This document shows, one piece after another, positions 1-64,000 of a stretch of 64,000 nt of DNA (the first letter of the stretch is position 1; each line of letters opens with the position of its first letter). The stretch is from the IMG/VR virus record IMGVR_UViG_3300044646_002092, positions 52,445 through 116,444 of that record; one strand, given 5' to 3'. The notes beneath the pieces are model-generated. The model worked only from the letters and a program-made list of their open reading frames with translations. It did not search any database and was not told the DNA's origin. The position numbers and the translations under genes were made by a program. The DNA comes from a virus.

Positions 1-569
1 AAACTTTTGGTAGGGGGTCTTTAGGATACACACAGGCTCATCAAAACAATGGTAAGCCTGTATTTGTCCGAAAAGACCACATCTCTTGCACAACTTATGC
101 ACATATCGACCTTGTTAATGCAGCTATCGGTAAAGTAAAATCTACTCTCACCGAGACTAGCAAGACATGGAAGACGCTCGATAAATTGCAAGATGCTATG
201 TTCAATATAGGCTCAATGATTTTCGATACTAAGTATGCCACTTATGAAGTAAATCTAAAGAATCTCATCTCCCGCATGGAGTCCAGAACTAGTGCTGTAA
301 ATACGACCCTAGAAGCGACTGAATTTGTTAAGTATGGACTAGACCCTATTCATGCTGATTGGGGTACGTTAACTACTCAAACAAGACTTGCAGAGACTGT
401 TTTTGTATCTTGGGTTCATACAAGCACTTTGGACGAAGAAACACTGACTCAGTATCAGTATGTTTTAGATTTACTCAATACAATGTCTAAGTGGACTTTT
501 GCGGAGAGTAGAGCTTATGCAGCTTCAAAGCAACTCAAAGAAAAAACTTGGGAAAGTAAAACCGAATGA
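1..569 (+). CDS. Hypothetical protein, 5'-partial
   Basis: The frame of ORF 186..569 has no stop back to position 3 (TFGRGSLGYTQAHQ...), so the gene starts upstream of the window. Confidence 0.7.
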   Translation, partial: TFGRGSLGYTQAHQNNGKPVFVRKDHISCTTYAHIDLVNAAIGKVKSTLTETSKTWKTLDKLQDAMFNIGSMIFDTKYATYEVNLKNLISRMESRTSAVNTTLEATEFVKYGLDPIHADWGTLTTQTRLAETVFVSWVHTSTLDEETLTQYQYVLDLLNTMSKWTFAESRAYAASKQLKEKTWESKTE

Positions 570-811
570 GATTCTTCAACTACCGCTTCCATCAACGAGA
601 TGGTATTTCCAAAGCTAACTGGCATCCTCGCGCAATGAACAATTGGCGCAAACAAGGGCTTCCATTTATCGATTTTGGTACTCGCGTTGATTTTGGGCAG
701 CATCATCCAGAATGCCCTCCCAACTACAGCCAAGTGCGACTTCGGGTTGGAAACTGGCGGCTAACGCTTCATTTTAATTTTGTAAACTGCGAATACGATA
801 CATGGGGCTAA
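566..811 (+). CDS. Hypothetical protein (81 aa)
   Basis: ORF with ATGA-type overlap with the previous gene's stop; part of a tightly packed operon. Confidence 0.6.
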   Translation: MRFFNYRFHQRDGISKANWHPRAMNNWRKQGLPFIDFGTRVDFGQHHPECPPNYSQVRLRVGNWRLTLHFNFVNCEYDTWG

Positions 812-812
812 T

Positions 813-986
813 ATGTGGCAAACACTAAAAGATTTTCAAGACCAAATCGACAAGTACTACAAGATTAATGGGGAATACCCCAGAGAACTCCGACTGTCAC
901 TAAGAGTCCCTAGACCTAAAGGATTCCGCGCTTACTGTAATCGAATGAAAATCAAGGTAAACTATAGTCAATACCCTAGAAGATAA
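813..986 (+). CDS. Small hypothetical protein (57 aa, MWQTLKDFQDQIDKYYK...)
   Basis: Read manually; fills the gap exactly between flanking genes with 1-nt spacings. Confidence 0.65.
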   Translation: MWQTLKDFQDQIDKYYKINGEYPRELRLSLRVPRPKGFRAYCNRMKIKVNYSQYPRR

Positions 987-987
987 C

Positions 988-1461
988 ATGATTGACCCAA
1001 CTCAAGATGGTAAAACTCACATCAGGATTGATTCTAAGGCAGCAACTTTTATTGGCAAATTTCTCGCGCCTCGTACTCTTTGCGAATTAAATATGCCTGA
1101 AGGCAGATTCCTATGCGTAGCCGCTTACCAGTATCATCTAACTTGCAAAGAAGACAGCCGCCTTAACCGTGTTCATGATTGGGAAACTGAACTTCTTGCT
1201 ACTCAACTTCAATCACTTCCTCGAAAAGAGCAATTACCAGCCGCCGAACTTCAAGCGAAGCTGAAAAAAGCGCTCGACCAAAAAATCAAGTGGAGCGAAT
1301 ATTGGATGGAAGAGTTCACTGAATCAGAACTTCCTTTTCTGTACTATCATCTTGATGCTGAAGGTAATGTGGTTGATGAAAGTAGGAAATATCGTTGGTT
1401 GCTGAATCACTTAGAAGCAAGACGAAAACTATTACAACAGAGAAGAGACAACGCCGCATGA
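988..1461 (+). CDS. Conserved phage protein, possibly divergent NADAR-like fold
   Basis: N-terminal DG-x-THI-x-I-x-SK and C-terminal ES-x-LPF-x-YY...WL pattern match a widespread large-phage family as I recall it; the NADAR link is inference. Confidence 0.45.
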   Translation: MIDPTQDGKTHIRIDSKAATFIGKFLAPRTLCELNMPEGRFLCVAAYQYHLTCKEDSRLNRVHDWETELLATQLQSLPRKEQLPAAELQAKLKKALDQKIKWSEYWMEEFTESELPFLYYHLDAEGNVVDESRKYRWLLNHLEARRKLLQQRRDNAA

Positions 1462-1748
1462 ATCCATTACTCACCGAACAAGAGTGCCTAGATTTTATAA
1501 AAGTTTACTTATGTCAAGCAGTTACAAAATATTATTTTGAGTTAGGTTGGTATCCCCCTGAAGGTGCTGCTTTACCTGAGAGCTACGCAAGCCTTAATTT
1601 TGCTTTAAGGGATGATAGTGTGAAAATACTAGAGTCTGGTTGCTGCATGAAAGAAGCCCTCAACAATCTAGTAACTTATCTCAAGCACCCGTCAAACCAA
1701 CATTATAAAACTACTGACTTCACATTACCTGAATATAACCATGACTAA
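1458..1748 (+). CDS. Hypothetical protein
   Basis: ATG at 1458 overlaps the upstream stop; in frame with track ORF 1395..1748. Confidence 0.6.
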   Translation: MNPLLTEQECLDFIKVYLCQAVTKYYFELGWYPPEGAALPESYASLNFALRDDSVKILESGCCMKEALNNLVTYLKHPSNQHYKTTDFTLPEYNHD

Positions 1749-2628
1749 CTACACTTCCGCCGACCTTACATACGCTTTTCTATTGCAAGACATTCTGCGC
1801 TTCAACAATGTAGTAGAGACACGTAACCATTCGTGTTACTGCAATCCATTTCTTGATACCGTTACCTTTAACTCTCTACCTCTAATTACCGTTCGCAAGA
1901 CAGCTTGGAAGCTTGCTCTAACTGAGATGGAGTGGTTTATGTCGGGGTATAGAGAATGCCCCGAAAAATTATCTAAGTGGTGGGCTGGACAACTTAATCA
2001 TGATGGAGAGTACGTGGACGGATACTCACAGCAGTTTCGAGAGTCCAGTTACTTCAATAGAAAAGAAGATGATTTAGGAGGCTTCGACCAAATTGCTTAC
2101 ATTCTTGATGGTCTGAAAAATCACCAGCACTCTCGCCGTTTAGTTATGACATCTTGGAATACAGGTGAGATGGCTAACATCACGAAGACCAACAACAATC
2201 CTCAAACGCCTTCGACCTGCCATAGCACACTAATTCAGTTCTTTGTGGTTAATGGCGAACTGCACGTAAAACACTATCAAAGGTCTGCGGATACCTTACT
2301 TGGCGTTCCTTGCAATTGGGTTCAGCACTGGGCTTTGCTGACTTACTTCGCTTTCCACAGCAATCTAAAAGTTGGCTCACTTACTTGGGTATTTGGTGAT
2401 GCTCATATCTACAATGAAGAATCTCACATCGAAGCTGCTAATCAGATTATTAAAGTTCTTATGAATAGAAATAATTCTGGATTTGTCGAGCCTATAGAAC
2501 TTAACCTCGCCTATAATTACTCTGGTGAACTTGACTCATTTGGTACACCTCGCTTTGCTGCTGCTGACTTCACTATCGAAGGTGAAATTCCTAAACCAAC
2601 TGTATTGGCTAAACCTAAATTGTTGTAA
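1741..2628 (+). CDS. thyA: Thymidylate synthase (ThyA type)
   Basis: Catalytic P-x-x-CH motif (PSTCHS), YQRSAD..LGVPCN with the dUMP-specifying Asn, GDAHIY, RKTAWK..E..WF. Confidence 0.93.
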   Translation: MTNYTSADLTYAFLLQDILRFNNVVETRNHSCYCNPFLDTVTFNSLPLITVRKTAWKLALTEMEWFMSGYRECPEKLSKWWAGQLNHDGEYVDGYSQQFRESSYFNRKEDDLGGFDQIAYILDGLKNHQHSRRLVMTSWNTGEMANITKTNNNPQTPSTCHSTLIQFFVVNGELHVKHYQRSADTLLGVPCNWVQHWALLTYFAFHSNLKVGSLTWVFGDAHIYNEESHIEAANQIIKVLMNRNNSGFVEPIELNLAYNYSGELDSFGTPRFAAADFTIEGEIPKPTVLAKPKLL

Positions 2629-2658
2629 TTTACTCCTTTAGATAGATACAATCAATAG

Positions 2659-2697
2659 TTACATGATGTTAACTTTAAGACAGTAAACATCATGTAA
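2659..2697. promoter_or_regulatory. Perfect 12-bp inverted repeat (TTACATGATGTT-N15-AACATCATGTAA)
   Basis: Seen directly in the intergenic region after thyA; possible terminator or operator. Confidence 0.55.
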
Positions 2698-2796
2698 TTT
2701 TTTCATGTTAACTTTTTTAATAGCTACATTTGGTACTGCTTTTATATGTTGGCTAATTTCATTAGCTTGTGGCACTGAAGGAAATGGTAAGTCTTA

Positions 2797-3405
2797 ATGG
2801 TAAAACATGACATTCGCCTCAGAACCGCCAATATTATTCGTCAACTAGATTATCCACAAATCCGCCTAAAACGCCTAGACATCGATAAGGTACGCAATTG
2901 GTGTTACGTCAATATTCCTAAAGCAGTTTCTAGATTTAAAGATAATCGTTTCGACTTAAACGAAGCAACAACTTGGGAAGAGCTTTGCGCTTATAATACC
3001 ATCTTACAAATCTATGGTCGTAAAGTGGCTGTGTACTTCACTTTTGGATGGCTTGATTATCAGGGGGTAAAAGAGTTCATAGCTTCGCGTAAGGGGGCAA
3101 AGTTTCGTCAAGAGTTTGGGCTTGACCATCACAGTGCAATCTTACTATCTCCTCAAACTTTCTTTTCTGCCGAGTCGTTAGATGAATTTTGGGTGAGTTT
3201 TGACTTAAAAGGGGGTAAAGGGTATAACTTTCTAGACTATTCACATTATAATGACGATGAAGATATGGATTCATCTCAATATGATTGGCTCAATGAAGCC
3301 CTAGCTGAACAAGAGAATGAAAAAATAAAGAATCCTTACGAGGATTTGAATCGCCGTACTAGTACCAAGACTAAACAGAAAAAAAATGTCTCTATTACCA
3401 ACTAA
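2797..3405 (+). CDS. Hypothetical protein (202 aa)
   Basis: Long ORF in the operon direction. Confidence 0.7.
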   Translation: MVKHDIRLRTANIIRQLDYPQIRLKRLDIDKVRNWCYVNIPKAVSRFKDNRFDLNEATTWEELCAYNTILQIYGRKVAVYFTFGWLDYQGVKEFIASRKGAKFRQEFGLDHHSAILLSPQTFFSAESLDEFWVSFDLKGGKGYNFLDYSHYNDDEDMDSSQYDWLNEALAEQENEKIKNPYEDLNRRTSTKTKQKKNVSITN

Positions 3406-3790
3406 AAAATACGCCCGAATCCCGCAGCATCAGCCTGAACTTGTTGCAGTCAAAAAAGAACCTCCGACACTCGTTGAAGTGCTTGAAAATGAAGGGTATG
3501 ACCTTCAACATGAACTCAATCAAATTGAGGAAGCTAAGAGCCGAGAACGTGACCTGAGATTGCGGCTTAACGTAGTCCAACAATCACTACAAGCATTTCG
3601 TGCCTTGGAAGCTGCGCCCGAACCTGTACAAGAACAATCCGCACCTGCGCCTATCGTCAAAAATGTTCGGAAAGCCGCCACTAGAAAGACGGCAAGACCT
3701 ACCCAAAGTAGTGTTGCACCAGAGCCAACTGTGAGCGATACTGAAAATATTGAACTTGTACACGATGATTTTTCAACTTTTCCTGACTAA
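3386..3790 (+). CDS. Hypothetical coiled-coil protein
   Basis: Heptad-rich middle (LQHELNQIEEAKSRERDLRLRLNVVQQSL) and a low-complexity tail. Confidence 0.7.
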   Translation: MSLLPTKKYARIPQHQPELVAVKKEPPTLVEVLENEGYDLQHELNQIEEAKSRERDLRLRLNVVQQSLQAFRALEAAPEPVQEQSAPAPIVKNVRKAATRKTARPTQSSVAPEPTVSDTENIELVHDDFSTFPD

Positions 3791-3798
3791 TAACTAAT

Positions 3799-4290
3799 AT
3801 GACCAACAATAGTTTTTATTTTTCTGACCTGATTGGTATTCCAGTAACCGCAGCATATTCAAAAGCAGCTAGAGACAAAGAACTGAAGCAATTATCCGAT
3901 GCTTTGTATTCTGCACTGACTTCCTCCCCCCCTAAAAAAGAGAAGTTTCTCGAACCTGTAACTATTTTCCATAACGACGCAAGGTTAACCAGAGTGAAGC
4001 CTGAAAATTCTCAGTATTACGAAGATGCTAAAGAGTTTTATGTTTCTCTCGGCATTTTCGACCTCGACCCCAGTTCTGCTGTTGTCACTGTCACCAAAGA
4101 CAACAAACTTGAACTAACTTGGACTGAACGTGCAGGCAAAGGGAAATTCTTTAGTAAAATTCCTAGCTATCTAGTTGCTACTTCAGCGCCTGTATTGAGT
4201 TATGAAGGCGGTGTTCTCGATATTCGAGTCAATGTGAAGTCCCGAAGCGAAAATGATGTGGTATTTGTCGGTAAGCTTGAATCGAAGTAG
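3799..4290 (+). CDS. Small heat-shock (Hsp20/alpha-crystallin)-like protein, divergent
   Basis: F-x-V-x-L-G...V-x-V...L-x-L-x-W and C-terminal LSYEGGVLDIRV resemble the Hsp20 A-x-Y-x-x-GVL-x-I motif; Hsp20 is common in cyanophages. Confidence 0.6.
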   Translation: MTNNSFYFSDLIGIPVTAAYSKAARDKELKQLSDALYSALTSSPPKKEKFLEPVTIFHNDARLTRVKPENSQYYEDAKEFYVSLGIFDLDPSSAVVTVTKDNKLELTWTERAGKGKFFSKIPSYLVATSAPVLSYEGGVLDIRVNVKSRSENDVVFVGKLESK

Positions 4291-4351
4291 TAAAGAGTTA
4301 CGAAAACTAATTCTCCCTATCTTTATTGAAAGGGTAAAGCAACAAATTTAT

Positions 4352-4380
4352 AGGGGACGCTGCGGTGTCCCTTTTCTTTT
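4352..4380 (+). terminator. Rho-independent terminator
   Basis: Stem AGGGGACGC/GTGTCCCTT followed by a T-tract. Confidence 0.8.
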
Positions 4381-4394
4381 ACTAAGGAGTAACC

Positions 4395-4523
4395 ATGTTC
4401 AATTTTGACCAACTCTACAAATTGATGCTTGAGTATCTACTAATAGTAGTATTGACTATTCTTGGTCTTCAAGTTACACTTCTGTTTGTTAAAACTATTT
4501 GGGATTTATACAATTATGGCTGA
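4395..4523 (+). CDS. Small single-TM membrane protein (42 aa)
   Basis: AAGGAG ribosome-binding site; MFNFDQLYKLMLEYLLIVVLTILGLQVTLLFVKTIWDLYNYG; below the ORF-track size cutoff. Confidence 0.65.
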   Translation: MFNFDQLYKLMLEYLLIVVLTILGLQVTLLFVKTIWDLYNYG

Positions 4524-4944
4524 CCCTCGCCGTTACAGTATCTCAATCATCGAAAACTTTTCAGACAAATCACTACACGAAATTGCACTTGTCGTTACTG
4601 AATCTGTATTTTACATTAAACCAGACGAATTTATTTTAGGGCAAACTAAGGAACTTACACTTGGCACTGAATTTTTATATACCGAAGAGCCTATTACTTG
4701 GCGCGAAGCAGAAAAAGAACTTGCGCCAGCTTTTCGAGATTTTCCTGATGCTTGCTTCTGTGTTTTTGTCAGTGATGGTGAAGATGGCGGTCAATATCGT
4801 ACATTGTTCTTCAACGGTAAGGCAGTGACGCAGTACCCTGAAATTCGTTATCCAGAGTTTCGCTTGAATGAGTTTGAATACGAGACTTCGAGCAAGAAGA
4901 GTTTGTTTAGAGATATTATTTTGGAGAGCGTACAGGATGCTTAA
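4516..4944 (+). CDS. Hypothetical phage protein
   Basis: Probable start ATG 4516 (MADPRR); the F-x-V...GEDGG..R..F.NGK pattern is typical of a common phage family. Confidence 0.65.
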   Translation: MADPRRYSISIIENFSDKSLHEIALVVTESVFYIKPDEFILGQTKELTLGTEFLYTEEPITWREAEKELAPAFRDFPDACFCVFVSDGEDGGQYRTLFFNGKAVTQYPEIRYPEFRLNEFEYETSSKKSLFRDIILESVQDA

Positions 4945-5413
4945 ATCGATGCCTCAAGGCGCTAACATTCTCGACGTTGACTTAACTAAGCCTGAGAACT
5001 GCATCTTTGTACCTGTGAACTGTGTAGGGGTGATGGGTAAAGGTTTGGCGCTCGACTTCAAGAAAAAATATCCCGATTTAGTTTGGCAATACAACAATCT
5101 TTGTGAAAAGAATTATCTTAGAGTGGGTTTCCCTGAGTTTATTTCTTTTGATGGCTCATTTTTAAATATTGTCCTTTTCCCAACTAAAAAACATTGGAAG
5201 GACTTATCTCAACTTCATTGGATTAAGCAGGGATTAATAGAATTAGCTACAAGCCCTAACTTAGACTTTCAGCATTGGCGCAAACAAACTCGCAACCTAC
5301 ATATACCTAAACTTGGTTGTGGTCTTGGTGGTCTTAATTGGGCTGATGTACGCCCTTTGATTGAACAGTTTGCAGAAATGATGCCTGAACATGAGGTGTA
5401 TTTATATGAATAG
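4937..5413 (+). CDS. Macrodomain ADP-ribosylhydrolase (DarG/TARG1/Poa1p-like)
   Basis: PVNCVGVMGKGLALDFKKKYP, FPTKKHW and IPKLGCGLGGLNWADV are the diagnostic motifs of this macrodomain subfamily. Confidence 0.9.
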   Translation: MLKSMPQGANILDVDLTKPENCIFVPVNCVGVMGKGLALDFKKKYPDLVWQYNNLCEKNYLRVGFPEFISFDGSFLNIVLFPTKKHWKDLSQLHWIKQGLIELATSPNLDFQHWRKQTRNLHIPKLGCGLGGLNWADVRPLIEQFAEMMPEHEVYLYE

Positions 5414-5416
5414 AAT

Positions 5417-5866
5417 ATGTTAGGAAGTTTACCAACTGAACCAGAAGAAGTTAAGTTAGCCATCATTGATGATGAACTTAATAAACTTTATATTGATACT
5501 CAACATCTATTACAGAAATACAGTTCTCTTGTTTCTGAAAATACCCCACTCCTAATCAACCAAATTAAAAAAGCTCTCAAAGATTTAGACTTTATTTTTG
5601 AAAATCTGAGTCTCGAAAGTGAGGATTGGAAAGTAAGTTCCTGTAAGCGGGAGTACAAATACTGGTACAAACAATTTACACATTTCGATGAGCTACTTAT
5701 TCCCGAAGTTATTGAAAAATATCTTGAAGAGGAGTTGGAAAAAGAAAGGCAAAGAGAATTAGAACGTGAAAAACGTTACCAACTACAAAAAGAAGAGGTT
5801 GAAAAAGCAAAATTAAATAATAGATGGATTGACGAAATGCGCCGTACCCACTACAATACTTTTTAG
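5417..5866 (+). CDS. Hypothetical protein
   Basis: ORF in the operon; charged helical C-terminus. Confidence 0.65.
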   Translation: MLGSLPTEPEEVKLAIIDDELNKLYIDTQHLLQKYSSLVSENTPLLINQIKKALKDLDFIFENLSLESEDWKVSSCKREYKYWYKQFTHFDELLIPEVIEKYLEEELEKERQRELEREKRYQLQKEEVEKAKLNNRWIDEMRRTHYNTF

Positions 5867-5887
5867 TAATACTTAAGGAGCAAAAAG

Positions 5888-6169
5888 ATGTCACGCACCA
5901 AGAAGCACAGAGACTTGTTTTTTCTTCAGTTTCTTCACAAACTTATCAAGTCCATCGGTAGCCCTTTTACCCATCCTCGCGCATCTCGTTGGGCTAAAGT
6001 ACGTAGCAGAGTCAGCAGACAGTATGGAGGCTCTAACTGGGGCGATAATCAGCGTGTAGATACCAAATACAACTTCACACCCAAACATCGTGCAATGAAG
6101 CGTGCAGCCCGTCGAGAAGCTTTGGAGCAAGCACAGCAACAACTTGAAGAATACGAATATGGAGACTAA
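5888..6169 (+). CDS. Basic hypothetical protein
   Basis: AAGGAG RBS upstream. Confidence 0.65.
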   Translation: MSRTKKHRDLFFLQFLHKLIKSIGSPFTHPRASRWAKVRSRVSRQYGGSNWGDNQRVDTKYNFTPKHRAMKRAARREALEQAQQQLEEYEYGD

Positions 6170-6464
6170 CCTGCGTTGGCAAGATAATGGACAATTTTCT
6201 TACGCTTGGTTCGGTATTACTAAGCTCAGCGTCGAGTATGAAGGGTCTATGCATCCAAGAGGCTCAGATTTACCTACTGGCTACCGAGTAAGCGTAGAAG
6301 GTTACAAAAAACGCGAACTCAAGCATCTTTTCTCTAAGCGAGACAATGCAAAAATTGCTGCTGAACGTCTACTCTGGAAAATTGTAAACGAAATGCACCA
6401 AGACCTATCTCAATATTCTTGGGATACGCACAACAAAGAAGAAGTTAAATGGGTGGTGAGATGA
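6159..6464 (+). CDS. Hypothetical protein
   Basis: Probable start ATG 6159 (METNLRWQ), overlapping the previous gene's end. Confidence 0.6.
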   Translation: METNLRWQDNGQFSYAWFGITKLSVEYEGSMHPRGSDLPTGYRVSVEGYKKRELKHLFSKRDNAKIAAERLLWKIVNEMHQDLSQYSWDTHNKEEVKWVVR

Positions 6465-6703
6465 TTAAATTACCGCCAAGGTTCAAAATTTTCCACAATG
6501 TTAGCGAGGACTATTACTTCATCAAAGAACGATTCTGTTTCTTTTGGTATATGACAGAAAGGGATATTATTGCTTACGATGGTTCTACAGTAATAACTCG
6601 TTACGAGAGTGTTGAAGCTGCCGAAACTGTAATCGACCAATGGCTCCGTAATAAAAAACAATCCAAAACACCTGATGAAATCAAACTGGTAAAAGAACTA
6701 TGA
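6461..6703 (+). CDS. Hypothetical protein
   Basis: ATGA-type overlaps at both ends. Confidence 0.6.
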   Translation: MIKLPPRFKIFHNVSEDYYFIKERFCFFWYMTERDIIAYDGSTVITRYESVEAAETVIDQWLRNKKQSKTPDEIKLVKEL

Positions 6704-7830
6704 CCAACGCAGTCGAAATCGTAACAATCTCTCGCATCATCCCTATCTATAAAAATGGCGAAGAAGCCTCATCAATCCAAGTCGTTAACTTCAATTTTGC
6801 CAATGGCGATGAATGTGGTTATAACGTTGTCTCACAAAAAGGCATCTATCAAGTAGGCTAAAAGGCTGTATACATCCAACCTGACTACTGCTTACCTGAT
6901 TCTTCTTTGTTCACAAGCTTCACAGCCCCAAACGGCGACCCCAACAAATCCAGACTTGGACGCAACAATCGCATTCGGGCGCTCAAGTTCAATTTCAGCT
7001 TTGAGAATAGTAGCGACCCAATCTATTCCGTCGGCATCTTACTGAATACAAACGAGCTGCCTATCGAGTTACTTGCGGCTGAAGACCTCGCAGCAGCTTT
7101 GGGCATCACTAAGTACGAAGAACCAGAGAAAGGCGCTACAGGTCAAACCAGAGGCACACTGCCTTCTTTTTTGTACTCTACTGATGAAGAAAATTGTGCG
7201 AATCTCAAATCCCACATCAATCGTGTTCTTGAAAGTGGGGCAGAAGTTGCTTACACTATTAAAGTTGACGGAAGCTCATTCACTGAGTATTTCAAGAAAG
7301 ATGCTGAAGGCAATTGGTACACAGGTATTTGCTCTCGCTCGTTAGAGAAGAAAATTACTGATGACACTGCTGATAGTTGGGTCAAACTGGCTAAGTCTTC
7401 TGGATTGTACGAGCGTGGCATGGAATATTGCAAGAAGCACAACGTCGAGTTGGCGTTTCGGGGAGAAATCTATGGTCAGGGCTTGAAAGGTAGCGGCAAT
7501 AAGCTGAATCCAGATGCTAATAAGAAGCAAGGACTAATTCTTTTCGGTATCGATAACTTATCAAGTGGTTTTGCTACTCGAATCCATTATGGTCAGCCTC
7601 ACAATCTTGAACTTGTTTGCGACGAACTGCAACTCCAATATACTCCTTTAGTAAGGTTTTTCTCCCAATTTCGCCCCAAAAATTACGACGAACTAATCTC
7701 GTTTGCTTCTGATGTTTTTAAAAGAGAAAAAGAAGCTGGTCGAGTCGTTGAGGGTATTGTCGTTCGCACACTTTACTCAAACGATTTGTCGGTCAAGGTC
7801 ATGAACCCATACTACGACAGCAAAAAATAA
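6700..7830 (+). pseudogene. RNA ligase (Rnl2/DRB0094-like) interrupted by an in-frame TAA at 6859-6861
   Basis: ATG 6700 is in frame with track ORF 6907..7830; YNVVSQKGIYQVG*KAVYIQPDYCLP matches the family's N-terminal domain; motif I (TIKVDGSS), RGEIYG, EGIVVR and a C-terminal K are present. Confidence 0.8.
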
Positions 7831-7854
7831 TACTAGATGTACTTCGCTAGGTAG

Positions 7855-7884
7855 AGGACAAAAAACTATACTTTTGCATATAAT
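7855..7884 (+). promoter_or_regulatory. Sigma70-like promoter upstream of the omegaRNA guide
   Basis: TATAAT at 7879-7884, with AGGACA 18 nt upstream. Confidence 0.55.
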
Positions 7885-7902
7885 AAAGAAATGAACCCTG
7901 AG

Positions 7903-8117
7903 TTTCACTAACCCTACTTTTTAAAATAGGGATTAACCTAATCAGTTAGGTTAACGTAAGAAGCGAATAGCTCATTGAGACTTGATTTGGTACAGACTTC
8001 CGAATGCTTCTCTAGTTCGGATTATCTCTAAACCTGATTGTTCAGGTGTTGGGTAAAGCCAAGACATCTTAATCAAGTTGAGCGAGGAGACTTAAACAAT
8101 TTTGGGTTATACCAACA
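7903..8117 (+). ncRNA. omegaRNA (HEARO-type) scaffold of IsrB
   Basis: Directly upstream of isrB; opening hairpin (ACCCTACTTT/AAAATAGGGAT), ACTTCCGAATGCTTCTCTAGTTCGGA hairpin and GCGAGGAGAC segment typical of HEARO/omegaRNAs; boundaries approximate. Confidence 0.8.
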
Positions 8118-9215
8118 ATGCGTATTCCAGTAGTAGATACAAATCATCAACCCTTAATGCCTACTACACCCGCGAGAGCTAGAAAGTGGATTGAATCTGG
8201 CAAAGCGGTAAAACGTTGGTCAGATTGTGGTCAGTTCTACGTTCAGCTACAAGTAGAGCCATCTGGAAAAGAAAAGCAAGCTATTGTCATCGGGCTTGAT
8301 TCAGGCAAGAAATATTCAGGTATAGGTGTGCAATCTGCAAAATTCACTTTATACTCAACCCATTTAAAATTACCATTTCAGATGGTGAGGAATCGGATGG
8401 AACTAAGAGGGTTATTGCGAAGAAGTCGTCGGGGTCGCAGAATTAATCGCAAGGTAAAGTTCTCAAAACGCGCTCATAGACAATTAAGGTTCTCGAACCG
8501 CAGGAAAACTAAACTAGCCCCGTCAATCCGTTCTAATCGGCAACTAGAACTTCGTATTATATCCGAATTGTGTAAGATTTTTCCAATCAGCGCAATTAGA
8601 TATGAATATGTAAAAGCAGACATAGATTTAACTAGTGGACGCAAAAAAGCAAGGTCAGGTAAAAGTTTTTCTCCTGTTATGGTCGGTCAGAAATGGTTGA
8701 TTGAACAGTTAAATAAATTCGCCACCACTACCACTATTTTTGGCTATCAAACATCCCTAGTACGTTCTCACCTCGGTTTGGTAAAAAATAAAAATGATAA
8801 ATCAAAACCTTGCTTTGAGACACACGCTGTTGATGGAGTAGCTATTGCTTGCTCCCATTTTGTAGAGTATAAAAAATACCATAAACAAGGAGAGGATGGA
8901 GCAGATTGGGTTGGTGCAGTCAGTGTTACTAAAGCTTCTTTTTTTGTAATTCGCAGACCATCTTTTTCTCGTCGCCAATTACATTTGATAATACCAATTA
9001 AAGGTGGTGTTAGGCATAAATATGGAGGCTCTACTACCCGACACGGTTTCCGTAAGGGAGATTTAGTAAGCTCCCCTAAAGGTATTGGCTATATTAGTGG
9101 CGATACTGTAAAAGCCGTATCTGTTAGCGATTTCAACTGGAAAAGATTAGGGCAAATAGCCCCCAGTAAAATTAGATTGATACACCGTTCAAATGGGTTA
9201 GTTGTTACTTCCTAA
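8118..9215 (+). CDS. isrB: IsrB RNA-guided nickase (IS200/IS605 OMEGA; RRXRR family)
   Basis: N-terminal PLMP domain (QPLMPTTPARAR), RuvC-I GLDSG, Arg-rich bridge helix (LRRSRRGRR), RuvC-II YEYV, RuvC-III HAVD; no HNH insertion; 365 aa. Confidence 0.88.
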   Translation: MRIPVVDTNHQPLMPTTPARARKWIESGKAVKRWSDCGQFYVQLQVEPSGKEKQAIVIGLDSGKKYSGIGVQSAKFTLYSTHLKLPFQMVRNRMELRGLLRRSRRGRRINRKVKFSKRAHRQLRFSNRRKTKLAPSIRSNRQLELRIISELCKIFPISAIRYEYVKADIDLTSGRKKARSGKSFSPVMVGQKWLIEQLNKFATTTTIFGYQTSLVRSHLGLVKNKNDKSKPCFETHAVDGVAIACSHFVEYKKYHKQGEDGADWVGAVSVTKASFFVIRRPSFSRRQLHLIIPIKGGVRHKYGGSTTRHGFRKGDLVSSPKGIGYISGDTVKAVSVSDFNWKRLGQIAPSKIRLIHRSNGLVVTS

Positions 9216-9239
9216 GTTAATACGACAGTAAGAAATAAT

Positions 9240-9500
9240 ATGAGTAAAACACTGCAACTGAAATGGGAGTACTCTTCTGCCAACCTGCCTAACGGAGAAA
9301 TTATGGCTCGATTCGGGCTACTCAAGGCTGCTGTTGATGGTACTCATAGTACTATGAGTTACCCTGACAGATTCACTTCAATAAATGCTGCACAGTTAAA
9401 AGCTGAAGATATGCTTTTCCGCCATTTGAAAGAGCTATCAGTAGGTATTGATGCTCTTGACGTAGATGAGGCTGTTGAAACAAACAAACTCGATAACTAA
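9240..9500 (+). CDS. Hypothetical protein
   Basis: 86-aa ORF directly after isrB. Confidence 0.6.
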   Translation: MSKTLQLKWEYSSANLPNGEIMARFGLLKAAVDGTHSTMSYPDRFTSINAAQLKAEDMLFRHLKELSVGIDALDVDEAVETNKLDN

Positions 9501-9947
9501 AAAATTACTGGTGAAAGTAGGGCTAGAAAGTGCCCCAAAACGAAAGCGTGAGTCCCACCCCGTAATCGTCCAGCTACCACTATTTCTATCTAAAAGCAAG
9601 CTACCAGCACCATTTCTCAGCGTCGTCTGTAGATTAATGGTGCTGTTTTGTGTAAATACCACTCGAACCTGCTCGACGGAAGTGAAGTCAGCTATAGTTG
9701 TTCCTGAAGTCGTTGTAATACTCGTAATTGTGTTTAATTTATTTGCAGTATTATTTGACCTGAACCATCGCCCAGACCCCGCAGTGGGAGCAAATATCTG
9801 ACCTGAAACAGTTGCATCTGAAGCTGTTGCATCGTATATTAGCCAAGACTTGAGTTCAATGCAGACAACTGCAAAACCTTGTGGAAGTGCGCTGACATCG
9901 AGATTGAGAACTTCAGTAAGTGTAGAAAAAGAGATAGGATGTGCCAT
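9438..9947 (-). CDS. Virion protein with a tailspike-type N-terminal adaptor module
   Basis: S-x-x-E-x-x-x-L...W-x-x-YD...PTAGSGRW module shared with other fibre proteins in the window. Confidence 0.6.
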   Translation of the reverse strand: MAHPISFSTLTEVLNLDVSALPQGFAVVCIELKSWLIYDATASDATVSGQIFAPTAGSGRWFRSNNTANKLNTITSITTTSGTTIADFTSVEQVRVVFTQNSTINLQTTLRNGAGSLLLDRNSGSWTITGWDSRFRFGALSSPTFTSNFLVIEFVCFNSLIYVKSINTY

Positions 9948-9951
9948 CTAA

Positions 9952-12144
9952 CTATTGACCATAAAAAACATCAGGAATGTAGTTGCCAGTATACCGCGCA
10001 GACTTAGTGACTCGTAGCTGTGAAATCTCAATCCAACTTCTACTTCTAAACAAAGAGGTGTTTATAGTGGCTATAGAAGAATCTTGACTGTACAACCTCT
10101 TGATACTAAATTCAGACGCTGACGAGGCTATATTCATCGCTTCGCTTGTTGTTGCAGTTGCTTCGAGTTCGCCATTCAAGAATAGAGAACAGCTTGTACC
10201 AAATTTCACAAAAGATACATCAACTACTGTGCTATCTGGAATATCAGTTACACCATCCAAAGTGAAGCTACCAAAAGTGACACGAAGCTTGAGGTCATAG
10301 ATGCCCCACGTAAAACCCCCCTCAACATCGATAATAGCCCCACGAGTATTGCCAGATGGATTAAATATCTTGGCTTCAAGTGTTACATCGCCAGTTATCT
10401 CCAAGCTGCTATCGGTATACCCAATATGAGAGTACTTATTGAGCCGTCCTGACGCGATGAGTGGTTGTACTGTAGTATTTGACGTGAAACTTCTTGTGAG
10501 GCTGTACTGAGCAAAATCTGCCTCACCTACATTAAATTTGAGAAGTAGTACTGTGTTCGCCGTTGCGGTGTCTTTAGGCGGAACGTCATTAGCAGAAAAG
10601 GGAATACTAGCTGCTGTATTAATGGTAAGTTGACGCAAATATCCTTGCCAACTTTGGGAAGTCCATGCAGCAGTACCTACCGAGTTTTTCAAGCTACCTA
10701 TGCACAGTGGCTCAGTTGAATTATTGTTGAAGTTGTTAGCTGCTTTGAGGTGAGCGCTTAAGACTCCATCGATAAATATTTTGTAGACTCGCCCGATTCG
10801 ATTAATGACAACGCTATGCTCGAAGAGGTCGTCTGGTAAGGCACAAGACAGCACGTTAGACCCAAAGGCAGCAAACAAGGTACTATCTGCCGCTACACCC
10901 ACATAAAAGCCTATACTAGATGCTTTGTGGCTACCCACAATACAACCATACTCGCCTACGCTCGTTTTGGCAGAAAAGAAGGAAATAGTGAAGTCAGTTT
11001 CGTTGAGGTCGAATGCCGATGTTTTTGTCGCCTCAAGTCTGCCCCCTGAGAGTAATAGACGTGCCTTACTGATGGTTGGAGTGCCGACTGTATTGCCGAT
11101 TGTTGAAATGCCAGCGCCAGTATATGCAGTTGTTGATGATGCAAATGCCAGATACAACGCTTCGCTGAAAGGAGCCTCCCACCCTATTTTTTCTGCATAA
11201 GCGACAGCGCCAGTTTTGTCCACATTGTCGCTGTAATCAATGTTCGCGTAAAGTTTGTTGACGTACTGCAATTCAAGTACTTGTTTGCCAAAATATGCAG
11301 TGAGAAGTGTTGCTTGGCTGTATTGCTTAGGGAGCGCGAAGATGTCAGTGAAATTCTTGATTATGTGACCGTTTGGAATCAGCTCGATGAAGTATTTCGT
11401 ATACTTGCCAGCATTGAGGATTGTGAGCGTTGTATTAGTCGCTAGAGTGATGCTGATGTATTGGGTCGCGCCAGCAAGGTCAAGCGAGTATGTGTCGGTA
11501 GAAATAGTAATTGAGGTCAGGTCGTATGCGTCGATTTGATTTTGAGGTATAGGCTCCCAAGTAGCAGGAGTCACAATTAACGTAGCTTCACATTTTAGTT
11601 CTAACTCTCGGATACTGATTGTTGTCTGAGAACCCCGATAAAATACGAAAAGATAGGTCGTCGAAGGTGAAAACTCTTCAGTTATAAAATATTCTGTAGT
11701 TGCATAATTACTTACTATAAACGTACCTACTAAGCTAGTCGGCTCTACGGCGCTGCCCCTATAAACATCCACTTGTTCTGGTTTATTGAAGTTGCCATTG
11801 AATTGACCGTTAGTAAGTAAAAAGCTTGTTAATAATTTAGCTTCAGGAAATGTTGTGATTACTCTAAAAACATTTGATGTATATGGCATACACGCTTCAC
11901 CAGTACCGTCATTAAGTTTATCCAAAGCATAACTTGCATTAAAGTAAGAATAGCTTTCTGGTGTTGATGCTGTATAGGGAATGACTTGAGGTACACCGAT
12001 TTCGGAAGTCTCAGGAATATACACTTGCCAACACTTGCGGTCAAAGTTGATTAGCGGTGTATTTGCAGGTACTAGCGACAAATCGAGAGCTGAAAGTTCG
12101 CTGTCGCTATTAATCGTGTAGCCGTTGCGGGGAGGTCTGCTCAT
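9952..12144 (-). CDS. Tail fibre or receptor-binding protein with LamG/ConA-like domains
   Basis: DFTISFF...HSVVINRIGRVYKIFIDG and ISQLRVTKSARYTGNY LamG signatures; discoidin-like segment. Confidence 0.75.
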   Translation of the reverse strand: MSRPPRNGYTINSDSELSALDLSLVPANTPLINFDRKCWQVYIPETSEIGVPQVIPYTASTPESYSYFNASYALDKLNDGTGEACMPYTSNVFRVITTFPEAKLLTSFLLTNGQFNGNFNKPEQVDVYRGSAVEPTSLVGTFIVSNYATTEYFITEEFSPSTTYLFVFYRGSQTTISIRELELKCEATLIVTPATWEPIPQNQIDAYDLTSITISTDTYSLDLAGATQYISITLATNTTLTILNAGKYTKYFIELIPNGHIIKNFTDIFALPKQYSQATLLTAYFGKQVLELQYVNKLYANIDYSDNVDKTGAVAYAEKIGWEAPFSEALYLAFASSTTAYTGAGISTIGNTVGTPTISKARLLLSGGRLEATKTSAFDLNETDFTISFFSAKTSVGEYGCIVGSHKASSIGFYVGVAADSTLFAAFGSNVLSCALPDDLFEHSVVINRIGRVYKIFIDGVLSAHLKAANNFNNNSTEPLCIGSLKNSVGTAAWTSQSWQGYLRQLTINTAASIPFSANDVPPKDTATANTVLLLKFNVGEADFAQYSLTRSFTSNTTVQPLIASGRLNKYSHIGYTDSSLEITGDVTLEAKIFNPSGNTRGAIIDVEGGFTWGIYDLKLRVTFGSFTLDGVTDIPDSTVVDVSFVKFGTSCSLFLNGELEATATTSEAMNIASSASEFSIKRLYSQDSSIATINTSLFRSRSWIEISQLRVTKSARYTGNYIPDVFYGQ

Positions 12145-12222
12145 TTCATTATTATACCTCTAGAGGGATTCGCAAAAAAGAGGTTGCAGGTAATATTGAG
12201 TTGTTAATTACGAGCAAAGCCA

Positions 12223-12459
12223 ATGAATACTAGACACTTATATACATTTCAAGATGGTAGGGTTCTTGTACTTGAGCATATTGTAGCTATAGGTAGCATT
12301 TACCCCTCGCGAGATGAGGGTATGTTTTTTCAAGTGGATATGCTTGGTGATGTTTGCTATTGCTACCCAGATGTTGAGTTTGAAAAGACTCGCTCAGCAT
12401 TGCAAAACTACAAAACTACCGAACGCGCCGAACTTATTAAAGCATTACGTGCAATTTGA
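12223..12459 (+). CDS. Hypothetical protein
   Basis: First gene of a plus-strand island. Confidence 0.6.
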   Translation: MNTRHLYTFQDGRVLVLEHIVAIGSIYPSRDEGMFFQVDMLGDVCYCYPDVEFEKTRSALQNYKTTERAELIKALRAI

Positions 12460-12701
12460 TGCTAAGAATTGAAAACACTCAAGCTGAGACTAGTTTTGGA
12501 TTCGATTCTACATTAATCGAACTATTCATTAATTTTTTTACTTTATTTCAGATAGAGTTTTATTTTTATCCACTTATTGAATGGGGATGGAGATGGGAAC
12601 ACTCAGTAGAGAATTTATCAAATACTCAGACAGACTTCATTTCTTCGTATATCCTGCCCACACTTGATGTAAAAATAAGAGTTAGGTACATATTAAGATG
12701 A
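12456..12701 (+). CDS. Hypothetical protein
   Basis: Overlapping stop/start junctions on both sides. Confidence 0.5.
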   Translation: MMLRIENTQAETSFGFDSTLIELFINFFTLFQIEFYFYPLIEWGWRWEHSVENLSNTQTDFISSYILPTLDVKIRVRYILR

Positions 12702-13267
12702 TTAAGCAATTCCTTCGATTATTCCCTTACGTGCGACAACTTGAAGACCAGCTTCAGAAAGCTCTTTGCGGTGAAATCTCACTCGAAAGTTTGCAAGTTA
12801 AGGACGGTAACATTGACCTAAAGCTAAAGTCGAAAATTGTTCCTATTGTAGCTGGAGCATTTCATGAACTACTTGACGAGATGCAAGCACCTAACTACAT
12901 AGAGTTCAGCCTAGACCACTTAGAAACACACGAAACTATTCTTGTGATAGTGCAGAAAAAGAGTGGTAAGTCACCTCATGAATTGCGCGTTGAGGCAGAA
13001 GAGAAGTATAAGGCTTTGCTCGAAGGTAATCCTGAAGCTACAAAGTTATCTGAAATTCCTTGTTGGTATGTGAGTTATCGAGGTAATTGCTTTGGTATTT
13101 TTATGACTGAGAATCTTGCTGAAGAGTTCTCAGAATTTATTAAACCTAAAATAGATGCTAAAGCCTCCGTGAACTGCAAAGACTGGATTCCCGCCATCCA
13201 TGAGTCAAATGTAAAAGATTGTTTGAATCGTGCATTTCCCACAACTTATTTTGAGGATGTAGTATAA
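12698..13267 (+). CDS. Hypothetical protein
   Basis: 189-aa ORF, translationally coupled. Confidence 0.65.
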   Translation: MIKQFLRLFPYVRQLEDQLQKALCGEISLESLQVKDGNIDLKLKSKIVPIVAGAFHELLDEMQAPNYIEFSLDHLETHETILVIVQKKSGKSPHELRVEAEEKYKALLEGNPEATKLSEIPCWYVSYRGNCFGIFMTENLAEEFSEFIKPKIDAKASVNCKDWIPAIHESNVKDCLNRAFPTTYFEDVV

Positions 13268-13270
13268 GTT

Positions 13271-13552
13271 ATGAATTTAATTGAGCAATGCAAACAAGCA
13301 ATAGAGAGAGATATTCTTAAGGATGGTAAACCTCGTATAACAGTCGTACTTAAAGGCAAGTGGACTAAATCTGGTAAGAAGAAACTGTTTAATCTACCGA
13401 AAGCCCCAAAGGGCGATATTTTTGCTGACCACAGTGAAGGTAAGTTGGTCGTGAGTTTTGATGCTAAAGAAGTTTTGGTTTACTGTGAGCAGTTAGTTCC
13501 TGTGATGTTAAGTATAGAAAAACAGAGAACTATAAAACCTCCTGAGGTATAA
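13271..13552 (+). CDS. Hypothetical protein
   Basis: 93-aa ORF in the operon. Confidence 0.6.
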   Translation: MNLIEQCKQAIERDILKDGKPRITVVLKGKWTKSGKKKLFNLPKAPKGDIFADHSEGKLVVSFDAKEVLVYCEQLVPVMLSIEKQRTIKPPEV

Positions 13553-13581
13553 TCAATAAAACTAGCACATAGGCAAAGATT

Positions 13582-14274
13582 TTGGCTAAACAAAGAAACC
13601 AATCCACCGCACTATTCGATATTTCAAAGCTACTTAAAGTAGAGGCTAAAACAGAGAACCAGCAACGAGCATTTGATTATTTTTCGGAGGGGTATAACCT
13701 GATACTATCGGGGTCTGCTGGTTCTGGGAAAACGATGCTGGCTCTGTATCTTGGTCTTAAATCTCTACTACTTCGCAAATATGAAAAAGTTGTAATCGTT
13801 CGCTCAATTGTTCCGACACGCAATATTGGCTTCCTCAAAGGGACGCAGCAGGAGAAAGAGTGCGTGTATGAACAAACTTATTTGAATCTGGTCAACAAGC
13901 TTCTACCCACAATTCCTAATGCTTACGATGCGATGAAGAAGGAGAAGACTCTTGAATTTACATCTACCAGTTTCATTCGTGGGAATAACATCGATAATGC
14001 CGTAGTAATCATTGATGAATTTTCCAACCTTACTTACCATGAGTTGAGTTCAGTAATAACGAGACTCGGAGAGAATGTTAGGGTAATATTTTCAGGAGAT
14101 TTTTATCAATCAGATTTACGATATTCTGACGAGAAAGAAGGTGTTTTAAAATTTTTAAAAGTTCTTTCACTAATGGAGGAAGATTTTAAACGTGTTGACT
14201 TTACTATTGATGACGTAGTTCGTAGCGGTTTAGTGAAAAGGTTCCTCCTTGCGGAGCATGAACTAAGACAATAG
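13582..14274 (+). CDS. phoH: PhoH-like ATPase
   Basis: GSAGSGKT Walker A, IGFLKG, FIRG-x-x-I, IIDEFSN, TRLGEN, SGDFYQSDL, DVVRSGLV. Confidence 0.93.
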   Translation: MAKQRNQSTALFDISKLLKVEAKTENQQRAFDYFSEGYNLILSGSAGSGKTMLALYLGLKSLLLRKYEKVVIVRSIVPTRNIGFLKGTQQEKECVYEQTYLNLVNKLLPTIPNAYDAMKKEKTLEFTSTSFIRGNNIDNAVVIIDEFSNLTYHELSSVITRLGENVRVIFSGDFYQSDLRYSDEKEGVLKFLKVLSLMEEDFKRVDFTIDDVVRSGLVKRFLLAEHELRQ

Positions 14275-14306
14275 GGCAGCTTTAGTCCAAGCTATTTTAC
14301 GATATG

Positions 14307-14330
14307 ACCCAGCAGCAATGTTGGGTTTTT
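14307..14330 (+). terminator. Rho-independent terminator after phoH
   Basis: ACCCAGCA-GCAA-TGTTGGGT followed by TTTT. Confidence 0.8.
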
Positions 14331-14404
14331 GTGTATATACCCTCAGATAGATGTTTTACAAAATTATACGTGCTTCAATGAAGTTGTTGTAAACAGCAAA
14401 ACAA

Positions 14405-15100
14405 ATGTTTGAAGATTTAGTAAATAGCTCCAAGCGCGAAAACGACAATTATGTTAACGCTACGAAATGGTGTAAACAGTTTGGTAAGGGCAAAGAGTGG
14501 TCTAGATTTATGCAAGTCGAAACTACTATAAAGTTTGTCGAAGCTTGCTGTCAGAAATTAAACCTCTCCACAAAAGAGGTTATCCAAGCAAAGCAAGGAC
14601 GCAATGGTGGTACTTGGGTTCACCCACTTATCGCAATCAAATTGGCTGAATGGCTTAGTCCAGATTTTGAAGTTTTTGTCAAGGAAGTATTTGTTGCCTA
14701 CATCGAAGCAGATATTAGTTTGGCTGACTCTATCATTGAACGTACTGATGACCTCGAAGGACTCAAAAAGCACAACACCAAATCTGCTGCCAGACAAAAG
14801 CAGCTTGAGGGCTACCACGACTTGATGAACGAATTGCGTAAACACAAGTGCGAGGATATACACTTCGCAACCGTGAACAAACACAATAATCAACTTATTG
14901 GTGTGGAAACTCGTAAAGCTGGGCTGACTAAAGATGAAGTCAGTGTAGTCACTATTTTGGAGAATTTCGAGAGGCTTCGACTGTCGGGCGAAATCCCTAC
15001 AAAACCTTGGAAGGCTGTGAATCTGACCAAGGATGCAGGGAATCGCTTGATGCAGTTTCTAGCTGGGGAACTAATTCCAGAAACTAGAGCTACAACTTAA
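14405..15100 (+). CDS. KilA-N domain protein (copy 1)
   Basis: YVNATKWCKQFGK...GGTWVHPLIAIKLAEWLSPDF. Confidence 0.88.
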   Translation: MFEDLVNSSKRENDNYVNATKWCKQFGKGKEWSRFMQVETTIKFVEACCQKLNLSTKEVIQAKQGRNGGTWVHPLIAIKLAEWLSPDFEVFVKEVFVAYIEADISLADSIIERTDDLEGLKKHNTKSAARQKQLEGYHDLMNELRKHKCEDIHFATVNKHNNQLIGVETRKAGLTKDEVSVVTILENFERLRLSGEIPTKPWKAVNLTKDAGNRLMQFLAGELIPETRATT

Positions 15101-15330
15101 AAACGCTTACTATCTTCGGGAACGGGGTCGGGCTTATCAACAGGCTCGTCCTCGTCGTTATCATCTTCATCCCAGAAGACCTCCGAAATGCCATAGAGTT
15201 CAAACAAGAGATTTAGATGAGTTTCTACCATTTCGCTATTCTTTTCTGTCAAGTCCACTAATGCGAGATTCTGAGCTTTGGCGATTAGCTTAATTTGATT
15301 CTCAATTAAGAGGCTTAGGTCGGTATCCAT
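15097..15330 (-). CDS. Small protein with an acidic C-terminus
   Basis: 77 aa; DEDDNDEDE tail. Confidence 0.55.
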   Translation of the reverse strand: MDTDLSLLIENQIKLIAKAQNLALVDLTEKNSEMVETHLNLLFELYGISEVFWDEDDNDEDEPVDKPDPVPEDSKRF

Positions 15331-15401
15331 GTTATTTCTCTAGAGGTATTGCTGTGCTGAGCTGGTAATGTTTTAATGATTGTATCACTTGGAGGTTAAT
15401 T

Positions 15402-15713
15402 ATGACTAGAAAAATTGTTTGTCTTTGCGGCTCGACTAGATTCAAAGAAGCTTTTGAGGAAGCTAATAAGCGTGAAACCCTCAAAGGTAACATCGTTCTC
15501 AGTGTAGGTTGGTATGGTCACTGTGAAGATACGCCTATATCTGAAGAGCAGAAAGAGAAACTTGACGAGCTTCACTTGGACAAAATCAGAATGTCTGACG
15601 AAGTGCTTTTTCTCAATGTGGGTGGCTATATGGGTAAGTCTACTTGTAGAGAGCTAAGTTTTGCGGTCGGATTGCAGAAAAAGATTAGTTGGTTAGAGGA
15701 GCCTGAGTATTAG
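15402..15713 (+). CDS. DUF4406 / nucleoside 2-deoxyribosyltransferase-like protein
   Basis: CLCGSTRF...LHLDKIRMSDEVLFLNVGGYMGKSTCREL pattern; GGAGG RBS. Confidence 0.7.
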   Translation: MTRKIVCLCGSTRFKEAFEEANKRETLKGNIVLSVGWYGHCEDTPISEEQKEKLDELHLDKIRMSDEVLFLNVGGYMGKSTCRELSFAVGLQKKISWLEEPEY

Positions 15714-17110
15714 AAGTATTGCTTAATTTGTTCAAATTCACTACCAAGCCAATTCCAAAAACTCACATTGTCCCAGCTATACACCCTTTTGGGCAACGGC
15801 TGGGACATCACACTGAAGGCACTCGCGCCACTTTCAAGGTAAATACCGTTACATAGTCCTAAAATACCGCCAGCTATAGAAAAGAGATTGGAGTTTGTTG
15901 CGATTGTAGTTGCGTAAGAAGTTACAATGTTGATGTCTGCCGAATTTACTCTGAGACGTAGTTCTGTAGCTGTTTTTTGAACCCAAATGTGTTGCCAAGC
16001 ATTTGTGGGCGCGACCCACGAAGTTGAGATAACTGCACTGCCATTGATAGCCACCTCAAGATTATTACTGCTCGTTTTTTTAAGCGCAAACACACCATTC
16101 TTTTCTGCCAACGTCGCTTGACGACCTGCGGTTGGGGTCGTAAAATAGCAAAAACAATTGAAAGTGAACTCATTAGGAAAAACAACATCTTCATAAGATA
16201 TAGATGTACCCGCAGAAGCTACTAAACACTCGGTTCCAAATAATTTCTTTTCTGACTCATATTCAATCCCCGACATTGATGCGATTTTTGAATTGCTGCT
16301 CTGGTCACTCAACCTACCATTGAAATCTAAGTGTAGGAGGCTCGAATTATTACTTGGGGATACATATGACATTAAATCTACTGCAACGTCTGGAATCCTC
16401 AAAACGAGACTATTAGAATAAATGATAGAATTTGGCTTGAGAGTTGTAGGAATCGAAATATCCGCCTCGAACCAAATGTTGTTGCTTGCATCAGTAATTC
16501 TTGCGAGATTTATTGTGCTATTAATACTCGGTAAAGTCTGCGTGTTACCATACTCGAAAAATATCTCGCCAAGTGTACCGATTTCTTTTTTTGACCATTT
16601 GCTCGGTGTCAGTGCTAGTGTGGCTTGCAGCGTATTGTTATTGTTGTAATACTTGGCGCTCAGCGCGCTGGGAAAGAGCGAAGCTGTACCTTTGAATAGT
16701 AAGTTAAGTATAGCGTTGCTAAGCGTAGCCGTGCCAAAGTCCAGTGTCAGTGTTAAGCCTGTACCAGAGTAGAGAGTTAGTTCGCTGCCAGCCTCTATGG
16801 TGACATCAGAAAATGCAGCATTAGCAACGATAATGCCGTCAGAGGTAGTAAGGCGGAGGGAGAGGGGTAGCGCATAGGTTGAGATGGCAGCTCCGAAATT
16901 GATGTCGAGTGTGTTAGTGCAAATGTTGTTTGTAATTATCCAGTAGCTTGCGTCTAGATTGAGCGCTGAGATGCCAAACAGTGTGTTGGTGATGTTAGTT
17001 CCGCTTGTGTCATGCAGAGTAGCTAGAATTGGCAAAGAAGCTGCTGTGATGGTTTGCTGCTTTATTACTTTTTCTGTGATATCGACGCAAGTGCTGAAGA
17101 GTGTGGTCAT
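15710..17110 (-). CDS. Virion protein with a C-terminal LamG-like domain
   Basis: SLLHLDFNG...KLFGT...FTFNCFCYF...WQHIWVQK. Confidence 0.7.
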   Translation of the reverse strand: MTTLFSTCVDITEKVIKQQTITAASLPILATLHDTSGTNITNTLFGISALNLDASYWIITNNICTNTLDINFGAAISTYALPLSLRLTTSDGIIVANAAFSDVTIEAGSELTLYSGTGLTLTLDFGTATLSNAILNLLFKGTASLFPSALSAKYYNNNNTLQATLALTPSKWSKKEIGTLGEIFFEYGNTQTLPSINSTINLARITDASNNIWFEADISIPTTLKPNSIIYSNSLVLRIPDVAVDLMSYVSPSNNSSLLHLDFNGRLSDQSSNSKIASMSGIEYESEKKLFGTECLVASAGTSISYEDVVFPNEFTFNCFCYFTTPTAGRQATLAEKNGVFALKKTSSNNLEVAINGSAVISTSWVAPTNAWQHIWVQKTATELRLRVNSADINIVTSYATTIATNSNLFSIAGGILGLCNGIYLESGASAFSVMSQPLPKRVYSWDNVSFWNWLGSEFEQIKQYF

Positions 17111-17559
17111 TCTAAAGTAAATTGAGGGACAGGTCTTTTTATTTTTATCCCACTCTTGATAGTGGGTACAGGTTCTTCCATCATTCCGCCAAACCCTTTA
17201 AATGGGTCTTTGCGGAATCCTAGATACCCCGTAGGACTAGCTGCTGTGTCAGAAACTTTGCGAATATCTGTAAATCCTTCTGAAATTGGTATACGTTTTG
17301 AGGTTGAGTATTTCTCAGAGGGCATATATACTTTAGCTTTTGGGTTATCGTTCTTATATTTGTTTCCGTCCCAATACATAGATTGCCTAGCTAAATACAT
17401 GGGTGTATCATCAGCCCAACCGCCCATAACTTTTTGATGAGTCTCGATGTCATATCCTGTATTGTTCAGATAGTTTTTGTTCCCTTGGTCTAATTGGAAC
17501 TGTTTTTTCTTTAACCTATTAACAGTTCTAGTAATTCCGAAATCAGCAAAGTGTTGCAT
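17107..17559 (-). CDS. HFANF-tag protein A (paralog of 49589..50089)
   Basis: Starts MQHFADFG; shares DIRKV.D.A.S..GY.GFR.DPFKG.GGMMEE with its paralog. Confidence 0.7.
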   Translation of the reverse strand: MQHFADFGITRTVNRLKKKQFQLDQGNKNYLNNTGYDIETHQKVMGGWADDTPMYLARQSMYWDGNKYKNDNPKAKVYMPSEKYSTSKRIPISEGFTDIRKVSDTAASPTGYLGFRKDPFKGFGGMMEEPVPTIKSGIKIKRPVPQFTLE

Positions 17560-17627
17560 ATTAGTCTTTAAGTAGTTAATCTTATTGTACCAAAGAGGTA
17601 TTGCAATGCAAATGATATTGTGGTAAT

Positions 17628-18122
17628 TTGAATACGAACATTATACAGACACCTATGATTGAAACTCTCGGTTCGCCAGCATCCTCTTTTATGCAAGAAA
17701 GGTTGGACAAGTCCAGAAACTTTTTGCGCGAATATTCAGAAATTATCGATACATATCTTGTTGGTCTTAGCACTCGACTAGGTATTCCTTTTACTTTCGA
17801 GATTGATTGTGAGAATGGTTCGGTAATCTTCAAACGCCAACTACCTCCGAAAGGTAAATTGCTGGGTATCACGTACACTTTCGATGAAGAAACTCTATTC
17901 TTTAAAGAACCGACCGCAGAATTACTTCGTGTATCTATCGCATCCTTGAGATATTGCATCACAAAAACATTGCTTAAATTCAGCGACCAATTTTACCGAG
18001 ATAGATTTGAGGGTAAGCCATTTGTTGACGACTCGTTGTTTGAATATACCAACAAGGATGGTTCTACCAGTTTGATTCGAGTTGACGCTATTGACTGGTC
18101 ATCTGTGTTCGAGGCTGTTTAG
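17628..18122 (+). CDS. Hypothetical protein
   Basis: 164-aa ORF with TTG start (or ATG further downstream). Confidence 0.6.
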   Translation: MNTNIIQTPMIETLGSPASSFMQERLDKSRNFLREYSEIIDTYLVGLSTRLGIPFTFEIDCENGSVIFKRQLPPKGKLLGITYTFDEETLFFKEPTAELLRVSIASLRYCITKTLLKFSDQFYRDRFEGKPFVDDSLFEYTNKDGSTSLIRVDAIDWSSVFEAV

Positions 18123-18138
18123 CTAAATTTCGCTGACG

Positions 18139-18166
18139 TTCTTTTCTGCATCGAGCGTCAGCGAGT
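18139..18166. repeat. 28-bp dispersed repeat, copy 1 (TTCTTTTCTGCATCGAGCGTCAGCGAGT)
   Basis: 27/28 identical to 50099..50126; here it also forms a 9-bp stem (TCGCTGACG/CGTCAGCGA, 18130-18164). Confidence 0.85.
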
Positions 18167-18189
18167 ATCTCAATCGCCGAAGGGCTAGA

Positions 18190-18428
18190 AGAAAATATCC
18201 GAGAAGAAGAAGAAGTAGAAGTATAAAGGAGATATTTAAACTATTAGCACCAAGGCACTGTAAGGTTTTCAGTGTATTTTAGTGTTAGCAAAACAACTTA
18301 TTAAATTAGCAAAGTAGCCCATACAAACCTAAAAAATTATAAAACAGCCCTATTCGGTTAGCACTCTAACAGCAAAATCACTGCTAATAGGTATGCTAAT
18401 ATAATAATAGGAAACTAATTAAATAAGT
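18190..18428. promoter_or_regulatory. AT-rich intergenic region with clustered TTAGCA/TGCTAA hexamers (origin- or operator-like)
   Basis: TTAGCA at 18244, 18285, 18306, 18358; inverted TGCTAA at 18382, 18394; purine run AGAAGAAGTAGAAGTA near 18207. Confidence 0.5.
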
Positions 18429-19076
18429 ATGGAAGATAATTTAGCTCTCGTAGCACAAGTAGAAAAAAGCCTGTGGCGTAACCCTACAGATGAGGAGGGT
18501 GTTTTGCAACTGTTTAGTGATGCCGATAGACCATTAGCTAGTGTCCTTGTAGGTGGTTTTGTCAGTATGCAAAAGCAGATGGCGGAAATCAAATCGCTTA
18601 TCACTACTATTGCAAGTAACAAGACCAACTCAGTAACACCGACAGAGTTAGGTATGTTCTTCAGCATGGACGCTTACAAGTACCTTATTGAAGACTTTAG
18701 CCTTATAGAGGACAAAGTGGCTTACAAAGGTGAAATATGCGGTCAGAGTGATTCGGTGATTTTGCAGTTATCTATACGGCTTGAAGATTTCTTTGGTTCT
18801 AAGGATGTTCACTTTGCTAATTTGTTCAAGGGATTGCGCCGAGCTTTGACTAAACGTGGTAATGTATTGCAAGATTATAAACTACTCCTACAAAATGAGC
18901 TAGATGAGTATTTCAATCAACACAAGAAAGCAAAACGAATTAAGTTCAAGACTATCGCAGACATTTTTTCTGAACTGCCAGACATGACAGAGCAAAAACT
19001 GAAACTGTGGCTTGAAGAATTAGGTTACAGACCTAAGCCCGATGTAAACCGAGTATTGTGGTATACAGACAAATAA
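18429..19076 (+). CDS. Putative DNA-binding protein, C-terminal winged-helix-like (paralog of 52654..53298)
   Basis: C-terminal ...RI...DI..E......L...L..LG[YW]......V.WY pattern shared with its paralog. Confidence 0.55.
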   Translation: MEDNLALVAQVEKSLWRNPTDEEGVLQLFSDADRPLASVLVGGFVSMQKQMAEIKSLITTIASNKTNSVTPTELGMFFSMDAYKYLIEDFSLIEDKVAYKGEICGQSDSVILQLSIRLEDFFGSKDVHFANLFKGLRRALTKRGNVLQDYKLLLQNELDEYFNQHKKAKRIKFKTIADIFSELPDMTEQKLKLWLEELGYRPKPDVNRVLWYTDK

Positions 19077-19077
19077 A

Positions 19078-19521
19078 ATGACACAAACATTTGTACGGTT
19101 AGAAGACTCTAAAGGTTCTGAGATTCTATACTTGAATTTACCAGAAATGCGAATTGAAGAAATTACCGATAGAATATCTATCACTAGTTACAAGGGTAAC
19201 ATTGGTATACTTTCCGAGCTATCTTTACCTTTAGATTTTGTAAGTTATTCTGGTGCTTTAGGTGATTTACTTATCCAATACAAACTAGAAAATTTATATA
19301 AAGTTAGTGCAAACTTAGCAGAGAATATTTTGTGGTTATCTTGTAAAGCTAAACCGTCTTGCTCTGTAAGTTTTGAAATGGTTCCTTTGACCTCTAACCC
19401 TCTCTTCAGGACTAAGAACGCAAAAACAGTAGCTGCCAGACTATTCCACGACTTACTGATTAAGATGGATAAACTAGAATCAGCTTTCCGTGTTTATACC
19501 GATTACCTACAGGAAAAATAA
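19078..19521 (+). CDS. Hypothetical protein
   Basis: 147-aa ORF. Confidence 0.6.
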   Translation: MTQTFVRLEDSKGSEILYLNLPEMRIEEITDRISITSYKGNIGILSELSLPLDFVSYSGALGDLLIQYKLENLYKVSANLAENILWLSCKAKPSCSVSFEMVPLTSNPLFRTKNAKTVAARLFHDLLIKMDKLESAFRVYTDYLQEK

Positions 19522-19613
19522 ATACCCTGAACAACAAAGTAATCACAAACTTCCGCGACCATCCATCCCTCCGTTTCAATGACCCACAATCTGTATTCAA
19601 AATCGATGACAAA

Positions 19614-19880
19614 GTGTATCTCATCAAGGAAGATGTTGTGCGCCAAATCAGACCACTAAGTATTCGCCACACTAATTTAGGTGAGCCTTACGCAAAATTA
19701 GTTCGTCTCAATTATTTCTTTTCTGCTGAAGCACATCTTTTCGACTTTACCGATGTACTTAACGAGCAGCATCAATTGTGTATCGACTTTGCCCCAGAAG
19801 ACGAAGAAGCTCTGAGGCAATTGCTCGACCAGCCTACGACTCTAATTGAGTCCTTAAATAAGGCTGGCTTGCTTGATTAA
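19614..19880 (+). CDS. Hypothetical protein (true start may be near 19518-19527)
   Basis: The frame stays open upstream to the end of the previous gene. Confidence 0.55.
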   Translation: MYLIKEDVVRQIRPLSIRHTNLGEPYAKLVRLNYFFSAEAHLFDFTDVLNEQHQLCIDFAPEDEEALRQLLDQPTTLIESLNKAGLLD

Positions 19881-20233
19881 AGCCTACAAACTTGCACATT
19901 CAGCACCCCACTATCTAAACTCCCGATAGCACTGAACGCAGCTTGTGACAAATCAATATTGTCCCCGAAGTCTCCAGTATCATTCGCGTAAACCTCCACA
20001 GAAGCTCCTGTACGCTCGTTTGTGACTCTGTAGTTACCGAAACCTCTCCAGTCTGCTATTGCGGCTGTGTAACCCGAATTACTGAATGTCTCACCATTTG
20101 CGGTTTGTCTATTTTCGTAGTAATCCGAGTAGAAAGTAGCGGTCGCGTAAAAGCATTCAGCTAGGGCGTTTGCAGGGCTTGAAACTGTTGCCAATAGTGC
20201 CAAACTTGCTGCGGAAATATTTTTAATTAGCAA
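19877..20233 (-). CDS. rlpA: RlpA-like DPBB lytic transglycosylase with signal peptide
   Basis: ATFYSDYYENRQTANGE.F...YTAA...RVTN..TG.SV.V..ND.G...NIDLS.AAF..IG..D.GV..V; hydrophobic N-terminal leader. Confidence 0.85.
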   Translation of the reverse strand: MLIKNISAASLALLATVSSPANALAECFYATATFYSDYYENRQTANGETFSNSGYTAAIADWRGFGNYRVTNERTGASVEVYANDTGDFGDNIDLSQAAFSAIGSLDSGVLNVQVCRL

Positions 20234-20334
20234 ACCGTGATTCCATTACTTTATTTCATAAACTACCGTAGCATACTGAGTAAATATACCTTCAGACAGA
20301 TGCAGAAAAGAGAATTGGCGCTTAGTATGGAGTC

Positions 20335-20427
20335 ATGTTTGTACATTTAATTCTGCCACTCACATTAGCGCTCGTCATTCCTGCACTTCTTGGCTACATC
20401 GCATTGAAACTTTATTTTGGTAATTAA
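20335..20427 (+). CDS. 30-aa single-TM peptide (MFVHLILPLTLALVIPALLGYIALKLYFGN)
   Basis: GGAG RBS; hydrophobic; fits directly before the next gene. Confidence 0.55.
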   Translation: MFVHLILPLTLALVIPALLGYIALKLYFGN

Positions 20428-20432
20428 TTGGC

Positions 20433-20903
20433 ATGACTGAATCTATCGCACTAAACCCTACTACCGAACTTTCCACCGAAGAAAATGAGCTACTCCTTTC
20501 TGCAATCAACTTGAGCAGTCAAGAAAAGAGCGTCCAAGCCGAGTTGAAAGACGTAAAGGCAAAAGTGACCGAACTGTTTACAAAACGCTTTGACACCGCA
20601 AAAACTGGCACAATCGCGAAGCTTGGTAAATCGAGCATCCAAGTCAAGCGAAAAGCTGGCAAAGTCGTGTTGACCGATGAGCTACTCGAACTAGCAAACA
20701 ATATCGATGGCGCTAGAACTGATTTAATCGCGGCAAATGAAGGTGAAGTCCAGAAGTTGCAGAAACAAATTGAAGCTCTGCAACAACAGATTCTTGCATT
20801 GCAGACTAACGAAGAAATTGAGTTCATGGAGTTCGACTTCAAACAACGTGTGGCTGCACTGCCTGAGCCTGAAGCGACCTATGAAGTTGCGATTAAGGTT
20901 TAA
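20433..20903 (+). CDS. Coiled-coil hypothetical protein
   Basis: EVQKLQKQIEALQQQILALQ heptads. Confidence 0.7.
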   Translation: MTESIALNPTTELSTEENELLLSAINLSSQEKSVQAELKDVKAKVTELFTKRFDTAKTGTIAKLGKSSIQVKRKAGKVVLTDELLELANNIDGARTDLIAANEGEVQKLQKQIEALQQQILALQTNEEIEFMEFDFKQRVAALPEPEATYEVAIKV

Positions 20904-23900
20904 CTGTAAAGTGACCTCTCCCCCAACCCCAGATATTCATATATATTAGTTTCAATTGACTGAATCTCAGCCGTAGTAAGCTGTCTGCCATAAAGCAAAC
21001 AACCCAAGAAAAGTCCATTTACGTTGCTTGCTATCGAATCGATTGTTAGTGCGCTGCTTGAACTAAATACCAATACCTGAGCGTCAGTGCTGTCTAGATT
21101 AGAATCTAAAGGCACTGACGCTTTTTTTTGCCTACAATCTGTAATTATCTGAGGAATACTAGCTCCGTCGCTACTGTAAAATTCCAATTGGTCTGTGTAG
21201 TTGCTTATCAGGACACTATCAGCCGTTAGAGCGTTAGCATAGCCATATAGTCCAGTACTAACGAAACTTTTTGGCGTAGTCCAGTTGTCAGAAAAAGAGT
21301 ACAGAAAAGAAGTACTTTCATTAGGACTTCCCACTAGCAAGTCATAATTGGCGTTGAAGGATAAAGAATACCCAAAGTTAGCGGTCGCACTTGTAATAGT
21401 CTTTACTACACTCCAAGTGCCAGTTTCATATTTCCAAATTTTTACTTCGCCAGAGAAGTTAGCGGTCGCCAAGTAATCGTCCTTCAGCGCAAAATCCAAG
21501 TCTGCGCCTGTAATTGTTTGGGTGAGCGTGTCTGAGTCGAAAACCCTAACATTGCCTGAGTTGTCCTGCGCCGCCCAACGAGACAAAGAAAAATTACCCA
21601 GAATTTTTTTCCCGAAAAAGTTGAAGACGTTACTAGGGGTCGTGTTATAGATGCCAGCAGTCGATGTGAACTTGTAGATGTTGTTGCTACCTTGAACCGA
21701 AGCCAAAAGCGCCGTATTATCGTCCCTTACAAAAGCTGCCAGACCGAAACCATCGACGTAAGGCACAGGACTAGTTTGCCCCAAATTGAGGCTAGATGTC
21801 CAAGTTGCTGCTCCAGTTCTTGTGAAGTGAAGTACGCGACCCTCGCCCAAGTTACTATTTTTAACACCAATGCAAATCAAATCTCCAGTGTTATTTATTT
21901 GAAGCGAGGCGTTAGCCAGAGCAGCAGCATCACCTAAAGTTAGCGCCAAAGTTACAGCCGAATCAAATCGCCACACACCAGAGATTCGCCGTACCACTTT
22001 GACCGTGTTTGCCAAGTCGTCAATGTAAACTAAATTACTCTCGTCTTCCGAAATTGCCACCTTACTGAATCGACCCAACTGCGTAGAAACTTTTACAAAA
22101 TCGCCTTCGTTAAATTGGAGTGCGCCAACTAACTGAGTACCAGAGCCGCCATTGAATGTATAGCCAGAAGCTGAGCCAACATATTTTCGATAAGACTTAG
22201 CCACCAACTCCCGATAAACAAAAAATAAGGTACGAACGCCAACCACCGAAGAAGACAAATTTATTTTCTGCCCTGAGCTTGCGATGTTATAAGTCTTGCC
22301 ATATAAGAGTGAAGTTTCCAATGTCGAACTAGTTGTCGCGTTAGCTGTTGCAGTGAGATTAGGTATTGTGCCGCTAGTTACGCTTGATTTAGCAAAGTAG
22401 CCGTCAAGATATCCAGAAATATTCGTGATGCCGAAAGTACGTGACTCATTAAGACTCACTTCATAATCTTGATAGTAAGTGCTGTTTGAAATTCTTATGG
22501 TAATTGGTGTTCGGGCTGGACGTACTGCAAAATTGCTTAGAACTAGCTGGAAAGTTGCTGTAAGCGAATTTGGTGCTACAGATACAGTACTAACATTTAG
22601 AGTTGCTTCATTTAATTGCCAGTCGGAATTATCAGGAATTAGTAAGTGTAAAAAATAAACTGTGGAATCTGAGTATGAGCCAGCTTGGGTAATTGTATAT
22701 GTGGTGGTTGAATTAGGAGCGACAGAAGTTGCGCCAGCAACGGAAAAAATTTGCCTAGAAAAAATCCCCTGAAAATTTGAAGACGTTTTGTTCCTGAACT
22801 TAATCGGATAAAATTGTTCGACCTTGGCTTGAGGCAGGAGTGTAGCGACTTGGGGGAAGTATTGGTCAAGATTCGCTACTCGCTCATAGGCAGAAAAAGA
22901 AATTAGGCTGTAGTTTCCTGTAGGTGCTTGGTACTTACTCGAATTAAACCAGAACTTGTAGCTCGGTATTTTAATTTGTAGCGTTGTAGTAAGCTTTAGT
23001 ACGCCATTGAACCATACTTTGACAGCAAACTGGCTAAACTCTAGCCGAAGCACTTGAGCAGGCTCTGAAGTGTCAAAAGTGCCAATATCCTGTAGATTGA
23101 TGGCGCTTGAGTTGAGTCTGCCAAATTTAAGCAGATTGTCCAGTTTCCTTACAAAAAAACTGAGGTTAGGCGAGTCCCAGTAGCTTAGTAGCTCTACATT
23201 TGCGCCGATGTTAGCTGATAAAAATCGTAGCTCGACTGTAAAGCTTGATGTGAGAGGTCGAGCGCTTTGTATGGCAAGGGAATTGGGCGTTACTAGCTTC
23301 GTCTGTGTCTTGTAGTTATTTGTAGTCGTGTCGGTCGGTTTTGTGAAGTTGCCAATCTCGTCAGCATATTTTAGGTAGCAGATTTGATTGTCGCTTGGTT
23401 GGTACGCCGTCAACGCGCCAGCGAAAACCTCTGCACTTATTGATAAAAGCCAAGGTAATGCCACAGACTTGTAGCCAATATTTTTGACATCACCAGTGAA
23501 GTTGCCAATCTTGAAAGTGCCAGACTGAATTTTGTAGTTGAAGGTGAGAGTAGCCGCCGACTCGTTCACTTTAATACTCAGCACATTTCCTTTTCTGACA
23601 ACGCGCAGTAGCGCCCAAGTGGCATCGTTTACAGTAAGACCACTTGATATAGTTTCAAAGACACCAGAAGCTATCTGACGCTTAATTACTAGCACACCAG
23701 AGATGATTGCAAACGTGAAATTATCCGCTATAGTAAATAAAGTTTGATTTATAACTCCAGAGGGATAAAATTGCCCAAAAAAGGAAAAATCGTACTTGTT
23801 TGTTACGGCTGAGTAGCTTGTAGATGAAGTGGTGTAGGAGGTCGTGCTGCTATCGTATACGTCCAAAGGAGTAGGTAGATAGTTCTGCTCGGTTTCGGTG

Positions 23901-23941
23901 AGTTGAAGTCGTTCGGGAGAATAGGTAAATCGTGGATGCAT
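20900..23941 (-). CDS. Large virion protein (LamG-like plus beta-propeller/FG-GAP-like repeats)
   Basis: WALLRVVRKGNVLSIKVN; GFGLAAF, NFGYSLSF..LLVGSP and YGYANAL repeats; Ser/Thr-rich. Confidence 0.7.
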   Translation of the reverse strand: MHPRFTYSPERLQLTETEQNYLPTPLDVYDSSTTSYTTSSTSYSAVTNKYDFSFFGQFYPSGVINQTLFTIADNFTFAIISGVLVIKRQIASGVFETISSGLTVNDATWALLRVVRKGNVLSIKVNESAATLTFNYKIQSGTFKIGNFTGDVKNIGYKSVALPWLLSISAEVFAGALTAYQPSDNQICYLKYADEIGNFTKPTDTTTNNYKTQTKLVTPNSLAIQSARPLTSSFTVELRFLSANIGANVELLSYWDSPNLSFFVRKLDNLLKFGRLNSSAINLQDIGTFDTSEPAQVLRLEFSQFAVKVWFNGVLKLTTTLQIKIPSYKFWFNSSKYQAPTGNYSLISFSAYERVANLDQYFPQVATLLPQAKVEQFYPIKFRNKTSSNFQGIFSRQIFSVAGATSVAPNSTTTYTITQAGSYSDSTVYFLHLLIPDNSDWQLNEATLNVSTVSVAPNSLTATFQLVLSNFAVRPARTPITIRISNSTYYQDYEVSLNESRTFGITNISGYLDGYFAKSSVTSGTIPNLTATANATTSSTLETSLLYGKTYNIASSGQKINLSSSVVGVRTLFFVYRELVAKSYRKYVGSASGYTFNGGSGTQLVGALQFNEGDFVKVSTQLGRFSKVAISEDESNLVYIDDLANTVKVVRRISGVWRFDSAVTLALTLGDAAALANASLQINNTGDLICIGVKNSNLGEGRVLHFTRTGAATWTSSLNLGQTSPVPYVDGFGLAAFVRDDNTALLASVQGSNNIYKFTSTAGIYNTTPSNVFNFFGKKILGNFSLSRWAAQDNSGNVRVFDSDTLTQTITGADLDFALKDDYLATANFSGEVKIWKYETGTWSVVKTITSATANFGYSLSFNANYDLLVGSPNESTSFLYSFSDNWTTPKSFVSTGLYGYANALTADSVLISNYTDQLEFYSSDGASIPQIITDCRQKKASVPLDSNLDSTDAQVLVFSSSSALTIDSIASNVNGLFLGCLLYGRQLTTAEIQSIETNIYEYLGLGERSLYS

Positions 23942-23942
23942 T

Positions 23943-24299
23943 TTAGACCGTTACGATAACATTAGCAAAACCAACTACACTAATTGAGCCTGTAAGGGAA
24001 GCGTAAGCCTTGATAACTAAGCTCCCAGTTACTGTGACACCCGAAAGAATCGGCACTAGTCCACGACCTGCGGGAATTACTTGTGAAAATATTTGAGAGG
24101 CGCTCGAACCTCCCACTAACACATATAAAGTCTGGTCAATATTAGAATAGTTAAATGCCGATACCCAAAGTTCGTGAATATCGGTAGACCCCGCAGTGTG
24201 TATAGTATTGGCACTACCTGAAGTGGTAGCATTGATGGCTATTGGCAAACCATTTGTGCTACCACCTAAAATCGACTTCTGAAAAGTATCCACAGACAT
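23943..24299 (-). CDS. Small virion beta-sandwich protein
   Basis: TIHTA...ELWVSAFN...VIPAG.GLV pattern typical of tail-associated small proteins. Confidence 0.6.
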   Translation of the reverse strand: MSVDTFQKSILGGSTNGLPIAINATTSGSANTIHTAGSTDIHELWVSAFNYSNIDQTLYVLVGGSSASQIFSQVIPAGRGLVPILSGVTVTGSLVIKAYASLTGSISVVGFANVIVTV

Positions 24300-24332
24300 T
24301 AATTATTGATAAATATATGTCTCTAGTTTACC

Positions 24333-25016
24333 TTAGATTGCGGGAAGCAAGTTTTGGTCTAAAAAGCCCATAAGTTTGTCACCAGAATCTTTGACTGAAT
24401 TAACAGCTTTCCACTTTTTTGCGTCTGGGTTGCGAGACAGTTGTAATTTCTCGAAATCTTCAAGTAGAGATACGATAGTTACTTCATCAGCAGTCAGACC
24501 ATTTTTACGAGTTTCGATACCTACAAGCTTATTATTGTGCTTGTTGACAGTTGCAAAATGCATATCTTCGCACTCACGACCTCGAAGTTCGCCCATAAGT
24601 CCATGATATTTTTCAAGCTGCTTTTGTCTCGATACAGATTTGGTATTGTGGCGAATAATTGCTTCAAGGTCATCGCTGCGTTCAACGATAGAGTCAGCAA
24701 GTGCCATGTCAGCTTTCAGGTAAGCATGGAAAGTCTGCTTGACAAAGACTTCAAAATCTGGATTAAGCCACTCAGCCAATTTAATTGCAACTAGAGGATG
24801 AACCCATGTACCTCCTGTCCTGCCTTGCTTTGTTTGTATTAGGACGCTTTTATCGACCATTAAATTTGAACAGCAAGACTCGATAAATTTAGGTGTGCTG
24901 TCCAAATCCATAAACCTTTTCCATTCACGACCTTTGCCAAACTGTTTGCACCATTTTGTAGCGTTAATAAAATTGTCGCTAACACGTTGAGAGCTTTCTA
25001 CCAATTCATCAAACAT
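24333..25016 (-). CDS. KilA-N domain protein (copy 2)
   Basis: FINATKWCKQFGK...GGTWVHPLVAIKLAEWLNPDF; colinear with copy 1. Confidence 0.88.
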   Translation of the reverse strand: MFDELVESSQRVSDNFINATKWCKQFGKGREWKRFMDLDSTPKFIESCCSNLMVDKSVLIQTKQGRTGGTWVHPLVAIKLAEWLNPDFEVFVKQTFHAYLKADMALADSIVERSDDLEAIIRHNTKSVSRQKQLEKYHGLMGELRGRECEDMHFATVNKHNNKLVGIETRKNGLTADEVTIVSLLEDFEKLQLSRNPDAKKWKAVNSVKDSGDKLMGFLDQNLLPAI

Positions 25017-25096
25017 AGATTATGTCTTTATATTTACAATAACTATATTAAAGCACATCTAGTTTAGTAAAACATCTATCTAAAGACATATATAAT

Positions 25097-25124
25097 AAAA
25101 ATCCAGCCGCTAAGCTGGAAAAAA
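25097..25124 (-). terminator. Rho-independent terminator after ruvC (possibly bidirectional)
   Basis: TCCAGC/GCTGGA stem flanked by A-tracts on both sides. Confidence 0.75.
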
Positions 25125-25184
25125 TTGTAAATATAAATAGACAACTCCAAGTTTACTATAAAGTGAGATATTCCGTCTATTATT

Positions 25185-25646
25185 TTACTGAATATAACAT
25201 AAAAATAATCCGAGTGAGTCTGCGGCATGATTCTCGTCTTTTGTGAATACTTTACTGGGAAACACTTTTTGTACAGCAGCTATAACATCCTCCTTCTCGC
25301 TTTTTCCAGAGCCAGTTACAATTTTTTTCATCTCGGTCGGTGTGTAACTTTTTTCTATTAAGTCCCGCTTTTTAGCTAAACACCGCATTATGCCAATAAC
25401 TTGATTCAACTTAGCCCCTACCTGCCCTTTCATAATAGGCTCTTCGTAAACAAACACGCTTGGACTATATTTATTCAGTAGTTGCTCAAAGTGCAACGAG
25501 TACTCAACAAGTTTGTCTGTAAAGCCTTTACTCTTTGTAATTATGTTTTCACAATAGAGTAAATCTAATTGCCCTTTATCGTTAAAGTCAACTATACTAA
25601 ATCCGCCAGTCGCGTATCCTACATCCCAACTCAGCACTCTTGTCAT
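25185..25646 (-). CDS. ruvC: RuvC-like Holliday junction resolvase
   Basis: LSWDVGY, YEEP, YTPTEMKKIVTGSGKSEKEDV, HAADSL. Confidence 0.9.
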   Translation of the reverse strand: MTRVLSWDVGYATGGFSIVDFNDKGQLDLLYCENIITKSKGFTDKLVEYSLHFEQLLNKYSPSVFVYEEPIMKGQVGAKLNQVIGIMRCLAKKRDLIEKSYTPTEMKKIVTGSGKSEKEDVIAAVQKVFPSKVFTKDENHAADSLGLFLCYIQ

Positions 25647-25680
25647 AATAGTAAAATATAAATAATAACAAGCCTAACAC

Positions 25681-26586
25681 ATGACACTATCGCTCGATTA
25701 TATAGCCACAAACTCACTTCCCTGCCGTAGTTATCTGGACTTCACTAATGTTGCATACACCTCTATAGTTGGAGCAACCTTCACTCAATTAAACCTCACT
25801 GGCAACACAGATTACGATTTTATCTCTACAGGTCTATCTAATCATCCAACAAGGGGCGACTTTGGCATCCAATTTACTTCTGCCCAGAAACTATCTCCTC
25901 GCGTGTCAGGTATCATTTCAGGTGCTTCTAGTTATTCTTTACTCGTTGTGTCGAGAAATTCAGACAACTCGTTACTAAAAATAGGCAAAACCAACCCAAA
26001 TCTACCGAAACTGCTAGAAATTGACTATACAGCCACTAACTTTGCACAGAATTACTCACGACTGAACGTTGCTGACCGAGAATTAACACTTGGCGACCTC
26101 GAAACTACACAAGTTTGCCTACTTTCACATGATGTTGTTACTGGAGTGACCAACACATCGATAAATTTGACTGATTTTCAACAAAATACCAAACTTGATG
26201 CTGGATATATGTTGCCAAACTTGTCCTCATTTGTTTTAGGCGAAGGATTTGGCGGGGAACTACTTAATTTCTTACTTTTTGTGCCAGCTATTGAAAATAT
26301 ACATCTTTTGGAGCTTGGGCGACGGGTATCAGATTATATCCCGCAATCAGAACTAAAATTTGACAAATTGCTACTGACAACTGAGAGCAAACTAGAACTG
26401 GCAACCACATTCTTTTCTGCACCCCGAATCATGTACAATCTACCGCTAAAAATAAAAAACCTAGAGACAAACTCTAAGCTATTATTTAGTAGTAATTTAA
26501 TAGTTATTGCAAGCTATTTATGGGACAACCTTAGTGGTGCTAATTGGGATGCAACCTCTGAGGCGTTATGGGACTCAATGGGCTAA
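25681..26586 (+). CDS. Hypothetical virion protein (LamG-like)
   Basis: 301 aa; ends ...WDNLSGANWDATSEALWD, similar to the terminal W-D motif of 15710..17110. Confidence 0.6.
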   Translation: MTLSLDYIATNSLPCRSYLDFTNVAYTSIVGATFTQLNLTGNTDYDFISTGLSNHPTRGDFGIQFTSAQKLSPRVSGIISGASSYSLLVVSRNSDNSLLKIGKTNPNLPKLLEIDYTATNFAQNYSRLNVADRELTLGDLETTQVCLLSHDVVTGVTNTSINLTDFQQNTKLDAGYMLPNLSSFVLGEGFGGELLNFLLFVPAIENIHLLELGRRVSDYIPQSELKFDKLLLTTESKLELATTFFSAPRIMYNLPLKIKNLETNSKLLFSSNLIVIASYLWDNLSGANWDATSEALWDSMG

Positions 26587-27261
26587 CTAATATACGAACC
26601 CGTTGTAACGTCGCACTTTGAAGTTGGCAAAGGGGGAGGTATTCATAGAAGTATTTGCAGACTTCATTGGTTTGGCTCCACGACCAAACCTATTATCTAA
26701 AGGAAGTACGCCATCTGCTTCTGCTCTACTTAGGTCAGTAATTCCATTTTGCTCGTAATTTTGTTTCGCATTTTTTCTTGTCTTATTAACAAAATCTTGA
26801 GTTGCATCTTCTGCTGGTACTGCAACTGGTTTAGCCGCAGGTAACTGAGCTTGCTGTTTAGGTGCGTTAGGTGTAAATGGCTGATTGTTAATCGGTGTCT
26901 GAGTTACATTTGTAGCGGAAGCATTAGTAGTAGCTGGCAACATAGCCTGATTACCGACTTGCCCTGCTTTACGTGCTTGCCAAGCATTCTTTAGTCTAGA
27001 ACCGCCATAACCCGCAGCACCACCTAAAGCAGCACCACCACCGACTTGACCAGCAAGATTACCAATCGATTTGTCATCGCTACCAAGATAGTTAATTGCA
27101 CCGACTCCTGCGCCGATACCAGCACCAAGTTTAGCGGCTCCTCCAGATGTAGAGAGCGCTTTACCAGCTTTAGTGCCAAGTTGCCCTGCCAATCCTGCCC
27201 AATCGACAGCAAAATTGGCGTATTTAGGATTTGTTGCTAATGCGTATGCGGAAATTCTCAT
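26587..27261 (-). CDS. Gly/Ala-rich low-complexity protein with ANF motifs at both ends
   Basis: PKYANFA near the N-terminus and SPFANFK near the C-terminus; GAG-rich hydrophobic segments. Confidence 0.65.
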   Translation of the reverse strand: MRISAYALATNPKYANFAVDWAGLAGQLGTKAGKALSTSGGAAKLGAGIGAGVGAINYLGSDDKSIGNLAGQVGGGAALGGAAGYGGSRLKNAWQARKAGQVGNQAMLPATTNASATNVTQTPINNQPFTPNAPKQQAQLPAAKPVAVPAEDATQDFVNKTRKNAKQNYEQNGITDLSRAEADGVLPLDNRFGRGAKPMKSANTSMNTSPFANFKVRRYNGFVY

Positions 27262-27280
27262 AATTGTTTGTACTATATTT

Positions 27281-27649
27281 TTAATTAAATGAATTTGCTA
27301 AGTCAAATATTTCTTTAGTATCTAGTCCCAAATTAGTTGCCAAAGCTAAAACAAGGGGATAATCCTCACGAATATTCGTAGCATATTCCCATTCTATCTG
27401 TGCTGCTCTACCTAGTTGAGATAGTGCCGCCTCTATGTCATCTAGTAACTCCATTTGTAGTAAAGCTAGCCTTAATTGCCTTGCATCTATTTCTCTAATA
27501 GCTACGGACAATGGCTCGGCAGGCAATGGCACATTGCCATCAGCTAGCCATTGCTCATATGCTTGCCAATCGCCATTAGGAGCATTAGGAATTACCGCGC
27601 CATCGGATAGGCGGATAATTTGGTCAGGATTTGAGGTGAGTTGGTACAT
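27281..27649 (-). CDS. Tail-fibre assembly/chaperone-like protein
   Basis: [25 protein letters not shown] and I.ARQLRLAL...AQIEWEYA...R..PLV motifs. Confidence 0.7.
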
Positions 27650-27655
27650 ATATGC

Positions 27656-27934
27656 TTAGGAGATATGGGCGGAGCAAGACGCAGAAACAGTCCAAGAAGT
27701 GTTGGTAAAGTTTGTACCTGTCACAGGGACAGAGAACCCTTCTGAGGTAACTTGAGGAGTCACAAATGAGGTGACATTGGAAGCATTTGTATAGGTTGGC
27801 GCAATCACAGGAATTAGCTTGTATCGCTTTTCTCGATAAACTCTAGCTGACATAACTTCACAAGGATTACCTCCCAATAAAGCGTTTAATGTATTATCTG
27901 CCGCTATTGCTATATTGAATAAATACTTTTTCAT
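27656..27934 (-). pseudogene. Chimeric ORF: truncated tail-associated gene fused to a tail-fibre C-terminal fragment
   Basis: The first ~44 aa (IAIAADNTLNALLGGNPCEVMSARVY) match a common phage family; the sequence then switches abruptly to a Thr/Ser beta-strand fibre end (APTYTNASNVTS...WTVSASCSAHI). Confidence 0.5.
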
Positions 27935-27938
27935 AGCC

Positions 27939-28478
27939 TTATGGTAAATGCACCAAATTAGAAAAGTTTAGAGAATCTGTTAAACTATTCCACAACGTTT
28001 TCTCTTCATTAGTGAATCTATAATCAGATGTACCAATTAGTAGTTGAAAAGAAGCATAAACAGCACTTTCATTTTTAGTAACAGTAACAGCTTGGTCAAG
28101 TTTACCAGAAGCTACGGCAATATTATTAGCATTAATAATTTGAGCTAAAGTAGAATCGGGGGCAGCAAAACTAGCAGCAGTTAATCTTATATAGATATCA
28201 TATAAAGCACCGCCTAAGATAAGGTTTTGCAAGGCAGCCCAATCAGCTACAAGGATAACAGGGCTAGGCTCTATAGGTTCAGAACCTTTCCCTTGCTCAT
28301 ACCACGCTGCAAGGTTTTGTAAGTCAGCCCATTGCAACCATTCAGCATCAGTAAGTAATTCACCAGTGCGTTGATTGTGTGCTGTTCTTATTTGAGCTAG
28401 CCCTTGTTGTAGTTGGGCTTGAGTATAAGTAATACCATTTACTTCTTGAGTGTCTTCAATCTTGATAATAAATTCCAT
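27939..28478 (-). CDS. Hypothetical tail-associated protein
   Basis: AAGGAG RBS; within the fibre cluster. Confidence 0.65.
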   Translation of the reverse strand: MEFIIKIEDTQEVNGITYTQAQLQQGLAQIRTAHNQRTGELLTDAEWLQWADLQNLAAWYEQGKGSEPIEPSPVILVADWAALQNLILGGALYDIYIRLTAASFAAPDSTLAQIINANNIAVASGKLDQAVTVTKNESAVYASFQLLIGTSDYRFTNEEKTLWNSLTDSLNFSNLVHLP

Positions 28479-28487
28479 ATATACTCC

Positions 28488-29543
28488 TTAAAATGCCACT
28501 TCGGCACATTCAACAGTAGCCACCCATCTAATCGTCGTTTCTGCTTGCCCTGTGGCGGTGATTGTTAATCCCCCATTAGTTGTGTTAGCAGTTGCAGCGA
28601 TTGCCCATCCTGAAGCCCCTGCATCCTGTCCTACTAGAGTCGTTGTGACTGTACCCACCAAGGCTGTAGAAGCTGCGTTTGCACCTCTTTTGATTACACC
28701 TTTAAGTTCCCATCCACTGGTATTTTCGCCACCTGTTACATTAGCGATTACCAATATATTGAATCGCATGGCGCTATTATTTTGGAGGAAAATTTGGTTG
28801 CCGCCGCCACTAGATAAAACAGTTGGAGTCGCTTCAGTAGTAGAAGCCCCAACAATAAATATATTGTATTGAGATTTACCTTGCCCTGGTTCAAAAATCC
28901 GCGCCCCCATTGCAACTTGATGGGCTATCCTAGCCAAAGCACGACGTCCAAGTGCGACAGAGGAAGTCGCAGAAGCTGAATTATCAGCCCCAGCCACAAA
29001 AACCCCAGCCCCAGAGGCAGTATTGACAACTCCAATTGCTGTCGACCAAGTCCCGCTTGCTATACAATCTTGTCCCGCCGCAAAAGAATGATTTCCACTT
29101 GCTGTATTATTCTGCCCCGCCGCAAAAGAATGATTTCCACTTGCTGTATTATTCTGCCCCGCCACAAAAGAATGATTTCCACTTGCTGTATTATTCTGCC
29201 CCGCCACAAAAGAATAATTTCCACTAGCAACCTGAGTCGCCGCAATCCTAATCCTCTGCAAATCAACAGCATATTGACCTCTAGCGTTGCCACCTGTAGC
29301 GGTGTTATCAGCGATTTGAGCTTGGATTGCACCAGTTCCAATAGGCGCAAGTATCAAATTCACATTGCCACTACTTGCCGCCGCGACAATTGGAACAATG
29401 ACGGAACCTGTAACAGATAGAGCGTCAGTAGTTTTGTTGTAAGTTAAGCCAGCGTCAGCGCCAAAAGCGCCGCCATCATTGAACTGTACTTGTGTATTAG
29501 TACCAGCTACATTTACAGGTAGTGTGTAAATAGTTCCACTCAT
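28488..29543 (-). CDS. Tail fibre with YadA/Hep-Hag-like 14-aa head repeats
   Basis: ASGNHSF(V/A)AGQNNT repeats; FNDGGAFGADAGLTY N-terminal fibre motif. Confidence 0.75.
   Translation of the reverse strand: MSGTIYTLPVNVAGTNTQVQFNDGGAFGADAGLTYNKTTDALSVTGSVIVPIVAAASSGNVNLILAPIGTGAIQAQIADNTATGGNARGQYAVDLQRIRIAATQVASGNYSFVAGQNNTASGNHSFVAGQNNTASGNHSFAAGQNNTASGNHSFAAGQDCIASGTWSTAIGVVNTASGAGVFVAGADNSASATSSVALGRRALARIAHQVAMGARIFEPGQGKSQYNIFIVGASTTEATPTVLSSGGGNQIFLQNNSAMRFNILVIANVTGGENTSGWELKGVIKRGANAASTALVGTVTTTLVGQDAGASGWAIAATANTTNGGLTITATGQAETTIRWVATVECAEVAF
29074..29225. repeat. 42-bp tandem repeat (~3.6 copies), coding
   Basis: Units start at 29074, 29116, 29158 and 29200 and are near-identical. 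Confidence 0.9.
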
Positions 29544-30274
29544 TACAAGTACCCCACACTAGAAGTTTGGTCAGCAGCATCACCTAATGTTAAAGTTGTT
29601 TCTGTTGTACTAAAAGCCCATGACACACCAGTATTACAAGCACGACCAGATGCACCCCAAAAAGCAATGTCAAGTAATAGTGCTGAATTGGGGGCTATTG
29701 GGAATGACTCAATCGGCACATCATTATTAACGGGGGCTGCTGCTTTATTGTGGATTTGAAAAAATCTTACAGATGTACTTTTGTTATAGCAATACAGCTT
29801 ATAAACTACACCTGCACCAGCCTTTAATACCGCTTGGTTAACTACACCGAGGTTTACAGGAGAATTGGTGAAAGCAGGTATCGTTTTAATATCAATACTA
29901 GATAGGGCTGTGTTTCCAGTAGTTTGTAAAGCACTTGTACTAGCGCCTGTTGGCAGAGAAACCGTACCGCTAATATTGGTTACATCCCAAGAACCTGATT
30001 GAGTTACAGCTTGTGGACTTGCAAATACTACAGAATTACCATTACTTGCAATTACTATTCGTTGGGTTTTTGCATCTACAACTCCAGCCCCATACTGAAT
30101 TGAACTATTTGAAGTTATATCCGAGGAACTCTCACCATCAGCACCAATACCTAATAGTCCGTTGATTGTGAGAAGTCTATTTATTTGATTTTGCTCAAGC
30201 TTAGAGCCACGCACAGAATCTAAATAAGACTCCAGACCAGCTTTTTCTGCTTGTAATTTATCTGTAAGCGCCAT
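29543..30274 (-). CDS. Hypothetical virion protein
   Basis: KAGAGVVYKLYCYN...FFQIHNKA beta-sandwich C-terminus. Confidence 0.6.
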   Translation of the reverse strand: MALTDKLQAEKAGLESYLDSVRGSKLEQNQINRLLTINGLLGIGADGESSSDITSNSSIQYGAGVVDAKTQRIVIASNGNSVVFASPQAVTQSGSWDVTNISGTVSLPTGASTSALQTTGNTALSSIDIKTIPAFTNSPVNLGVVNQAVLKAGAGVVYKLYCYNKSTSVRFFQIHNKAAAPVNNDVPIESFPIAPNSALLLDIAFWGASGRACNTGVSWAFSTTETTLTLGDAADQTSSVGYL

Positions 30275-30314
30275 TCGCCTATCACTTTTTTAATTTATAT
30301 ACTACAATACTATC

Positions 30315-31760
30315 ATGGCAATTAAAATAGGCTATTCAATTTCTGACGTTTCGGCAATCAAGGCTCTTCCAACAGCTTTGCTTCTGAATGGCTATGCACG
30401 ACTGTGTAGGTCAGTAAATGCTTGGTTCAGCTATAATTCCACCTCTACGGCTACTGCTGATGATGTATCGATACTTTTACCAGCTTCAGGTACAGGACGA
30501 TGGCTGAAGCTTAAAGCCGATGTAGCGGCAACCGATGTACTTAATTTCAACGAGTCGGTAGACGACCGAGTTGCTTCTCTTATACAAAATAGTTCAACAA
30601 TCAGTGCTAGTTATAATGACGCAGCCAATACACTTACTTTTTCTGTTGTTAACGCTAGTATCGGAGATGCACAGGTTAGCAGTCTTAGCCAAGCAAAAAT
30701 AACCAATTTAACAAGCGACCTAGCAAGTAAACTTTCAGCAAATCAAAATATCACTATATCTGGTGACGCAACGGGGAGTGGGGCAACAAGTATTACGCTA
30801 ACGCTTGCTAATTCAGGGGTGACGGCAGGGAGCTATACAAATGCAAATATAGTTGTCGATAGTAAAGGGAGAGTGACAAGTGCGGCTAACGGCACTGAAG
30901 GTGGAGGTACGGGGTCAGTATTTACTACATCCACAAATGGTTTAGTACCTGCGTCTGGCACTAATACTACAAAATTTCTTAAAGGTGACGGTACTTGGGA
31001 TAATCAAGCGGCTGGAGTTATAGTTGGCGACCCGTACTGGAGTAATGTTACTTTATTATGTCCTTTTGAAGTAGATTTAAAAAATGTAATAACAAATACA
31101 TTACCAACAACAGGAGGTACTCCACCAACTTGCCCAAATGGGGATAATCAAAAACCTTTAGGGGCTACTAATTCTGCGAAATGGACTAGCTCTGTGGATT
31201 CAAGCGTTAGGTTTCCTGCTAATTTTAACTTTGGAAGTGCTACGGTTGCTACATTTGAAACATATGTTTATATAACAGGATACATATCTGGTTATTTAGA
31301 CATCCTTACTGGCGGAACTGCAATAGGTGGCTCTCCTGAATGTTTTTATTTTAGATTTGAAGAGGCAACTAATAATTTTCAGGTAGTTTTATTTAATACG
31401 TCAAACATTTTTTTTGTAGGGACTATTCCAATAAATCTATCTACAAGTGGAAGATTTAATCAGTGGTTACATATAGCGATAACTAAAAATGGCAACACAT
31501 ATAATTTGTATATAAATGGAATATATATTGGAACTACAACTATAAGTACAAGTGGAACTATTAGAACAGCTTTATTTTACAATATACTAGGACTTGGTTC
31601 CTCTCCTATTGGGTATTGTTCATACTTTAGAATTACAGAAGGTATAGCTAGATATTCTGGTACATCAAGTTTTACAATTCCTACACTACCTTATAAACGA
31701 GCCGATGTTATAGTAGGTAGTAGCAACTCAGGACTTTACGAATTTTTCAACTTAATATAA
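30315..31760 (+). CDS. Tail fibre with N-terminal adaptor, gp53-like repeats and C-terminal LamG
   Basis: ATADDVSILLPASGTGRW; SGVTAGSYTNANIVVDSKGRVTSA; DPYWSNVTLL...WLHIAITKNG...FRITEGIARY. Confidence 0.75.
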   Translation: MAIKIGYSISDVSAIKALPTALLLNGYARLCRSVNAWFSYNSTSTATADDVSILLPASGTGRWLKLKADVAATDVLNFNESVDDRVASLIQNSSTISASYNDAANTLTFSVVNASIGDAQVSSLSQAKITNLTSDLASKLSANQNITISGDATGSGATSITLTLANSGVTAGSYTNANIVVDSKGRVTSAANGTEGGGTGSVFTTSTNGLVPASGTNTTKFLKGDGTWDNQAAGVIVGDPYWSNVTLLCPFEVDLKNVITNTLPTTGGTPPTCPNGDNQKPLGATNSAKWTSSVDSSVRFPANFNFGSATVATFETYVYITGYISGYLDILTGGTAIGGSPECFYFRFEEATNNFQVVLFNTSNIFFVGTIPINLSTSGRFNQWLHIAITKNGNTYNLYINGIYIGTTTISTSGTIRTALFYNILGLGSSPIGYCSYFRITEGIARYSGTSSFTIPTLPYKRADVIVGSSNSGLYEFFNLI

Positions 31761-31766
31761 ACAAAA

Positions 31767-32147
31767 ATGGCAGCATCACCAGCATATACAGCTACCCCAA
31801 GGACAGAAAGAGCTACAATATCTGTGGCTAATACTAATCGTGATGGTACAGGTACAATTGTCAATCTTTTTACTGCTGGGGCTGGGGGTAGTAGAGTAGA
31901 AAGAATTACAATTTGTGCTACTGGAACAACTACTGCGGGAATGATTCGTTTTTTCTTATATGATGGTACAAATTTTGATTTGTGGAGAGAAGTATCTGTA
32001 ACTGCAATTACACCAAGTGGAACAGTTATAGCTTATTATTTTCAAATATCTAATTTAGCGTTTATCCTTAGTTCTGGTAAAAGTTTAAGAGTAGCAACTA
32101 ATAATGCTGAAACATTTAAAATAATAGCAGAAGGGGGTGATTTTTAA
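31767..32147 (+). CDS. Conserved small virion protein
   Basis: ANTNRDGTGTIV.LFTAGA.GSRVERI motif frequent beside fibre genes. Confidence 0.65.
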   Translation: MAASPAYTATPRTERATISVANTNRDGTGTIVNLFTAGAGGSRVERITICATGTTTAGMIRFFLYDGTNFDLWREVSVTAITPSGTVIAYYFQISNLAFILSSGKSLRVATNNAETFKIIAEGGDF

Positions 32148-32908
32148 TGAATTTTGGTACTTACGGATTTCCTAAAGGATTAGGTATAAATTCTGGTTTT
32201 TTTGGTTTACCATCTAGCTATAATATTTGGAATCCTTCAGTAATTTCTCCTGTGTTATGGTTTGATAGTTCGGATATATCTTCTATAACGCAATCTTCAA
32301 ATTTAATTACATCTTGGTCAAGTAAAGGTATAGTTTCTGTCAATGCAATTGCTACAGGAGGTCAATCTCCTTCTTATAATGTGTATCAGACAAATAGTAA
32401 AAATTTAGTTAGTTGTAGAGGTGTAGGGGTTGGTATGCAAACAGGATATACATTATCAACTCCTTATTCTATAATTCTAGTAAGTAGAAATTATTCTATA
32501 GGTAGAGTAATTCAAAGCGGAACAATAAACGCTTTAATGTGTCCTTCTGCAAGAAGTAATTCTTTCTTTGTTTCTAGTAATGTAAGAGATGCTTCATTAA
32601 CTACAGCAGGAACATTTTCTATTATAACAATGAAAATTTTGGGGGCTACGGCTTCAGAACTTTGGTATAATTCTGTTAATTATGCAAATGGTACTACTCA
32701 TGGTAATTGGGGTACATTTAATATTGGTAACTTAGGATTTATTTCGAGTGAAGATTCTCAATCAGATATTGCTGAAATTATTGTATTAAACTATTCAATT
32801 TCGACTTATGATAGAGAAAAACTAGAGGGATATTTAGCTTGGAAATGGGGGCTTATTGGAGATTTACCTACTAATCATCCTTATAAGTATTCACAACCAA
32901 CAACATAA
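32147..32908 (+). CDS. LamG-like virion protein
   Basis: LWFDSSD...DIAEII......DREKLEGYLAWKWGL...LP.NHPYK signature. Confidence 0.7.
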   Translation: MNFGTYGFPKGLGINSGFFGLPSSYNIWNPSVISPVLWFDSSDISSITQSSNLITSWSSKGIVSVNAIATGGQSPSYNVYQTNSKNLVSCRGVGVGMQTGYTLSTPYSIILVSRNYSIGRVIQSGTINALMCPSARSNSFFVSSNVRDASLTTAGTFSIITMKILGATASELWYNSVNYANGTTHGNWGTFNIGNLGFISSEDSQSDIAEIIVLNYSISTYDREKLEGYLAWKWGLIGDLPTNHPYKYSQPTT

Positions 32909-32910
32909 AA

Positions 32911-35610
32911 ATGACACTAATTAGACCATCAACAATATATTATTATCGAACTAAAGCAGTAAATTTGAATGGAGAATCCCCATACTCAAATATAGTTTCA
33001 GTAACAACTCCTGCGTCCTCACTTGGCATTGGCGTTACTCCTCCTTCCCCATCTCAGCCCTTAATCATAACGGTAGAAAAGAATAGCAACTCTATCAGGG
33101 TAGAATTGCAAAAAGCTGCTCCTAACGAGTACCTAAAAGAGTTAAAACTTGATGTATCGGTAAACGCTGACTTCAGCGCACCACTTTACTCTAATCTAAC
33201 GTTTTTACTAACGCAAAATATTGCGGCGACAGAAAAAGAAACTCTGGCGCTTACTATTGGCGGCTTAGCGGCAAATACGCTTTATTACTACCGCTTGCGT
33301 TTCTCAAATGCAACTGGACTTTCGGCGTGGACTTCAGCTTCACTCTCTACTACACCAAATTTCCCTATTCCAGACCTCCTCGGCACAACCAATCTCACAG
33401 CTATTGCAGCTCGACTAAACTGGGGCAAAGTGACTGGCGCAACTACATATTTTGTAGATTTATCTACAAACATTGGCTTCACTTCATTAATCCTTAATAA
33501 TGTCAATGCAGGAGATGTCAGTTTTCGAGATGTAGGGTCACTTACGGCTGAAAATCAATATTACTATCGTGTAAGGGCTTCGGATGGCACAACTACCTCG
33601 GCTAGCAGCGATGTAGTGACTTTTACGACACTTCGAGATGTAGAAACTTATGATGAGCAATTTCAGAATCTCGCAACACCGACAATCAGCAACATAACAG
33701 ATATTTACCTCACTTATTTTTCTGTATACTGGGGCAAAGTGGCTTTAGCGGATAGTTATAATGCTCAAATTTCAACTACATCTGACTTTAGCTCGATTAC
33801 TCAAACCGTAAGTACCAAAAATAACTTTGTCAATTTCACAGGTCTAACGGCTGCAACAATCTACTATGTTCGAGTACGGGCAATCTCTGTTTGGCAAACT
33901 ACTACGTATTCAGCCACACAAGTCGTCACAACGCTTTCCCTAAATACTTCATTAAATCCACCACAACTTCTTACACCAACTACAATAACCTCGAAGAGCA
34001 TTTTGTTCCAATGGGTTCTACGCAGCTATGCCACTCGTTATTTGTTTGAGCTAAGCACTTCATCAGTTTTTGCTTCTAGTGCTTACTCGACTATTGTAGG
34101 TAATGTTGGGTCTTTGCTACTAAATGAAGGTATTAGCCCCGCAACAACCTATTATTCACGTATTAGAGCGCTCAATTCTAGTCAGTCCTCAGATTACTCC
34201 AACTCTGTCACTACAACGACCTCAGCAGCCCTTACAAGCATAACTGGAGTCACTACAACTAGTATTACCGATACTTCGGCAGTTATTGGCTGGACTTTGA
34301 ATGGTAGCTACACCGATTATTTGCTTTCAGTGTGGAAAACAGAGTCAAATGCTTATTTAGGAGTCAACTTCTATCGTAATAAGAGCCTTGGGAACACTAA
34401 CACGCACACAATTGACCTATTCTTAGAGCCAAACACCAATTACAGCTACACAATCGCTGGAAAAACAGCTTCTGGGGATACTTTAACGACTCCCGTACAG
34501 ACTTTCTCGACCAAAGCGGCTGCACCAATACTTCAACTAGCTAAAAATCTGCTCACTTGGACTTACAATCTCGACAATCTCGAAGTTAGCACTGATTCTG
34601 ATTTCAAATTCTTGCTTAAGGGGTATCCAAGAAGCGTAGCGAACAATGGCAGCTTCAATGCAGAGAATTTGCTTGACTCTAGTACCAATTACTATATTCG
34701 CGGCAACTTTGAGGGGGGCATCTACTCCAATATAGTCAGTACATCAGCTTTGGCGGTTTACAAAGGCATTATTGGAAAGACTTCCTTTTCTGCCTTCTGG
34801 AAACGTAATGCTGGAGCTACTTCATACAGTGTTCAACTAAAAGTGCTAGATACTGGCAATTATGTGCCTGTAAGTGGTTTCACGTTCCCTAAAAATGTTG
34901 GTGACGTTAGCAGCTACACATTTGAATCTCTTTCTGCCGACACACAATATCAGGTAATTATATATGACTCAAGCTCAAACGTTTCTATCCCGTATTTATT
35001 CAAAACTAATCTGTTTAGCGATACAGAGGAACCTACTACTGCATCTCTTACGATTCCTACAGTAACTCTTGACGGAAGTGCTGATTTTGACCGAGCTAGT
35101 GTAGTGCTAAGTGGTTATTCCAAGTATCTGCTCAATTTGGCGCGAGATAGTGCATTTACGCTCGATAATACTTATTTTGAGAGCAGTTCCAATAATATTG
35201 AGCTTCTGCTTAAGCCTAATCGCACATATTACCTACGTGCTTACGGGTATAACGGAGATGACCGCAGTACTGACCCTTCAACTACCCTTACAATCAATAC
35301 ACCCATTGAACCATATACTGAGCTTACTATCTCTTCAGCGCCAAGCATTACTAATATCAATATACTTGATGAGTCACAAGTCGAACTAACTTTTTCGCAA
35401 GTAGTTAACGCAACTGACTACACGCTTGAGATTAGTAGAGCAAATACCTTTACAATTCTTGAGGAGCTGAGTGTTACAAGGTCTGCTGATAACAAATTCT
35501 TAATCTTCGGATTGAGTGGAACGACTGTATATTACGCTAGACTGTATGCTTTCAATAGCACCAAAATCTCTGCTTACTCATCTACAACTACGGTGGACAC
35601 AACCCCATAA
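32911..35610 (+). CDS. Multi-fibronectin type III (FN3) virion protein
   Basis: Repeated L.P.T.YYYR.RA.N..G.S.YS units. Confidence 0.85.
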   Translation: MTLIRPSTIYYYRTKAVNLNGESPYSNIVSVTTPASSLGIGVTPPSPSQPLIITVEKNSNSIRVELQKAAPNEYLKELKLDVSVNADFSAPLYSNLTFLLTQNIAATEKETLALTIGGLAANTLYYYRLRFSNATGLSAWTSASLSTTPNFPIPDLLGTTNLTAIAARLNWGKVTGATTYFVDLSTNIGFTSLILNNVNAGDVSFRDVGSLTAENQYYYRVRASDGTTTSASSDVVTFTTLRDVETYDEQFQNLATPTISNITDIYLTYFSVYWGKVALADSYNAQISTTSDFSSITQTVSTKNNFVNFTGLTAATIYYVRVRAISVWQTTTYSATQVVTTLSLNTSLNPPQLLTPTTITSKSILFQWVLRSYATRYLFELSTSSVFASSAYSTIVGNVGSLLLNEGISPATTYYSRIRALNSSQSSDYSNSVTTTTSAALTSITGVTTTSITDTSAVIGWTLNGSYTDYLLSVWKTESNAYLGVNFYRNKSLGNTNTHTIDLFLEPNTNYSYTIAGKTASGDTLTTPVQTFSTKAAAPILQLAKNLLTWTYNLDNLEVSTDSDFKFLLKGYPRSVANNGSFNAENLLDSSTNYYIRGNFEGGIYSNIVSTSALAVYKGIIGKTSFSAFWKRNAGATSYSVQLKVLDTGNYVPVSGFTFPKNVGDVSSYTFESLSADTQYQVIIYDSSSNVSIPYLFKTNLFSDTEEPTTASLTIPTVTLDGSADFDRASVVLSGYSKYLLNLARDSAFTLDNTYFESSSNNIELLLKPNRTYYLRAYGYNGDDRSTDPSTTLTINTPIEPYTELTISSAPSITNINILDESQVELTFSQVVNATDYTLEISRANTFTILEELSVTRSADNKFLIFGLSGTTVYYARLYAFNSTKISAYSSTTTVDTTP

Positions 35611-35614
35611 AGAT

Positions 35615-36292
35615 ATGATGAAAAACTTCGCTAATTTCAATCTTAGACCTGAAAAAATAAATCTTTACGATAGCAACATAAAAAAAGTTGACTATGTTCC
35701 GTCAATGGGGCAAGTTATCATACGAAATTATCCTGAAGATGCTTTAGACCAAAAAAACGCTAGAGAGGAATTTCATAATGCAAAGAAAGCTGAAAAAACT
35801 AGAGTAGTACCTCAAGTTGGTAAAGATGTGGTAAAACAATCTGACGGAGCAGTGGCATATACTCAAAAATATGGTGGGCGAATGTTGGAAGATTATATTG
35901 ATGATATGTCCCCTAAGCAGAAGTATAAACTTGGTAATCAATTAGGGCGAAGCCAAAGCCGACTAGTTGAACAAGCAAATCTCTATCATGACGATATATT
36001 CGAGAGAAATGTCACTATACCTAATCCTAAGAAGAGCAAAGCTTATCTCATAGATAATGCTTCACTTCAAAAGGTTACGCCAGACAACATAAAATACGCC
36101 AGAAAAGTAATTGGACTACCTGATATTGTAAGTAAAGGATTCACTAAAGGTATACGATTTAACAGTATGAAACACTTCGCTAACTTTGCAAATATTTATC
36201 AGACTGGACTGCAAAATCTGATTAGTCCTGTGGTAGAAAAAGAAGCTAAGAAATACGTCAGAAAAAAGAAAGAAGAGCAGAAAGAGGAATAA
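35615..36292 (+). CDS. Protein-kinase-like (Bud32/RIO/APH-type) protein flanked by FANF motifs
   Basis: alphaC-like REEFHNA, hinge YTQKYGGRML, catalytic loop HDDIFERN (HxDxxxxN), YLIDNA at the DFG position; MKNFANF at the N-terminus and MKHFANF at 36167. Confidence 0.65.
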   Translation: MMKNFANFNLRPEKINLYDSNIKKVDYVPSMGQVIIRNYPEDALDQKNAREEFHNAKKAEKTRVVPQVGKDVVKQSDGAVAYTQKYGGRMLEDYIDDMSPKQKYKLGNQLGRSQSRLVEQANLYHDDIFERNVTIPNPKKSKAYLIDNASLQKVTPDNIKYARKVIGLPDIVSKGFTKGIRFNSMKHFANFANIYQTGLQNLISPVVEKEAKKYVRKKKEEQKEE

Positions 36293-36440
36293 TAGGGCGC
36301 ACACCAGTTTCAGCATAATTTAGAGGCTTGGTGTGCTGTTTCGCTCCGAAGTTTGAGGACTGTTAGTAGCCTTTCGGAGCCTGTTAGCTGGAGGCGAATG
36401 ATGTCTTTTGCGAAGTGACTTTTTCAATATAGCACAACTA

Positions 36441-37970
36441 CTAGGCTTGAGGCGCTCCCTCTTGAGGAGGATATTGCTCAGCTTGTCCTTCAGGTGGCGG
36501 CATAGGGGCAGACATCTGATTTATTTGAGCTTGAAGTGCAAGAACTTCACTTTGTTTTTGCAACTCTTTTTGTATCTCAGCTTTGAGTGCATCTTCTTGC
36601 TTCTTGGCTTTTTCTTCTTCGTCGAGCGAAGGTAGTCCAAGATTCTTACGGATGAGGCTAAGTACCTCAACATCATCAGCAGGAATAATGCCAGATGCAA
36701 TGAGTGAAGTGATGGTGCTGAGACGACCGTTGACTGTTGCTTGGTCTTCTTCCACATCAAAAACAAATTCTCCCCAATCTTCGCTGAACCAGCTTGAAGG
36801 AAAGTTGTCATGTAGCAAGCCACGAATCATCTTGTGAATAATTTCGTGCTTGAGTGTAGTTGTTAGCGCAAAAATAGTTGAGTCAAAGGTCATTTTGAAA
36901 TTCTGACCAAAACCATTGTTGCCTAGATTTGTCGTGCCTGAACCGCTATTAACGTCGAAGATGCCTGAAGGTATTGCGAAGCTCGATTGAATGCCTCTAT
37001 CGATGTATTCTAGAGCTTTGAAGTGATTTTCGCTAGTATTTTGTATTTGGATGCGAGTAAGTTCAACGTCGTTATCAGTGACAATGAATCCGCGTTTTTG
37101 AATGTCTTTTAGTTGGTGCGAAAGAGCCGCTTGTTTTGTTAATTGAAGTGGTTTACCCTTGCTGTCTTTTTTGACGTTACCTTGGGTGTCAACCATTGTG
37201 GTCGTGCCGTTGTTGGGTGTTTTTGCCCAGAGTAGACCTTCGCTGTCGTTTTTGATGCGGAGAGCTAGGTGCGTGAGTACTACACGTTTTAGGCGATAAT
37301 ATGGCAGCGCTGATATACCGTCCCCAATACCCCAAACACTTGAAGCGTCGAATGCTGAGCCGCTATTGTTAATTATGTGTATACATTTCTGATATGGAAT
37401 TTTTACTTCCTTTCCATCTCCGTTTCGATACAAAATCCATTCAATCTTGCCCGATTGAGTTGATGACTTCCCAAAAGAAACTATTTGGTCAGGATTCAGG
37501 ACGTTGATATTACCTATTCTCCATTGCCCCCTGTACCCTCGCAGCTTTGATGATTTTGTAAATTCCGCAACTCCAACGCCATGTAGGATAACTGAGGAAA
37601 GTAACTTAAATATAATTTGCTTGAAACTTTTGGGGAGCGTTTTTAAATTACTATTTACAAAAGCCTCTATTTCTTTCTTAGGATGTGAATATTCTCCGAA
37701 ACTTTGGGTTGCCCTAAGTGCTTTAAATGATAAGCATTGGCTTGCTATGGGGTCACGGCTCGCCATGAGCGACATTTCGCGAATTGGAGGACGCTCGGTT
37801 TCTGTAGGATGGTTAATTGCTTGTAGTGCTAATCCTGTGAGCGACGCAATTTCTGTGGAGTATTGTCCTTGTTGAAGTGCTGCCATTGGCGTAGGGGTTC
37901 CAGCAAACAGCAAAGAATCGTCTAGGTCTTCTAATAGGTTTAACTGAGTTGCTTCCTCGAACATTGGCAT
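36441..37970 (-). CDS. Phage portal protein (DUF935/Mu gp29-like)
   Basis: 509 aa; M..RDP....CL..KAL, GV.V.E, WG.G....ALPYY.LKR, ID..I...F.IP and a Q/P-rich tail fit a portal architecture. Confidence 0.65.
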   Translation of the reverse strand: MPMFEEATQLNLLEDLDDSLLFAGTPTPMAALQQGQYSTEIASLTGLALQAINHPTETERPPIREMSLMASRDPIASQCLSFKALRATQSFGEYSHPKKEIEAFVNSNLKTLPKSFKQIIFKLLSSVILHGVGVAEFTKSSKLRGYRGQWRIGNINVLNPDQIVSFGKSSTQSGKIEWILYRNGDGKEVKIPYQKCIHIINNSGSAFDASSVWGIGDGISALPYYRLKRVVLTHLALRIKNDSEGLLWAKTPNNGTTTMVDTQGNVKKDSKGKPLQLTKQAALSHQLKDIQKRGFIVTDNDVELTRIQIQNTSENHFKALEYIDRGIQSSFAIPSGIFDVNSGSGTTNLGNNGFGQNFKMTFDSTIFALTTTLKHEIIHKMIRGLLHDNFPSSWFSEDWGEFVFDVEEDQATVNGRLSTITSLIASGIIPADDVEVLSLIRKNLGLPSLDEEEKAKKQEDALKAEIQKELQKQSEVLALQAQINQMSAPMPPPEGQAEQYPPQEGAPQA

Positions 37971-38003
37971 AGCTACACTGAAAATTTTTACTGATTAGCC
38001 CCA

Positions 38004-38924
38004 TTATACCGTACTAGATGCGTGATTGAGTTTCTCTTCTTCGGTAGCGTATCTGTAATTTACAAAATCAGGGCTGGAACTTTTTATTCTTTTGCCTAGG
38101 GTAGCCTTACTTATACCTTCTAATTTTACAGCTAATCTCATCGATTCGTAATAAACATTATTTACCAAAACAGGTATACTACTAGGAGTACCAGCACCAG
38201 TCAGTTTTGCACTTATTTTAGCTCTAGCCTCCATTGTCACATCTCTTCCCATAGTTGCAGCGCTAATTTTAGCTTTAGTTTCTTCAGATGTAACTTTACC
38301 TTTCTGAAAAGCACTCATTTTTGCTCTGCTCTCAGTAGTGTGTACTCTACCCTTATTTATAGAGGCTAAATACACTATTCTTTCTTTCATCTCATCTGTA
38401 AAGGGTCTATCTTTCGCTATTTCACTCATCTTTGCTTTTGTTTCTTCAGTATGTTTCCTACCCTTACCAGCCAAACTGATTTTTTCTCTTGTTTTTTCTG
38501 AGACAATTCTGCCAGTACTTGCAGCACGCAACTTAGATTTGGTTTCCTCGGTATGCTTCTTGCCAAGTCTAGTCTGCTGACCTTTTTTGGATGCCCTCAT
38601 TTTAGCTTTCATCTCTTCTGTAAGATTAACCCCACCCCTCCCGCCAAGACTTATATTGTAGGTGTCTTCACGTTTGACAAATTCTTGAGTTACCATTTCA
38701 GCTTCGGCTAAATAAGCATCAGTAGCACAACTAAATTCAGCCAGTGTAGTCCTAATAAATTTATCTTTACCATACTTCTTCACAGCCAACTGTAAAGCAT
38801 CCCCACTTCCGATATAACACTTAGACTTAGAAGTATTTGAAAGCTTATGCACCCCCACATAAATTTTGCCATTACAAACGTTCGTAGTTTTATATAAAAT
38901 CCAAATCTCTTTATTTGTTTCCAT
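38004..38924 (-). CDS. GIY-YIG homing endonuclease with NUMOD3 repeats (copy 1)
   Basis: ILYKTTN..NGKIYVGVH...YIGSG...AVKKYGK..F; HTEETKAKMS repeats. Confidence 0.9.
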   Translation of the reverse strand: METNKEIWILYKTTNVCNGKIYVGVHKLSNTSKSKCYIGSGDALQLAVKKYGKDKFIRTTLAEFSCATDAYLAEAEMVTQEFVKREDTYNISLGGRGGVNLTEEMKAKMRASKKGQQTRLGKKHTEETKSKLRAASTGRIVSEKTREKISLAGKGRKHTEETKAKMSEIAKDRPFTDEMKERIVYLASINKGRVHTTESRAKMSAFQKGKVTSEETKAKISAATMGRDVTMEARAKISAKLTGAGTPSSIPVLVNNVYYESMRLAVKLEGISKATLGKRIKSSSPDFVNYRYATEEEKLNHASSTV

Positions 38925-38982
38925 TGCAAATATGCCTTTCCTGAGTTATAATAGATACAGTATAGCACACTGTGAGTATAAA

Positions 38983-39126
38983 ATGCGTCCTGATAAGTCA
39001 AAACGTCTAAATGCAAAGTTATCTGCCAAAAGACATGAAAAATTGTCGAAATATGCAGAGTCCCAAGATAAAGATATGACATCCGTTATCGAGTCGTGGA
39101 TTGATTCTCTCCCCAACGTAGAATAA
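38983..39126 (+). CDS. Small ribbon-helix-helix-type DNA-binding protein (copy 1, 47 aa)
   Basis: MRPDKSKRLNAKLSAKRHEKLSKYAESQDKDMTSVIESWIDSLPNVE; true start ATG 38983. Confidence 0.75.
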   Translation: MRPDKSKRLNAKLSAKRHEKLSKYAESQDKDMTSVIESWIDSLPNVE

Positions 39127-39872
39127 TGACCGATTCCCTATTCCCCAAAGTTGACGGGCATGAGTTCCTTGCACCAAGAAATTCTGTCGGAGTGCCATTC
39201 GAGACGCTGTTCGCCGCCGAGGATAATTCACTTCACCAGAAACTTAACGGTTCCTACGATAAGTACTTCCCCCTCTATGTCCTAACAAATATTCAAGGTT
39301 CTAAGACCGACTACCGCCCAAGTATCAACCTAATTAATGCCACTGGCACTGAAACGAAGCTGAAAGGAGTGATGACCCCGACAATATATAAGGAAAAGAT
39401 AAATAGGCGCGAGGTGGGTCGAAAAAACGATGTTCACCCTATACTCGGCAATAAAAATTTGGCATTAAACAGAATTTACTATCGTGAATTTCTAATACCC
39501 AAGCTCGACCCTCGATATTCTCTGATTATTGATGGCAAATTCATAACAAACACAATTCAAAAGCCAGCCGAACAATTCACAGATATCTCAGTAAGCCCTA
39601 GCAGTGTCTTCGAGCCATTTGCCAAGGGAAGTCTTGTAAAGTACTCTGGTAACTACTGGAGATGTCTAGAGCCTACCAAAGCTTACCCAAGCAGTGAGAA
39701 TACGAGCTGGAAACAACTACCACAGCAACAATCAATTTTCACTGCGGATATCTATTCAATTTTTGGTAGTAATGTACAATTTCTGCAAACTTATACCGAA
39801 GACCGCACTTTTAGACCAGAACAACAAGATACCTCTTTGGTTACATATAATGTTTCGTGTTTTTATGGTTAG
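39126..39872 (+). CDS. Hypothetical protein with a CBM5/12-like segment
   Basis: FAKGSLVKYSGNYWRCL......PS.....W. Confidence 0.6.
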   Translation: MTDSLFPKVDGHEFLAPRNSVGVPFETLFAAEDNSLHQKLNGSYDKYFPLYVLTNIQGSKTDYRPSINLINATGTETKLKGVMTPTIYKEKINRREVGRKNDVHPILGNKNLALNRIYYREFLIPKLDPRYSLIIDGKFITNTIQKPAEQFTDISVSPSSVFEPFAKGSLVKYSGNYWRCLEPTKAYPSSENTSWKQLPQQQSIFTADIYSIFGSNVQFLQTYTEDRTFRPEQQDTSLVTYNVSCFYG

Positions 39873-40279
39873 ATAGTAATAGGATAAACCGTCCAACAGT
39901 AGTGTAGGTACTGGGGAGTTGTATAAGCCTTAATCAAACAACCCCATCTACCACATCCATAAATTTATTAAGTAAAAAATGAACATCTTATTTATTCTGC
40001 TAGCTGGCGAATCTTGAGTCTGCCTTACAGCACTGGGGATTTACTAAAGGTGGCTGCGAAGATGAAGGAATTTATTGGTATTCACAAGTTTTAGATAGAG
40101 TATTAAATGTGGCAGAATTTCACGATGGAGTATACCTATCTTCTAAGACTAGTAGCGATTTAATACCTAATTATCATGCTTTTCCTCATATTTTGCGACG
40201 TAGAGTAAGTTTGCTGATGTCAAATCATACTATTAGACCAATGTTTACCTCTTAAGATGGATATACATACGTCTATTTT

Positions 40280-40289
40280 GTGTTATATT
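40280..40289 (+). promoter_or_regulatory. Extended -10 promoter for the tRNA cluster
   Basis: GTGTTATATT, 7 nt upstream of tRNA-Met. Confidence 0.55.
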
Positions 40290-40296
40290 AGTAATC

Positions 40297-40371
40297 GGCG
40301 GGATGGAGCAGTCTGGTTAGCTTGCGAGGCTCATAACCTTGAGGTCGATAGTTCAAATCTATCTCCCGCCA
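40297..40371 (+). tRNA. tRNA-Met (CAT)
   Basis: Acceptor stem GGCGGGA/TCCCGCC, anticodon loop CT-CAT-AA, T-loop TTCAAAT. Confidence 0.9.
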
Positions 40372-40377
40372 TAACAC

Positions 40378-40592
40378 CCTTCCGAGTGTCTCGGATTGCT
40401 TAGTGAAAGTGGCAGTTTCAACACTGCGCTTAGCCGTATAAAGGCTAGGCTCCTACAGGTGGTCATGGAAACTAACACTGGTGTTTACGATAAGAGCTAC
40501 ATTACGTGAGTATGTAGAGTTGGGGCTGGTAATACTACAGGCTGTCAGTGGTTTCAAGAACGGTTGTAACACAGTTGAGAGCTGACCTCTTA
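40378..40592 (+). ncRNA. Unassigned multi-helix structured RNA
   Basis: At least six readable helices and no ORF; details in findings. Confidence 0.6.
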
Positions 40593-40600
40593 TTTAACTT

Positions 40601-40671
40601 GCGGTTATGGTATAAAGGAATTATTCTTGGCTTCCACCCAAGAGATGAGATATCGTAATTCTCTAACCGCT
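40601..40671 (+). tRNA. tRNA-Gly (TCC), atypical T-loop
   Basis: GCGGTTA/TAACCGC acceptor; CTTGG-CT-TCC-AC-CCAAG. Confidence 0.8.
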
Positions 40672-40674
40672 TAA

Positions 40675-40747
40675 TCCTCTATAGCTCAGTTGGTAGAGCG
40701 TCGCGCTGTTAACGCGAATGTCCTTAGTTCGAGTCTAAGTGGAGGAG
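40675..40747 (+). tRNA. tRNA-Asn (GTT)
   Basis: TCCTCTA/TGGAGGA acceptor; TCGCG-CT-GTT-AA-CGCGA; canonical D and T arms. Confidence 0.92.
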
Positions 40748-40750
40748 TTT

Positions 40751-40821
40751 GGGTCATTAGCTCATGGGTAGAGCATCTGGCTTTTAACCAGACCAAGACG
40801 ATTCGAGCGCGTCATGACCCT
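40751..40821 (+). tRNA. tRNA-Lys (TTT), atypical T-arm
   Basis: GGGTCAT/ATGACCC acceptor; TCTGG-CT-TTT-AA-CCAGA. Confidence 0.85.
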
Positions 40822-40898
40822 TTGTGATTAGCTCAGTGGATTAGAGCATTCCCCTTCTAAGGGAAGAGTCGTTGGTTCGAGTCCAACATCACAAGCCA
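40822..40898 (+). tRNA. tRNA-Arg (TCT) with encoded CCA
   Basis: TTGTGAT/ATCACAA acceptor; TTCCC-CT-TCT-AA-GGGAA. Confidence 0.92.
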
Positions 40899-40901
40899 AA
40901 T

Positions 40902-40973
40902 GGCTCTCTAGCATAATGGTATTGCAGCTCTCCTGTAAAGAGCAGATTGTCAGTTCGACTCTGACGGGAGCCT
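40902..40973 (+). tRNA. tRNA-Thr (TGT)?, with C33 in place of U33
   Basis: GGCTCTC/GGGAGCC acceptor; the perfect stem GCTCT/AGAGC encloses CC-TGT-AA. Confidence 0.65.
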
Positions 40974-41015
40974 TAAATTTTCGCGCTATACTAAGTAAAA
41001 CACGGGAATTATATT

Positions 41016-41279
41016 ATGTATTACGCCGCACTCTTAGTATTTGTTGCATTAGTCGTATTTTTTGCTACTCCAGCCTTGAAAAAAAGCGACGATAATCCAA
41101 CTCCTCTAGACTTTCGAGAGATTCAGTATAAACTGGGCTTCCCTAAAACTGGTGGTCAAGGAGGAGGAAGTAGATACACTCCCCCTAAACGCAAGCCTCC
41201 TGAAAGAACTCAACCTACAGGAAGTCGCGTTGAAGATGAAGTTGTAACCAACCCTGAAAATAAACAAGGGAAAAACTAG
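41016..41279 (+). CDS. Small membrane-anchored protein
   Basis: N-terminal TM segment (AALLVFVALVVFFA); extended -10 GCGCTATACT at 40983. Confidence 0.6.
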   Translation: MYYAALLVFVALVVFFATPALKKSDDNPTPLDFREIQYKLGFPKTGGQGGGSRYTPPKRKPPERTQPTGSRVEDEVVTNPENKQGKN

Positions 41280-41336
41280 TCCAAAAAACCATTGGGGAAG
41301 AAAGTTTCGTCCGACACTCCAAATTAATTCTTAATA

Positions 41337-43232
41337 CTAAAAAAATCCTGAAGGAAATAGGCTAGGTTCTTGACTCATTCTCAGTTTCTGCTCTGGATTA
41401 GGTGAACGCACAAGTATAGACTCGGTATCACTAGCTGCTATCGGTCTATACCCAATATTGAAACTACTGACGCTACTACCGCCCAAAGCTCCAAGAATTT
41501 GCGTATATATTGCTATGTACGCATTTTGTCTATTATTTGGGTTAGTGCTATCAGGAGACGAGAAACTTGGCGCTAAACTAAAACTAGGAGCCGAAGGCAC
41601 AACAGAATTGTCGTAAAAACGGTCGCCAGACGATGAACTTGACCCTATGCGCTCTGGGTTGACTTGATAGTAGTAACAGCCTTCGTGAGAAAAAAGCGGA
41701 GGCATACTATATCTTAAAACAAAGCTAAACTCTCCTCGACGAATAGGGAAGTAGCCAGTCTCAGGATTTGGCGGCGCATCCCAAGTTGTTATAACTTGAT
41801 TTGGTAATGTTTTGAATAGTTCTCCATAAGGCGCACTACCCTCTACAAATAATGTTGATTTTCTCTCTAAGCCTGTAGCTCTATCAACAAAAAATGTGTA
41901 TTGATTCTTAGTTAAAGGATATACATCAAGAATTTGCCCATAAGCCCACCAATACTTATATTGCCACTCATAACTGACACCACGTTTACCTACAGAGCTT
42001 TTTATTTCGTATGGATGATTTATTTTTCCTTCTGCCGTACCCATATCTAGTCGCAGGAGATTTGCACCTTCTTTTGAAGCTGCAAGTACACCAAAAGGAT
42101 TAGGTCGAATTACATTTGATTTCTGAGAATACTTTTGCAAACTAAATCTAGCTTGGTCAGTGCCGTAGTCAGGTGATTGACGAGGAGAAAATAAAGTATA
42201 GTTAGTATTTCCTACATAAGTCGCATCTGAATTGCAAAACTCAGTAATATTTTTTTCTGTCAGCAACGCAGATTGCCTTGGACGTAATACAAGTTCAAGA
42301 TTATAATCTGAAATTCTGTTGTGGACTATAACTCCAGTATTTTCCAATAACTTGTCATCATTACTAACAGAGTATCTTCTCCACCTATATCTGAGTACTG
42401 ATTGACCTCTGCACCAAGTATAGGAATAAGTAGGGGTGACACTGTATGACACAACAGTAAAATTGACACCATTAACAGTTGAGATTTTTTTATAGCGCTC
42501 ATCACTAGCTGGAGCTACCCCTTCAATGGGTATTCTATCTTCTGGGTCAATTACCATACAAGCCCAGATGCCTCCACCAAGATAGTTTAAGTTATCTAGA
42601 GAGAAGTTTGATTTAAAGCACTTTGGCAGTCCTACTGTATCAAGATTTAGTTGATAAATAGTCCTCTCCCCAATATTGATTCCGTCATTTTGAGGTGAGA
42701 TGTCCGAATTATCGATGCTAACTAAAGTCCAATCTACCTCCTTAAGACCATCTTGCTTATTTTTGGTAGATTTTACATATGCAATGTGAGCAGACCATCC
42801 TTCTCGATTGGATGAATTGGCTGAGACGTATGCGCGTATCTGAGTCTGGTAACTATCACAGAAAAAAGTATAGATTGGTTCATTAGTGCCCCTTAAATCC
42901 TCATCAATATACACAGAAAAATAATTAATAAGTTCACCATCAGACTCTGGGAACTTAACAGGAGCTGGCAGAGGAAACTTAGCAAGTATGGCGCTTTTTT
43001 CGAGGTTGGTTTGAGTTATTCTTAGACGCGAAATCGCCGTGGTTAAGGGAAGTCCCGTAAGTCTACGAACTGTGATGAGTTTGAATAGCGACTCATTCGG
43101 TGTCCTTTGCTTATTCCGTTTTTGTACCTTAGTGTCAACCGTTGATTGATTTGAGACTAAAATCCACTCGGAAGTTTGCGAGTCCCTCAGATATACGCGA
43201 CCCGCATTATCCCTTTTAACAAATCTTCCCAT
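41337..43232 (-). CDS. Hypothetical protein (631 aa), probably virion-associated
   Basis: Long ORF coupled to 43233..43628. Confidence 0.65.
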   Translation of the reverse strand: MGRFVKRDNAGRVYLRDSQTSEWILVSNQSTVDTKVQKRNKQRTPNESLFKLITVRRLTGLPLTTAISRLRITQTNLEKSAILAKFPLPAPVKFPESDGELINYFSVYIDEDLRGTNEPIYTFFCDSYQTQIRAYVSANSSNREGWSAHIAYVKSTKNKQDGLKEVDWTLVSIDNSDISPQNDGINIGERTIYQLNLDTVGLPKCFKSNFSLDNLNYLGGGIWACMVIDPEDRIPIEGVAPASDERYKKISTVNGVNFTVVSYSVTPTYSYTWCRGQSVLRYRWRRYSVSNDDKLLENTGVIVHNRISDYNLELVLRPRQSALLTEKNITEFCNSDATYVGNTNYTLFSPRQSPDYGTDQARFSLQKYSQKSNVIRPNPFGVLAASKEGANLLRLDMGTAEGKINHPYEIKSSVGKRGVSYEWQYKYWWAYGQILDVYPLTKNQYTFFVDRATGLERKSTLFVEGSAPYGELFKTLPNQVITTWDAPPNPETGYFPIRRGEFSFVLRYSMPPLFSHEGCYYYQVNPERIGSSSSSGDRFYDNSVVPSAPSFSLAPSFSSPDSTNPNNRQNAYIAIYTQILGALGGSSVSSFNIGYRPIAASDTESILVRSPNPEQKLRMSQEPSLFPSGFF

Positions 43233-43628
43233 TTAGAAATTTACAAAGTGCTGGAAATTACTACTGAAGCCGCCGTACTGACCAACCTGAGCATTTTGTT
43301 GACTTTTCCAGTTACCAACACTAGTTTTTCGACGAATCACACCGTTTGCGTCATAGAACTCATCTGGGGCAAGAGGTTTTTGAGGATTTCTAGGTGCTTG
43401 TTGCTTACTCATACCACGACCCACGCTGGCGCTTGCAATTGCCTCCTGCCTGTTCAAGCTAGGAGGAGCATTCTGCACTACTGCTGCCCTCTGGTCACGA
43501 GTCAGCGATAAAGGAGAAGCGTTTAAGGGAGAATTTCCCCAAGTCGGCACGTTGGGTTGTTGAGGCTTAAATGCTTGACGTAGTTGAGAGGCTTTGTTTG
43601 AAATTGTTGGTAGAAATGTTTGTGGCAT
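43233..43628 (-). CDS. Q/P/N-rich disordered protein ending in FQHFVNF
   Basis: C-terminal motif resembles the HFANF tag. Confidence 0.6.
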   Translation of the reverse strand: MPQTFLPTISNKASQLRQAFKPQQPNVPTWGNSPLNASPLSLTRDQRAAVVQNAPPSLNRQEAIASASVGRGMSKQQAPRNPQKPLAPDEFYDANGVIRRKTSVGNWKSQQNAQVGQYGGFSSNFQHFVNF

Positions 43629-43652
43629 TGTAGTTAGTTACTCTTTTATATT

Positions 43653-43799
43653 TTAGTTTAACACTTTGACTTCTGGAAGACTATCAATCCAATCTTCAAA
43701 AAGAACCGTCATAGCTCTGTCCCTTGATTCGGCATAGTTTTTCAGCTTAGTCATACGTTTCTCTGATAAAGTAGCGTTAAATCTTTTATCTTTACTCAT
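43653..43799 (-). CDS. Small ribbon-helix-helix-type DNA-binding protein (copy 2, 48 aa)
   Basis: Translated manually: MSKDKRFNATLSEKRMTKLKNYAESRDRAMTVLFEDWIDSLPEVKVLN; not in the ORF track. Confidence 0.75.
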   Translation of the reverse strand: MSKDKRFNATLSEKRMTKLKNYAESRDRAMTVLFEDWIDSLPEVKVLN

Positions 43800-43856
43800 G
43801 ATTGGTGTCAATGTTATGTTATAGTTTAATTATAACTTATAAATAGAAATTACACA

Positions 43857-44726
43857 ATGAGTGATACTTGGATACTTTATCAGACCACAAATTTGGTTAA
43901 CGGTAAAATTTATGTAGGGGTGCATAAATTGGCTGATACTAGCTATTCTAGAAGCTACCTTGGTAGTGGCTGTGCTTTAAAACCAGCTATCGAAAAATAT
44001 GGGAAAGAAAATTTTAGAAGGGCTACACTGGCAGAGTTCTCTTGTGCTAAAGATGCTTACGAAGCCGAGACTCAAATGGTTACTGAGGAGTTTTGCAATC
44101 GAAAAAATACTTATAATCTAAGAATAGGTGGTGAAGGCGGTATTTTCACAGAAGAAGCTAGAGTTAAAATGAGTGCGGCAGCTAAAGGAAAACAACACAC
44201 GCCTGAAACTAGAGCAAAAATGAGTGCTTCACATAAGGGAAAAATAATAACGGCTGAAGCTAAGGCTAAAATTGGCGCGGCTTCTAAAGGGAACAAACAT
44301 CGGTTAGGTAGTGTTGCTTCATTAGAGACAAGAGCAAAAATGAGTGCTTCTCAAAAAGGTAGAACTGCAAGCGAAGAAACTAAAATTAAGCTCAGCAATG
44401 CAGCTAAAGGAAGAGTACTTAGCGAGGAACATAAAGCAAAATTAAGTGCCTTACGCACAGGTAGAACTACAAGTGCTGAAACTAAAAATAAAATGAGTAT
44501 TGCTAATGGTAGACCTGTTGTACTGCATGGTAAATACTACACATCGAGCAAAAAAGCTGCTAAAATCAATGAAATAGCTCACACTACTTTACGATGGAGG
44601 CTCAATAATCCTTCTCTTAACTGGATAGAATGGCGCTATGCTACAGAAGAAGAAGTTGCTAACTTTTTGAGAGAGGGAGTTGCGGAGGTTCAAAATTTGT
44701 TTGATAACGTTGTGCGCCATACGTGA
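43857..44726 (+). CDS. GIY-YIG homing endonuclease with NUMOD3 repeats (copy 2)
   Basis: ILYQTTN..NGKIYVGVH...YLGSG...AIEKYGKENF; HTPETRAKMS repeats; 3' end overlaps the convergent fibre gene. Confidence 0.9.
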   Translation: MSDTWILYQTTNLVNGKIYVGVHKLADTSYSRSYLGSGCALKPAIEKYGKENFRRATLAEFSCAKDAYEAETQMVTEEFCNRKNTYNLRIGGEGGIFTEEARVKMSAAAKGKQHTPETRAKMSASHKGKIITAEAKAKIGAASKGNKHRLGSVASLETRAKMSASQKGRTASEETKIKLSNAAKGRVLSEEHKAKLSALRTGRTTSAETKNKMSIANGRPVVLHGKYYTSSKKAAKINEIAHTTLRWRLNNPSLNWIEWRYATEEEVANFLREGVAEVQNLFDNVVRHT

Positions 44727-47700
44727 TTCTGAACGACTGAATGTAACCTGAAAAATTGGTAATTGCATAGCCAATATTCAAAGTTTCTGTCCAATCCATG
44801 TTAGTATTCTTTAATTTATCGGTCAAAACTCCATCTATATAAAGTTTTGTAGTTTTATTAGTTGCAGAATTAACCAGAGCAACGTGAAACCACTGCTTAG
44901 CCTCAATTTCAGCTATAGCGGGACTTGTGTAGTTTGGTTGACCCTTATAACACCTCAACGTCGCCTCATCATTGAACGCAAATATCTTAGGTGAAGTTGC
45001 CCCACTGGAAAGAATGCCTTGAAGGATGCTATCAGAATTATATGTACTGCTAGAAGAGGTTACATCACCTACTATTGGCTCTGGAATATACTCAATCGCA
45101 TTTGTCACATCTCCAATTGAAATATTGTTACTACGAGTAAACACTCCTGAAACTGCTTGAATACTTGTATTAAATGTGCTTGATAACGACGAATAAACGC
45201 GATACCCAACAGCACCAATTTTTTTCTGCCATTCCGCAACAAATCCTTTTTCTGCCTTAACCCTATTTGGCTCTACAATAGGTGACTCAATTGCTGAATT
45301 TGTAGCAACCAAAACACTATTAACATCTCCGACCAACTTATTATCAAATCCATCTAATTTGGTAGAAAAATCAGATGTCTGAGAAACATCGACTATATAA
45401 TCTGTGGCTCCTTCAACATCACTCCAACTAATATCAAATGAAGTAGGTGTGACCGACGATGCAGGACTTGCGACAGGAGCAGAAAGAGAGAAGGTAGTAA
45501 GGGAGGGTAGGTAAATATAAAATTCAATGCAGTAGTCTTGGTTTGCACTAATTGGTTGTGATAAATTTGCCACAATACTGCTGCCTTGACCATCAAATTT
45601 CATCGATTTAAGTAAACCCGTAGGATATGTATCTGCTACTACCGATACATTATTTATTGCTAAAACGCAGTCATGTAAGCTCTCATCGATAATAGTTCCT
45701 GTTGTAGTAGCTTGAATGAAGAGCAGTAAATTGTTGTAGTAGGGGTCGGGTAAATAAGCAGGGACTACTGCTGTACGAGTCAATACATTGGAGGCTTGAT
45801 TAGGTGTCCCAATTGCAGAATTGACAGAATTAGCCAAAACTGCTAAGCTAAAATCTCCGCTTGCGTTAGCTTGCACTTCAAAATTGAAAACGTTGTTATT
45901 ACTTGCTTTTATTAATCCTCCTACAACACAGTTAGTGAGAGTGAGGGCATCAAGCCCGAACGCTGGAGCATCTTTGTTTAGTGTAGCTGTTGCATAGAGC
46001 TTATAACTGTTGTCATTGGGCTGCGTAGTCGATAAAACAATAGTAAATGGACTATTCTCTATGAATACTGAAGTTCCATTTGTCGTCGATGTGAAATTTT
46101 TGTTCGGTAAGCTTGGCTCATCATGAATAACAATGTTGAAATACACTTGTTGGTCAATAGTCTCGTTGACGAGAAGAGTAGCAACATAGGTATTGTATTG
46201 GGTGTTAGTAACCGTTGCAGTCTTACCTAAAATCGTTACTACAGGCAAATTTGTAAGCTCGATAATACTATTGAAGGTCAAAGACAGTGTATTGCCGTTG
46301 ACAGCCTTATTTGGCACATTATTATCTGATACCAAAGAAATATAGTCAAGCAGTTCACTAACATCAAGGATATTTGTTACTTGGCTGTAAGGAATCAGTG
46401 GTACATCATGTTGGTAAGCTGTATAGAGGGCTTTACCTACAGTAAGTCGAAGATTCGACAGAAAATAAGGAGCCTGAGTTACTCGGTTTTTATAATATCC
46501 AACTTTGAGCGCTCCACTTGAGATATTTAGGAATGTAGACGACCCCACAAGTCCAATACGAACTCCATTACGATAAAAGCGGTATACGTTGCCTTTTTTG
46601 GTAATTGCAAAGTGTGGAAATTTCTGTTGCAGGGTGTATGCACCATTCTCATAAGCTGGGTAGATAGGATTTCCGCTTGAGAAGATATCAGATTCCCGCA
46701 AAGTAACCGCAGGGAACAAGTTGCTCGTCAGGTCAATGCTACGAACTACCTGAATATTTCCATTAACAGCCAATACTGCAAAGCCTGTACCTGCTTTTTC
46801 TACAGAAAAGAGATGTGTAGTGTTCTGAGGGCTGTAAGTGTTGCCTCGATAATGAAACTCGATAGTCCAATCACCATTCATCACTAAAGATGAACCTTGA
46901 CCAATCGCCTCGAAGTTATCATACGTTAATCCAGACTGCTCTAATTGAGGCACTACGGCAAGAGAGCTATTTGTGCCTATAGGGAAGACTGTAGAGCTAA
47001 ATAACGTGTTGTTGGGTACAATTTCGCTAAGTTGGTAAGCATTTGGCGAAACATCATAGAAAGTATTGGAGAGGTCAAGAGGTAATTGCAAAATAGGGAA
47101 GGCTTCGGCGTAAATTCTTGCAAGCAAGTTACTTTTTGAGGAGCTAATTGCACCATCGGTAATGCCAGCACCTTCAATAGCCTGAACGTATACCACACCT
47201 TGTTTTTCGGGTGTAACGTTGAATTGATATGTCTGCGTTACTTCATCAATTAAAACTAGATTGGAAAGAACTCCATTGCTCACCCCAACCTTAGTAATAT
47301 CGAAAGTCTCAATAGCTGCATCCCAAGTAAGAGTACAAGTAAAAGTTTCATTGATATAAGGGCTTGAACCGCTAGTAATAGTTGGTACAGGGGCATTTTT
47401 GTTTATAACATAAGATTGTCCCTGAAAACTCAATTCGCCAATGTAGTTTGAGATGAGTGTGTTGATACCCTTATACCTCACCGTTCGCCTATCTACAAAA
47501 TTCAGCCCAAGTTTACCATTGCCAGTTCCAGTATCAGCCGTTACAACATATTCAAGCTCGTTATTTTTATCTATGGTTATTAGAGAAGCGCCTGACACGC
47601 CTTCTATCTGAGTAAGGCTAAAATCAGCCAAAACTAAACTATCGACTGCCTGAGCAACGTAAACATACCACTGACAAGTACCTGTACTGATAGAGGGGTT

Positions 47701-49581
47701 GCCTACGACTGGGACAATCGCAAGAATACGTGCTTTGGGGTGAGTGAGGACACCTGTAGTTAGTGGCAGAGGTTGGAGGCAGTGGGAGTAGAAATAATCG
47801 TTAGGAACTGTAGTACTTATAAATCTACTAGCATTAGTAACCCGCAAACCCTTGACACCGATAGTTCTTCTAGCAGACCCAGCAGAACTTATCCAAGGCG
47901 TATACAAACTACCAAAAGAAAGTTCTAGTTTGTTTATTTCTTGATACAAAGTGCCAGCATAAGCAACAGTTTTAACTAAAACACCATTGATGTAAAAGTA
48001 GAGGTTACCTTCTGACCTAGAGACTGCTATATGGGTGTTTGGCTCTGCAAAAGGAGAAGCGATAACCGTAGTACTGGTCGATATATTTGAAGTTACACCT
48101 AAGTTGCTATAAAAAACAATATCTGTAGAAGGGATTGTAATTGCAGGATAAGCATTGAAAGCTGAAGCATTTATTATGTTCCCAGTCTCTGAAGGCATAC
48201 TTTTCCAAACATTGCCGTCTTCACTTATACTAAACGTCAAATAAGGTACTGTGTTCCTACCATAAACTACATTGCCATCTGAATAATGATTAAAATCTAT
48301 TGTTGCAACTATTTTGCCATTAGATGTTAGCTTTAAGAGGTTTACTTTTTCTATACCTTCTGTAGCCGAAATATTACTGCTTAGCCAGCTAGATAGTGTT
48401 TTTGCTGTCGTAATCGGTGCATTATTTTCAAACAGACCCAAATAGCATTCCATAGTCCATTCAGACGCAGATAAATTTGTCTCAATCTGCTCAGAAGTGT
48501 AAACAGTGTTTCCATCTAACTCAATAAACCCAGTATTAAAGTTTGGTGTTTTTTGTCTCAGTGTTTCATTGGCTAACCTTTTTGTATTTGAGGCGTAGTT
48601 ATAAGTATCAAACTGTAAAGGAAAATTGAATAGCACATTGGCATATCTTGGGTCAATGCGGTTAGCTATACTTGACTTAGGGAAAGGTAGTGTTGCGCTG
48701 TAGAAAGTTGAAGGATATCGGACAATATTTTTTGTAATGCGGAAGTTGGAAATACCTCCACTGAAACTTGCGTCTATTAAGTTTTCTGTGCTTGCACCAA
48801 ACCAATTAAAAAACGGCGAAGCACCTAAGAATAGTCTATAGTCTCTTGTATCTATGTTGTTAGATGCAGAATGAGCCAAGTTGAAACTGCAAGCTGTTGC
48901 ACCAGTTTGTATAAAGTTAAGAAACGTTTGTAAGATATTGCCGACACGCTGTATGCAGACCGTGTAAAAAGTGTTCGCAACAATTGGTGATGTGTTTACT
49001 TTGAAGCTAGTACCCTTGGCAGAAAAATGAAGGTCTGAGTTGACTAAGAATAAACCGTAACCACCGCTTGCACCTAAAGTGGGTGGGGCAGCAGGATTAA
49101 ATCCATTCCAGTTTAAACAGCTATTTACAGAAAAAATAGTTTGTATCGGTACTATGCTATCTGTGTAAAATGATATCTCGATAGTAAAATTCCCAGTACC
49201 AAGACTAAAGCCTTCTGACCACCCACTTAATTGAACATCCGCATAGGTAGGCGCGACCAACGATGTAGTTTGACCTATATTAAGCTCTGCGGCTCTATTG
49301 ATGCGATTAACTGCGTTTGGGATATACAAGCAAGAAGAGACACCCACAAGGCTAGGAAACCCTGATGTTGGATAGCTTATAGCAGAATCAAAGTCAGAAC
49401 CAGTGTAATTCTTGACGTGGCGCTGAAAACGCGAGTAATCGCGGCTGAAAGGTAGTCCTCGACTGTTATCGGTTGCACTGCCTGAGATAAGTAAGATAAC
49501 GTCGTTGAAATATACGTCCTCGACCACAGAGTTCGTGGCATCGGCGCTTGCTAAGTATTTTGCGAGTGTTTTGCCTTCCAT
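44659..49581 (-). CDS. Very large multi-LamG / Ig-like virion protein (1640 aa)
   Basis: Four or more LamG units (FTIE.., SNFRITK..RY, DPYYNNLLL) plus FN3-like and Ig-like segments. Confidence 0.8.
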   Translation of the reverse strand: MEGKTLAKYLASADATNSVVEDVYFNDVILLISGSATDNSRGLPFSRDYSRFQRHVKNYTGSDFDSAISYPTSGFPSLVGVSSCLYIPNAVNRINRAAELNIGQTTSLVAPTYADVQLSGWSEGFSLGTGNFTIEISFYTDSIVPIQTIFSVNSCLNWNGFNPAAPPTLGASGGYGLFLVNSDLHFSAKGTSFKVNTSPIVANTFYTVCIQRVGNILQTFLNFIQTGATACSFNLAHSASNNIDTRDYRLFLGASPFFNWFGASTENLIDASFSGGISNFRITKNIVRYPSTFYSATLPFPKSSIANRIDPRYANVLFNFPLQFDTYNYASNTKRLANETLRQKTPNFNTGFIELDGNTVYTSEQIETNLSASEWTMECYLGLFENNAPITTAKTLSSWLSSNISATEGIEKVNLLKLTSNGKIVATIDFNHYSDGNVVYGRNTVPYLTFSISEDGNVWKSMPSETGNIINASAFNAYPAITIPSTDIVFYSNLGVTSNISTSTTVIASPFAEPNTHIAVSRSEGNLYFYINGVLVKTVAYAGTLYQEINKLELSFGSLYTPWISSAGSARRTIGVKGLRVTNASRFISTTVPNDYFYSHCLQPLPLTTGVLTHPKARILAIVPVVGNPSISTGTCQWYVYVAQAVDSLVLADFSLTQIEGVSGASLITIDKNNELEYVVTADTGTGNGKLGLNFVDRRTVRYKGINTLISNYIGELSFQGQSYVINKNAPVPTITSGSSPYINETFTCTLTWDAAIETFDITKVGVSNGVLSNLVLIDEVTQTYQFNVTPEKQGVVYVQAIEGAGITDGAISSSKSNLLARIYAEAFPILQLPLDLSNTFYDVSPNAYQLSEIVPNNTLFSSTVFPIGTNSSLAVVPQLEQSGLTYDNFEAIGQGSSLVMNGDWTIEFHYRGNTYSPQNTTHLFSVEKAGTGFAVLAVNGNIQVVRSIDLTSNLFPAVTLRESDIFSSGNPIYPAYENGAYTLQQKFPHFAITKKGNVYRFYRNGVRIGLVGSSTFLNISSGALKVGYYKNRVTQAPYFLSNLRLTVGKALYTAYQHDVPLIPYSQVTNILDVSELLDYISLVSDNNVPNKAVNGNTLSLTFNSIIELTNLPVVTILGKTATVTNTQYNTYVATLLVNETIDQQVYFNIVIHDEPSLPNKNFTSTTNGTSVFIENSPFTIVLSTTQPNDNSYKLYATATLNKDAPAFGLDALTLTNCVVGGLIKASNNNVFNFEVQANASGDFSLAVLANSVNSAIGTPNQASNVLTRTAVVPAYLPDPYYNNLLLFIQATTTGTIIDESLHDCVLAINNVSVVADTYPTGLLKSMKFDGQGSSIVANLSQPISANQDYCIEFYIYLPSLTTFSLSAPVASPASSVTPTSFDISWSDVEGATDYIVDVSQTSDFSTKLDGFDNKLVGDVNSVLVATNSAIESPIVEPNRVKAEKGFVAEWQKKIGAVGYRVYSSLSSTFNTSIQAVSGVFTRSNNISIGDVTNAIEYIPEPIVGDVTSSSSTYNSDSILQGILSSGATSPKIFAFNDEATLRCYKGQPNYTSPAIAEIEAKQWFHVALVNSATNKTTKLYIDGVLTDKLKNTNMDWTETLNIGYAITNFSGYIQSFRITYGAQRYQTNFEPPQLPLSKS

Positions 49582-49588
49582 TCAGGTA

Positions 49589-50089
49589 TTATAGCTTAGT
49601 AGCCATTCCCGAAAGTCTACTATAATATCTTTTCTTTTTCTCAAATATGCCGTTAGGATAAACCTCATTCAATGGAATACCTTCTTCCATCATCCCACCA
49701 TAACCTTTAAACGGGTCTGTTCTAAAACCGACATAACCAGAATCGGAAATAGCCTCATCTTTTACTTTACGAATATCACTCCAACCAGTCTTAGGGATTT
49801 CAGGTTCGCGCCGTTTACCATCATAAGTGTACGACTCAGCACCTAAAGGTTTTGTTAAAGGGTCTTTCCCAGCTTCAGATTGCCCGTACCATTTTTTATT
49901 TTGTCTTGCAATGCTTACTCTATTATCAAAAATCTCTTTGGTAGCTTCTGGACTTGTTGCAGTTTGTGCTAAATTACCGTAAGTATTGTTCGGTTGATAC
50001 TTGCGTCTAGGGGCTTCACCAGCCTCGTATAGACGTTTTAATTGTTTATTAGCTTGTTTGACATAACCAAAATTTGCAAAATGTTCCAT
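49589..50089 (-). CDS. HFANF-tag protein B (paralog of 17107..17559)
   Basis: Starts MEHFANFG; AAGAAGG RBS. Confidence 0.7.
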   Translation of the reverse strand: MEHFANFGYVKQANKQLKRLYEAGEAPRRKYQPNNTYGNLAQTATSPEATKEIFDNRVSIARQNKKWYGQSEAGKDPLTKPLGAESYTYDGKRREPEIPKTGWSDIRKVKDEAISDSGYVGFRTDPFKGYGGMMEEGIPLNEVYPNGIFEKKKRYYSRLSGMATKL

Positions 50090-50098
50090 AACTATACC

Positions 50099-50126
50099 TT
50101 CTTTTCTGCACCGAGCGTCAGCGAGT
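50099..50126. repeat. 28-bp dispersed repeat, copy 2
   Basis: 27/28 identical to 18139..18166; fills the intergenic gap upstream of protein B. Confidence 0.85.
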
Positions 50127-50127
50127 C

Positions 50128-51738
50128 TTAGCCAGCGTCTGTTGTAGCAATTTTTCCACGTTTCTTAATTATACCAGCACTGTCCTTTCTAGCTGAAAAG
50201 AGGATTATGTCACTCTTCCCATTACCAGAAAGTACAGGAGTTGTTCCGCTAGGGAACAAGATACTATTATCAAACGCAACCGCGCCTGTATTCTGCACCA
50301 ATTCAACTATAAGCGCCTTAGTTTGATTATTTGCAAGTGTGGCGGTAAAGTTGATGTTGGTAATAGTGTTACTAATATCTGCAACTGGTGTTTTTAGAAT
50401 CAAATAGTCGTAATCTGCGTCGAGGTCAATTGTATAGTTTGTCGGTGAGGTAATCGTTACGGTGTTAGTCTTAATTTGGTCGCCAAGGGCATCTACGACC
50501 TCTGAAGATAGTTTGTCCAGTCCAACACTTCCATCAGGCAGTGCAGGGTCAAAAACTACCCACCTACCAGTTGTAGGGTTGGTGTTAGGAATCAGAACTG
50601 TGTCACCATTATCCGCTAGCACCGATGCAGCATCATATTTGTAAGGTCTATTAACCGATTCGACCAAACGCACTTGTCCTGACTTGTATTGCACTGAGTT
50701 CAAGCTCTTGAGCGCCGCAATATTATCTACTGGCGCGTCCCAGAAAAGAAGGTCTTGTAGAAGTGCGTAATTGACCAGCTTAGGGTAGATGCTGATGAAA
50801 CTTTGGGCGCTAACGCCGTCTAGAAGCTGAGACGAAGGCGAGACTTCGATAACTACTGCGGAGCCATCTGGAACACCCTTGTTGAGTGCAATATCGAGTG
50901 TTGGGTACTCTTGAACCACTCCGAGGTTATCAATGCCAGTGGTATCGAGGACAAACGAAGTGAGATTGATGTAACCAATGATTTTAACACCGAATACTAG
51001 CCTAATAGCTGGGTCAGAGGTATATTCGCTTAAATTGAGGCGCAAGCCCGTCAAAGTACCGCCAGTGTCGTTCACAATCCAATATTTGATAGGTACTGGT
51101 ATGGAATTGATGTTTTCAAGTGGGGCAACGAGTAGTGTCTCTTGGTCTGCACTGATTACATCAATTTCGGCTAATGAAGTGGTTTCGTATAGGCTTGCTT
51201 CCCTTGTCTTGAACCAGCGCCCGCTATTGTGCGCTAACACGGTAATATTGTCTACGGGAGATACTGAACCGCTAATAAATTCGTACACAAAACCCGACCC
51301 GTTGAGAAGTACCCTAAAGCCAGTTAATAGACCTGTGAGGGCGCTGATGTCTGCGGAGTTAGAATAGCTCGTCGGACTGTTTAAAGTGGCGTTAGCGGTG
51401 ATTACTACATTGCTGGGAGTGATTGGGGTTATGTAATCGGAGGCAAAGTGATTAAACTTGTAGATAATGCGGCTTGTCGCATAGTCGTTGGTAGTTGATA
51501 CACTGATTAAGGTTTCATGAATATCTTCGTATTGCAACGTTGTAAAGTTACTTGCATCAATTGTCACACTTCCACTTGCACTCACTGCGAGAGACTTTAC
51601 GGGTGACGGGCTAGTATACCCAGCGCGATTTCGCCTAACCAACCAGAAGTAATACGTGCCAGCCGTGATACTCCCACCAGATGCAGTTGTGATAGTCGGT
51701 ACAGGTAAGGTTTTTGACGCTGCGTAGGTAGTCTTCAT
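50128..51738 (-). CDS. Virion protein with two tailspike-type adaptor modules
   Basis: VDNITVLAHNSGRWF and ADNGDTVLIPNTNPTTGRWV. Confidence 0.65.
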   Translation of the reverse strand: MKTTYAASKTLPVPTITTASGGSITAGTYYFWLVRRNRAGYTSPSPVKSLAVSASGSVTIDASNFTTLQYEDIHETLISVSTTNDYATSRIIYKFNHFASDYITPITPSNVVITANATLNSPTSYSNSADISALTGLLTGFRVLLNGSGFVYEFISGSVSPVDNITVLAHNSGRWFKTREASLYETTSLAEIDVISADQETLLVAPLENINSIPVPIKYWIVNDTGGTLTGLRLNLSEYTSDPAIRLVFGVKIIGYINLTSFVLDTTGIDNLGVVQEYPTLDIALNKGVPDGSAVVIEVSPSSQLLDGVSAQSFISIYPKLVNYALLQDLLFWDAPVDNIAALKSLNSVQYKSGQVRLVESVNRPYKYDAASVLADNGDTVLIPNTNPTTGRWVVFDPALPDGSVGLDKLSSEVVDALGDQIKTNTVTITSPTNYTIDLDADYDYLILKTPVADISNTITNINFTATLANNQTKALIVELVQNTGAVAFDNSILFPSGTTPVLSGNGKSDIILFSARKDSAGIIKKRGKIATTDAG

Positions 51739-51740
51739 AT

Positions 51741-51992
51741 TTACTTCATAATAGTTGTATTTGTGACGGGCGTGACTATATTAAAAGTAAACGTCTCGCT
51801 ACCTTGTGTGAGTTTTACCCGATTTCCTTCTTGGACGACTCGCGGAACCACATTTTGCAGCCCAGCTTTGATGGCGGCTAACGCCTCTGTGTAGTCGATG
51901 TCTTGATTCATTTGATTATTATACCTTGTTCCCCATTTCTTTTCTGCATACGAACGCAGTGAGGTGTATGTGCTATCATAATAAGTAAACAT
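51741..51992 (-). CDS. Hypothetical protein (83 aa; start revised to MFTYYDS)
   Basis: The upstream part of the track ORF is the antisense shadow of 52005..52286. Confidence 0.55.
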   Translation of the reverse strand: MFTYYDSTYTSLRSYAEKKWGTRYNNQMNQDIDYTEALAAIKAGLQNVVPRVVQEGNRVKLTQGSETFTFNIVTPVTNTTIMK

Positions 51993-52004
51993 ATACCAAC
52001 CAAT

Positions 52005-52286
52005 ATGACCTACCCAATCTCTAAATTTGTTGAAGCAGCCAAAGCATTGCGCGAAAATTATCCTGATGGCGAACTTATTACCATCACTTCGGACGAAACA
52101 TCGCTCACAGTCAGCCGTACAGAGACAGTAGAAAATAATGCTGCTGTTTATGAATATGGTAGCTACATCAAACTCACTCCTCCTACAGAAAACTATGAAG
52201 GTACTGTGGAAGAGTACGCTGAGAATTTGCTTGACCAACTTTACGGTTTTGGTGACGATGAGTATGATGAGAGCGAAGACGAATAG
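52005..52286 (+). CDS. Acidic hypothetical protein
   Basis: 93 aa; followed by a terminator. Confidence 0.65.
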   Translation: MTYPISKFVEAAKALRENYPDGELITITSDETSLTVSRTETVENNAAVYEYGSYIKLTPPTENYEGTVEEYAENLLDQLYGFGDDEYDESEDE

Positions 52287-52312
52287 TATCTAGTTTGTAT
52301 GCTCGAAACGTG

Positions 52313-52340
52313 ACCTCTGGTTGTAATGACTGGAGGTTTT
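52313..52340 (+). terminator. Rho-independent terminator
   Basis: ACCTCTGGTT-GTAA-TGACTGGAGGT followed by TTT. Confidence 0.75.
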
Positions 52341-52653
52341 GTCTCATGCGCCGACGGGCTGGAAAATTTTAGAAGAAGTAGAAGTAGTGATTCTACGTGT
52401 ATAAAACACAAAAATAAGTCAGGCTGAAATGTAAGCTCCGAAAGACTTTCAAAATTTCCGTACAAAACTTACGTTGTGTTTTTATTTTTTTAAATTTGGT
52501 CAGGTCGTGGTTTTTGTGAGGTTTTGGTTATTAGAAAAAGTTAAGTTAGTGTTTTGTTGTGGTTTTAGCTGTTGATTTTAAGTATATCTTTAGAGAGATG
52601 GTAAGCACTTTGTGGTTTGTGCTATATTAATAAAAGAAAACAAAAACTCACTA

Positions 52654-53298
52654 ATGAATATATCCAAGATTACAGAAATCGAGTTAGTAAGGCTTCTCAA
52701 GCCCCCAATACCTATGGATAAAATTTCTTGCATGATAGAGACTAGCCCAAAAGAAAGTCAAGAGAGTTTGTGGAAAATGGTTGCTATTGCTTTAGCCGAC
52801 CAAGCAAACACACTAAACAAATACAGTCTTGACACTGCTCAAATTGCACAAGTTGATGGTCTTGCCAATTTTCTTCGTAGTAACCCTGAGTATCTTCGTG
52901 GATTTGATATTGACAAAGATACCCAGAAAATCATTTTCAATGGTGTAGAGGCAGAAAAAGGAGCTTATGGATTTGACCTTAGCCCAATTGACATACTCAG
53001 TAGCAAGTTGAGCGAGAATTTCAACTACCGATACAACTTTGAGTACAAATTTCTTCTTACCGCTTTGAAAAAAGCCCTGAAATTGGCAAAACACCAAAGC
53101 TCAGTTGAAACAGTCGAGTATGTTGACCGAGTTATCACTAAGTTGCTTGAAAATACTCGCAAAGCGCGAATTACAGTGTCTGAGATTCTCAAAGATACCC
53201 AAGGACTTAATAAAAAAGTTGTTGCTGATTCACTGGTCAGACTAGGTTGGACTAAACAAACATATAAAAACGGAGCCGTATTTTATTTAAAACCATGA
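52654..53298 (+). CDS. Putative DNA-binding protein (paralog of 18429..19076)
   Basis: Start revised to ATG 52654, downstream of extended -10 GTGCTATATT (52619); C-terminal ARITVSEILKD...VADSLVRLGW...VFY. Confidence 0.55.
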   Translation: MNISKITEIELVRLLKPPIPMDKISCMIETSPKESQESLWKMVAIALADQANTLNKYSLDTAQIAQVDGLANFLRSNPEYLRGFDIDKDTQKIIFNGVEAEKGAYGFDLSPIDILSSKLSENFNYRYNFEYKFLLTALKKALKLAKHQSSVETVEYVDRVITKLLENTRKARITVSEILKDTQGLNKKVVADSLVRLGWTKQTYKNGAVFYLKP

Positions 53299-53621
53299 CA
53301 GACAGCCAACTATTTGATACTCTCACCGACGAACAAAAACAATCAGGCTACTCATGCGACATGATGATTATCGATGATGTAATTGACGAGCAATATGGAA
53401 AACCAATTTTTCTTGCCTCTACTATTGACGGAACATACCCTATGCAAAAACTGCTTGATGATTACAAGATTTGGTATGACAAAGTAGTAGCCCTACAATT
53501 TAGCATTCCTGAGAGTGCTATAACGGGTTCTGTATCTGGTTCAGTATTTTTCAACGAAGCTAAACTCACTGCTCAGTTGTTTGAGGATAAACTTGCAAAA
53601 ACTTGGGGACACAAATACTAA
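53295..53621 (+). CDS. Hypothetical protein
   Basis: 108-aa ORF, translationally coupled. Confidence 0.6.
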   Translation: MTDSQLFDTLTDEQKQSGYSCDMMIIDDVIDEQYGKPIFLASTIDGTYPMQKLLDDYKIWYDKVVALQFSIPESAITGSVSGSVFFNEAKLTAQLFEDKLAKTWGHKY

Positions 53622-53622
53622 C

Positions 53623-53928
53623 ATGACTAAACCAACTGCCCTCGACATTTGGTATGAAGAAGCACTCAAGTTTGTAGAAAGTCACTACGACAAAAACAAC
53701 ATCTCAATCGAGAAAAGCTCTTATGACAAAGAACTTCACATTACTATCAGTCGTAAAGATACGGTACTACTAAGCTATTTTATGCCAGTTAACGATATCA
53801 AGAACGAAGATATTATTCCAGATGCTCATGAATGTTTCCGAGCTTATGTGAGATGCTTTTTTCCTAAAATTTTACAATCAATGTACAACACTCTACTTTT
53901 TGGCGGGAGCCTTAAAAACCATGACTGA
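53623..53928 (+). CDS. Hypothetical protein
   Basis: Start revised to MTKPTAL. Confidence 0.55.
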   Translation: MTKPTALDIWYEEALKFVESHYDKNNISIEKSSYDKELHITISRKDTVLLSYFMPVNDIKNEDIIPDAHECFRAYVRCFFPKILQSMYNTLLFGGSLKNHD

Positions 53929-54133
53929 ACAACCTGAATTTTTACGCATTGAAGGTGAAGACGGCTATCTAGCCTACGTTCACAACAAACATCACAACTT
54001 AACTAAAGAAAGCGTCTCAGCTATTCTTCAAAATGGAGGATATACTGGTGATTTCAAGATTGTCAGTAAACCTGAACTACAATCCAGACCCGTTACTTTG
54101 TGTCCATCTGCCAAACCCGACAGGTATACCTGA
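53921..54133 (+). CDS. Hypothetical protein
   Basis: Start revised to MTEQPEF. Confidence 0.5.
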   Translation: MTEQPEFLRIEGEDGYLAYVHNKHHNLTKESVSAILQNGGYTGDFKIVSKPELQSRPVTLCPSAKPDRYT

Positions 54134-56761
54134 AACGTCCACTCCGATATTATTCGGTAAATTTTGCACCTCAACTGTCGTCACCAGTCCGCCCTTAATA
54201 GTATTTAGTGCTGTAGCGGTCGTACTGACCGCCGTGAGGGTAACTGGTATTACTTCGCCAAACGTGACACTGACGGGCTGATTGAGCGCACCTCCATTGA
54301 TAATCTGAGTAGTAAACGTAGTAGATTTAGCAGCCCACTTTTGACCAAAGTATTGAAAAACACTATTAGGCTTAATTGCGTTTTGTGTCCACGTAAATGA
54401 CGTACTCAAACTTGCTCCATCAAACACATCTTTGTGTAGCTTAAATGTTGCGCCCTTAATTGCCTCTTGTATGTTATTTGCTCCAGTAATTGTCACATCG
54501 CTAAGTATGTTGCGGTCACGTACATTTGAGGTCAGATAAGTCAGTGAATCTTTAAGCCCATTCTTATCCTGAACAGGGTTGAGTTGATTAACTGGTTTGC
54601 GTACTGTAGCGCTAGGAGGTCGCCCCAAAGCTGTACTAAAGCTAGAACTCTGTATGTTGCTCTTAAAGCTGGCATCAGCAACTGTGCGGATTGTTCCGTA
54701 GATTGAGTAGGAGTCGTCTTTAAAACTGGCATCGTTACTTGCGGTTGAGTAGCTTGGCAAACTACTACCATCTTTTTTCTGCTTTGTTGGAATGACTTTA
54801 GTGATATCAATACTGGGCGGTACACCTTGTCCAATAACTGCGTCGTCAGGAACATTCATATAACTAAAAGGACGATAGTAAGTGCCACTATATCCCTCAT
54901 TAGCATTAATCGAATTTAGCAGCCCATTCAGGTCATTGAAAGTCTCATAAAGCCTGTCAATATTTTGTTTGGTTGTCTTGCTAGGACGAATCATGTAGCG
55001 AGTATGCTCGTAAACTTCTTCACCAGTAGTCAAGTAAATAGGGTTTTTGCCCCATAAACTCGCAGCTTGGTCTATATACTCAGGGTTGCCACTAACACCC
55101 GCAGAAATCGAATATCTCGACTTACTGACTATCATTAAGTTAGGAACCCAATCAGGACTAGGGAACAAAACTGCTACAGGGTCTTGAGTGCTTGGGGAGT
55201 TAGGTAGCTGAGCTTTAGGAATATACTCGACATTCCAATCAACTTTGTCGCCATCTTTGTAATACTTACTGAACGGCTCGATAAAATAGTCAACACGTTC
55301 AGTAATAGGGATTTTACGGTATAGGAAGCTTTCAAGCTTGCACTTGGCTTTGTAGACAGAAAGATAGTAGTACTGAAGACTGATGATGTCATTAGGAATC
55401 TGGTTCCCAATTTGAAGCAGAAAAGTAAGGTTGATGTATGCCTGAATACTCCCTTGCGACCAACTTGCAGCATCCTCATTAGCAAAACGCTTGATTGTCC
55501 ATCCTTCAGTCTGTTCAGCGACCAAAACTTGTGAATTAGACTTGAGGAGGTTCTGGTACTGCTCTGGTACTTCAATTTTAACGTAATTGCCCGACTTATC
55601 CAATACTTGAGGCTTAATATCGAGTTCTAGAGGCTGATATATAAAATCGGTCTGCTTAATACTTGTTACGCGCCATACAATAGGTCTTGCGAAGATATTA
55701 TTCCCTACCATACCCATTGCTTGATTTACTAGGTCTTTCAATAAACCTTTAAGAGCATTAGGTAGCTCTGCTGGATTTTTTTGCATCCTAGAAAGAATAG
55801 AAGTATCTATATTAATTGGAGCTAATGGATTGCTAACCAGTTCAAGAGCCGAATGAGAAAAACCATAAGTGCCAGATATTTCCGATTGAGGTTGTCCATA
55901 TTTGTACAATGTTATTTTGAATTGCTTACTCAGACCGCCATTATCGACAAACACACTAAGGTCGCGAGGAACTAAGCTACCATCACCCACTTCTGTCGGA
56001 GGTAAGTGAGGATTACTGTCGCCTTCGTAAAGCACATACTCATCGTCAGTCACTTGAACGTAAGTGTTTTGTAGCCCATAGTTAGTGCCACCATTCCAAT
56101 TGAGAAGTGTATTCTTATAACAAGGTGTTTCATTATCCGATAGGGTAATTTCAGTAAGAGGTACAGCCGTGATTGAGCGCCCAGACCCAAGGGTGACGTA
56201 ATCTATGCCTGAAGGAGAGTAAACAGCTACTTTGGCATCAAGGACGCTTCGCTCAGCCAGAAAAGAACTTACTGTGAAAAAATCGGTGTTAGCTGGTCGA
56301 TAAGGAAGATTGACAAAACCACTAAGCCCTGTAATTGGGCAGTCAATGCCAGTGAAGTCTGCTACCTGAAATAAAAGCGAAGTTAGGCTGAAACGATAGA
56401 ACTGTTCCCCAATAATTTGAGCCCAACGCCCATAAGCCAAAACAAACTTAGCTGTATTAATTCCTTTTTCTGTAAACAGCTTGCTGACGTGAGAATAGCT
56501 GAGCGAAACTTCATACCGAACCGACACATTGCCAACTTTATGAACTTGAGGAGATTCTTTGTAGCTATAGTTAGTCAAATAGAAATTGTAGTTGCCAAAT
56601 GTTAGGTCGCTTCCTAAATCTGGTATATCGTCCAGAGTTGCCACATAAATGATGGCAGAAAGAGATGGGGGTTGGTCAAGCTCCTGATTTAGCGTGTAAG
56701 TGCCTACAACGGCTCTAAGAGGATTTTCAGCGCTACTGGCAAGATTACTTACTAAGGACAC
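54077..56761 (-). CDS. Putative tail tip / hub protein (894 aa)
   Basis: Position downstream of the tape measure gene; hub-like N-terminus (GTYTLNQELDQPPSLS). Confidence 0.55.
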   Translation of the reverse strand: MSLVSNLASSAENPLRAVVGTYTLNQELDQPPSLSAIIYVATLDDIPDLGSDLTFGNYNFYLTNYSYKESPQVHKVGNVSVRYEVSLSYSHVSKLFTEKGINTAKFVLAYGRWAQIIGEQFYRFSLTSLLFQVADFTGIDCPITGLSGFVNLPYRPANTDFFTVSSFLAERSVLDAKVAVYSPSGIDYVTLGSGRSITAVPLTEITLSDNETPCYKNTLLNWNGGTNYGLQNTYVQVTDDEYVLYEGDSNPHLPPTEVGDGSLVPRDLSVFVDNGGLSKQFKITLYKYGQPQSEISGTYGFSHSALELVSNPLAPINIDTSILSRMQKNPAELPNALKGLLKDLVNQAMGMVGNNIFARPIVWRVTSIKQTDFIYQPLELDIKPQVLDKSGNYVKIEVPEQYQNLLKSNSQVLVAEQTEGWTIKRFANEDAASWSQGSIQAYINLTFLLQIGNQIPNDIISLQYYYLSVYKAKCKLESFLYRKIPITERVDYFIEPFSKYYKDGDKVDWNVEYIPKAQLPNSPSTQDPVAVLFPSPDWVPNLMIVSKSRYSISAGVSGNPEYIDQAASLWGKNPIYLTTGEEVYEHTRYMIRPSKTTKQNIDRLYETFNDLNGLLNSINANEGYSGTYYRPFSYMNVPDDAVIGQGVPPSIDITKVIPTKQKKDGSSLPSYSTASNDASFKDDSYSIYGTIRTVADASFKSNIQSSSFSTALGRPPSATVRKPVNQLNPVQDKNGLKDSLTYLTSNVRDRNILSDVTITGANNIQEAIKGATFKLHKDVFDGASLSTSFTWTQNAIKPNSVFQYFGQKWAAKSTTFTTQIINGGALNQPVSVTFGEVIPVTLTAVSTTATALNTIKGGLVTTVEVQNLPNNIGVDVSGIPVGFGRWTQSNGSGL

Positions 56762-57417
56762 AAATACAAATCCCCACTCTGCATAAAGAAGGTATTTTTA
56801 CCAAAATCTAAGTATTTGTCAAATCGATAAACTTGACCATAGTAACTAACTGTTTCCACACCTATAACTTGAGTATTCACCAACTTCAGTAATCTCTTTT
56901 TTCTGACAAATGGGGAAAACCCTAAAAATGGGAGAAATACATCAAAACCAATTCGTATCTTAATAGTTGTGCGGTCAGTTATAGCAAGACCTTTTAGGTC
57001 GGATACTTTATAGGCTGTGCTTTCTTTATCTTTGTATACTGTAGCGATTTCGGAGTAGTAGTTAACCCAATCTAAATCTCTGTAAGTATTTAAGTCTGCA
57101 AAATAAAAGTCAATTGTAGCGGTTTTTGAGTTTAAAAAATCTCCTACTGTTAAGTAGTAGCAAGAGTTAAGGTCAACAGTAGGATACCGTGAACTTGAAT
57201 TATTATACCCATTTGTTCCGAGATTTGCAAAATTGAAACCTACAAGAAAAGGTAATTTACTTCTCTGTATAAAATTGATAGCAGTTAAGTAACTTGCTTG
57301 AGCTTCGTGGCTACTAAGAGAAACTGTATTGACATTTTGATTATCATAAGGTGACACAGGAGAACCTCCAATCCAAGTAGGTAAACGTTTAGGAGTATCT
57401 TTAAATAATTTCCACAT
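56752..57417 (-). CDS. Hypothetical tail-region protein
   Basis: Coupled within the tail operon. Confidence 0.6.
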   Translation of the reverse strand: MWKLFKDTPKRLPTWIGGSPVSPYDNQNVNTVSLSSHEAQASYLTAINFIQRSKLPFLVGFNFANLGTNGYNNSSSRYPTVDLNSCYYLTVGDFLNSKTATIDFYFADLNTYRDLDWVNYYSEIATVYKDKESTAYKVSDLKGLAITDRTTIKIRIGFDVFLPFLGFSPFVRKKRLLKLVNTQVIGVETVSYYGQVYRFDKYLDFGKNTFFMQSGDLYLCP

Positions 57418-57789
57418 TTAACTAATTGCAAATTCTGGATTATTGAACTCGACACCTTGAATTGTATAAGTTCTATAACACTGTTCAGACCCTACAGTGT
57501 ATATCCCCCCGTAGTCAACTGCAATAACTGTCCAAGTTTGCCCTCTAAATGAAAAAGATTGACTACCAAACTGTTGTAGTGAGGGTTTTTCAAAAGGAAT
57601 ATCAGCTACTTTGATTCCTTCAAAATTTATCGTTACTGTTTCATAAGTAACAGAGCCAGCTAACAAGGAAGAGTTGTTAAGCAAGAAAAAGGCATTGGCA
57701 TTTTGAGCATTAATTTTCCCAAAAGAAACTGCTCCCGATTTTAACGGAAAGCCAAAAAGCTTCTCTTGGGAAAAACTAAGCCCAGCCAT
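57418..57789 (-). CDS. Small tail-region protein (distal-tail-like)
   Basis: Similar layout to 57796..58203 (K.[FY]G.P...G...F). Confidence 0.55.
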   Translation of the reverse strand: MAGLSFSQEKLFGFPLKSGAVSFGKINAQNANAFFLLNNSSLLAGSVTYETVTINFEGIKVADIPFEKPSLQQFGSQSFSFRGQTWTVIAVDYGGIYTVGSEQCYRTYTIQGVEFNNPEFAIS

Positions 57790-57795
57790 AGGAAA

Positions 57796-58203
57796 TTAAC
57801 CCAGCTTACCAATATATTTGTTGGTGACAAAGGTGACAGGAAACGATTTGAGAGTTTCTTCAGTCGCTCCTACACGAATACCACCAGTTTCTTCGTACTG
57901 ATAAGGATACATGGTGTTACCACGATATAGAATACCACCAGTTAGACCAGTACCAGCAGTCAAATTGACCTGACCGAGCAGCATGGCTTCTTGGTTAGCA
58001 TCACAAGTTGCTTGAATATCTTCAGCAGCACTCAAAGAGATACCACCGATGTCGAAAGTGTAAGTACGAGCAGAGATGTTACCAGTAGCAACGAAGTCGC
58101 CAAGGTTGGCTACTGTGGAGTCGATGGACAGTTCGCCAGCAGTGATTTTGTCTGCGGGGACTGGTATGCCGTAAATTTTCGTTTGTTGAACGTTAAGGCT
58201 CAT
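57796..58203 (-). CDS. Small tail-region protein (distal-tail-like)
   Basis: Tandem paralog-like neighbour of 57418..57789. Confidence 0.55.
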   Translation of the reverse strand: MSLNVQQTKIYGIPVPADKITAGELSIDSTVANLGDFVATGNISARTYTFDIGGISLSAAEDIQATCDANQEAMLLGQVNLTAGTGLTGGILYRGNTMYPYQYEETGGIRVGATEETLKSFPVTFVTNKYIGKLG

Positions 58204-58392
58204 TTATTTTAGTTTGTCCACTATTTTCTTCAATTATATCACTGCGGACAGATTGACAAATTACAATGATTACTTCCAAAACTTTTATTTGTTAACCATT
58301 TACTTACTAAAAATACTTTATTAACTGCTGGGTTATTATTTTTATGTGCTATAGTAAGTACAAGTAAAAATTAACTACTACCACTAATCACT

Positions 58393-59214
58393 ATGGAAAC
58401 TGTAAATCCTATTATTGTTGATGACATTGAGTTATATGTAAGTGCCGATGGACAGGAATCTGGAATGTCCATCAGTGCGTTGGCTCGGTTTATTGGTAAG
58501 ACAGAAGCTAGTCTGCGTACAAGAATTTTGTCCAATATTGATAAGTCAGATGAAGACCGTGCAAAACCACTACCAAAAACCTTAGAGCCTTTTGCTGGTA
58601 AGGCTTTTAGCACCGTGCTTGCTGGTGTAAATGGTGCTAAAATCGTTCCAGCTAAAACTTGTGAGGCTTTGATTTTCTATTATGCTTTTGAAAAGCAAGA
58701 TTCTCAGGCTCTATTCGCCTATAGAAAATTTGCACAGAAAGGTCTGCACCAGTGGATTAAAGAGGCAACTAACAGCATTGAAGACAGAAACGACTCTAAG
58801 TTGCTTGCAACAATGCAGGAAATTCTTTCTGAAGTTCGTGGTCTAAAAGAAGTTTCTAAACGCTATACTGCAATCCGCGAAAAAACTTCAACATACATGA
58901 CTGGAACAGATGAGTTACTAAATCTGCTTGAAGACAATTCTGGTATGCTTCCAAGCGCTCACGACGGATTATTTCCTGACGGTAAAATGTCTCTCGAAGC
59001 TTGGCTCTACTACAAAAAAGATGGTTTGACTCTTCCTCGACCACTATTCAGACGACTTGCAAGCATTGTTGCTGAAACATATCGCTCTTTGGTTAAAGAT
59101 GACCCTGAAAAACGCCACTGCATTGTTGCTGGCAAGAAAAAATACAATGTGTCAGTGTATTCTGAGATTCATTTTCCTATTTTGCAAGTCGCGTTAAATA
59201 AAGTCATGGCTTAG
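58393..59214 (+). CDS. Antirepressor-like DNA-binding protein
   Basis: ELYVS.DG.ESGMSISALARFIG HTH-like N-terminus; FAQKGLHQWIK; own extended -10 (GTGCTATAGT at 58346); inserted against the tail operon. Confidence 0.65.
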   Translation: METVNPIIVDDIELYVSADGQESGMSISALARFIGKTEASLRTRILSNIDKSDEDRAKPLPKTLEPFAGKAFSTVLAGVNGAKIVPAKTCEALIFYYAFEKQDSQALFAYRKFAQKGLHQWIKEATNSIEDRNDSKLLATMQEILSEVRGLKEVSKRYTAIREKTSTYMTGTDELLNLLEDNSGMLPSAHDGLFPDGKMSLEAWLYYKKDGLTLPRPLFRRLASIVAETYRSLVKDDPEKRHCIVAGKKKYNVSVYSEIHFPILQVALNKVMA

Positions 59215-62200
59215 ACACCAAAAGCAACTTTAGACAAGTCCAGAAAAGCTTTACCGAAATCATTAAGACTTTTCTGGATAATATCACCACTCTTTCCAAC
59301 CGCAGCACCAACTTTATTCAGGTTGTCACCTCCGAATGTAGTCTTCACTCCGTCAAGGCTGATTGTGTTGTTGACAACTACCGATAGATTTTGTTGACCC
59401 GATACTGAGTTGGGGTTCTGAGGCTTGTTAGGAGAAGCTGCGGCAAAATCATTGGTAATTTTCTTGGTGTCCTTGTTTATTTGTTCTTGCAGTCTGAGGG
59501 CTTGTTGTTGAACCGAGTCTCTGGTGTTAGCGCCAATCCCTTGCAGTTGCTTCTGTGTTGTATCAAAGTCCTTGCCGAATGGTGTACGTTCAGCTATATT
59601 TTGGATAGGTCGTTGAGCGCTCAAACCGAATCCAGAACTTAGGGCTTTGCTTACAAGGTCAATTGAAGCTATACCAGCAATAGGGTTTCTCTGAGCTATA
59701 TCAAGAATTTGACTTTGACCAGCCAAATCGATGTTGCGAATTTTGTCAAAAGTATCTTGACGAACGAATTGCTGCGTTTCTTGATTAAGGTTAAGCGCTC
59801 CTCTTGTTTGAGCCTGAGCATAGGCAATATTTTTGGGGATATTGCCAATAACCTGATTAACAGAACTAATATCACCAACTTGAATACCACTTGCAGGGTC
59901 AATTTTCTCAACTAATTTTCCTAACAACTGAGTTTGAGTCAGTGCATTAGTCAACATCAGATTCTCGGTCAACAACTGCTGGCGTTGAACCTGAAGTGTG
60001 TTAAGTTCTTTTTCCCCAGCACGACCAGCTTCGTTTTTATCAGCTTTAGTTTTTTCGATTGTGCCAAGAATTTCATTACGACCAGCCCAAGCCACAGCCG
60101 CAGGATTATTTTGCCCGAACAAGCCAAGAACAGAACCAGTGAAACCTCTTGTAGCCTGATTAGTTTGGACTGTGGAAGCTTCTCTGCGTCCTTGTAGGTC
60201 TAAACGAGCGTTAGCTAGTGTTGCTACCTTCTCAAGCTTGTCAGAACCTTCTCTTGCGATGGCATTGAAACGTTCGAGCGAAGCGTTAACTCCTTCAAGA
60301 ATCGTGCGTTGCTTTACATACTGAACATCGCGGTCATATTCAATCTGAGCAGACTTAAGTTGTTTACTAAGGTCTTTTTCAGCTTTGTTTAAATCTGGGT
60401 CTGAGCGCCCTTGTTTTAAGGCATCTAGCTCTGCTGCTGCAACTCTGTCTCTGGTAGCTCTGAGAGTATTTACCTTAGCTGCTGACTTGGAAATGTCCTT
60501 GTTGGCATCTATTAGAATTTGATTGAGCTTGTCGCCAAATTTGGAACCAATATTACTGAACACCGCACCAAGCGAAGAGGCAGAAAAGAGAGATGAGGCA
60601 GTAGAGCCAAGTGAACTGAATGCGTCTCCAACCCCTTTCGAGATGTCGATAAGTCGTTGCTGATTAGCAAAAGAGGCATCAATAGCAGCTTCGTTACGTG
60701 CAATAGTCTCAGCTAACGCTCCAATCTCTTGTTTGAGACGATTGGCGACAACAGTGAATTTTAGGTCATCTTCAGCTTGCTTGACTACCTTCTTGGCACT
60801 TTCAATATCAATATTGGCAACGCGCTCTTTTAATTGGTCTGCGCCGCCAGTTATAGAGTCTTTACCTTTTTGGGCGTTGGCTATGTTAGTTTGTAGAGTT
60901 TCTTGCTCTGCCCTAATTTGGTCAGCCGCATCCAAATAAGCCTTACGAACAGCCTCAGAGCCAGAATTTCTAGCTACGTCAGTATCGATAAACTGATTGC
61001 CATTTGCATCTTTACCGATAAGCTTAGAGAGTTTAGTAGCTACCGAATCATTTGCAGCATTTTTTGTAAGTTCTGGCAGGGTGTCTATAGGGATTATAGA
61101 AGTAGACTCTTTTGTAAATCTATCAAACTCTTCTTTAAAAAGAGCTTGTTTTAACTGCTCTAAAGATGCGGGGTCAATTTTAAAAAATCCGCCTTGAGCT
61201 TTACTTTCACTCTCTTTCAGTTTTTCTTGATTCAACTGTATAGTCTTATCAGCTTCAGCTTTTTTGTTTGCTACATCCTTGCTACTTGCCAAATCGATAG
61301 CTGAGTCAATTCCAAACTTAGATTGAGCGTCCTTGCCAGAGATTTTTCCGTTGGTGAGTACTGATTGTAATAACTGAGTCCTGTTGCCGACTTCGACTTG
61401 CGCCGCCTCAAGAATGTTCTTTTTAGTGATTTCTTCTTCCCGCGCCGATATTGCCAAAGACTCCTGTTTAACAGACAATTCTTTTTCTGCCGCCGCAAGC
61501 TTTGCCTGAGCTAGTGAAACGGTAAAGGAGCCGAATTTACTCTCTTGCGAAAATAGAGAGACAATATTTTTCTGTACATCTAAAAGTTGCTGATTGAAAG
61601 TGAGTATTTGCTTACGTTTGCCAAGTTCTTCAGTAATTTGCCCAGAGTTTTTAATATTAAAAGCTTCAGCGCTAAGGTCTGCAATCTTGCTTAATGTGTT
61701 TGCATACTCAACAGCATCAATATTAGGTTTATCTAGCCCTGCCTTTAATGTGGCTATGTTCTTTTGTATGGATTGTAAATTACGTGCAGTTGCTTGACCT
61801 ATAGCTTCACCTCCAACTGCCCCTAAGCCAGATAAGGTAGAGAATAGTTTGGTATAAGAATTGGCGATTGCAGTGTTGTAGCCAATTGCTTTTTCTGCAA
61901 CAACTTTGAAAGCGTTGTCAGTAGCTTTTTGTAATAAAGGATTAGAGGCGATGACTTGAGTTGCCTTAGCTTCTTTTGTGATGCGTTGAAGAGCATCCAA
62001 TGCGCCTTGAGGGTCTAAGTCAGCTTGTACTTCTATGCTTTGAAGTGAATCTTTTATTTGGGAGTTTAGCTGACTGAGAATATTGACATCAACTTTCGAT
62101 ACATCAATTGTATCTACTGTAAACACAGTATCAAGAGTCTTCTTCAAGTCTGCAAATTGAGCATTAGCAGAACTTCTAGCTGCCGAAGTAAGTGTTACAG

Positions 62201-64000
62201 AAAGAGGAATATCACTTTTAAATGTGTTTAGTCGGCGTAGTTGATTATCAAGAACTGCTCGTTTTCTGTCTGTTTCTACAGCTTCTTTTTTAGGCTTTAG
62301 CTGACTTTCAAGAAGTTTTTCTTGCTCCCGAAGACTCTCAACTAAATCCCTAGCTCCTGCACCACCGTTTTCTTGAGCGTCTTTTATGGATGCACGAACA
62401 GTAGATAATTCCTTCTCAACTTGGTCAACTTGATTTTCAGCTTTGGTTTTGATTACTTGTAAGTCTTCCTCATTAAGAACAATACCTAACTGGATTTTTC
62501 TACCAACACTTTTTTCCTCGTCACTAAGGGCATTAAAATCTTTATTTTTAATAGCTTGTTGGTTTTTGGCAATTTGTGCAGATAATATTGACCTAGCTTT
62601 ACTAAACTCTTCTTGGTTGATACCGCTTATGAAAGATTTACCAGAAACAGTGTTGTAAAACTGCTTTAAGTTATCTAGTCCATCGAGAAAGTTTTTAGTA
62701 CTTTGGTCAAGTTTTTTTACCTGAACCTCTGCATCACTAAGACCTTTTACAAATTCATCTAAGCCCCCTACATTTTTTAAGTCTTTGAGGTCTTCTGTCA
62801 GTGTTTTGATTTCAGGTATGTTTGCTTTGTTTGTTAGCCCTGTGAATACATTGCCAAGAAATTGCAAAGCGGTAGACCCTGCAAAAACCGCAAGACTGAC
62901 TACTCCTAACCCTTTAGCAAAAGAAAACAATTCGCCAACTGCTCCGCCAATTACACTACGAACAGGGGCAGCAGCTTCCCAAAGTTTACCGAGACTCCCT
63001 GTGAGCTTGCCTACAGATTCTTTTACTCCACCAAAAGCACGACCTGCACCAGCAATCCCACTTTTCTCAGTAAAAGAGTTTAATCGTTTTAGTTCGGCAT
63101 CGCTTGCAGGAGGAATAAATACGCTATTCTTAATTACTTCAGGTTGTATTTTGTTACTTTTTCTTGCTCCAATTCCAGTGTTTTCTTTTACTTCTTGCCC
63201 AACTTTTTCAATTTCTTCGTTAACTTGCTTTACAATATCTTTTACTTTAGATACAACTGTCTTAGCAATTTTTACAATAGAGGCTTCAATCTTTTGGGCT
63301 AGTGTTTCATATTTAACATCTCCGTCATCAAGTTTTAAAGCTTGCTTAATTACTTGACCTAAACGACCAAGATTCTTGAACAGAAAAGAGAAAAATGCAA
63401 GAGGCGCAACTACACTAAATACACTACCGATGAAACCAGAAAATGCTTGAAATTTGTTAGCAACTCCGTCAATCGAACCTGCAAAGCTACCAAAAGCGCT
63501 ACTGCTTTTAGTCCCTAATATACCTAACAATTTATTAGTATCTTGAAGATTTTGCTTTACTCCTTCACCAAGCCCCGAACCAACCTCCTCAACCGCAGCT
63601 TGTGATTTATTAAAAGAAGACCTGAACGCACCTTCAAGTGTTTGGCTGCGTTCTTTGGAAGATTCAGTAAATTTGTCAATACCTTCAGCGCTTCCAGCAT
63701 TATCAATTTCTTCACGGAACTTTTTGCGGTTTTCCCCTCCAGACTGCAATAATGCGTTCGCGGCTTTTGCAGCTTCACTAGAACTAAAGATGTTGTTGAG
63801 GGCATCTCGACTACCGCCAGTAGCTTTGCCGATACGCTCAATAATTTTAATCAGACCTTCGGCTTTCAGCGCCCCAAATCCAAATTGAATTGGCTTTCCA
63901 GCTTCGTCTTTTAAAGTGGCTAGCGCGTTTTGAGCTTTAGGTACATTACTAACAATTTCGTTGACAAGAGACTTGATTGCAGTCGAACCCTCACTAGCAG
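59211..64000 (-). CDS. Tape measure protein (TP901-like domain), 5'-partial
   Basis: The frame is open to the window edge (ASEGSTAIKSLVNEI...GALKAEGLIKII...IFSS.EA.KAANAL); long Ala/Lys/Gln helical repeats with a hydrophobic segment. Confidence 0.85.
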   Translation of the reverse strand, partial: ASEGSTAIKSLVNEIVSNVPKAQNALATLKDEAGKPIQFGFGALKAEGLIKIIERIGKATGGSRDALNNIFSSSEAAKAANALLQSGGENRKKFREEIDNAGSAEGIDKFTESSKERSQTLEGAFRSSFNKSQAAVEEVGSGLGEGVKQNLQDTNKLLGILGTKSSSAFGSFAGSIDGVANKFQAFSGFIGSVFSVVAPLAFFSFLFKNLGRLGQVIKQALKLDDGDVKYETLAQKIEASIVKIAKTVVSKVKDIVKQVNEEIEKVGQEVKENTGIGARKSNKIQPEVIKNSVFIPPASDAELKRLNSFTEKSGIAGAGRAFGGVKESVGKLTGSLGKLWEAAAPVRSVIGGAVGELFSFAKGLGVVSLAVFAGSTALQFLGNVFTGLTNKANIPEIKTLTEDLKDLKNVGGLDEFVKGLSDAEVQVKKLDQSTKNFLDGLDNLKQFYNTVSGKSFISGINQEEFSKARSILSAQIAKNQQAIKNKDFNALSDEEKSVGRKIQLGIVLNEEDLQVIKTKAENQVDQVEKELSTVRASIKDAQENGGAGARDLVESLREQEKLLESQLKPKKEAVETDRKRAVLDNQLRRLNTFKSDIPLSVTLTSAARSSANAQFADLKKTLDTVFTVDTIDVSKVDVNILSQLNSQIKDSLQSIEVQADLDPQGALDALQRITKEAKATQVIASNPLLQKATDNAFKVVAEKAIGYNTAIANSYTKLFSTLSGLGAVGGEAIGQATARNLQSIQKNIATLKAGLDKPNIDAVEYANTLSKIADLSAEAFNIKNSGQITEELGKRKQILTFNQQLLDVQKNIVSLFSQESKFGSFTVSLAQAKLAAAEKELSVKQESLAISAREEEITKKNILEAAQVEVGNRTQLLQSVLTNGKISGKDAQSKFGIDSAIDLASSKDVANKKAEADKTIQLNQEKLKESESKAQGGFFKIDPASLEQLKQALFKEEFDRFTKESTSIIPIDTLPELTKNAANDSVATKLSKLIGKDANGNQFIDTDVARNSGSEAVRKAYLDAADQIRAEQETLQTNIANAQKGKDSITGGADQLKERVANIDIESAKKVVKQAEDDLKFTVVANRLKQEIGALAETIARNEAAIDASFANQQRLIDISKGVGDAFSSLGSTASSLFSASSLGAVFSNIGSKFGDKLNQILIDANKDISKSAAKVNTLRATRDRVAAAELDALKQGRSDPDLNKAEKDLSKQLKSAQIEYDRDVQYVKQRTILEGVNASLERFNAIAREGSDKLEKVATLANARLDLQGRREASTVQTNQATRGFTGSVLGLFGQNNPAAVAWAGRNEILGTIEKTKADKNEAGRAGEKELNTLQVQRQQLLTENLMLTNALTQTQLLGKLVEKIDPASGIQVGDISSVNQVIGNIPKNIAYAQAQTRGALNLNQETQQFVRQDTFDKIRNIDLAGQSQILDIAQRNPIAGIASIDLVSKALSSGFGLSAQRPIQNIAERTPFGKDFDTTQKQLQGIGANTRDSVQQQALRLQEQINKDTKKITNDFAAASPNKPQNPNSVSGQQNLSVVVNNTISLDGVKTTFGGDNLNKVGAAVGKSGDIIQKSLNDFGKAFLDLSKVAFGV

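Follow-up and report, generated by a model that had tools for sequence, protein, structure and literature searches.

The window, by which we mean the whole 64,000-nt stretch of viral DNA analysed here, carries an IsrB-omegaRNA cassette between two conserved phage genes. Our best explanation, in which we place about even confidence, is that it derives from a cyanobacterial ISC1-type (IS200/IS605-family) IsrB-omegaRNA element and is now a fixed cassette in a freshwater Pseudanabaena-type cyanophage. The same explanation takes it to encode a TnpA-independent, RNA-guided homing nickase, which would move between co-infecting phages; as its guide is aimed at the end of an RNA ligase gene in cassette-free phages, it probably spreads by homing. 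The preliminary description had reported an intact, transposase-less IsrB-omegaRNA locus in a phage, and this was borne out, with nickase and scaffold full and no PF01797 domain in the record; all the elements that it listed were found at the coordinates given. The core of the cassette consists of the following features:

7855-7884, plus strand: sigma-70-like promoter, AGGACA-18 nt-TATAAT, with 10/12 consensus matches
7891-7903, plus strand: guide segment ATGAACCCTGAGT, 13 nt, or 14 if it begins at 7890, adjoining the scaffold on its 5' side
7904-8117, plus strand: omegaRNA scaffold, HEARO-type (Rfam HEARO, covariation alignment)
8118-9215, plus strand: IsrB, 365 aa, HNH-less, with RuvC residues D61/E163/H236/D239 and TAM-reading residues R343/Q346

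Judged from its sequence, the ORF at 8118-9215 is a full-length, HNH-less IsrB and a predicted nickase. A Pfam search placed the N-terminal RRXRR domain (PF14239) on residues 3-176 (E 6e-47) and found no HNH domain; the NCBIfam model guided_IscB covers the N-terminal half only, and DtIsrB (PDB 8DMB) matches from end to end (E 1.5e-44), with the PLMP motif visible in the alignment to 8DMB. The split-RuvC residues D61, E163, H236 and D239 are unchanged in 127 of 127 aligned family members, the window protein included, and are also kept in 25 lineage members, in agreement with the earlier observation that all RuvC catalytic motifs are present. The WKRLGQ motif carries R343 and Q346, which correspond to R323 and Q326 in the TAM-interacting domain of DtIsrB. 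With its catalytic residues intact, the window IsrB is therefore not a dead binder.

The omegaRNA adjoins IsrB upstream on the same strand and has a variable 5' guide. Alignment of 19 homologous scaffolds revealed compensatory changes in 43 of 53 predicted pairs, and the window omegaRNA keeps every helix of this alignment, so that the scaffold can be called complete, as it had been, though its Rfam score is sub-threshold. The proposed check with the HEARO model gave a match at 7904-8097 (E 1.3e-5), but its 37 bits lie below the gathering score of 83; the model also matches upstream of a paralogous IsrB in the same genome and of Ma-LMM01 gp171. No further omegaRNA copies were found in the genome with nhmmer. 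The boundary between scaffold and guide was set by the alignment of the 19 omegaRNAs, the sequence upstream of the scaffold not being conserved. The TATAAT box noted earlier at 7879 is present and forms part of the region's best promoter-like site, the number of such sites not being above that in shuffles. This predicted promoter (a consensus match only) would start transcription near 7890-7892.

The right end of the cassette differs from that of its relatives:

9216-9239, plus strand: 24-nt spacer, which replaces the terminal hairpin and T-run of relatives
9240-9243, plus strand: ATGA, which marks the ancestral end of the element as the family TAM motif and also serves as start codon for the gene that follows

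About 55-60 nt past the IsrB stop, 28 distinct relatives have a conserved hairpin, a T-run and ATGA(A), and canonical family ends abut ATGA in 28/28. The window IsrB is followed only by the 24-nt spacer, in which neither a hairpin nor a terminator-like hairpin was found, so the right-end hairpin is missing as first described. GTAAG in the spacer resembles the family GTAAAG, a likeness that fits a deletion of the hairpin. The absence of tnpA from the window extends to the whole 116,444-bp record (80% complete), where no Y1 transposase TnpA (PF01797) was detected. As the record contains no TnpA and the terminal hairpin recognised by TnpA is lost, ordinary transposition is excluded; a host TnpA may act in trans. 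By comparison across the family, ATGA is the TAM of these IsrBs. Residues R323 and Q326 of DtIsrB read G3 and A4 of its NTGA TAM (PMC9581776) and the R/Q pair is kept here, the insertion of a host IsrB element into cyanophage Mic1 is reported to lie at an ATGA (PMC11237433), and the GstIscB TAM, TTCAT, is the reverse complement of ATGAA. The ATGA/NTGA-type TAM put forward beforehand is thus well founded.

The lost hairpin would also fit a decaying relic, acquired from a host, deprived of its end and now neutral cargo, whose guide would be a fossil of the original flank and would no longer direct anything useful. Such decay would agree with the guide mismatching all sampled targets, and near-identical copies (99% or more) exist, which suggest a young insertion in the lineage. 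We nevertheless regard it as rather doubtful. Neither of the two IsrB ORFs in the genome is truncated or has lost a catalytic or TAM residue, all omegaRNA helices are kept and a consensus promoter lies at the right distance from the guide. Furthermore, same-lineage IsrBs with 80-84% identity are mostly intact and full-length with all catalytic residues, a few cluster members being shorter; IMG/VR queried with one of them (P0003) gave one extra distant locus only.

The cassette lies among three genes:

6907-7830, plus strand: RNA ligase gene, conserved left neighbour (Pfam RNA_ligase E 2e-8; TIGR02306 E 6e-16)
9240-9500, plus strand: orphan gene, 86 aa, which travels with IsrB and overlaps the convergent gene with its last 63 nt
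9438-9947, minus strand: convergent conserved gene, 169 aa, right neighbour, with its last ~97 nt (9438-9534) within a diverged block

The RNA ligase gene is syntenic in Pam2 and 10 IMG/VR relatives. The ATGA at 9240-9243 had been taken as the start of the next gene, and this gene is real, conserved and small: its codon-usage log-odds is 0.221, against an in-frame gene mean of 0.228, and it has homologues with 80-98% identity, among which 102-aa forms contain a 16-aa internal segment missing in the window. The stretch 9404-9437 was considered as a decayed remnant of the ligase end and dropped, the real and conserved 86-aa ORF spanning it.

One might instead suppose that a host TnpA placed a host-derived IsrB element at the ATGA with which the 86-aa gene, a moron, begins, a short way past the promoter belonging to that gene. 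The guide would then be the 5' UTR of the moron, its likeness to the ligase chance or the by-product of an old microduplication, and the nickase would act on the IS-free moron allele (joint 7903|9240), the hairpin having been lost later. The 86-aa ORF does begin with ATGA, the ATGA after the element starts the next ORF in L002, L005, L006 and L007, the promoter is located exactly as a moron promoter would be, and other small cargo occupies the interval from the ligase to the convergent gene in Pam2, L009 and L013. This course of events would lead one to expect ...CCCTGAGT|ATGAGT at the start of an IsrB-free 86-aa gene, yet searches of INPHARED, IMG/VR and GTDB genomes for the 86-aa gene returned nothing, and so no IS-free allele either. 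Given also the guide comparisons presented below for both cassettes of the genome, we consider landing on the moron start codon unlikely.

The guide of the cassette is related in sequence to the 3' end of the ligase gene next to it, which itself carries a similar site:

7801-7817, plus strand: resident guide-like site ATGAACCCATACT followed by ACGA, TAM-free and mismatched to the guide at four positions

The guide ATGAACCCTGAGT reads as the RNA-ligase codons M-N-P-E, and guide plus TAM, ATGAACCCTGAGT|ATGA, corresponds to the last ligase codons M-N-P-E-Y-D of cassette-free relatives, in which the site reads ATGAAYCCNGAAT followed by ATGA, about 15 nt ahead of the ligase stop. Ligase alleles of the E-Y type (Pam2, L008, L009 and L012) match the guide at 10-11 of 13 positions, have ATGA next in 4/4 and differ from the guide at third codon positions only; a fifth allele, that of L013, is of the window's Y-Y type, with 9/13 matches and ACGA. 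The TAM-bearing site of the relatives lies ~15-30 nt from the insertion point, and the resident copy is TAM-free. Among 20,000 random 13-mers drawn from the phage's own genome, 31 matched the ligase region equally well and none did so when the TAM was required, for a homology that spans 13-17 nt only and was recognised post hoc. Joining the flanks at 7903 and 9240 in silico yields a sequence that is contiguous to the ligase 3' end of relatives at 15/17 positions, an alignment equalled by 5 of 2,000 shuffles. The pre-insertion joint 7903|9240 proposed earlier is reflected in the alignment of the joined flanks, but no allele with this joint was found. Insertion at the moron start codon would make it a matter of chance that both guide and joint match the ligase end, with a TAM and with mismatches at wobble positions alone, and such a coincidence is unlikely.

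Every sampled cassette-free ligase allele has 2-3 mismatches to the 13-nt guide, including a common one 2 nt from the TAM, and no perfect ligase target with context was found in a scan of IMG/VR. The exact 14-nt guide has at least 118 matches in IMG/VR, which are at chance level or fall in an unrelated protein motif, with 0 in ligase genes. These searches also bear on co-option of the cassette, either as an RNA-guided weapon against host or competitor sequences that have nothing to do with its insertion site or for TldR-like transcriptional control. Exaptation of OMEGA nucleases is known, and nothing specific speaks for it here. The sole non-trivial guide match adjoins the cassette itself, the other 14-mer matches being at chance level or in unrelated genes, so that action against a host or competitor target, which the preliminary description had offered as an alternative, finds no support and co-option in either form appears very improbable.

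The cassette-free relatives offer a view of the site without IsrB. Their closest member, L008, delimits a block in the window:

7806-9534, no strand assigned: block diverged from L008, the closest cassette-free relative (genome alignment)

The empty site of both L008 and L012 links the ligase stop (about 7830) with that of the convergent gene (about 9438), and not, as had been anticipated, ~7903 with ~9240; a junction elsewhere in relatives had been named beforehand as grounds for refuting the proposal. Identity between the window and L008 is 100% over 7130-7805 and over 9535-9737. The two first differ at 7806, which is 8 nt ahead of the TAM position and within the published nick window. Block switches occur about every 700 nt all along these mosaic genomes, so that the edges of a block beside the cassette are modest evidence only; L008 has identical flanks but three guide mismatches, so the guide is not obviously the driver of the exchange with L008. 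The window IsrB gene stands between conserved genes and is patchy among close relatives. Five related records are 64-100% complete; three are without IsrB and one has only a distant 450-aa RRXRR protein. Our best reading is still that related phages with element-free alleles would be the targets of the nickase, though not, as first thought, at the 7903|9240 joint. The 58 nt preceding the guide, which separate it from the ligase body and contain the promoter and the recoded gene end, match none of the other sequences compared, and neither does the tail after IsrB.

The same genome carries a second cassette:

G000:C1:28029-29102: paralog IsrB, in a layout that repeats that of the first cassette

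The guide of this cassette shares homology with the 3' end that the upstream gene has in relatives, and this homology to the end of a neighbouring gene is unambiguous, which again argues against landing on a moron start codon. The resident end of the upstream gene is recoded at this locus, and the original end persists as a remnant directly after IsrB. The TAM-reading residues of the paralog are V and K, not R/Q, and its targets are followed by TTGG, TAGG or ATGG. Short direct repeats bound each patch, namely ATGAACCC at 7801 and 7891 and TGTTTT at 1207 and 1268 of L004. We tentatively propose that the cassette is a self-contained homing unit made up of a recoding patch, a promoter, a copy of the target as guide, a nickase and a passenger gene, and that two such units coexist in this phage. 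The patch could, if this somewhat speculative reading holds, recode the 3' end of a neighbouring, essential-looking gene so that TAM and seed match are lost. It is conceivable as well, at a probability that we also put below even, that the two units differ in how they read the TAM, R/Q being used for NTGA and V/K for an NNGG-type motif.

The homing that we favour would proceed as follows. The promoter, 7 nt upstream, would give an omegaRNA whose guide is 13-14 nt long. In co-infected cells, the RNP formed with IsrB would nick cassette-free genomes on the non-target strand, at a point 8-11 nt ahead of the TAM, and replication would turn the nick into a break. Recombinational repair off the cassette-bearing genome would then copy a block comprising the immune ligase end, the promoter, the guide, the omegaRNA, IsrB and the 86-aa gene, while the resident ligase would be protected by four mismatches and the loss of the TAM (ACGA). 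Such a process would amount to RNA-guided intronless homing, or marker exclusion.

Several known systems share parts of this arrangement. DtIsrB from Desulfovirgula thermocuniculi (PDB 8DMB; Hirano et al. 2022, PMC9581776), among the closest known systems together with the cyanobacterial IsrBs that the study tested, has in common with the window IsrB the PLMP/RRXRR N-terminus, the split RuvC without HNH, the R and Q of the TI domain and an upstream omegaRNA on the same strand with a 5' guide. Identity between the two is remote, however, and the window protein is phage-borne and known from sequence, with a scaffold of about 214 nt compared with about 264 nt and a guide of 13-14 nt compared with the 20 nt used for DtIsrB (PMC9581776). 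Closer in sequence are the ISC1 / IS200-IS605-type IsrB elements of cyanobacterial chromosomes, which belong to the same protein clade and share the omegaRNA and the 3' ATGA(A) motif; IsrBs with 72-77% identity occur in Nostoc, Anabaena, Pseudanabaenaceae and Prochlorothrix. Whereas the chromosomal elements keep the terminal hairpin and T-run, the window cassette lacks both, and its guide cannot be read simply as flanking sequence that adjoins the element at a conserved genome site. The host IsrB element in gp49 of Microcystis phage Mic1 (PMC11237433) and Ma-LMM01 gp171, the latter 64% identical to the window IsrB, are likewise cyanophage IsrBs from hosts with an ATGA insertion motif. The Mic1 insertion is reported to consist of the host gene with 207 bp upstream and 59 bp downstream and to disrupt a gene (PMC11237433), whereas the gene neighbouring the window cassette is intact and TAM-free; Ma-LMM01 keeps the terminal hairpin that the window has lost.

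In its position the cassette resembles free-standing homing endonucleases such as SegF, SegB and MobE of T4 and I-PfoP3I of Pf-WMP3, a nicking homing endonuclease known in cyanophage. There too, a nuclease gene of patchy distribution lies between conserved genes and is flanked by short diverged tracts. In these systems the nuclease targets the conserved gene next door in genomes that lack it, substitutions protecting the resident allele, and the same is proposed for the window cassette. Those enzymes recognise their target by protein, whereas the window cassette would use a guide RNA and a 4-nt TAM. The proposed 'transposon non-restorative homing' (PMC13565253) also has a guide RNA direct cleavage of the allele without the element, which recombination then fills by copying. 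It differs in that the window cassette has no possible TnpA excision step and in that self and non-self would be told apart by substitutions in a nearby gene and TAM loss, not by the presence of the element at the cut site.

OMEGA nucleases are understood as helpers of TnpA transposition, which re-install the excised element, and OMEGA homing into co-infecting phages or plasmids has been proposed, so far mainly in theory. Here, both the transposition machinery and the transposon end are missing, but the nickase, its scaffold and the putative promoter are intact. The system would be simple to test, with one phage, two cassettes and known empty alleles, and it would also provide a compact cyanobacterial-type IsrB with a naturally short guide. 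Should the two cassettes indeed be self-contained units, they would be an RNA-guided counterpart of the intronless homing and marker exclusion of T-even phages, and if the nickase works, this would be natural RNA-guided homing between viral genomes, with self-protection by substitutions and TAM loss.

We consider it settled that the window, the 64 kb at the right-hand end of a 116,444-bp IMG/VR virus record (G000, 80% complete) with the Pseudanabaena phages Pam2 and PA-SR01 as phage relatives, contains an intact IsrB and omegaRNA of the cyanobacterial ISC1 type, which is immobilised in a phage and has ATGA as its family TAM. A cluster of six tRNA genes lies elsewhere in the window (40297-40973, + strand).

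Features of the cassette, its flanks and its paralogs (window coordinates unless stated)
6907-7830: RNA-ligase gene, left flank
7891-7903: guide, ATGAACCCTGAGT, in frame M-N-P-E
7904-8097: sub-threshold Rfam HEARO match in the omegaRNA scaffold (37 bits, E 1.3e-5; gathering score 83)
8118-9215, +: IsrB, 365 aa (Pfam RRXRR, E 6e-47)
9240-9500: passenger ORF, 86 aa, orphan, overlapping the 3' end of the convergent gene by 63 nt
9438-9947, -: convergent 169-aa gene, right flank
C1:28029-29102 (contig coordinates, outside the window): paralog IsrB, 49% identical to the window IsrB, with its own omegaRNA
G000:C1:27865-29102 (= L004 1294-2589): paralog cassette, in the 3' end of a gene annotated 'endonuclease'
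L140 4790-6200 (IMGVR_UViG_3300020162_002681): insertion in another phage, adjoining a GGGTATCGTAAACCC hairpin module; empty sites L219, L220 and L222

Over its full length the IsrB protein aligns with the Desulfovirgula thermocuniculi enzyme of known structure (DtIsrB, PDB 8DMB; E 1.5e-44). The NCBI IscB model covers its N-terminal half only, and Pfam finds no HNH match. The preliminary description had reported RuvC catalytic motifs and a full omegaRNA scaffold, and both are confirmed. All four RuvC residues that are invariant among 127 aligned family members (D61, E163, H236 and D239) are present, and the TI-domain residues R343 and Q346 (motif WKRLGQ), equivalent to those with which DtIsrB reads TAM G3 and A4, are kept. 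The protein belongs to a cyanobacterial clade with 2,505 matches at E below 1e-30 and is 72-77% identical to copies in Nostoc, Anabaena, Pseudanabaenaceae and Prochlorothrix. In the RNAalifold consensus of 19 homologous scaffolds, 43 of the 53 predicted pairs show compensatory changes, and every consensus helix is retained in the window. The weak HEARO match is independently supported, because HEARO also matches the equivalent position upstream of the paralog IsrB and of gp171 of Microcystis phage Ma-LMM01. The scaffold starts at 7904 with (T/G)TCA(C/A)(T/C)AAC, and the 15-20 nt 5' of it are unrelated from locus to locus, the pattern expected of a guide. One or two partial extra scaffold starts (GTCACTAACCC...) precede the real scaffold upstream of gp171 (L002 2700-2790) and in locus L160 (579-605), and may have been left behind by earlier or tandem insertions. 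A distant RRXRR-type protein with a 450-aa open frame (G001:C1:114041-114514, L216), 35% identical across the N-terminal 170 residues and perhaps IscB-like, is encoded by a complete, related phage that has neither cassette, the record from which locus L012 derives.

Downstream of IsrB in 28 distinct relatives, which come from viral and metagenome contigs, a conserved G+C hairpin lies ~30-60 nt beyond the stop, with a T-run and then ATGA after it; A is the base after ATGA in 20 of the 28, and from there on the sequence varies. These ends agree with the published layout, in which the transposon RE directly adjoins the iscB omegaRNA and the TAM of GstIscB, TTCAT, is found 5' of LE (ATGAA in gene orientation), and the ATGA agrees with the TAMs of DtIsrB (NTGA) and cyanobacterial IsrBs (NTG; PMC9581776). 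A host IsrB gene is also inserted at ATGA in cyanophage Mic1 (PMC11237433). In the window, the spacer from the stop to the ATGA at 9240 is only 24 nt long; hairpin and T-run are absent from it, and a GTAAG within it aligns with the family GTAAAG immediately before the expected hairpin start. No Y1 transposase is found in the whole G000 record; both absences noted in the preliminary description are confirmed. TnpA-less loci are the rule, tnpA being nearby in ~1.5% of iscB/isrB loci. With neither hairpin and T-run nor transposase, the element cannot be a TnpA substrate, while nuclease and guide are intact; that it is a young decaying relic seems unlikely to us.

The guide points to the neighbouring ligase gene. 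In relatives, the ligase ends in MNPEYD(A/S)KK, and the four with this E-Y allele (Pam2, L008, L009 and L012) carry ATGAAYCCNGAAT at the guide-like site, directly followed by ATGA. The guide matches them at 10-11 of 13 positions, with all mismatches at third codon positions. The resident ligase instead has ATGAACCCATACT here, with ACGA directly after it (protein MNPYYDSKK, a Y-Y allele common to the window and L013). It differs from the guide at four positions, three of which are among the five nearest to the TAM site, and the TAM itself is missing. A short direct repeat, ATGAACCC, flanks the recoded end at 7801 and 7891. 13-mers drawn at random from this phage's genome equalled the summed match to the 100-nt ligase region in 31 of 20,000 cases, and in none of 20,000 when a TAM was required. 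The two flanks of the element, joined in silico (ATGAACCCTGAGT|ATGA), match the L009 and L012 ligase ends contiguously at 15/17 positions, and 5 of 2,000 shuffles did as well. Of the promoter-like sites in this region, the best, AGGACA-18-TATAAT with its end at 7884 (a consensus match only), has a predicted transcription start at ~7890-7892, the exact start of the ligase homology. The guide is quite probably a true homologue of the ligase 3' end; co-option for another target appears highly improbable.

The ligase and the 169-aa gene flank the same slot in Pam2 and ten IMG/VR relatives. Their stop codons almost adjoin in L008 and L012, which have no counterpart of 7831-9437, and other relatives hold unrelated cargo (two small ORFs in Pam2, 345 bp in L013, ~1 kb in the L009 type); the slot is a hot spot. 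The preliminary description had expected the empty junction at 7903|9240, but the L008 and L012 joint lies elsewhere, an outcome that the description itself had listed as a refutation. In essence its model is that the element landed, in the canonical way, on the start codon of the 86-aa moron and thus behind the promoter of that gene; this is possible but rather doubtful. The 86-aa frame is gene-like in codon usage (log-odds per codon 0.221, against 0.228 +/- 0.09 for pieces of real genes read in frame and -0.36 off frame) and has homologues of 80-98% identity, including 102-aa forms relative to which it carries an in-frame 16-codon internal deletion. No IS-free allele was retrieved from INPHARED, IMG/VR or GTDB genomes, and Pfam and NCBIfam searches gave no family. 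For a 102-aa form, and likewise for a 99%-identical IsrB, the records give a contig of 143,050 bp; if this is a single contig, as is probable, both genes would occur together in a second phage genome.

Window and L008 are 100% identical over 7130-7805 and 9535-9737, and 7806-9534 is the sole differing block between them. At the block's edges (7806-7830 and 9438-9534) homology to L008 is present but the sequences have diverged, with 10 of 25 positions differing on the left and ~60% identity on the right. The first difference, 7806, falls within the published DtIsrB nick window (non-target strand, 8-11 nt upstream of the TAM; here 7803-7806), but this is modest evidence only, because in these genomes stretches of identity give way to ~80%-identical ones, and back, roughly every 700 nt. 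Across 5000-12500 of the window, compared with L008, 100% blocks alternate with ~75-90% blocks every few hundred bases, a sign that these phages recombine very frequently. We give about an even chance to a homing process, in which the IsrB RNP would nick the ligase allele of a co-infecting, cassette-free relative, recombination would copy the cassette into the nicked genome, in the manner of free-standing homing endonucleases, and the TAM-less resident ligase end would supply immunity. The main weakness of this homing reading is that no sampled ligase allele is a perfect guide target, including that of the near-identical backbone L008, which differs at three positions.

The paralog cassette also lacks the terminal hairpin. 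Its guide region, TTTAGGCGATACTG, is homologous, with 11-12 of 14 positions matching, to the 3' end of the upstream gene in eight insert-free relatives; in the resident gene the C-terminus is recoded and differs from theirs, and is flanked by a short direct repeat (TGTTTT, L004 1207 and 1268), and the original 3' end, with stop and next gene's start, is kept as a remnant directly after the IsrB stop. In L140, a 76%-identical copy of this paralog type occupies a different site, and three empty sites have the guide of this copy as their flank (ACTCCAAGGTG|TAGG). An 8-nt direct repeat, CCAAGGTG, lies on both sides of the insertion; target duplications are not normally made by IS200/IS605 elements. 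The paralogs have V/T and K in place of the TAM-reading R and Q, and TTGG, TAGG and ATGG next to their targets, which fits the finding that DtIsrB Q326R accepts TTGG and ATGG (PMC9581776).

IsrBs are already documented in phages (Mic1, PMC11237433; Ma-LMM01 gp171), K2IsrB from a viral metagenome is another of viral origin (PMC9581776), and it has been proposed that OMEGA elements home into co-infecting phages or plasmids. Unusual here is the combination: the transposon end is lost, a predicted promoter of the cassette's own would leave the guide very short, that guide is aimed at a conserved neighbour gene of which the resident copy has been recoded and lacks the TAM, and the genome holds two units of this kind that differ in their TAM-reading residues.

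Follow-up and report, generated by a model that had tools for sequence, protein, structure and literature searches.

To our knowledge, experimental demonstration of signals that target proteins to the capsid or virion is confined to very few phages, in essence T4 and, for the DarB protein, P1. Short terminal peptides also dock cargo, with no need for cleavage, on the inner face of shells with the HK97 fold; examples are the cargo-loading peptides of encapsulins and, in HK97 itself, the C-terminal tail of the prohead protease. In polymorphic toxins, a short conserved junction motif such as VENN in CdiA is followed by swapped, unrelated C-terminal modules. The internal proteins of T4 are diverse cargo having only the capsid-targeting sequence (CTS) in common (PMC3012670), and in P1 an N-terminal signal of no more than 30 residues is sufficient to load DarB, a large enzyme delivered to the host, into the capsid (PMC9024508). 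In P1 such a signal has been described in a single protein of the ordered Dar assembly pathway (PMC9024508), whereas the peptide tag reported here is carried by about ten families.

The window analyzed here, a stretch of 64,000 nucleotides from a 116-kb viral genome (IMG/VR record IMGVR_UViG_3300044646_002092, positions 52,445 to 116,444), contains five open reading frames that bear the tag. All five translations were confirmed, with the motif where the sequence-only reading had placed it, and the proteins are, as that reading held, mutually unrelated except for one pair of paralogs, wD and wH (E = 6e-24; Table 1). The tag has the consensus M-[QKE]-H-F-A-N-F within a wider heptapeptide pattern, Phi-x-H-F-[AV]-[ND]-F, and usually forms the first seven residues of its carrier; the N-terminal form, M-x-H-F-A-N-F, is found in cyanobacterial viruses from fresh water that make up a small lineage. 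In addition to the five carriers in the window, there are four more in the rest of this genome, 11 in Pam2, and about 13 in PA-SR01, so that each genome of the lineage encodes roughly 10 otherwise unrelated tagged proteins. The census of these three genomes comprised 36 instances of the tag in 31 proteins, which fell into 13 sequence clusters when the tag was masked. No homology was detectable between the clusters, and some carriers were paralogs. The tag began at Met1 in 24 instances, was internal in 6, and was C-terminal in 6. It is a lineage-specific peptide found on many unrelated families, at either terminus or at both, as had been proposed: the wG family carries it at the C terminus, and the wE family has kept both of its copies in this phage, Pam2, and PA-SR01.

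Table 1. Tagged genes and neighboring genes. Positions are those of the window unless marked "genome," which denotes the whole record; aa, amino acids; MS, mass spectrometry.
Feature	Position	Strand	Tag and remarks
wD, 150 aa, F1 family	17107..17559	-	MQHFADF, residues 1-7 (17539-17559); on the late strand within an otherwise nonstructural region
wE, 224 aa, Gly-rich, low-complexity	26587..27261	-	N-proximal NPKYANF, 27211-27231 (PKYANF, residues 12-17); C-proximal SPFANF, 26620-26637 (PFANF, residues 210-214 of 224); ortholog of Pam2 gp57 (MS-positive)
wF, 225 aa, second kinase-like paralog	35615..36292	+	N-terminal (M)MKNFANF, 35615-35638 (ORF begins MMKNFANF); second tag MKHFANF after the kinase domain, 36167-36187 (residues 185-191 of 225), then a 34-aa tail; LYHDD..N and LIDN motifs
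wG, 131 aa, Q/N/P-rich	43233..43628	-	FQHFVNF, last seven residues (43236-43256); ortholog of Pam2 gp46 (MS-positive)
wH, 166 aa, F1 family	49589..50089	-	MEHFANF, residues 1-7 (50069-50089); ortholog of Pam2 gp44 (93% identity; MS-positive)
Carrier outside the window	genome 198-884		MKHFANF
Kinase-like gene outside the window	genome 3684-4718		internal QMQHFTHF...ANF
Carrier outside the window	genome 29993-30214		MNFANF
Carrier outside the window	genome 48924-49379	late-gene strand	MQHFVNF; within the early region
899-aa protein	32911-35610		internal KNNFVNF
Portal protein	36441..37970	-	untagged; 85% identity to Pam2 gp50 (portal, MS-positive)
1640-aa protein between two tagged genes	44659..49581	-	untagged; Pam2 gp45 counterpart
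Tail fibre homolog	50128..51738	-	untagged; Pam2 gp43
Variable slot	51741-54077		four tagged genes in Pam2; opposite-strand accessory genes in this genome
Tail protein	54077..56761	-	Pam2 gp36 homolog; borders the variable slot
Tape measure protein, cut by contig end	59211..63998	-	untagged; Pam2 gp29

Annotation of the carriers yielded little. Searches of Pfam and PHROGs with the nine carriers of this genome returned no informative family, the sole match being a weak, low-complexity one of wE to phrog_342, and a literature search on the motif strings found no relevant paper. A scan of IMG/VR for DNA encoding MQHFANF, covering that spelling only, gave matches outside Pam2-like contigs in contexts that look noncoding and have other GC contents, and these therefore do not indicate that other lineages carry the tag. 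The internal KNNFVNF of the 899-aa protein is not conserved in Pam2 and is probably a chance occurrence. The statement that all carriers lie among virion genes had to be given up, since wD lies in an early or replication region, as do three of the carriers beyond the window; wD and the MQHFVNF carrier are nonetheless encoded on the late-gene strand. As a separate observation, cyanophage start sites are without a clear ribosome binding site.

The anticipated terminal enrichment was found when this genome was scanned against shuffled controls, with 5 N-terminal tags observed versus 0.0015 expected and 10 core motifs anywhere versus 0.22 expected. Scores on a family-weighted position-specific scoring matrix (PSSM) were bimodal, true tags scoring 20 to 29 bits and almost nothing falling between 9 and 16 bits. 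The shuffles and the tag-masked clustering together rule out chance or paralogy alone. The codons of the tags differ at synonymous sites, and tags have only short stretches of identical DNA in common; the variation in synonymous codons indicates that the peptide is the level at which the tag is conserved. No shared upstream DNA or upstream motif was found among the tagged genes. A regulatory element at the DNA level (promoter, ribosome binding site, or downstream box) was rejected on the basis of this variation, the lack of a common upstream sequence, and the C-terminal and internal copies. In the F1 family, the tag is N-terminal in all 58 of 58 homologs, and M1, H3, F4, and F7 are invariant against a mean column identity of 22%. 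No other part of the carriers is as conserved as the tag; conservation in F1 runs about 15 residues past it, and part of the F1 signal is therefore family specific.

The closest parallel is the T4 CTS, which like the tag is a Met1 peptide common to diverse, fast-changing accessory virion proteins. Both systems have scattered, exchangeable cargo genes and a prohead protease in the lineage, and the two peptides show a loose likeness in pattern (M, K/Q, an aromatic residue at position 4, an acid or amide at position 6, and F at position 7). The sharing of one N-terminal peptide by unrelated proteins, a trait of the T4 system, is seen in the 24 Met1 tags from 13 masked clusters and three genomes, and so is the presence of tagged proteins in the purified virion, by way of Pam2 orthologs and paralogs. 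The tag differs in belonging to cyanobacterial siphoviruses with a phrog_976-type protease, in having no detectable sequence homology to the CTS, in occurring also at the exact C terminus, at both termini, and internally, and in counting a kinase and a helicase among its cargo. The resemblance to MKTYQEF of T4 suggested by the sequence-only reading proved superficial: this peptide has a tag PSSM score of 1.3 bits, a value reached or exceeded by 10 of about 474 untagged N termini (about 2%), and homology to the T4 CTS was dropped as evidence. Encapsulin and HK97 peptides resemble the tag in being short and in lying at either terminus, but their sequences and lineages differ and binding to the shell is known only for them. 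VENN-type junctions resemble the tag of the kinase family in the exchange of unrelated C-terminal modules after the motif; the tag differs in usually being Met1 of free-standing genes, in having unconserved DNA, and in being carried by phage virion proteins.

The association with virions comes from the published virion proteome of Pam2, the source of all MS assignments used here (PMC9382816 Table S2). Ten of the 11 tagged Pam2 proteins were MS-positive versus 17 of 180 untagged proteins (p = 6e-9), and by family the proportion was 7 of 8 tagged families (p = 1.7e-6); these calls record presence or absence in a Pam2 virion preparation, are transferred through orthologs or paralogs, and constitute an association, not proof that the tag caused incorporation. 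The proposal that the motif marks virion proteins is upheld in these terms. Among the MS-positive tagged proteins are gp118, gp186, gp187, and gp189, whose genes are distant from the structural module. The exception is gp37, which is tagged and MS-negative, and some untagged nonstructural proteins (RuvC gp59, gp79, and gp146) were also MS-positive. As to whether the head proteins themselves are tagged, the major capsid protein and the head protease do not bear the tag, nor do the portal and tape measure proteins, as is expected of a cargo tag. Neither Pam2 gp14-gp20 nor the other ORFs of the head module contained tag-like repeats or elements (PSSM score of at least 9 bits), and the idea that the tag mimics a scaffold repeat was rejected on these grounds. 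A search of the scaffold and capsid proteins for a complementary or tag-like element as a receptor candidate found none. The lineage does encode a head maturation protease homolog (Pam2 gp14; phrog_976, E = 2.5e-5).

The tagged cargo is enzymatic or disordered rather than fibre-like. Searching the PDB by sequence with the kinase-like protein gave nothing useful; a fold search returned PRPK (7szc_A) as the top match and confirmed a Bud32/PRPK-like fold, and residues H125, D127, N132, and D147 are invariant in the family. The protein wF is a paralog of the kinase-like gene outside the window and is 36 to 40% identical to the kinase-like proteins of this genome, Pam2, and PA-SR01. In this family the tag follows the catalytic domain, at the boundary between folded and disordered sequence, with a degenerate copy at the N terminus. 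Further tagged cargo comprises a DEAD-box helicase and Gly/polar-rich disordered proteins, and the Gly-rich disordered proteins are possibly membrane active. A fold search of the F1 family, which includes wD, wH, and Pam2 gp41 and gp44, against the PDB gave no match; residues 1 to 6 of wH are coil, and a helix begins at F7. The tag is thus exposed, being coil in wH and, in the kinase, lying where folded sequence gives way to disorder.

The tag also marks the joints at which modules change. Directly after the tag, about 65 kinase homologs part ways, with at least 8 C-terminal modules that are unrelated to one another, and some homologs end 3 residues past it. In the wG family, about 35 of 41 homologs stop exactly at the final Phe of the tag, and 2 run on into other modules. 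The PA-SR01 helicase is the product of a precise tag-to-tag deletion. Internal initiation of translation was considered as a reading of the internal Met residues; the cases with an internal-Met tag come down to one old fusion of kinase and tag and one recent deletion. The internal copies may be passive, nonfunctional scars of recombination.

We hypothesize, and consider it probable, that the tag is a short linear address label directing unrelated accessory proteins into the virions of Pam2/PA-SR01-type cyanosiphoviruses. The exposed, unstructured peptide would dock on a common receptor during assembly of the particle, most plausibly the procapsid interior or its scaffold, and by analogy would load cargo much as the T4 CTS loads internal proteins. 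The Bud32-like kinase, the helicase, and the Gly-rich disordered proteins would then be delivered along with the DNA. As every cargo module would start with the same tag, tag-to-tag recombination could exchange and fuse modules, giving rise to the internal and C-terminal copies. A more far-reaching version, which we offer tentatively, is that a position-independent seven-residue tag loads reshuffled effectors (an active Bud32-like kinase, a DEAD-box helicase, and Gly-rich membrane-active modules) for delivery into cyanobacteria and doubles as a recombination joint for new fusions.

Some of the same observations could be accommodated if the motif were mainly a site that the head maturation protease recognizes or cuts, a reading that we judge unlikely. 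N-terminal tags would then be clipped off, internal tags would split polyproteins of two modules (the kinase and one further module), and C-terminal tags would mimic the end of a product; this is compatible with targeting, as a single leader does both in T4. The presence of the protease in the lineage, the position of the tag always exactly at a domain or module boundary, and the homologs of wG and of the kinase that end at or just after the tag fit such a site. The sharp module boundary is also explained by tag-to-tag recombination, however, and the motif is missing from the usual substrates of such a protease: scores stay below 9 bits for the major capsid protein and for the products of the neighboring genes, among which a scaffold is expected. 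In addition, the major capsid protein of PA-SR01 migrates at about its full predicted size in SDS-PAGE (PMC10286775).

Gene order raises another alternative, in our view improbable, in which the tag would act as a plug, attaching accessory proteins to the tail tip or baseplate, or within the tail lumen or tape measure complex, and not in the head. Pam2 gp37, gp39, gp41, gp42, gp44, and gp46 lie among genes for tail proteins, tail fibres, and giant proteins, as do wG and wH in the window, and four of the tagged Pam2 genes cluster next to the tail-tip and fibre genes. Conserved N-terminal docking peptides are known from the interchangeable receptor-binding proteins of other phages. The cargo, however, is not adhesin-like: carriers examined for fibre, spike, or adhesin types proved instead to be a kinase, a helicase, disordered proteins, and a family without a fold match, and an ATP-dependent kinase, a helicase, and Gly/polar-rich disordered proteins suit the interior of a cell. 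Several tagged genes (gp118 and gp186-189) are also distant from the tail genes.

Kinase signaling commonly relies on short aromatic motifs for docking, and the kinase family itself is tagged after its catalytic domain and, in degenerate form, at its N terminus. The tag might on that account be a docking motif for a partner outside assembly, for instance the phage's own Bud32-like kinase, on which substrates or regulators would dock, or a host factor encountered after injection; presence in the virion would then be due to something else. We give this little credence, as it leaves the virion presence of 10 of 11 carriers unexplained and as proteins of every kind bear the tag in PA-SR01. Least tenable is a tag with no function at the protein level, kept as a linker for recombination or reflecting hidden common ancestry of its carriers: the precise deletion in PA-SR01, the 8 or more modules attached exactly after the tag in kinase homologs, and the paralogy of some carriers accord with it, but free synonymous sites and short identical DNA runs are the opposite of what a DNA-level joint predicts, the invariance of M1, H3, F4, and F7 against the 22% background points to selection acting on the peptide, no homology is detectable between the 13 masked clusters, and the virion association would be left unexplained.

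For this very short tag, independent proteomic support comes from a phage that can be cultivated with its host, Pam2 with Pseudanabaena mucicola, which makes direct tests possible. The address-label hypothesis, if correct, would explain why proteins of unknown function, encoded throughout the genome, make up about one third of the virion proteome of Pam2, and would predict that a protein kinase and a helicase enter the host with the DNA. The seven residues would offer a means of loading foreign proteins into a cyanophage and, in the more far-reaching version, would represent a compact, engineerable code for protein delivery that is distinct in sequence from the T4 CTS. The tag-to-tag fusions would offer a concrete picture of how the set of cargo proteins evolves in these phages.

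Five predicted proteins of the window carry a common heptapeptide tag of the type M-x-H-F-A-N-F, and the translations of all five ORFs match their description in the sequence-only reading, which had proposed a terminal packaging or cleavage tag. A whole-genome scan of the 116,444-bp single-contig record (here, this genome) added further carriers, including one with an internal copy (see the table). The tag is not a product of composition: shuffling the residues of the 179 predicted proteins gave an expectation of 0.0015 N-terminal tags, of which 5 were seen, and of 0.22 core motifs at any position, of which 10 were seen. Across this genome and its two relatives in the phage collection, Pseudanabaena phage Pam2 (ON014754, 142.9 kb; 11 tagged proteins) and PA-SR01 (MT234670, 137 kb; about 13), 31 proteins carried the tag 36 times in all: at Met1 in 24 cases, internally in 6, and at or close to the C terminus in 6. 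These carriers fall into 13 BLAST clusters once the tag is masked. Weighted by family, the consensus reads M-[QKE]-H-F-A-N-F and then a small or polar residue, and position-specific scores in the two complete genomes scanned were bimodal, with tags at 20 to 29 bits and almost nothing at 9 to 16 bits. Compared with untagged proteins, tagged ones contain more glycine and polar residues and fewer hydrophobic core residues. Wherever position 6 of the tag is His (HFTHF/HFAHF; Pam2 gp41 and gp186, residues 192 to 214 of the kinase of this genome, and PA-SR01 QIW88437 and QIW88544), another A-[NDS]-F always follows 3 to 8 residues further on, as though the element had been split or duplicated.

Features discussed, in window coordinates or in coordinates of the whole record (genome) unless stated otherwise
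Feature	Coordinates (strand)	Tag	Counterparts
F1 family	window 17107-17559 (-)		
F1 family	window 49589-50089 (-)		Pam2 gp44
26587 protein	window 26587-27261 (-)		Pam2 gp57
Kinase-like paralog	window 35615-36292 (+)		
43233 protein	window 43233-43628 (-)		Pam2 gp46
Free-standing tagged gene	genome 198-884	N-terminal MKHFANF	
Tagged gene	genome 29993-30214	N-terminal MNFANF	
Tagged gene	genome 48924-49379 (-)	N-terminal MQHFVNF	Pam2 gp118, PA-SR01 QIW88544
Kinase-like protein, 344 aa	genome 3684-4718 (-)	internal copy	Pam2 gp189, PA-SR01 QIW88440
306-aa ORF	window 38004-38924 (-)		Pam2 gp85
Variable slot	window 51741-54077		
PA-SR01 helicase, 598 aa	L008 25081-26877 (-)		G001 65384-67900 (L056/L059)

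A nucleic-acid signal was ruled out as the basis of the motif: the tag codons vary at synonymous sites (TTT/TTC, GCT/GCA/GCC/GTA, AAT/AAC/GAT, CAT/CAC) and the DNA upstream of tagged genes is unrelated, and the constraint therefore lies on the peptide.

Evidence for a link with the virion comes from the Pam2 proteins detected by mass spectrometry of purified particles (Table S2 of PMC9382816). Ten of the 11 tagged proteins were detected (gp39, 41, 42, 44, 46, 57, 118, 186, 187, and 189, with gp37 the only exception), versus 17 of 180 untagged proteins (Fisher's exact test, p = 6e-9; p = 1.7e-6 with paralogs merged into families); thus, 10 of the 27 proteins of the reported virion proteome are tagged. 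The genes for gp118, gp186, gp187, and gp189 are remote from the structural ones. The 49589, 43233, and 26587 genes of the window are orthologous to gp44, gp46, and gp57, respectively, all three of which were detected in particles. Of the tagged genes that this genome has within early regions, two (the 17107 gene and the gene at 48924) are on the late-gene strand. The 48924 family also has a conserved extreme C terminus, ...PEQ(E/Q)EPPY, which may be a second terminal motif.

The tag also marks joints between protein modules. Some 65 kinase-like homologs are conserved through ...NFTQ[QH]KQ-MQHFANF and then diverge, with C-terminal modules of at least eight unrelated kinds, one of which is homologous to the free-standing gene at 198; some forms end three residues past the tag. 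The AlphaFold model is confident over residues 9 to 187, and confidence collapses at the tag, the boundary between folded domain and disordered tail. In structural comparison the model came closest to human PRPK (a Bud32 homolog; TM 0.62 on the target), to RIO1, and to many protein kinases; several homologs are named Bud32 or ABC1-like by JGI, and H125, D127, N132, and D147 are invariant. The two paralogs of this genome both belong to the Bud32/PRPK/RIO type of minimal protein kinase and keep their catalytic residues intact, and the kinase is likely to be virion borne, since gp189 is in the Pam2 virion proteome.

The PA-SR01 protein annotated as a DEAD/DEAH helicase records how such joints can change. 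Its front matches residues 1 to 134 of a gene in the metagenomic genome G001 (92% identity), ending at that gene's internal tag; the remainder matches an entire tag-initiated helicase of G001 (93%), and the two matches overlap by exactly the seven tag residues. The helicase is a fusion created by precise deletion from the upstream gene's internal tag to the helicase N-terminal tag, with loss of the upstream gene's 234-aa C-terminal module. Such deletion yields internal tags that retain Met, and the internal Met is therefore not taken to indicate internal translation starts.

About 35 of 41 members of the 43233 family end exactly at the tag, and two run on into other modules. In many homologs, residues 4 to 9 hold a further ANF, ADF, or SDF (e.g., MQTANFLMG and MTYQSADFFL), which means that members of the family frequently have a tag at each end (sequences P0135, P0141-P0144, and P0167-P0173); the window protein itself has no N-terminal copy. 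In the F1 family, all 58 homologs carry the N-terminal tag, continuing as FGYVKQANKQLKRL; three do not fit the strict pattern, owing to a start called upstream or to one differing residue. M1, H3, F4, F7, and G8 are invariant versus a mean column identity of 22%. The predicted model has a coil at residues 1 to 6 and a helix from F7, and a fold search against solved structures in the PDB gave no match. A C-terminal block, G-Y-x-G-F-R-x-D-P-[FY]-K-G-[FY]-G-G-M-M-E-E, is strongly conserved in 43 of 43 aligned members.

Pam2 and PA-SR01 are siphoviruses with tails of ~300 nm and heads of roughly 90 to 100 nm (PMC9382816, PMC10286775). Neither paper describes the motif, and a literature search found none that mentions it. 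DNA encoding MQHFANF, the spelling scanned, occurs in 24 stretches of IMG/VR; matches in 93- to 148-kb contigs with a GC content of 0.39 to 0.42 are Pam2-like and lie at ORF starts or the kinase junction, whereas those on unrelated contigs look like chance. Five Pam2-like IMG/VR genomes have several strict tags apiece. The 49589 protein shares ~93% amino acid identity with Pam2 and ~41% with PA-SR01. The window spans bases 52445 to 116444 of the record and lies in the opposite orientation to Pam2; the portal, tail fiber, tail protein, and tape measure genes are among its contents. The slot between the tail protein and tail fiber genes is variable, with four tagged genes and a predicted anti-CRISPR in Pam2 and five small opposite-strand genes here that have no homologs in Pam2 or PA-SR01. 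The 306-aa ORF adjoining the portal gene is probably a mobile endonuclease, with 45% identity to the Seg-like homing endonuclease gp85, which lies at another locus in Pam2. The record is incomplete: the contig starts just downstream of TerL and is cut off within the tape measure gene, so that the head module, equivalent to Pam2 gp2-28 with the capsid protein and protease among them, is missing.

The sequence-only reading had raised the question of whether the major capsid protein and protease carry the motif; neither they nor their neighbors have a tag-like element in the two complete genomes scanned. Pam2 gp14 is a homolog of head maturation proteases (phrog_976), which leaves room for possible processing of tagged proteins. 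No relationship to the T4 capsid-targeting sequence was detectable: against the tag profile, MKTYQEF (bioRxiv 10.1101/2021.01.19.427310) reached 1.3 bits, a score matched by ~2% of untagged N termini. The cyanophage tag nevertheless resembles that sequence, the sole common feature of a diverse set of T-even internal proteins (PMC3012670), in being shared by diverse proteins, and P1 DarB has a packaging signal at its N terminus (PMC9024508). The best-supported reading, which we hold with moderate confidence, is that the heptapeptide is a candidate virion incorporation tag similar in action to the T4 sequence. The enzymatic and disordered character of the cargo accords better with action inside the host than with external decoration of the tail.

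Follow-up and report, generated by a model that had tools for sequence, protein, structure and literature searches.

The locus described here raises the question why a small protein resembling a protein kinase should be encoded among the virion genes of a cyanophage, and why its kinase-like part should be bracketed by two copies of the same seven-residue peptide, here called the tag. The DNA analysed (the window) is a stretch of 64,000 nucleotides from a 116-kb IMG/VR phage record (IMGVR_UViG_3300044646_002092), which shares about 81% nucleotide identity with the Pseudanabaena siphophages PA-SR01 and Pam2; its source is a Pseudanabaena siphophage of the PA-SR01/Pam2 type, i.e., a freshwater cyanobacterial virus. 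The answer favoured here, with moderate confidence and largely by analogy to phage T4, is that the gene would encode a two-module virion cargo protein, in which a mini-kinase carries a targeting tag similar to the capsid targeting sequence (CTS) of T4.

The fused reading frame and its exchange between phages

The features of the locus are as follows, with coordinates given in the window.

32911–35610, plus strand: upstream neighbour, an FN3-repeat tail or minor tail protein of 899 amino acids (Pfam fn3, 3.9e-22; PHROG major/minor tail protein)
35298–36297, no strand assigned: island of about 100% nucleotide identity with IMGVR_UViG_3300045999_012868 (99.5% in the last 200 nt; flanks 77–96%), from 200-nt sliding identity and blastn
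35618–36292, plus strand: fused ORF consisting of tag, kinase-like core, tag and basic tail, 224 amino acids (225 with one extra Met if the alternative ATG at 35615 is used)
35618–35638, plus strand: tag copy 1, with the sequence M-K-N-F-A-N-F, at the left unit of the direct repeat
35645–36160, plus strand: predicted minimal protein-kinase-like domain, residues 11–182 as counted from the Met-Met start, from an AlphaFold core model and fold searches, with invariant H125, D127, N132 and D147
36167–36187, plus strand: tag copy 2, internal, with the sequence M-K-H-F-A-N-F, at the right unit of the direct repeat
36188–36289, plus strand: tail module with a conserved N-I-Y-Q-T-G-L followed by a Lys/Arg-rich and then an acidic segment; its ortholog is a stand-alone gene for 42–57 amino acids in relatives
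36441–37970, minus strand: downstream convergent neighbour, the portal protein (Pfam Portal_Mu, 6e-11; the Pam2 ortholog is annotated as portal and was detected by mass spectrometry)

A sequence-only reading of the window had placed the kinase-like gene in the structural region, and this is borne out by its neighbours, namely the FN3-repeat tail gene upstream and the convergent portal gene downstream, next to which follows a gene for a GIY-YIG/NUMOD3 homing endonuclease. The stop codon of the fused ORF occupies positions 36290–36292. Its ATG at 35618 lies 7 nt after the stop of the FN3 gene, which is the same spacing as that of the ATG of a small ORF in Pam2 and PA-SR01, and initiation at this codon gives the tag its canonical spacing, M-x-[HN]-F. 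The ATGATG doublet created by the alternative start at 35615 is present as well at the stand-alone small ORFs of two related loci (L029 and L032).

The small ORFs found at the same site in Pam2 and PA-SR01 code for proteins of 55 and 51 amino acids, respectively, which align with the C-terminal 41 residues of the window protein. A survey of 14 portal-linked loci revealed stand-alone small ORFs of 42–57 amino acids in nine further IMG/VR contigs, bringing the relatives with an independent tail gene to 11 in all, and three more stand-alone forms occur among metagenome representatives (P0017–P0019). With an independent tail gene in these 11 relatives, comparative genomics shows the ORF of the window to be a fusion, in agreement with the earlier suggestion that the kinase-like protein may be joined to a second tagged mini-protein. 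This second tag had been described as starting with its own Met and leading into a charged peptide; the Met is indeed present, the tag is followed by a charged tail of 34 residues, and tag and tail together (41 amino acids) have a pI of 9.4.

The two tags are also apparent at the level of DNA. The near-repeats reported to flank the kinase core at 35618 and 36167 correspond to 20-nt stretches at 35618–35637 and 36167–36186, which are identical in 18 of 20 positions, lie 549 nt (exactly 183 codons) apart and far exceed chance expectation, as three matches to the 20-mer with up to 3 mismatches are found in the window and 0.08 are expected. A further tagged ORF begins at the third match (17540–17559). 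In a relative lacking the cassette (L025), the small ORF is residue-identical to the tail of the window protein from the N-I-Y-Q segment onward, and its single tag-coding 20-mer aligns in blastn with both repeats of the window, so that the kinase module and one repeat account for the entire difference between the two states. As judged from these alignments, the kinase module represents an indel that keeps the reading frame and has the tag-coding repeat at its borders. The kinase-less state of the small gene represents the majority, and the fused form is confined to the window, two contigs with the identical cassette and one diverged fused protein of 60% identity (P0009). The kinase module may have been either gained by or lost from the small gene via recombination inside the tag-coding 20-mers, a process that would always leave the module in frame.

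Around the cassette, three phages that are otherwise 66–92% identical share an island of 100% nucleotide identity, with flanks of 66–96%; the island shared with the third phage, IMGVR_UViG_3300042525_001281, extends over positions 34511–36110. Such an island within diverged flanks is what recent lateral exchange via homologous recombination leaves behind, and the sequence comparison indicates that the cassette moved recently between co-circulating phages. A recent duplication of a longer paralog of 344 amino acids, which is encoded elsewhere in the same genome (L006), was considered as source of the cassette and rejected, as the two copies are only 38% identical.

The composition of the fused ORF allows for a second possibility, according to which the tail is also made alone, either by initiation at the ATG at 36167, which would yield a nested tagged peptide of 41 amino acids, or by proteolysis at the internal tag, and the gene would then provide two virion cargos instead of one fusion. 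We consider this somewhat unlikely. It is in line with the Met, His and Phe of the internal tag being invariant across the fused and stand-alone forms, in spite of the deep divergence of the fused ones, with the free-standing tail gene of the 11 relatives, and with the recurrence of tagged modules both as separate genes and as fusions. However, no Shine-Dalgarno sequence precedes position 36167, the counts for internal promoters or terminators near this position match the shuffle expectation (including the promoter-like count before it), and the internal Met could merely belong to the recognised motif.

The kinase-like core and its family

The kinase-like protein gives no match above threshold to Pfam or PHROG families. 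Its weak profile matches are nearly all kinases with the catalytic motifs in register (e.g., twitchin and ULK1), the best PDB profile match having an E value of 0.15, and sub-threshold Pfam matches among the 10 family members include ABC1 in five of them (E 0.015), Kdo (3.6e-4) and RIO1 (2.5e-3). For the longer paralog of Pam2, the authors of the respective study obtained a HHpred call as casein kinase I with a probability of 0.94 (PMC9382816). The sequence-only reading had assigned the core to the Bud32/RIO type of protein-kinase-like folds and had proposed AlphaFold and Foldseek as a check, which was carried out with the core. AlphaFold yielded a model of the core alone (residues 11–182) with a pLDDT of 82.5 and a pTM of 0.76; the full-length model reached a pLDDT of 70 with poor packing of the lobes, and its N-lobe alone superposed on kinases (Z 9.1). 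A Foldseek search with the core model returned at least 500 matches at E ≤ 0.001, and among the matches listed all are kinase-like, the best mutual TM scores (0.63/0.50) being those with human PRPK, a Bud32 homolog. VIA-align produced Z scores of 12.7 with ERK3, 12.4 with Archaeoglobus fulgidus Rio1 and 12.2 with PRPK, with 160–168 of 172 residues aligned at rmsd values of 3.7–3.9 Å, and a scan of 48,161 chains, which is independent of Foldseek, gave kinase-like proteins in 49 of the best 50 rows.

The two AlphaFold models and the three fold searches support residues 11–182 as a minimal protein-kinase-like fold of the Bud32/RIO type. The predicted fold is bilobal and consists of an N-lobe with a five-stranded sheet and the αC helix, a hinge, and a helical C-lobe core, which is predicted to be short and to contain no activation segment. 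In terms of the models, the first module (residues about 8–183) is among the smallest protein-kinase-like domains known, and its shape is close to those of Bud32/PRPK and RIO.

The HDDIFERN catalytic loop and the YLIDN motif pointed out earlier are both present, and their key residues prove to be invariant: H125, D127, N132, D147 and N148 are kept throughout the alignment of the 10-member family, whose members share 30–62% identity. H125-D-D127-I-F-E-R-N132 represents the H-x-D-x4-N catalytic loop, and D147 in Y-L-I-D147-N the metal-binding Asp. The predicted αC helix carries Glu53, which is conserved as Glu or Asp in the family, and a Lys at the start of β2 is nearly invariant. Arg37 ends the third predicted β strand and thereby takes, in the short clade, the usual position of the β3 Lys (the VAIK site), as had been recognised before, this equivalence being derived from secondary structure and not from coordinates; the clade of the long paralogs contains an Asp at the same site, with an Arg two residues earlier. 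A Gly-rich loop is missing, as no glycine occurs between the strands at 15–19 and 23–28 in any family member. With the β3 Lys and the Gly-rich loop absent, kinase activity is plausible, but not assured, and the protein might lack activity or handle ATP in an atypical way.

The core may therefore have retained the fold of a kinase as a pseudokinase, or as a pure nucleotide-binding or structural module, and serve as a virion or assembly component by binding rather than by phosphotransfer. We regard this as unlikely, even if the VAIK site without Lys in both the short and the long clade, the absence of a G-x-G-x-x-G loop, the truncated C-lobe predicted without activation segment and the sub-threshold scores of all kinase Pfam models are in its favour, because the invariance of the catalytic-loop His, Asp and Asn and of the metal-binding Asp at 30–62% identity is unusual for pseudokinases, and because the Glu/Asp of αC and the near-invariant Lys at the start of β2 are kept as well. 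WNK kinases are known to use a β2 Lys, and C-lobes that are just as small do not keep Bud32 and RIO from being active.

A comparison with established systems shows how far these similarities reach. With Bud32/PRPK of the KEOPS complex and RIO1, the core of the window protein shares the predicted minimal bilobal fold (Z 12.2–12.4 over the 160–168 aligned residues), the H-x-D-x4-N loop, the metal-binding Asp and the short C-lobe devoid of an activation segment. In contrast to these proteins, the family of the window protein has no detectable sequence-family membership, contains Arg or Asp in place of the β3 Lys and no P-loop glycines, and occurs only in one clade of cyanophages, where its members bear virion tags together with basic or Gly-zipper tails and have neither a KEOPS nor a ribosome context. 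A further likeness exists to the injected effector kinases OspG, NleH and HopBF1 of bacteria, which have kinase domains of about 170–200 residues without a substrate-binding C-lobe and are delivered into the target cell. OspG is among the structural matches in the scan of 48,161 chains (Z 7.4), but no specific affinity past the common fold is apparent, and delivery of the window protein would occur via a phage particle instead of a secretion system.

When 1.8 billion representatives were searched exhaustively with HMMER, only ten relatives were retrieved, which indicates a tiny family confined to the PA-SR01/Pam2-type phage clade. A word-indexed homolog search found only the identical cluster and one relative of 60% identity, and scans of metagenome and viral contigs with the family profile returned long paralogs and identical copies of the cassette, and nothing else. 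The long paralogs gp189 of Pam2 and QIW88440 of PA-SR01 belong to the same family as the window protein, with 36–40% identity over about 170–200 residues, and exhibit the same invariant residues as well as a tag motif directly after the kinase domain. Unlike the window gene, they are core genes adjoining the terminase region, with one or two Gly-zipper modules at the end of their products, whereas the window gene represents an accessory copy at a different site, which lacks the Gly-zipper modules of the virion-detected long paralog and carries a small basic peptide at its end. The long paralogs are annotated either as "casein kinase I-like protein 1" or as hypothetical.

The tag and the virus particle

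A degenerate DNA pattern for the tag, M-x-H-F-A-N-F, has 6, 5 and 7 matches in the genome of the window, Pam2 and PA-SR01, respectively, and 1–8 in five more relatives, and the reversed-pattern controls gave 0 in all genomes scanned. A six-frame scan of the first three genomes yielded 27 instances with the consensus M-[QKE]-H-F-[AVT]-[NHD]-F-[GAN], among which copy 1 of the kinase-like gene is the sole one in which Asn replaces His at position 3. Nearly all of them comprise the first Met of an ORF, and the exceptions are located at module boundaries: all fused members of the family carry a tag behind the kinase domain, and a protein of PA-SR01 has one ahead of its SNF2 helicase domain. In phages of the PA-SR01/Pam2 type, the tag heads roughly 7–10 otherwise unrelated proteins per genome, among them the kinase, small basic peptides, Gly-zipper modules and a set of paralogs with a common N-terminal stretch just after the tag. 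Two other tagged ORFs are located in the window.

17107–17559, minus strand: ORF of 150 amino acids (tag M-Q-H-F-A-D-F)
49589–50089, minus strand: ORF of 166 amino acids (tag M-E-H-F-A-N-F), whose N-terminal ~45 residues closely match the virion-detected Pam2 ORF44 (166 amino acids)

The match at the N-terminus and the equal size make the second of these proteins a likely ortholog of Pam2 ORF44. The codons of the tag vary synonymously between copies, and the sequence upstream of the ATG is not conserved, from which it follows that selection acts on the peptide; a regulatory repeat at the DNA level was rejected as explanation of the tag on the same grounds. A full-text literature search for M-x-H-F-A-N-F returned nothing relevant.

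A connection of the tag with the virus particle is provided by the published proteome of Pam2, in which mass spectrometry of purified particles identified 27 of 191 ORFs (PMC9382816, Table S2; the Pam1–Pam5 paper). The long kinase paralog gp189 (ORF189) was detected in these virions, and the authors do not comment on the tag or on an enrichment of tagged proteins (PMC9382816). Ten tagged ORFs were counted in Pam2 (ORFs 37, 39, 41, 42, 44, 52, 118, 186, 187 and 189), eight of which are virion-positive, as compared to 19 of the 181 others (Fisher p = 2.2e-6); ORFs 37 and 52 are absent from the mass spectrometry data. Within the structural gene blocks alone, 7 of 9 tagged ORFs are positive versus 17 of 63 others (p = 0.005). 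The replication module contains a single tagged ORF, ORF118, which lies on the other strand than its neighbours and is one of 3 positives among the 119 ORFs of this module. The list also contains a RuvC-like protein, suggesting that some of the positives may be contaminants. The proposal of a virion-packaged kinase made from the window sequence is thus upheld in part: association with the virion is supported indirectly, through the presence of gp189 and 8 of 10 tagged ORFs in particles of the sister phage Pam2.

A close parallel is found in T4, which loads the ADP-ribosyltransferase Alt by means of the CTS and injects it together with the DNA. This short N-terminal peptide is all that the diverse internal proteins of T4 have in common, and through it they enter the scaffolding core (PMC3012670). 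As in the case of the T4 proteins IPI–III and Alt, a short N-terminal peptide is the sole feature common to diverse proteins including enzymes, which are virion-loaded in T4 and, in the case of the tagged Pam2 ORFs, virion-detected; moreover, the CTS loci of T4 and the loci of the window type are both recombinationally plastic. They differ in the sequence of the tag, in the type of phage, which is a cyanobacterial siphophage here, and in the additional occurrence of the tag at internal module boundaries, where its Met is kept and the tag is often doubled. The tag most likely acts as a signal for loading into the virus particle in the manner of the T4 CTS, and the window protein is probably an enzyme that is loaded into the particle. 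No prohead protease was identified with PF10123, which was silent on the controls as well, or with Pfam and PHROG searches of the head-module ORFs of Pam2, which were uninformative.

N-terminal leaders processed by the peptidase Prp occur in the capsid and scaffold proteins of the staphylococcal phage 80α and in ribosomal protein L27, and contain a short motif with Q-[FH]-F-A. This motif is shared there by several virion proteins and resembles the M-Q-H-F-A of many tag copies. Prp itself (PF04327) is absent from the six phage genomes searched, i.e., that of the window and five related ones, and the controls responded in this search.

Alternatively, the tag may not be a loading signal at all, but a recombination joint at the DNA level, an element of translation initiation or stability, a degron or a site for a protease; in this case, late and highly expressed genes would account for the enrichment in the mass spectrometry data. 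The edges of the indel lie exactly within the tag-coding repeats, tags also occur at internal module boundaries of the kinase paralogs and the SNF2 helicase of PA-SR01, and late or structural clusters hold most of the tagged genes, all of which would fit this explanation. It nevertheless appears improbable, because the peptide is kept despite synonymous codon variation and an unconserved sequence upstream of the ATG, because the enrichment of tagged ORFs holds within the structural region, and because ORF118, which is tagged and lies on the opposite strand within the replication module, is virion-positive. Furthermore, a role as recombination joint would be compatible with that of a loading signal and does not exclude it.

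A candidate virion-borne kinase and its meaning

If the gene encodes a virion cargo protein, as favoured here, the tag would bring the protein into the particle in a T4 CTS-like manner, the protein would be ejected with the DNA at infection, and its minimal Bud32/RIO-like kinase or ATPase would act on an early host or phage target; the basic tail might hold the protein on the DNA. An active kinase acting not on a protein but on a small molecule or glycan (for example a lipid, an antibiotic-like compound or a sugar from the envelope polysaccharide of the host) is decidedly improbable, since the matches in its favour (the O-antigen-terminating sugar kinase WbdD as top Foldseek match in both searches with 18–21% identity, Kdo/WaaP at 3.6e-4 together with RIO1 and ABC1 as best single Pfam matches among the family members, a weaker one to choline kinase, and APH enzymes in the wide structural search) are below threshold and tied with hundreds of protein kinases, while the best mutual coverage is that with PRPK/Bud32 and Rio1, and no sugar- or lipid-binding elements are identifiable in the protein.

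Beyond the cargo protein itself, the tag-coding sequence may offer a short homology for in-frame insertion, deletion and fusion of modules. This leads to a broader reading, which is put forward tentatively and may well prove wrong: the tag would be a portable address label, which loads a changeable set of cargo (the mini-kinase, Gly-zipper membrane modules, small basic peptides and possibly the SNF2 helicase), and its coding sequence would at the same time be an in-frame recombination joint for swapping, fusing and splitting these modules. If this were true, the injected arsenal could be reshuffled without breaks of the reading frame, and internal labels would let one gene give rise to several products, which are loaded separately or cleaved.

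The locus joins elements of known kinds, a candidate loading tag resembling the CTS and a predicted minimal kinase, in an unusual modular genetics. The island of 100% identity shows that the cassette is now spreading between diverged phages, which suggests that it is useful to them. A literature search returned no documented example of a virion-borne kinase in phages, and we know of none; the present finding points to such a kinase, which would represent a new enzyme class for phage particles.

Phage proteins that are injected with the DNA are the first weapons acting in an infection, and to our knowledge almost nothing is known on how such particle-carried proteins are chosen outside of T4, T7, P22, N4 and the giant phages. 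The tag represents a simple candidate for a loading code that can be read from the sequence, found in ecologically important, bloom-associated cyanophages and in agreement with a published proteome. If confirmed, it would allow the set of injected proteins to be predicted from genomes and open a route for loading foreign proteins into cyanophage particles.

The interval between the FN3-repeat and portal genes

The kinase gene and the convergent portal gene are separated by a gap of 148 nt (window 36293-36440), which is 80% conserved relative to the comparison locus L008, far below the values of both flanks. This gap contains an imperfect GC-rich inverted repeat (approximately 36298-36345), which may represent a bidirectional terminator; a simple scan did not flag this repeat as one. 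The portal gene is also adjoined by a mobile gene:

Window 38004-38924, minus strand: GIY-YIG/NUMOD3 homing endonuclease

The endonucleases of the relatives share only 40-58% identity, compared with 72-85% for their flanking genes, and Pam2 and PA-SR01 lack the enzyme. In the contig L034, a copy (5878-6633) instead separates the FN3 gene from the small tagged ORF. This divergence, together with the absences and the shifted position in L034, marks the FN3-portal interval as a hot spot for mobile genes.

Tag and tag-like motifs in further proteins

Two Pam2 proteins detected in virions by mass spectrometry, ORF118 (L013:18812-19459, plus strand) and ORF146 (ON014754.1 117947-118447), have genes that lie within the replication and early region but on the opposite strand. 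The seven-residue tag (M-x-H-F-A-N-F) stands at the start of ORF118; ORF146 carries only a loose variant. Tag-like or internal motifs occur in the following proteins:

Window 26587-27261, minus strand: 224-aa protein with K-Y-A-N-F close to the N-terminus
L048:1082-2878, minus strand: PA-SR01 QIW88461, annotated as DEAD/DEAH box helicase, of the SNF2 family by Helicase_C (4e-16) and SNF2-rel_dom (5e-15)

The 224-aa protein gives a weak PHROG match (E 0.005) under the annotation 'internal virion protein with endolysin domain', and its N-terminal motif recurs at the N-terminus of Pam2 ORF57, which is found in virions. The tag of QIW88461 is internal (around residue 128), following an N-terminal module with two R-R-x-F-L-K-N motifs which resemble twin-arginine signals.

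Separately, a 131-aa ORF (window 43233-43628, minus strand) ends with the tag-like F-Q-H-F-V-N-F directly before its stop codon, and a 631-aa ORF (41337-43232, minus strand) starts with Met immediately past this stop in the same frame. Pam2 ORF46 and ORF47 show the same layout, ORF46 being found in virions. The window pair could reflect stop-codon read-through or a split fusion.

Gly-zipper-like modules

Weak Pfam Gly-zipper matches point to a further, Gly-zipper-like module, which occurs in two contexts:

G000 C1:198-884 (minus strand) and L018:4377-5084 (plus strand): stand-alone tagged genes
P0012, P0014-P0016 and L006:1081-2115 (minus strand; the copy in the window's own genome): C-termini of long kinase paralogs

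These paralogs end in one or two tandem modules, each preceded by a tag-like motif. A possible role of the module lies in membrane insertion after ejection.

Follow-up and report, generated by a model that had tools for sequence, protein, structure and literature searches.

The tRNA array and its gap

What occupies the space between the first two tRNA genes of a phage array in which the later tRNAs nearly touch one another? The locus lies in a 64,000-nt stretch of DNA, referred to here as the window, which is one part of a 116-kb IMG/VR virus record. The closest isolates to its phage are the Pseudanabaena phages Pam2 and PA-SR01, and the phage belongs to a freshwater cyanophage lineage. The array opens with tRNA-Met (CAU) at 40297-40371 on the + strand (62.6 bits with Rfam, also found by ARAGORN, no CCA encoded). 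After a gap of 229 nt (40372-40600), it resumes with tRNA-Gly(UCC) at 40601-40671 (+, found by both ARAGORN and Rfam), followed by Asn(GUU), Lys(UUU), Arg(UCU) and Thr(UGU), the block from Gly to Thr spanning 40601-40973 (+) with spacers of 0 to 3 nt. ARAGORN and Rfam were concordant for the six tRNAs, which confirms the flanks and the tight spacing of the later genes as originally described. The original prediction assigned the gap to a single structured non-coding RNA of about 215 nt.

The array is surrounded by a Mu-type portal gene, large tail-fibre-like genes and two GIY-YIG/NUMOD3 homing-type endonuclease genes, the latter at 38004-38924 (-) and 43857-44726 (+), on either side of the array and within about 3 kb of it. 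The tRNA-Gly(UCC) of the window (40601-40671) scores only 43 bits and has an aberrant T arm and loop, with AUAUCGUAAUU in place of UUCRANY; genes of this aberrant type are also found in Pam2 and in the related locus L013. Relatives begin the array with a tRNA-like gene that has a CAU anticodon and an odd D arm and was missed by ARAGORN (L003 1541-1625; L013 302-378; L005 6217-6293; L004 2675-2751). A search for a CCA-adding enzyme gene gave sub-threshold matches only, in two relatives. Elsewhere in the window, an RNA_ligase domain (PF09414, 34.9 bits) is present in a 307-aa protein (6907-7830) that may be relevant to tRNA repair in a tRNA-carrying phage. A 365-aa RRXRR protein (PF14239; 8118-9215) shares 73-76% identity with many copies on cyanobacterial chromosomes, and a sub-threshold match to HEARO RNA (37 bits against a gathering threshold of 83; E 1.4e-5) lies directly upstream of its gene at 7904-8097. 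Together, 7904-9215 looks like an IscB/IsrB-type RNA-guided nuclease element carried on the phage.

Two modules between tRNA-Met and tRNA-Gly

Loci of related phages were fetched via the neighbouring 248-aa gene and compared to the gap by blastn. The comparison splits the 229-nt element at positions 114/118. The first module, m1 (40372-40487, +), is predicted by RNAalifold and by its covariance model, R1, to be a 116-nt structured RNA; the second, m2 (40489-40594, +; model R2), is a predicted structured RNA of about 106 nt. An A/U-rich 3' tail, UAACUU (40595-40600, +), carries m2 to the 5' end of tRNA-Gly and is kept in L007 and PA-SR01.

The two modules are distributed separately. In L006 and L008, m1 (positions 1-114) stands directly before tRNA-Gly without m2, and m1 also occurs without m2 in L013/L019 and L015. 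The order in L005 is m1 (6294-6409), tRNA-Ile (6410-6483), a short hairpin, m2 (approximately 6504-6611) and tRNA-Asp, while L007 has m1 and m2 adjacent, like the window. PA-SR01 has no m1 and only a shortened m2, consisting of the closing stem and a small hairpin, before its tRNA-Gly. Pam2 carries neither module, and the arrays of L004 and L009 consist of the first CAU tRNA-like gene alone. Across phages, the 5' neighbour of m1 is a Met-like, Tyr-like, Ser-like or Pro tRNA or a small hairpin, and its 3' neighbour is Gly, Ile or m2. The boundaries of m1 are identical whatever its neighbours, cassette boundaries are the same in five tRNA neighbourhoods, and in every genome m1 begins directly at a tRNA 3' end or after a short hairpin trailing one. 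Some tRNAs are followed, 5' of m1 or m2, by a small conserved hairpin, UGGCUUAAUYGCCA (GGCAAUCGAUUGCC in L007), with copies at L003 1702-1715, L005 6484-6497, L015 5255-5268 and L007 approximately 5735-5752; the window lacks it.

Since the modules are found apart and beside varied tRNAs, the gap resolves into two independent cassettes of about 110 nt each. We consider it reasonably probable that these are two independent small structured RNA genes, m1 of about 116 nt and m2 of about 106 nt plus its tail, carried as cassettes in the tRNA operon. The single RNA of about 215 nt originally proposed, held together by long-range helices and a pseudoknot or switch, fares poorly by comparison. All of its long-range helices (GAAAC..CACTG with CAGTG-GTTTC, GGTCA with TGACC, and AAGTGGCAG with CTGACCTCTT, the supposed pseudoknot or switch) join m1 to m2. 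Within the window, 15 of 15 inter-module pairs are Watson-Crick, and the minimum-free-energy fold of the whole stretch includes some of the long-range pairs. In L007, however, 4 of these 15 pairs, which make up the first three helices, are disrupted and none is compensated. The inter-module helices are impossible in the four m1-bearing phages without m2 and in L005, where tRNA-Ile splits the modules, so this pairing, including the putative switch, is specific to the window. The whole 229-nt stretch also folds no better than its shuffles (z -1.12, with 30 of 200 shuffles equally good). We therefore judge the one-RNA model highly improbable.

Structure and covariation

A consensus structure for m1 was derived with RNAalifold from seven distinct copies. 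In the window (all + strand), it comprises a 6-bp closing stem, P1 (40373-40378/40480-40485); a 6-bp P2 with an invariant UGU loop (TCCGAG/CTCGGA, 40381-40386/40390-40395); a 5-bp P4 with an invariant UUCAAY loop (GCAGT/ACTGC, 40412-40416/40423-40427); and an 8-bp P5 with a variable 7-nt loop (GCTTAGCC/GGCTAGGC, 40428-40435/40443-40450). Two further helices, P6 (40453-40455/40460-40462) and P3 (40398-40401/40407-40410), are weaker. The latter is an alternative to P1b (40408-40411/40476-40479), which pairs AGUG with YAYU and fits as well as P3, both variable positions being C/U opposite G. The helices form a multi-helix junction, and the junction nucleotides are invariant.

Over the seven variants, 98.7% of the m1 pair cells are standard pairs, compared with 30-42% in slid controls. 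Both partners have changed in four pairs, of which P4 has one and P5 three; in the shuffle control this number was reached in 1 of 500 shuffles and the observed covariation score in none of 500. In P5 alone, six of the eight pairs vary and all 56 cells are still paired. P1, P2, P3 and P6 show no informative variation among the seven variants. The covariation amounts to few events because only seven m1 and three m2 variants exist.

For m2, the prediction is an 8-bp closing stem, P1 (40489-40496/40587-40594, +), and a 9-bp GUGA-capped hairpin, P2 (40497-40517, +; CTACATTAC-GTGA-GTATGTAG). In L007 two pairs of this hairpin show compensatory change, and in L005 one U-A pair has become U-G. The inner helices of m2 are uncertain.

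The four local hairpins of the original prediction (P2, P4 and P5 of m1 and P2 of m2) are thus all recovered in place, and three of them, P4, P5 and m2 P2, covary in relatives, so that conserved homologues with compensatory changes are on record for both modules. Folding energy gave a divided answer. By itself m1 beats its shuffles (z -3.15, -2.29 and -2.81 for three variants), whereas m2 alone does not (z -0.87 to -0.25), nor does the minus strand of the stretch (z -0.80). The expectation that the element folds better than shuffled sequence is accordingly upheld for m1 alone (z -3.15) and fails for m2 and for the whole stretch.

The pairs also indicate the strand. Of 224 m1 pair cells, 19 are G-U or U-G, as are many m2 cells, and because such pairs are mismatches on the other strand, the RNA is placed on the tRNA strand. 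A promoter-like site at 40262-40289 (+), made up of TATACA, a 16-nt spacer and a TG-extended TATATT, ends 7 nt before tRNA-Met, and its TTGTGYTATATT block is found at the same place in all relatives examined (Pam2, PA-SR01, L004-L009, L013 and L015). No terminator-like site was found 3' of the array. Based on the promoter-like site and the 0- to 3-nt spacing between the modules and their flanking tRNAs, the tRNA array and the modules probably form one transcript. These observations agree with the original placement on the tRNA strand within an apparent single transcription unit.

Conservation, coding potential and distribution

Across its seven variants m1 is 85-95% identical to the window copy, and m2 is 91-93% identical, compared with only 69-79% at the DNA level for the adjacent 248-aa gene. 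The modules behave as discrete, exchangeable cassettes under purifying selection.

Selection could in principle act on a small protein gene, or on a DNA-level signal such as an endonuclease target or a recombination site. One m1 frame is indeed open in all copies, and endonuclease genes lie nearby. Yet the differences between copies in this frame are radical (I>D, L>P, V>E), the frame has no start codon or ribosome-binding site and has tRNAs abutting at both ends, and m2 carries a 1-nt indel; neither module therefore looks protein-coding, and the stretch is non-coding, as first described. The G-U-specific pairing further argues for selection at the RNA level. We regard a protein or DNA-level signal as extremely improbable.

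Distribution was assessed in viral contigs with five patterns drawn from separate regions of m1 and m2, in metagenomes with one scan, and in 185,579 species-representative genomes with another. All of these yielded the same few phage contigs, and three extra matches were chance. Model R1 finds exactly one copy of m1 per genome, always in the array, and model R2 finds m2 in three genomes only, with one copy each, also in the array. From the scans and models together, the family appears small (seven m1 and three m2 variants) and accessory. Both modules are dispensable: Pam2, L004 and L009 have neither, and PA-SR01 retains only a deletion remnant of m2. The 20-nt invariant core of m1 was found in no cyanobacterial genome among the 185,579 species representatives; the matches to it in that scan were L023, a phage contig in the wrong bin, and one chance match (L024). 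L023 (JBKCEW010000023.1) is a 2.9-kb contig in a Crocinitomicaceae MAG bin that mirrors the L005 array, m1 variant included (m1, tRNA-Ile, Asp, Glu), and it is probably a mis-binned phage contig.

The arrays are mosaic and a hot spot for mobile genes. In L007, an HNH endonuclease gene (6045-6764, -) is inserted after tRNA-Gly, and beyond it lies what is left of a further tRNA-Gly, its 3' half. A tRNA-Asn-like gene of L005 is interrupted by a zinc-finger ORF of 186 aa (6869-7429, -), and a 5' fragment of the gene is left.

Such traffic raises the question of whether m1 and m2 are non-functional scars of decayed tRNAs or mobile elements that look conserved because of recent spread among close relatives. 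The narrow distribution, with the same few contigs in all scans, the differences in presence among relatives, the truncated m2 of PA-SR01, the homing-type endonuclease genes in or beside the arrays and an m2 fold indistinguishable from shuffles would all be expected of leftovers. Against this, the modules outdo adjacent coding DNA in conservation, compensatory changes hold P4, P5 and m2 P2 paired, cassette boundaries recur unchanged in the five tRNA neighbourhoods, and the modules hold no tRNA signal whatever. On balance, we find this explanation unlikely and prefer that of two small RNA genes.

Relation to known RNA families

No Rfam family was found in 40372-40600, either at the gathering threshold or at E<=10, and in the homologous stretches of L013 and L023 the search at E<=10 returned tRNAs only. 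Likewise, ARAGORN and cmscan with the tRNA model (RF00005, E<=10) found no tRNA in 40372-40600 or in its homologues. The RNA had been described as belonging to no catalogued class, and this description stands. The faint likeness to RNase P P4 that had been pointed out does not, as no RNase P RNA match was found in the stretch at E<=10. At this cutoff there were also no matches to group I introns, GOLLD, ROOL, small ribozymes or RNA antitoxins in the window, L013 or L023. The YrlA model (RF02553) reached 19.3 bits against a gathering threshold of 69, on real tRNAs at 40696-40806 and not on m1 or m2, and a Ro/TROVE gene was absent from five related phage genomes. Comparison of the modules with plasmids and isolate phages by blastn gave chance matches only, and no direct or complementary match of at least 13 nt that could mark an antisense target was found in the phage genome.

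Three further resemblances were considered and set aside. A T-box-like UGGN pairing with a tRNA-Gly end is inconsistent with the window, which has UGGU but a discriminator base U. The likeness of the P2 region to a Synechocystis CRISPR repeat found no support as mimicry. The P5 loop reads CUGAUAA, as in an Ile anticodon loop, in L005 only; the others read GUAUAAA, GCAUAAA and UAAUAUU, and the match is probably chance since the loop is variable outside L005.

A ribozyme had been among the original suggestions, but no known ribozyme family or HDV-like fold fits. Hammerhead, twister, pistol, hatchet and HDV models gave no match at E<=10, and a loose home-made HDV-like/theta descriptor gave only scattered matches, none of them conserved between homologues. 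The modules might still be a new class of self-cleaving or processing RNA that trims the neighbouring tRNAs, as proposed for theta ribozymes, and both the start of m1 at a tRNA 3' end, or past a short hairpin, in every genome and the multi-helix junction with invariant nucleotides would suit such a role. Besides the missing family and descriptor matches, it is hard to reconcile with this role that the m1 5' end pairs with its own 3' end, unlike HDV-like topology, and that the other tRNAs of the array manage without such an element. We hold a ribozyme to be very unlikely.

Proposed release and function

The arrangement of two small RNA genes among tRNAs suggests a simple route by which both could be made. 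Transcription of the array would begin at the conserved promoter with its extended -10, just upstream of tRNA-Met. RNase P would cleave where the downstream tRNA begins (presumably at 40600/40601) and thereby create a module 3' end, and RNase Z or another 3' processing activity acting on the upstream tRNA would create a module 5' end. Since no CCA is encoded, cleavage of the RNase Z type, following the discriminator base, is to be expected. In other clusters, RNAs lying between tRNAs are thought to be freed by such processing at tRNA ends. The closing stems would then join and protect both ends of each module, giving stable RNAs. Only 3 nt separate m1 from m2 in the window, so the two may stay joined there. 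We infer these release steps from the spacing and from established tRNA-precursor processing, and on this basis m1 and m2 are most likely stable small RNAs that RNase P and RNase Z excise from the tRNA precursor, with predicted ends and stability.

What the released RNAs might do is a matter of speculation. The invariant junction, the UGU loop and the T-loop-like UUCAAY loop could fold compactly and bind a partner in trans, most plausibly, though again speculatively, a tRNA-handling protein of host or phage or a tRNA-directed defence factor. As far as our searches for a partner reach, they turned up no Ro gene, no complementary phage site of at least 13 nt and no look-alike in hosts (20-nt core) or plasmids.

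A specific version of this idea is that m1, and perhaps m2, is a trans-acting RNA with a tRNA-elbow-like fold, built from the UUCAAY hairpin and a GG-containing loop, which titrates a host tRNA-directed enzyme or defence nuclease, or else acts as a new catalytic or processing RNA. We give this a low probability; if it were true, phages would be using their tRNA operons to deliver counter-defence RNAs. Alternatively, one or both modules could be anti-defence mimics that imitate an RNA of the host, such as an RNA antitoxin or the regulator of an abortive-infection or tRNA-cleaving system, and so neutralise the system. Lys(UUU), Asn, Arg and Met tRNAs are known targets of anticodon nucleases, and the array supplies all four; the phage also has an RNA-ligase-family gene. 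Against this, the modules match no antitoxin or defence-linked family in Rfam, have nothing similar in plasmids, contain an m1 core seen in no cyanobacterial genome of the species-representative set and lack a tandem-repeat architecture. Mimicry is in our estimation quite unlikely.

Two small RNA genes remain the preferred reading, and as such m1 and m2, compact and well bounded at about 110 nt, lend themselves as candidates to structure probing and to the pull-down of partners. With so small a family, the immediate impact is moderate.

Comparison with known systems

Other structured non-coding RNAs are tied to phage tRNA genes. The large RNAs GOLLD and ROOL, frequent neighbours of phage and prophage tRNA genes, are five to eight times larger than the modules. 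The YrlA Y RNA is closer in size (about 110 nt) and shares an end-to-end stem and tRNA-linked biology with the modules, while the match to its model lies on tRNAs only. Theta ribozymes, which are minimal HDV-like ribozymes, start at the 3' end of phage tRNAs, often tRNA-Met, and could define that end; the gut phages in which they have been reported infect Bacteroidota and Bacillota (PMC10879173). Similarly, m1 starts at 40372, directly after the discriminator base of tRNA-Met at 40371. Theta ribozymes, however, are short nested double pseudoknots with a catalytic C, whereas m1 has a different topology in which its own ends pair.

The nearest analogue of m1 and m2 is a non-homologous one, the T4 pair RNAC and RNAD. 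Non-tRNA small RNAs in phage tRNA clusters, these two among them, have been known for 50 years. In the T4 annotation, RNAC (species 1, rnaC; 139 nt) and RNAD (species 2, rnaD; 119 nt) come immediately after tRNA-Arg, within a tRNA cluster that also contains the GIY-YIG gene segB. In the same way, m1 and m2 are two non-tRNA RNAs of some 110-140 nt, as predicted, that abut tRNA genes in a phage tRNA cluster, and the GIY-YIG pair of the window flanks the array much as segB accompanies that of T4. The roles of RNAC and RNAD are still unknown (PMC3014915, PMC9697503). Searches of the T4 tRNA region with R1 (filters off) and R2 gave no significant match. T4 rnaC has a canonical tRNA T arm while m1 and m2 are without one, and the T4 RNAs are known to accumulate while m1 and m2 are predicted RNAs. 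The modules would thus be a pair from a freshwater cyanophage lineage that shares its type of location with the T4 RNAs but is unrelated to them and evolved independently, which suggests that the use of the tRNA precursor as a source of other stable RNAs is a recurrent phage strategy.
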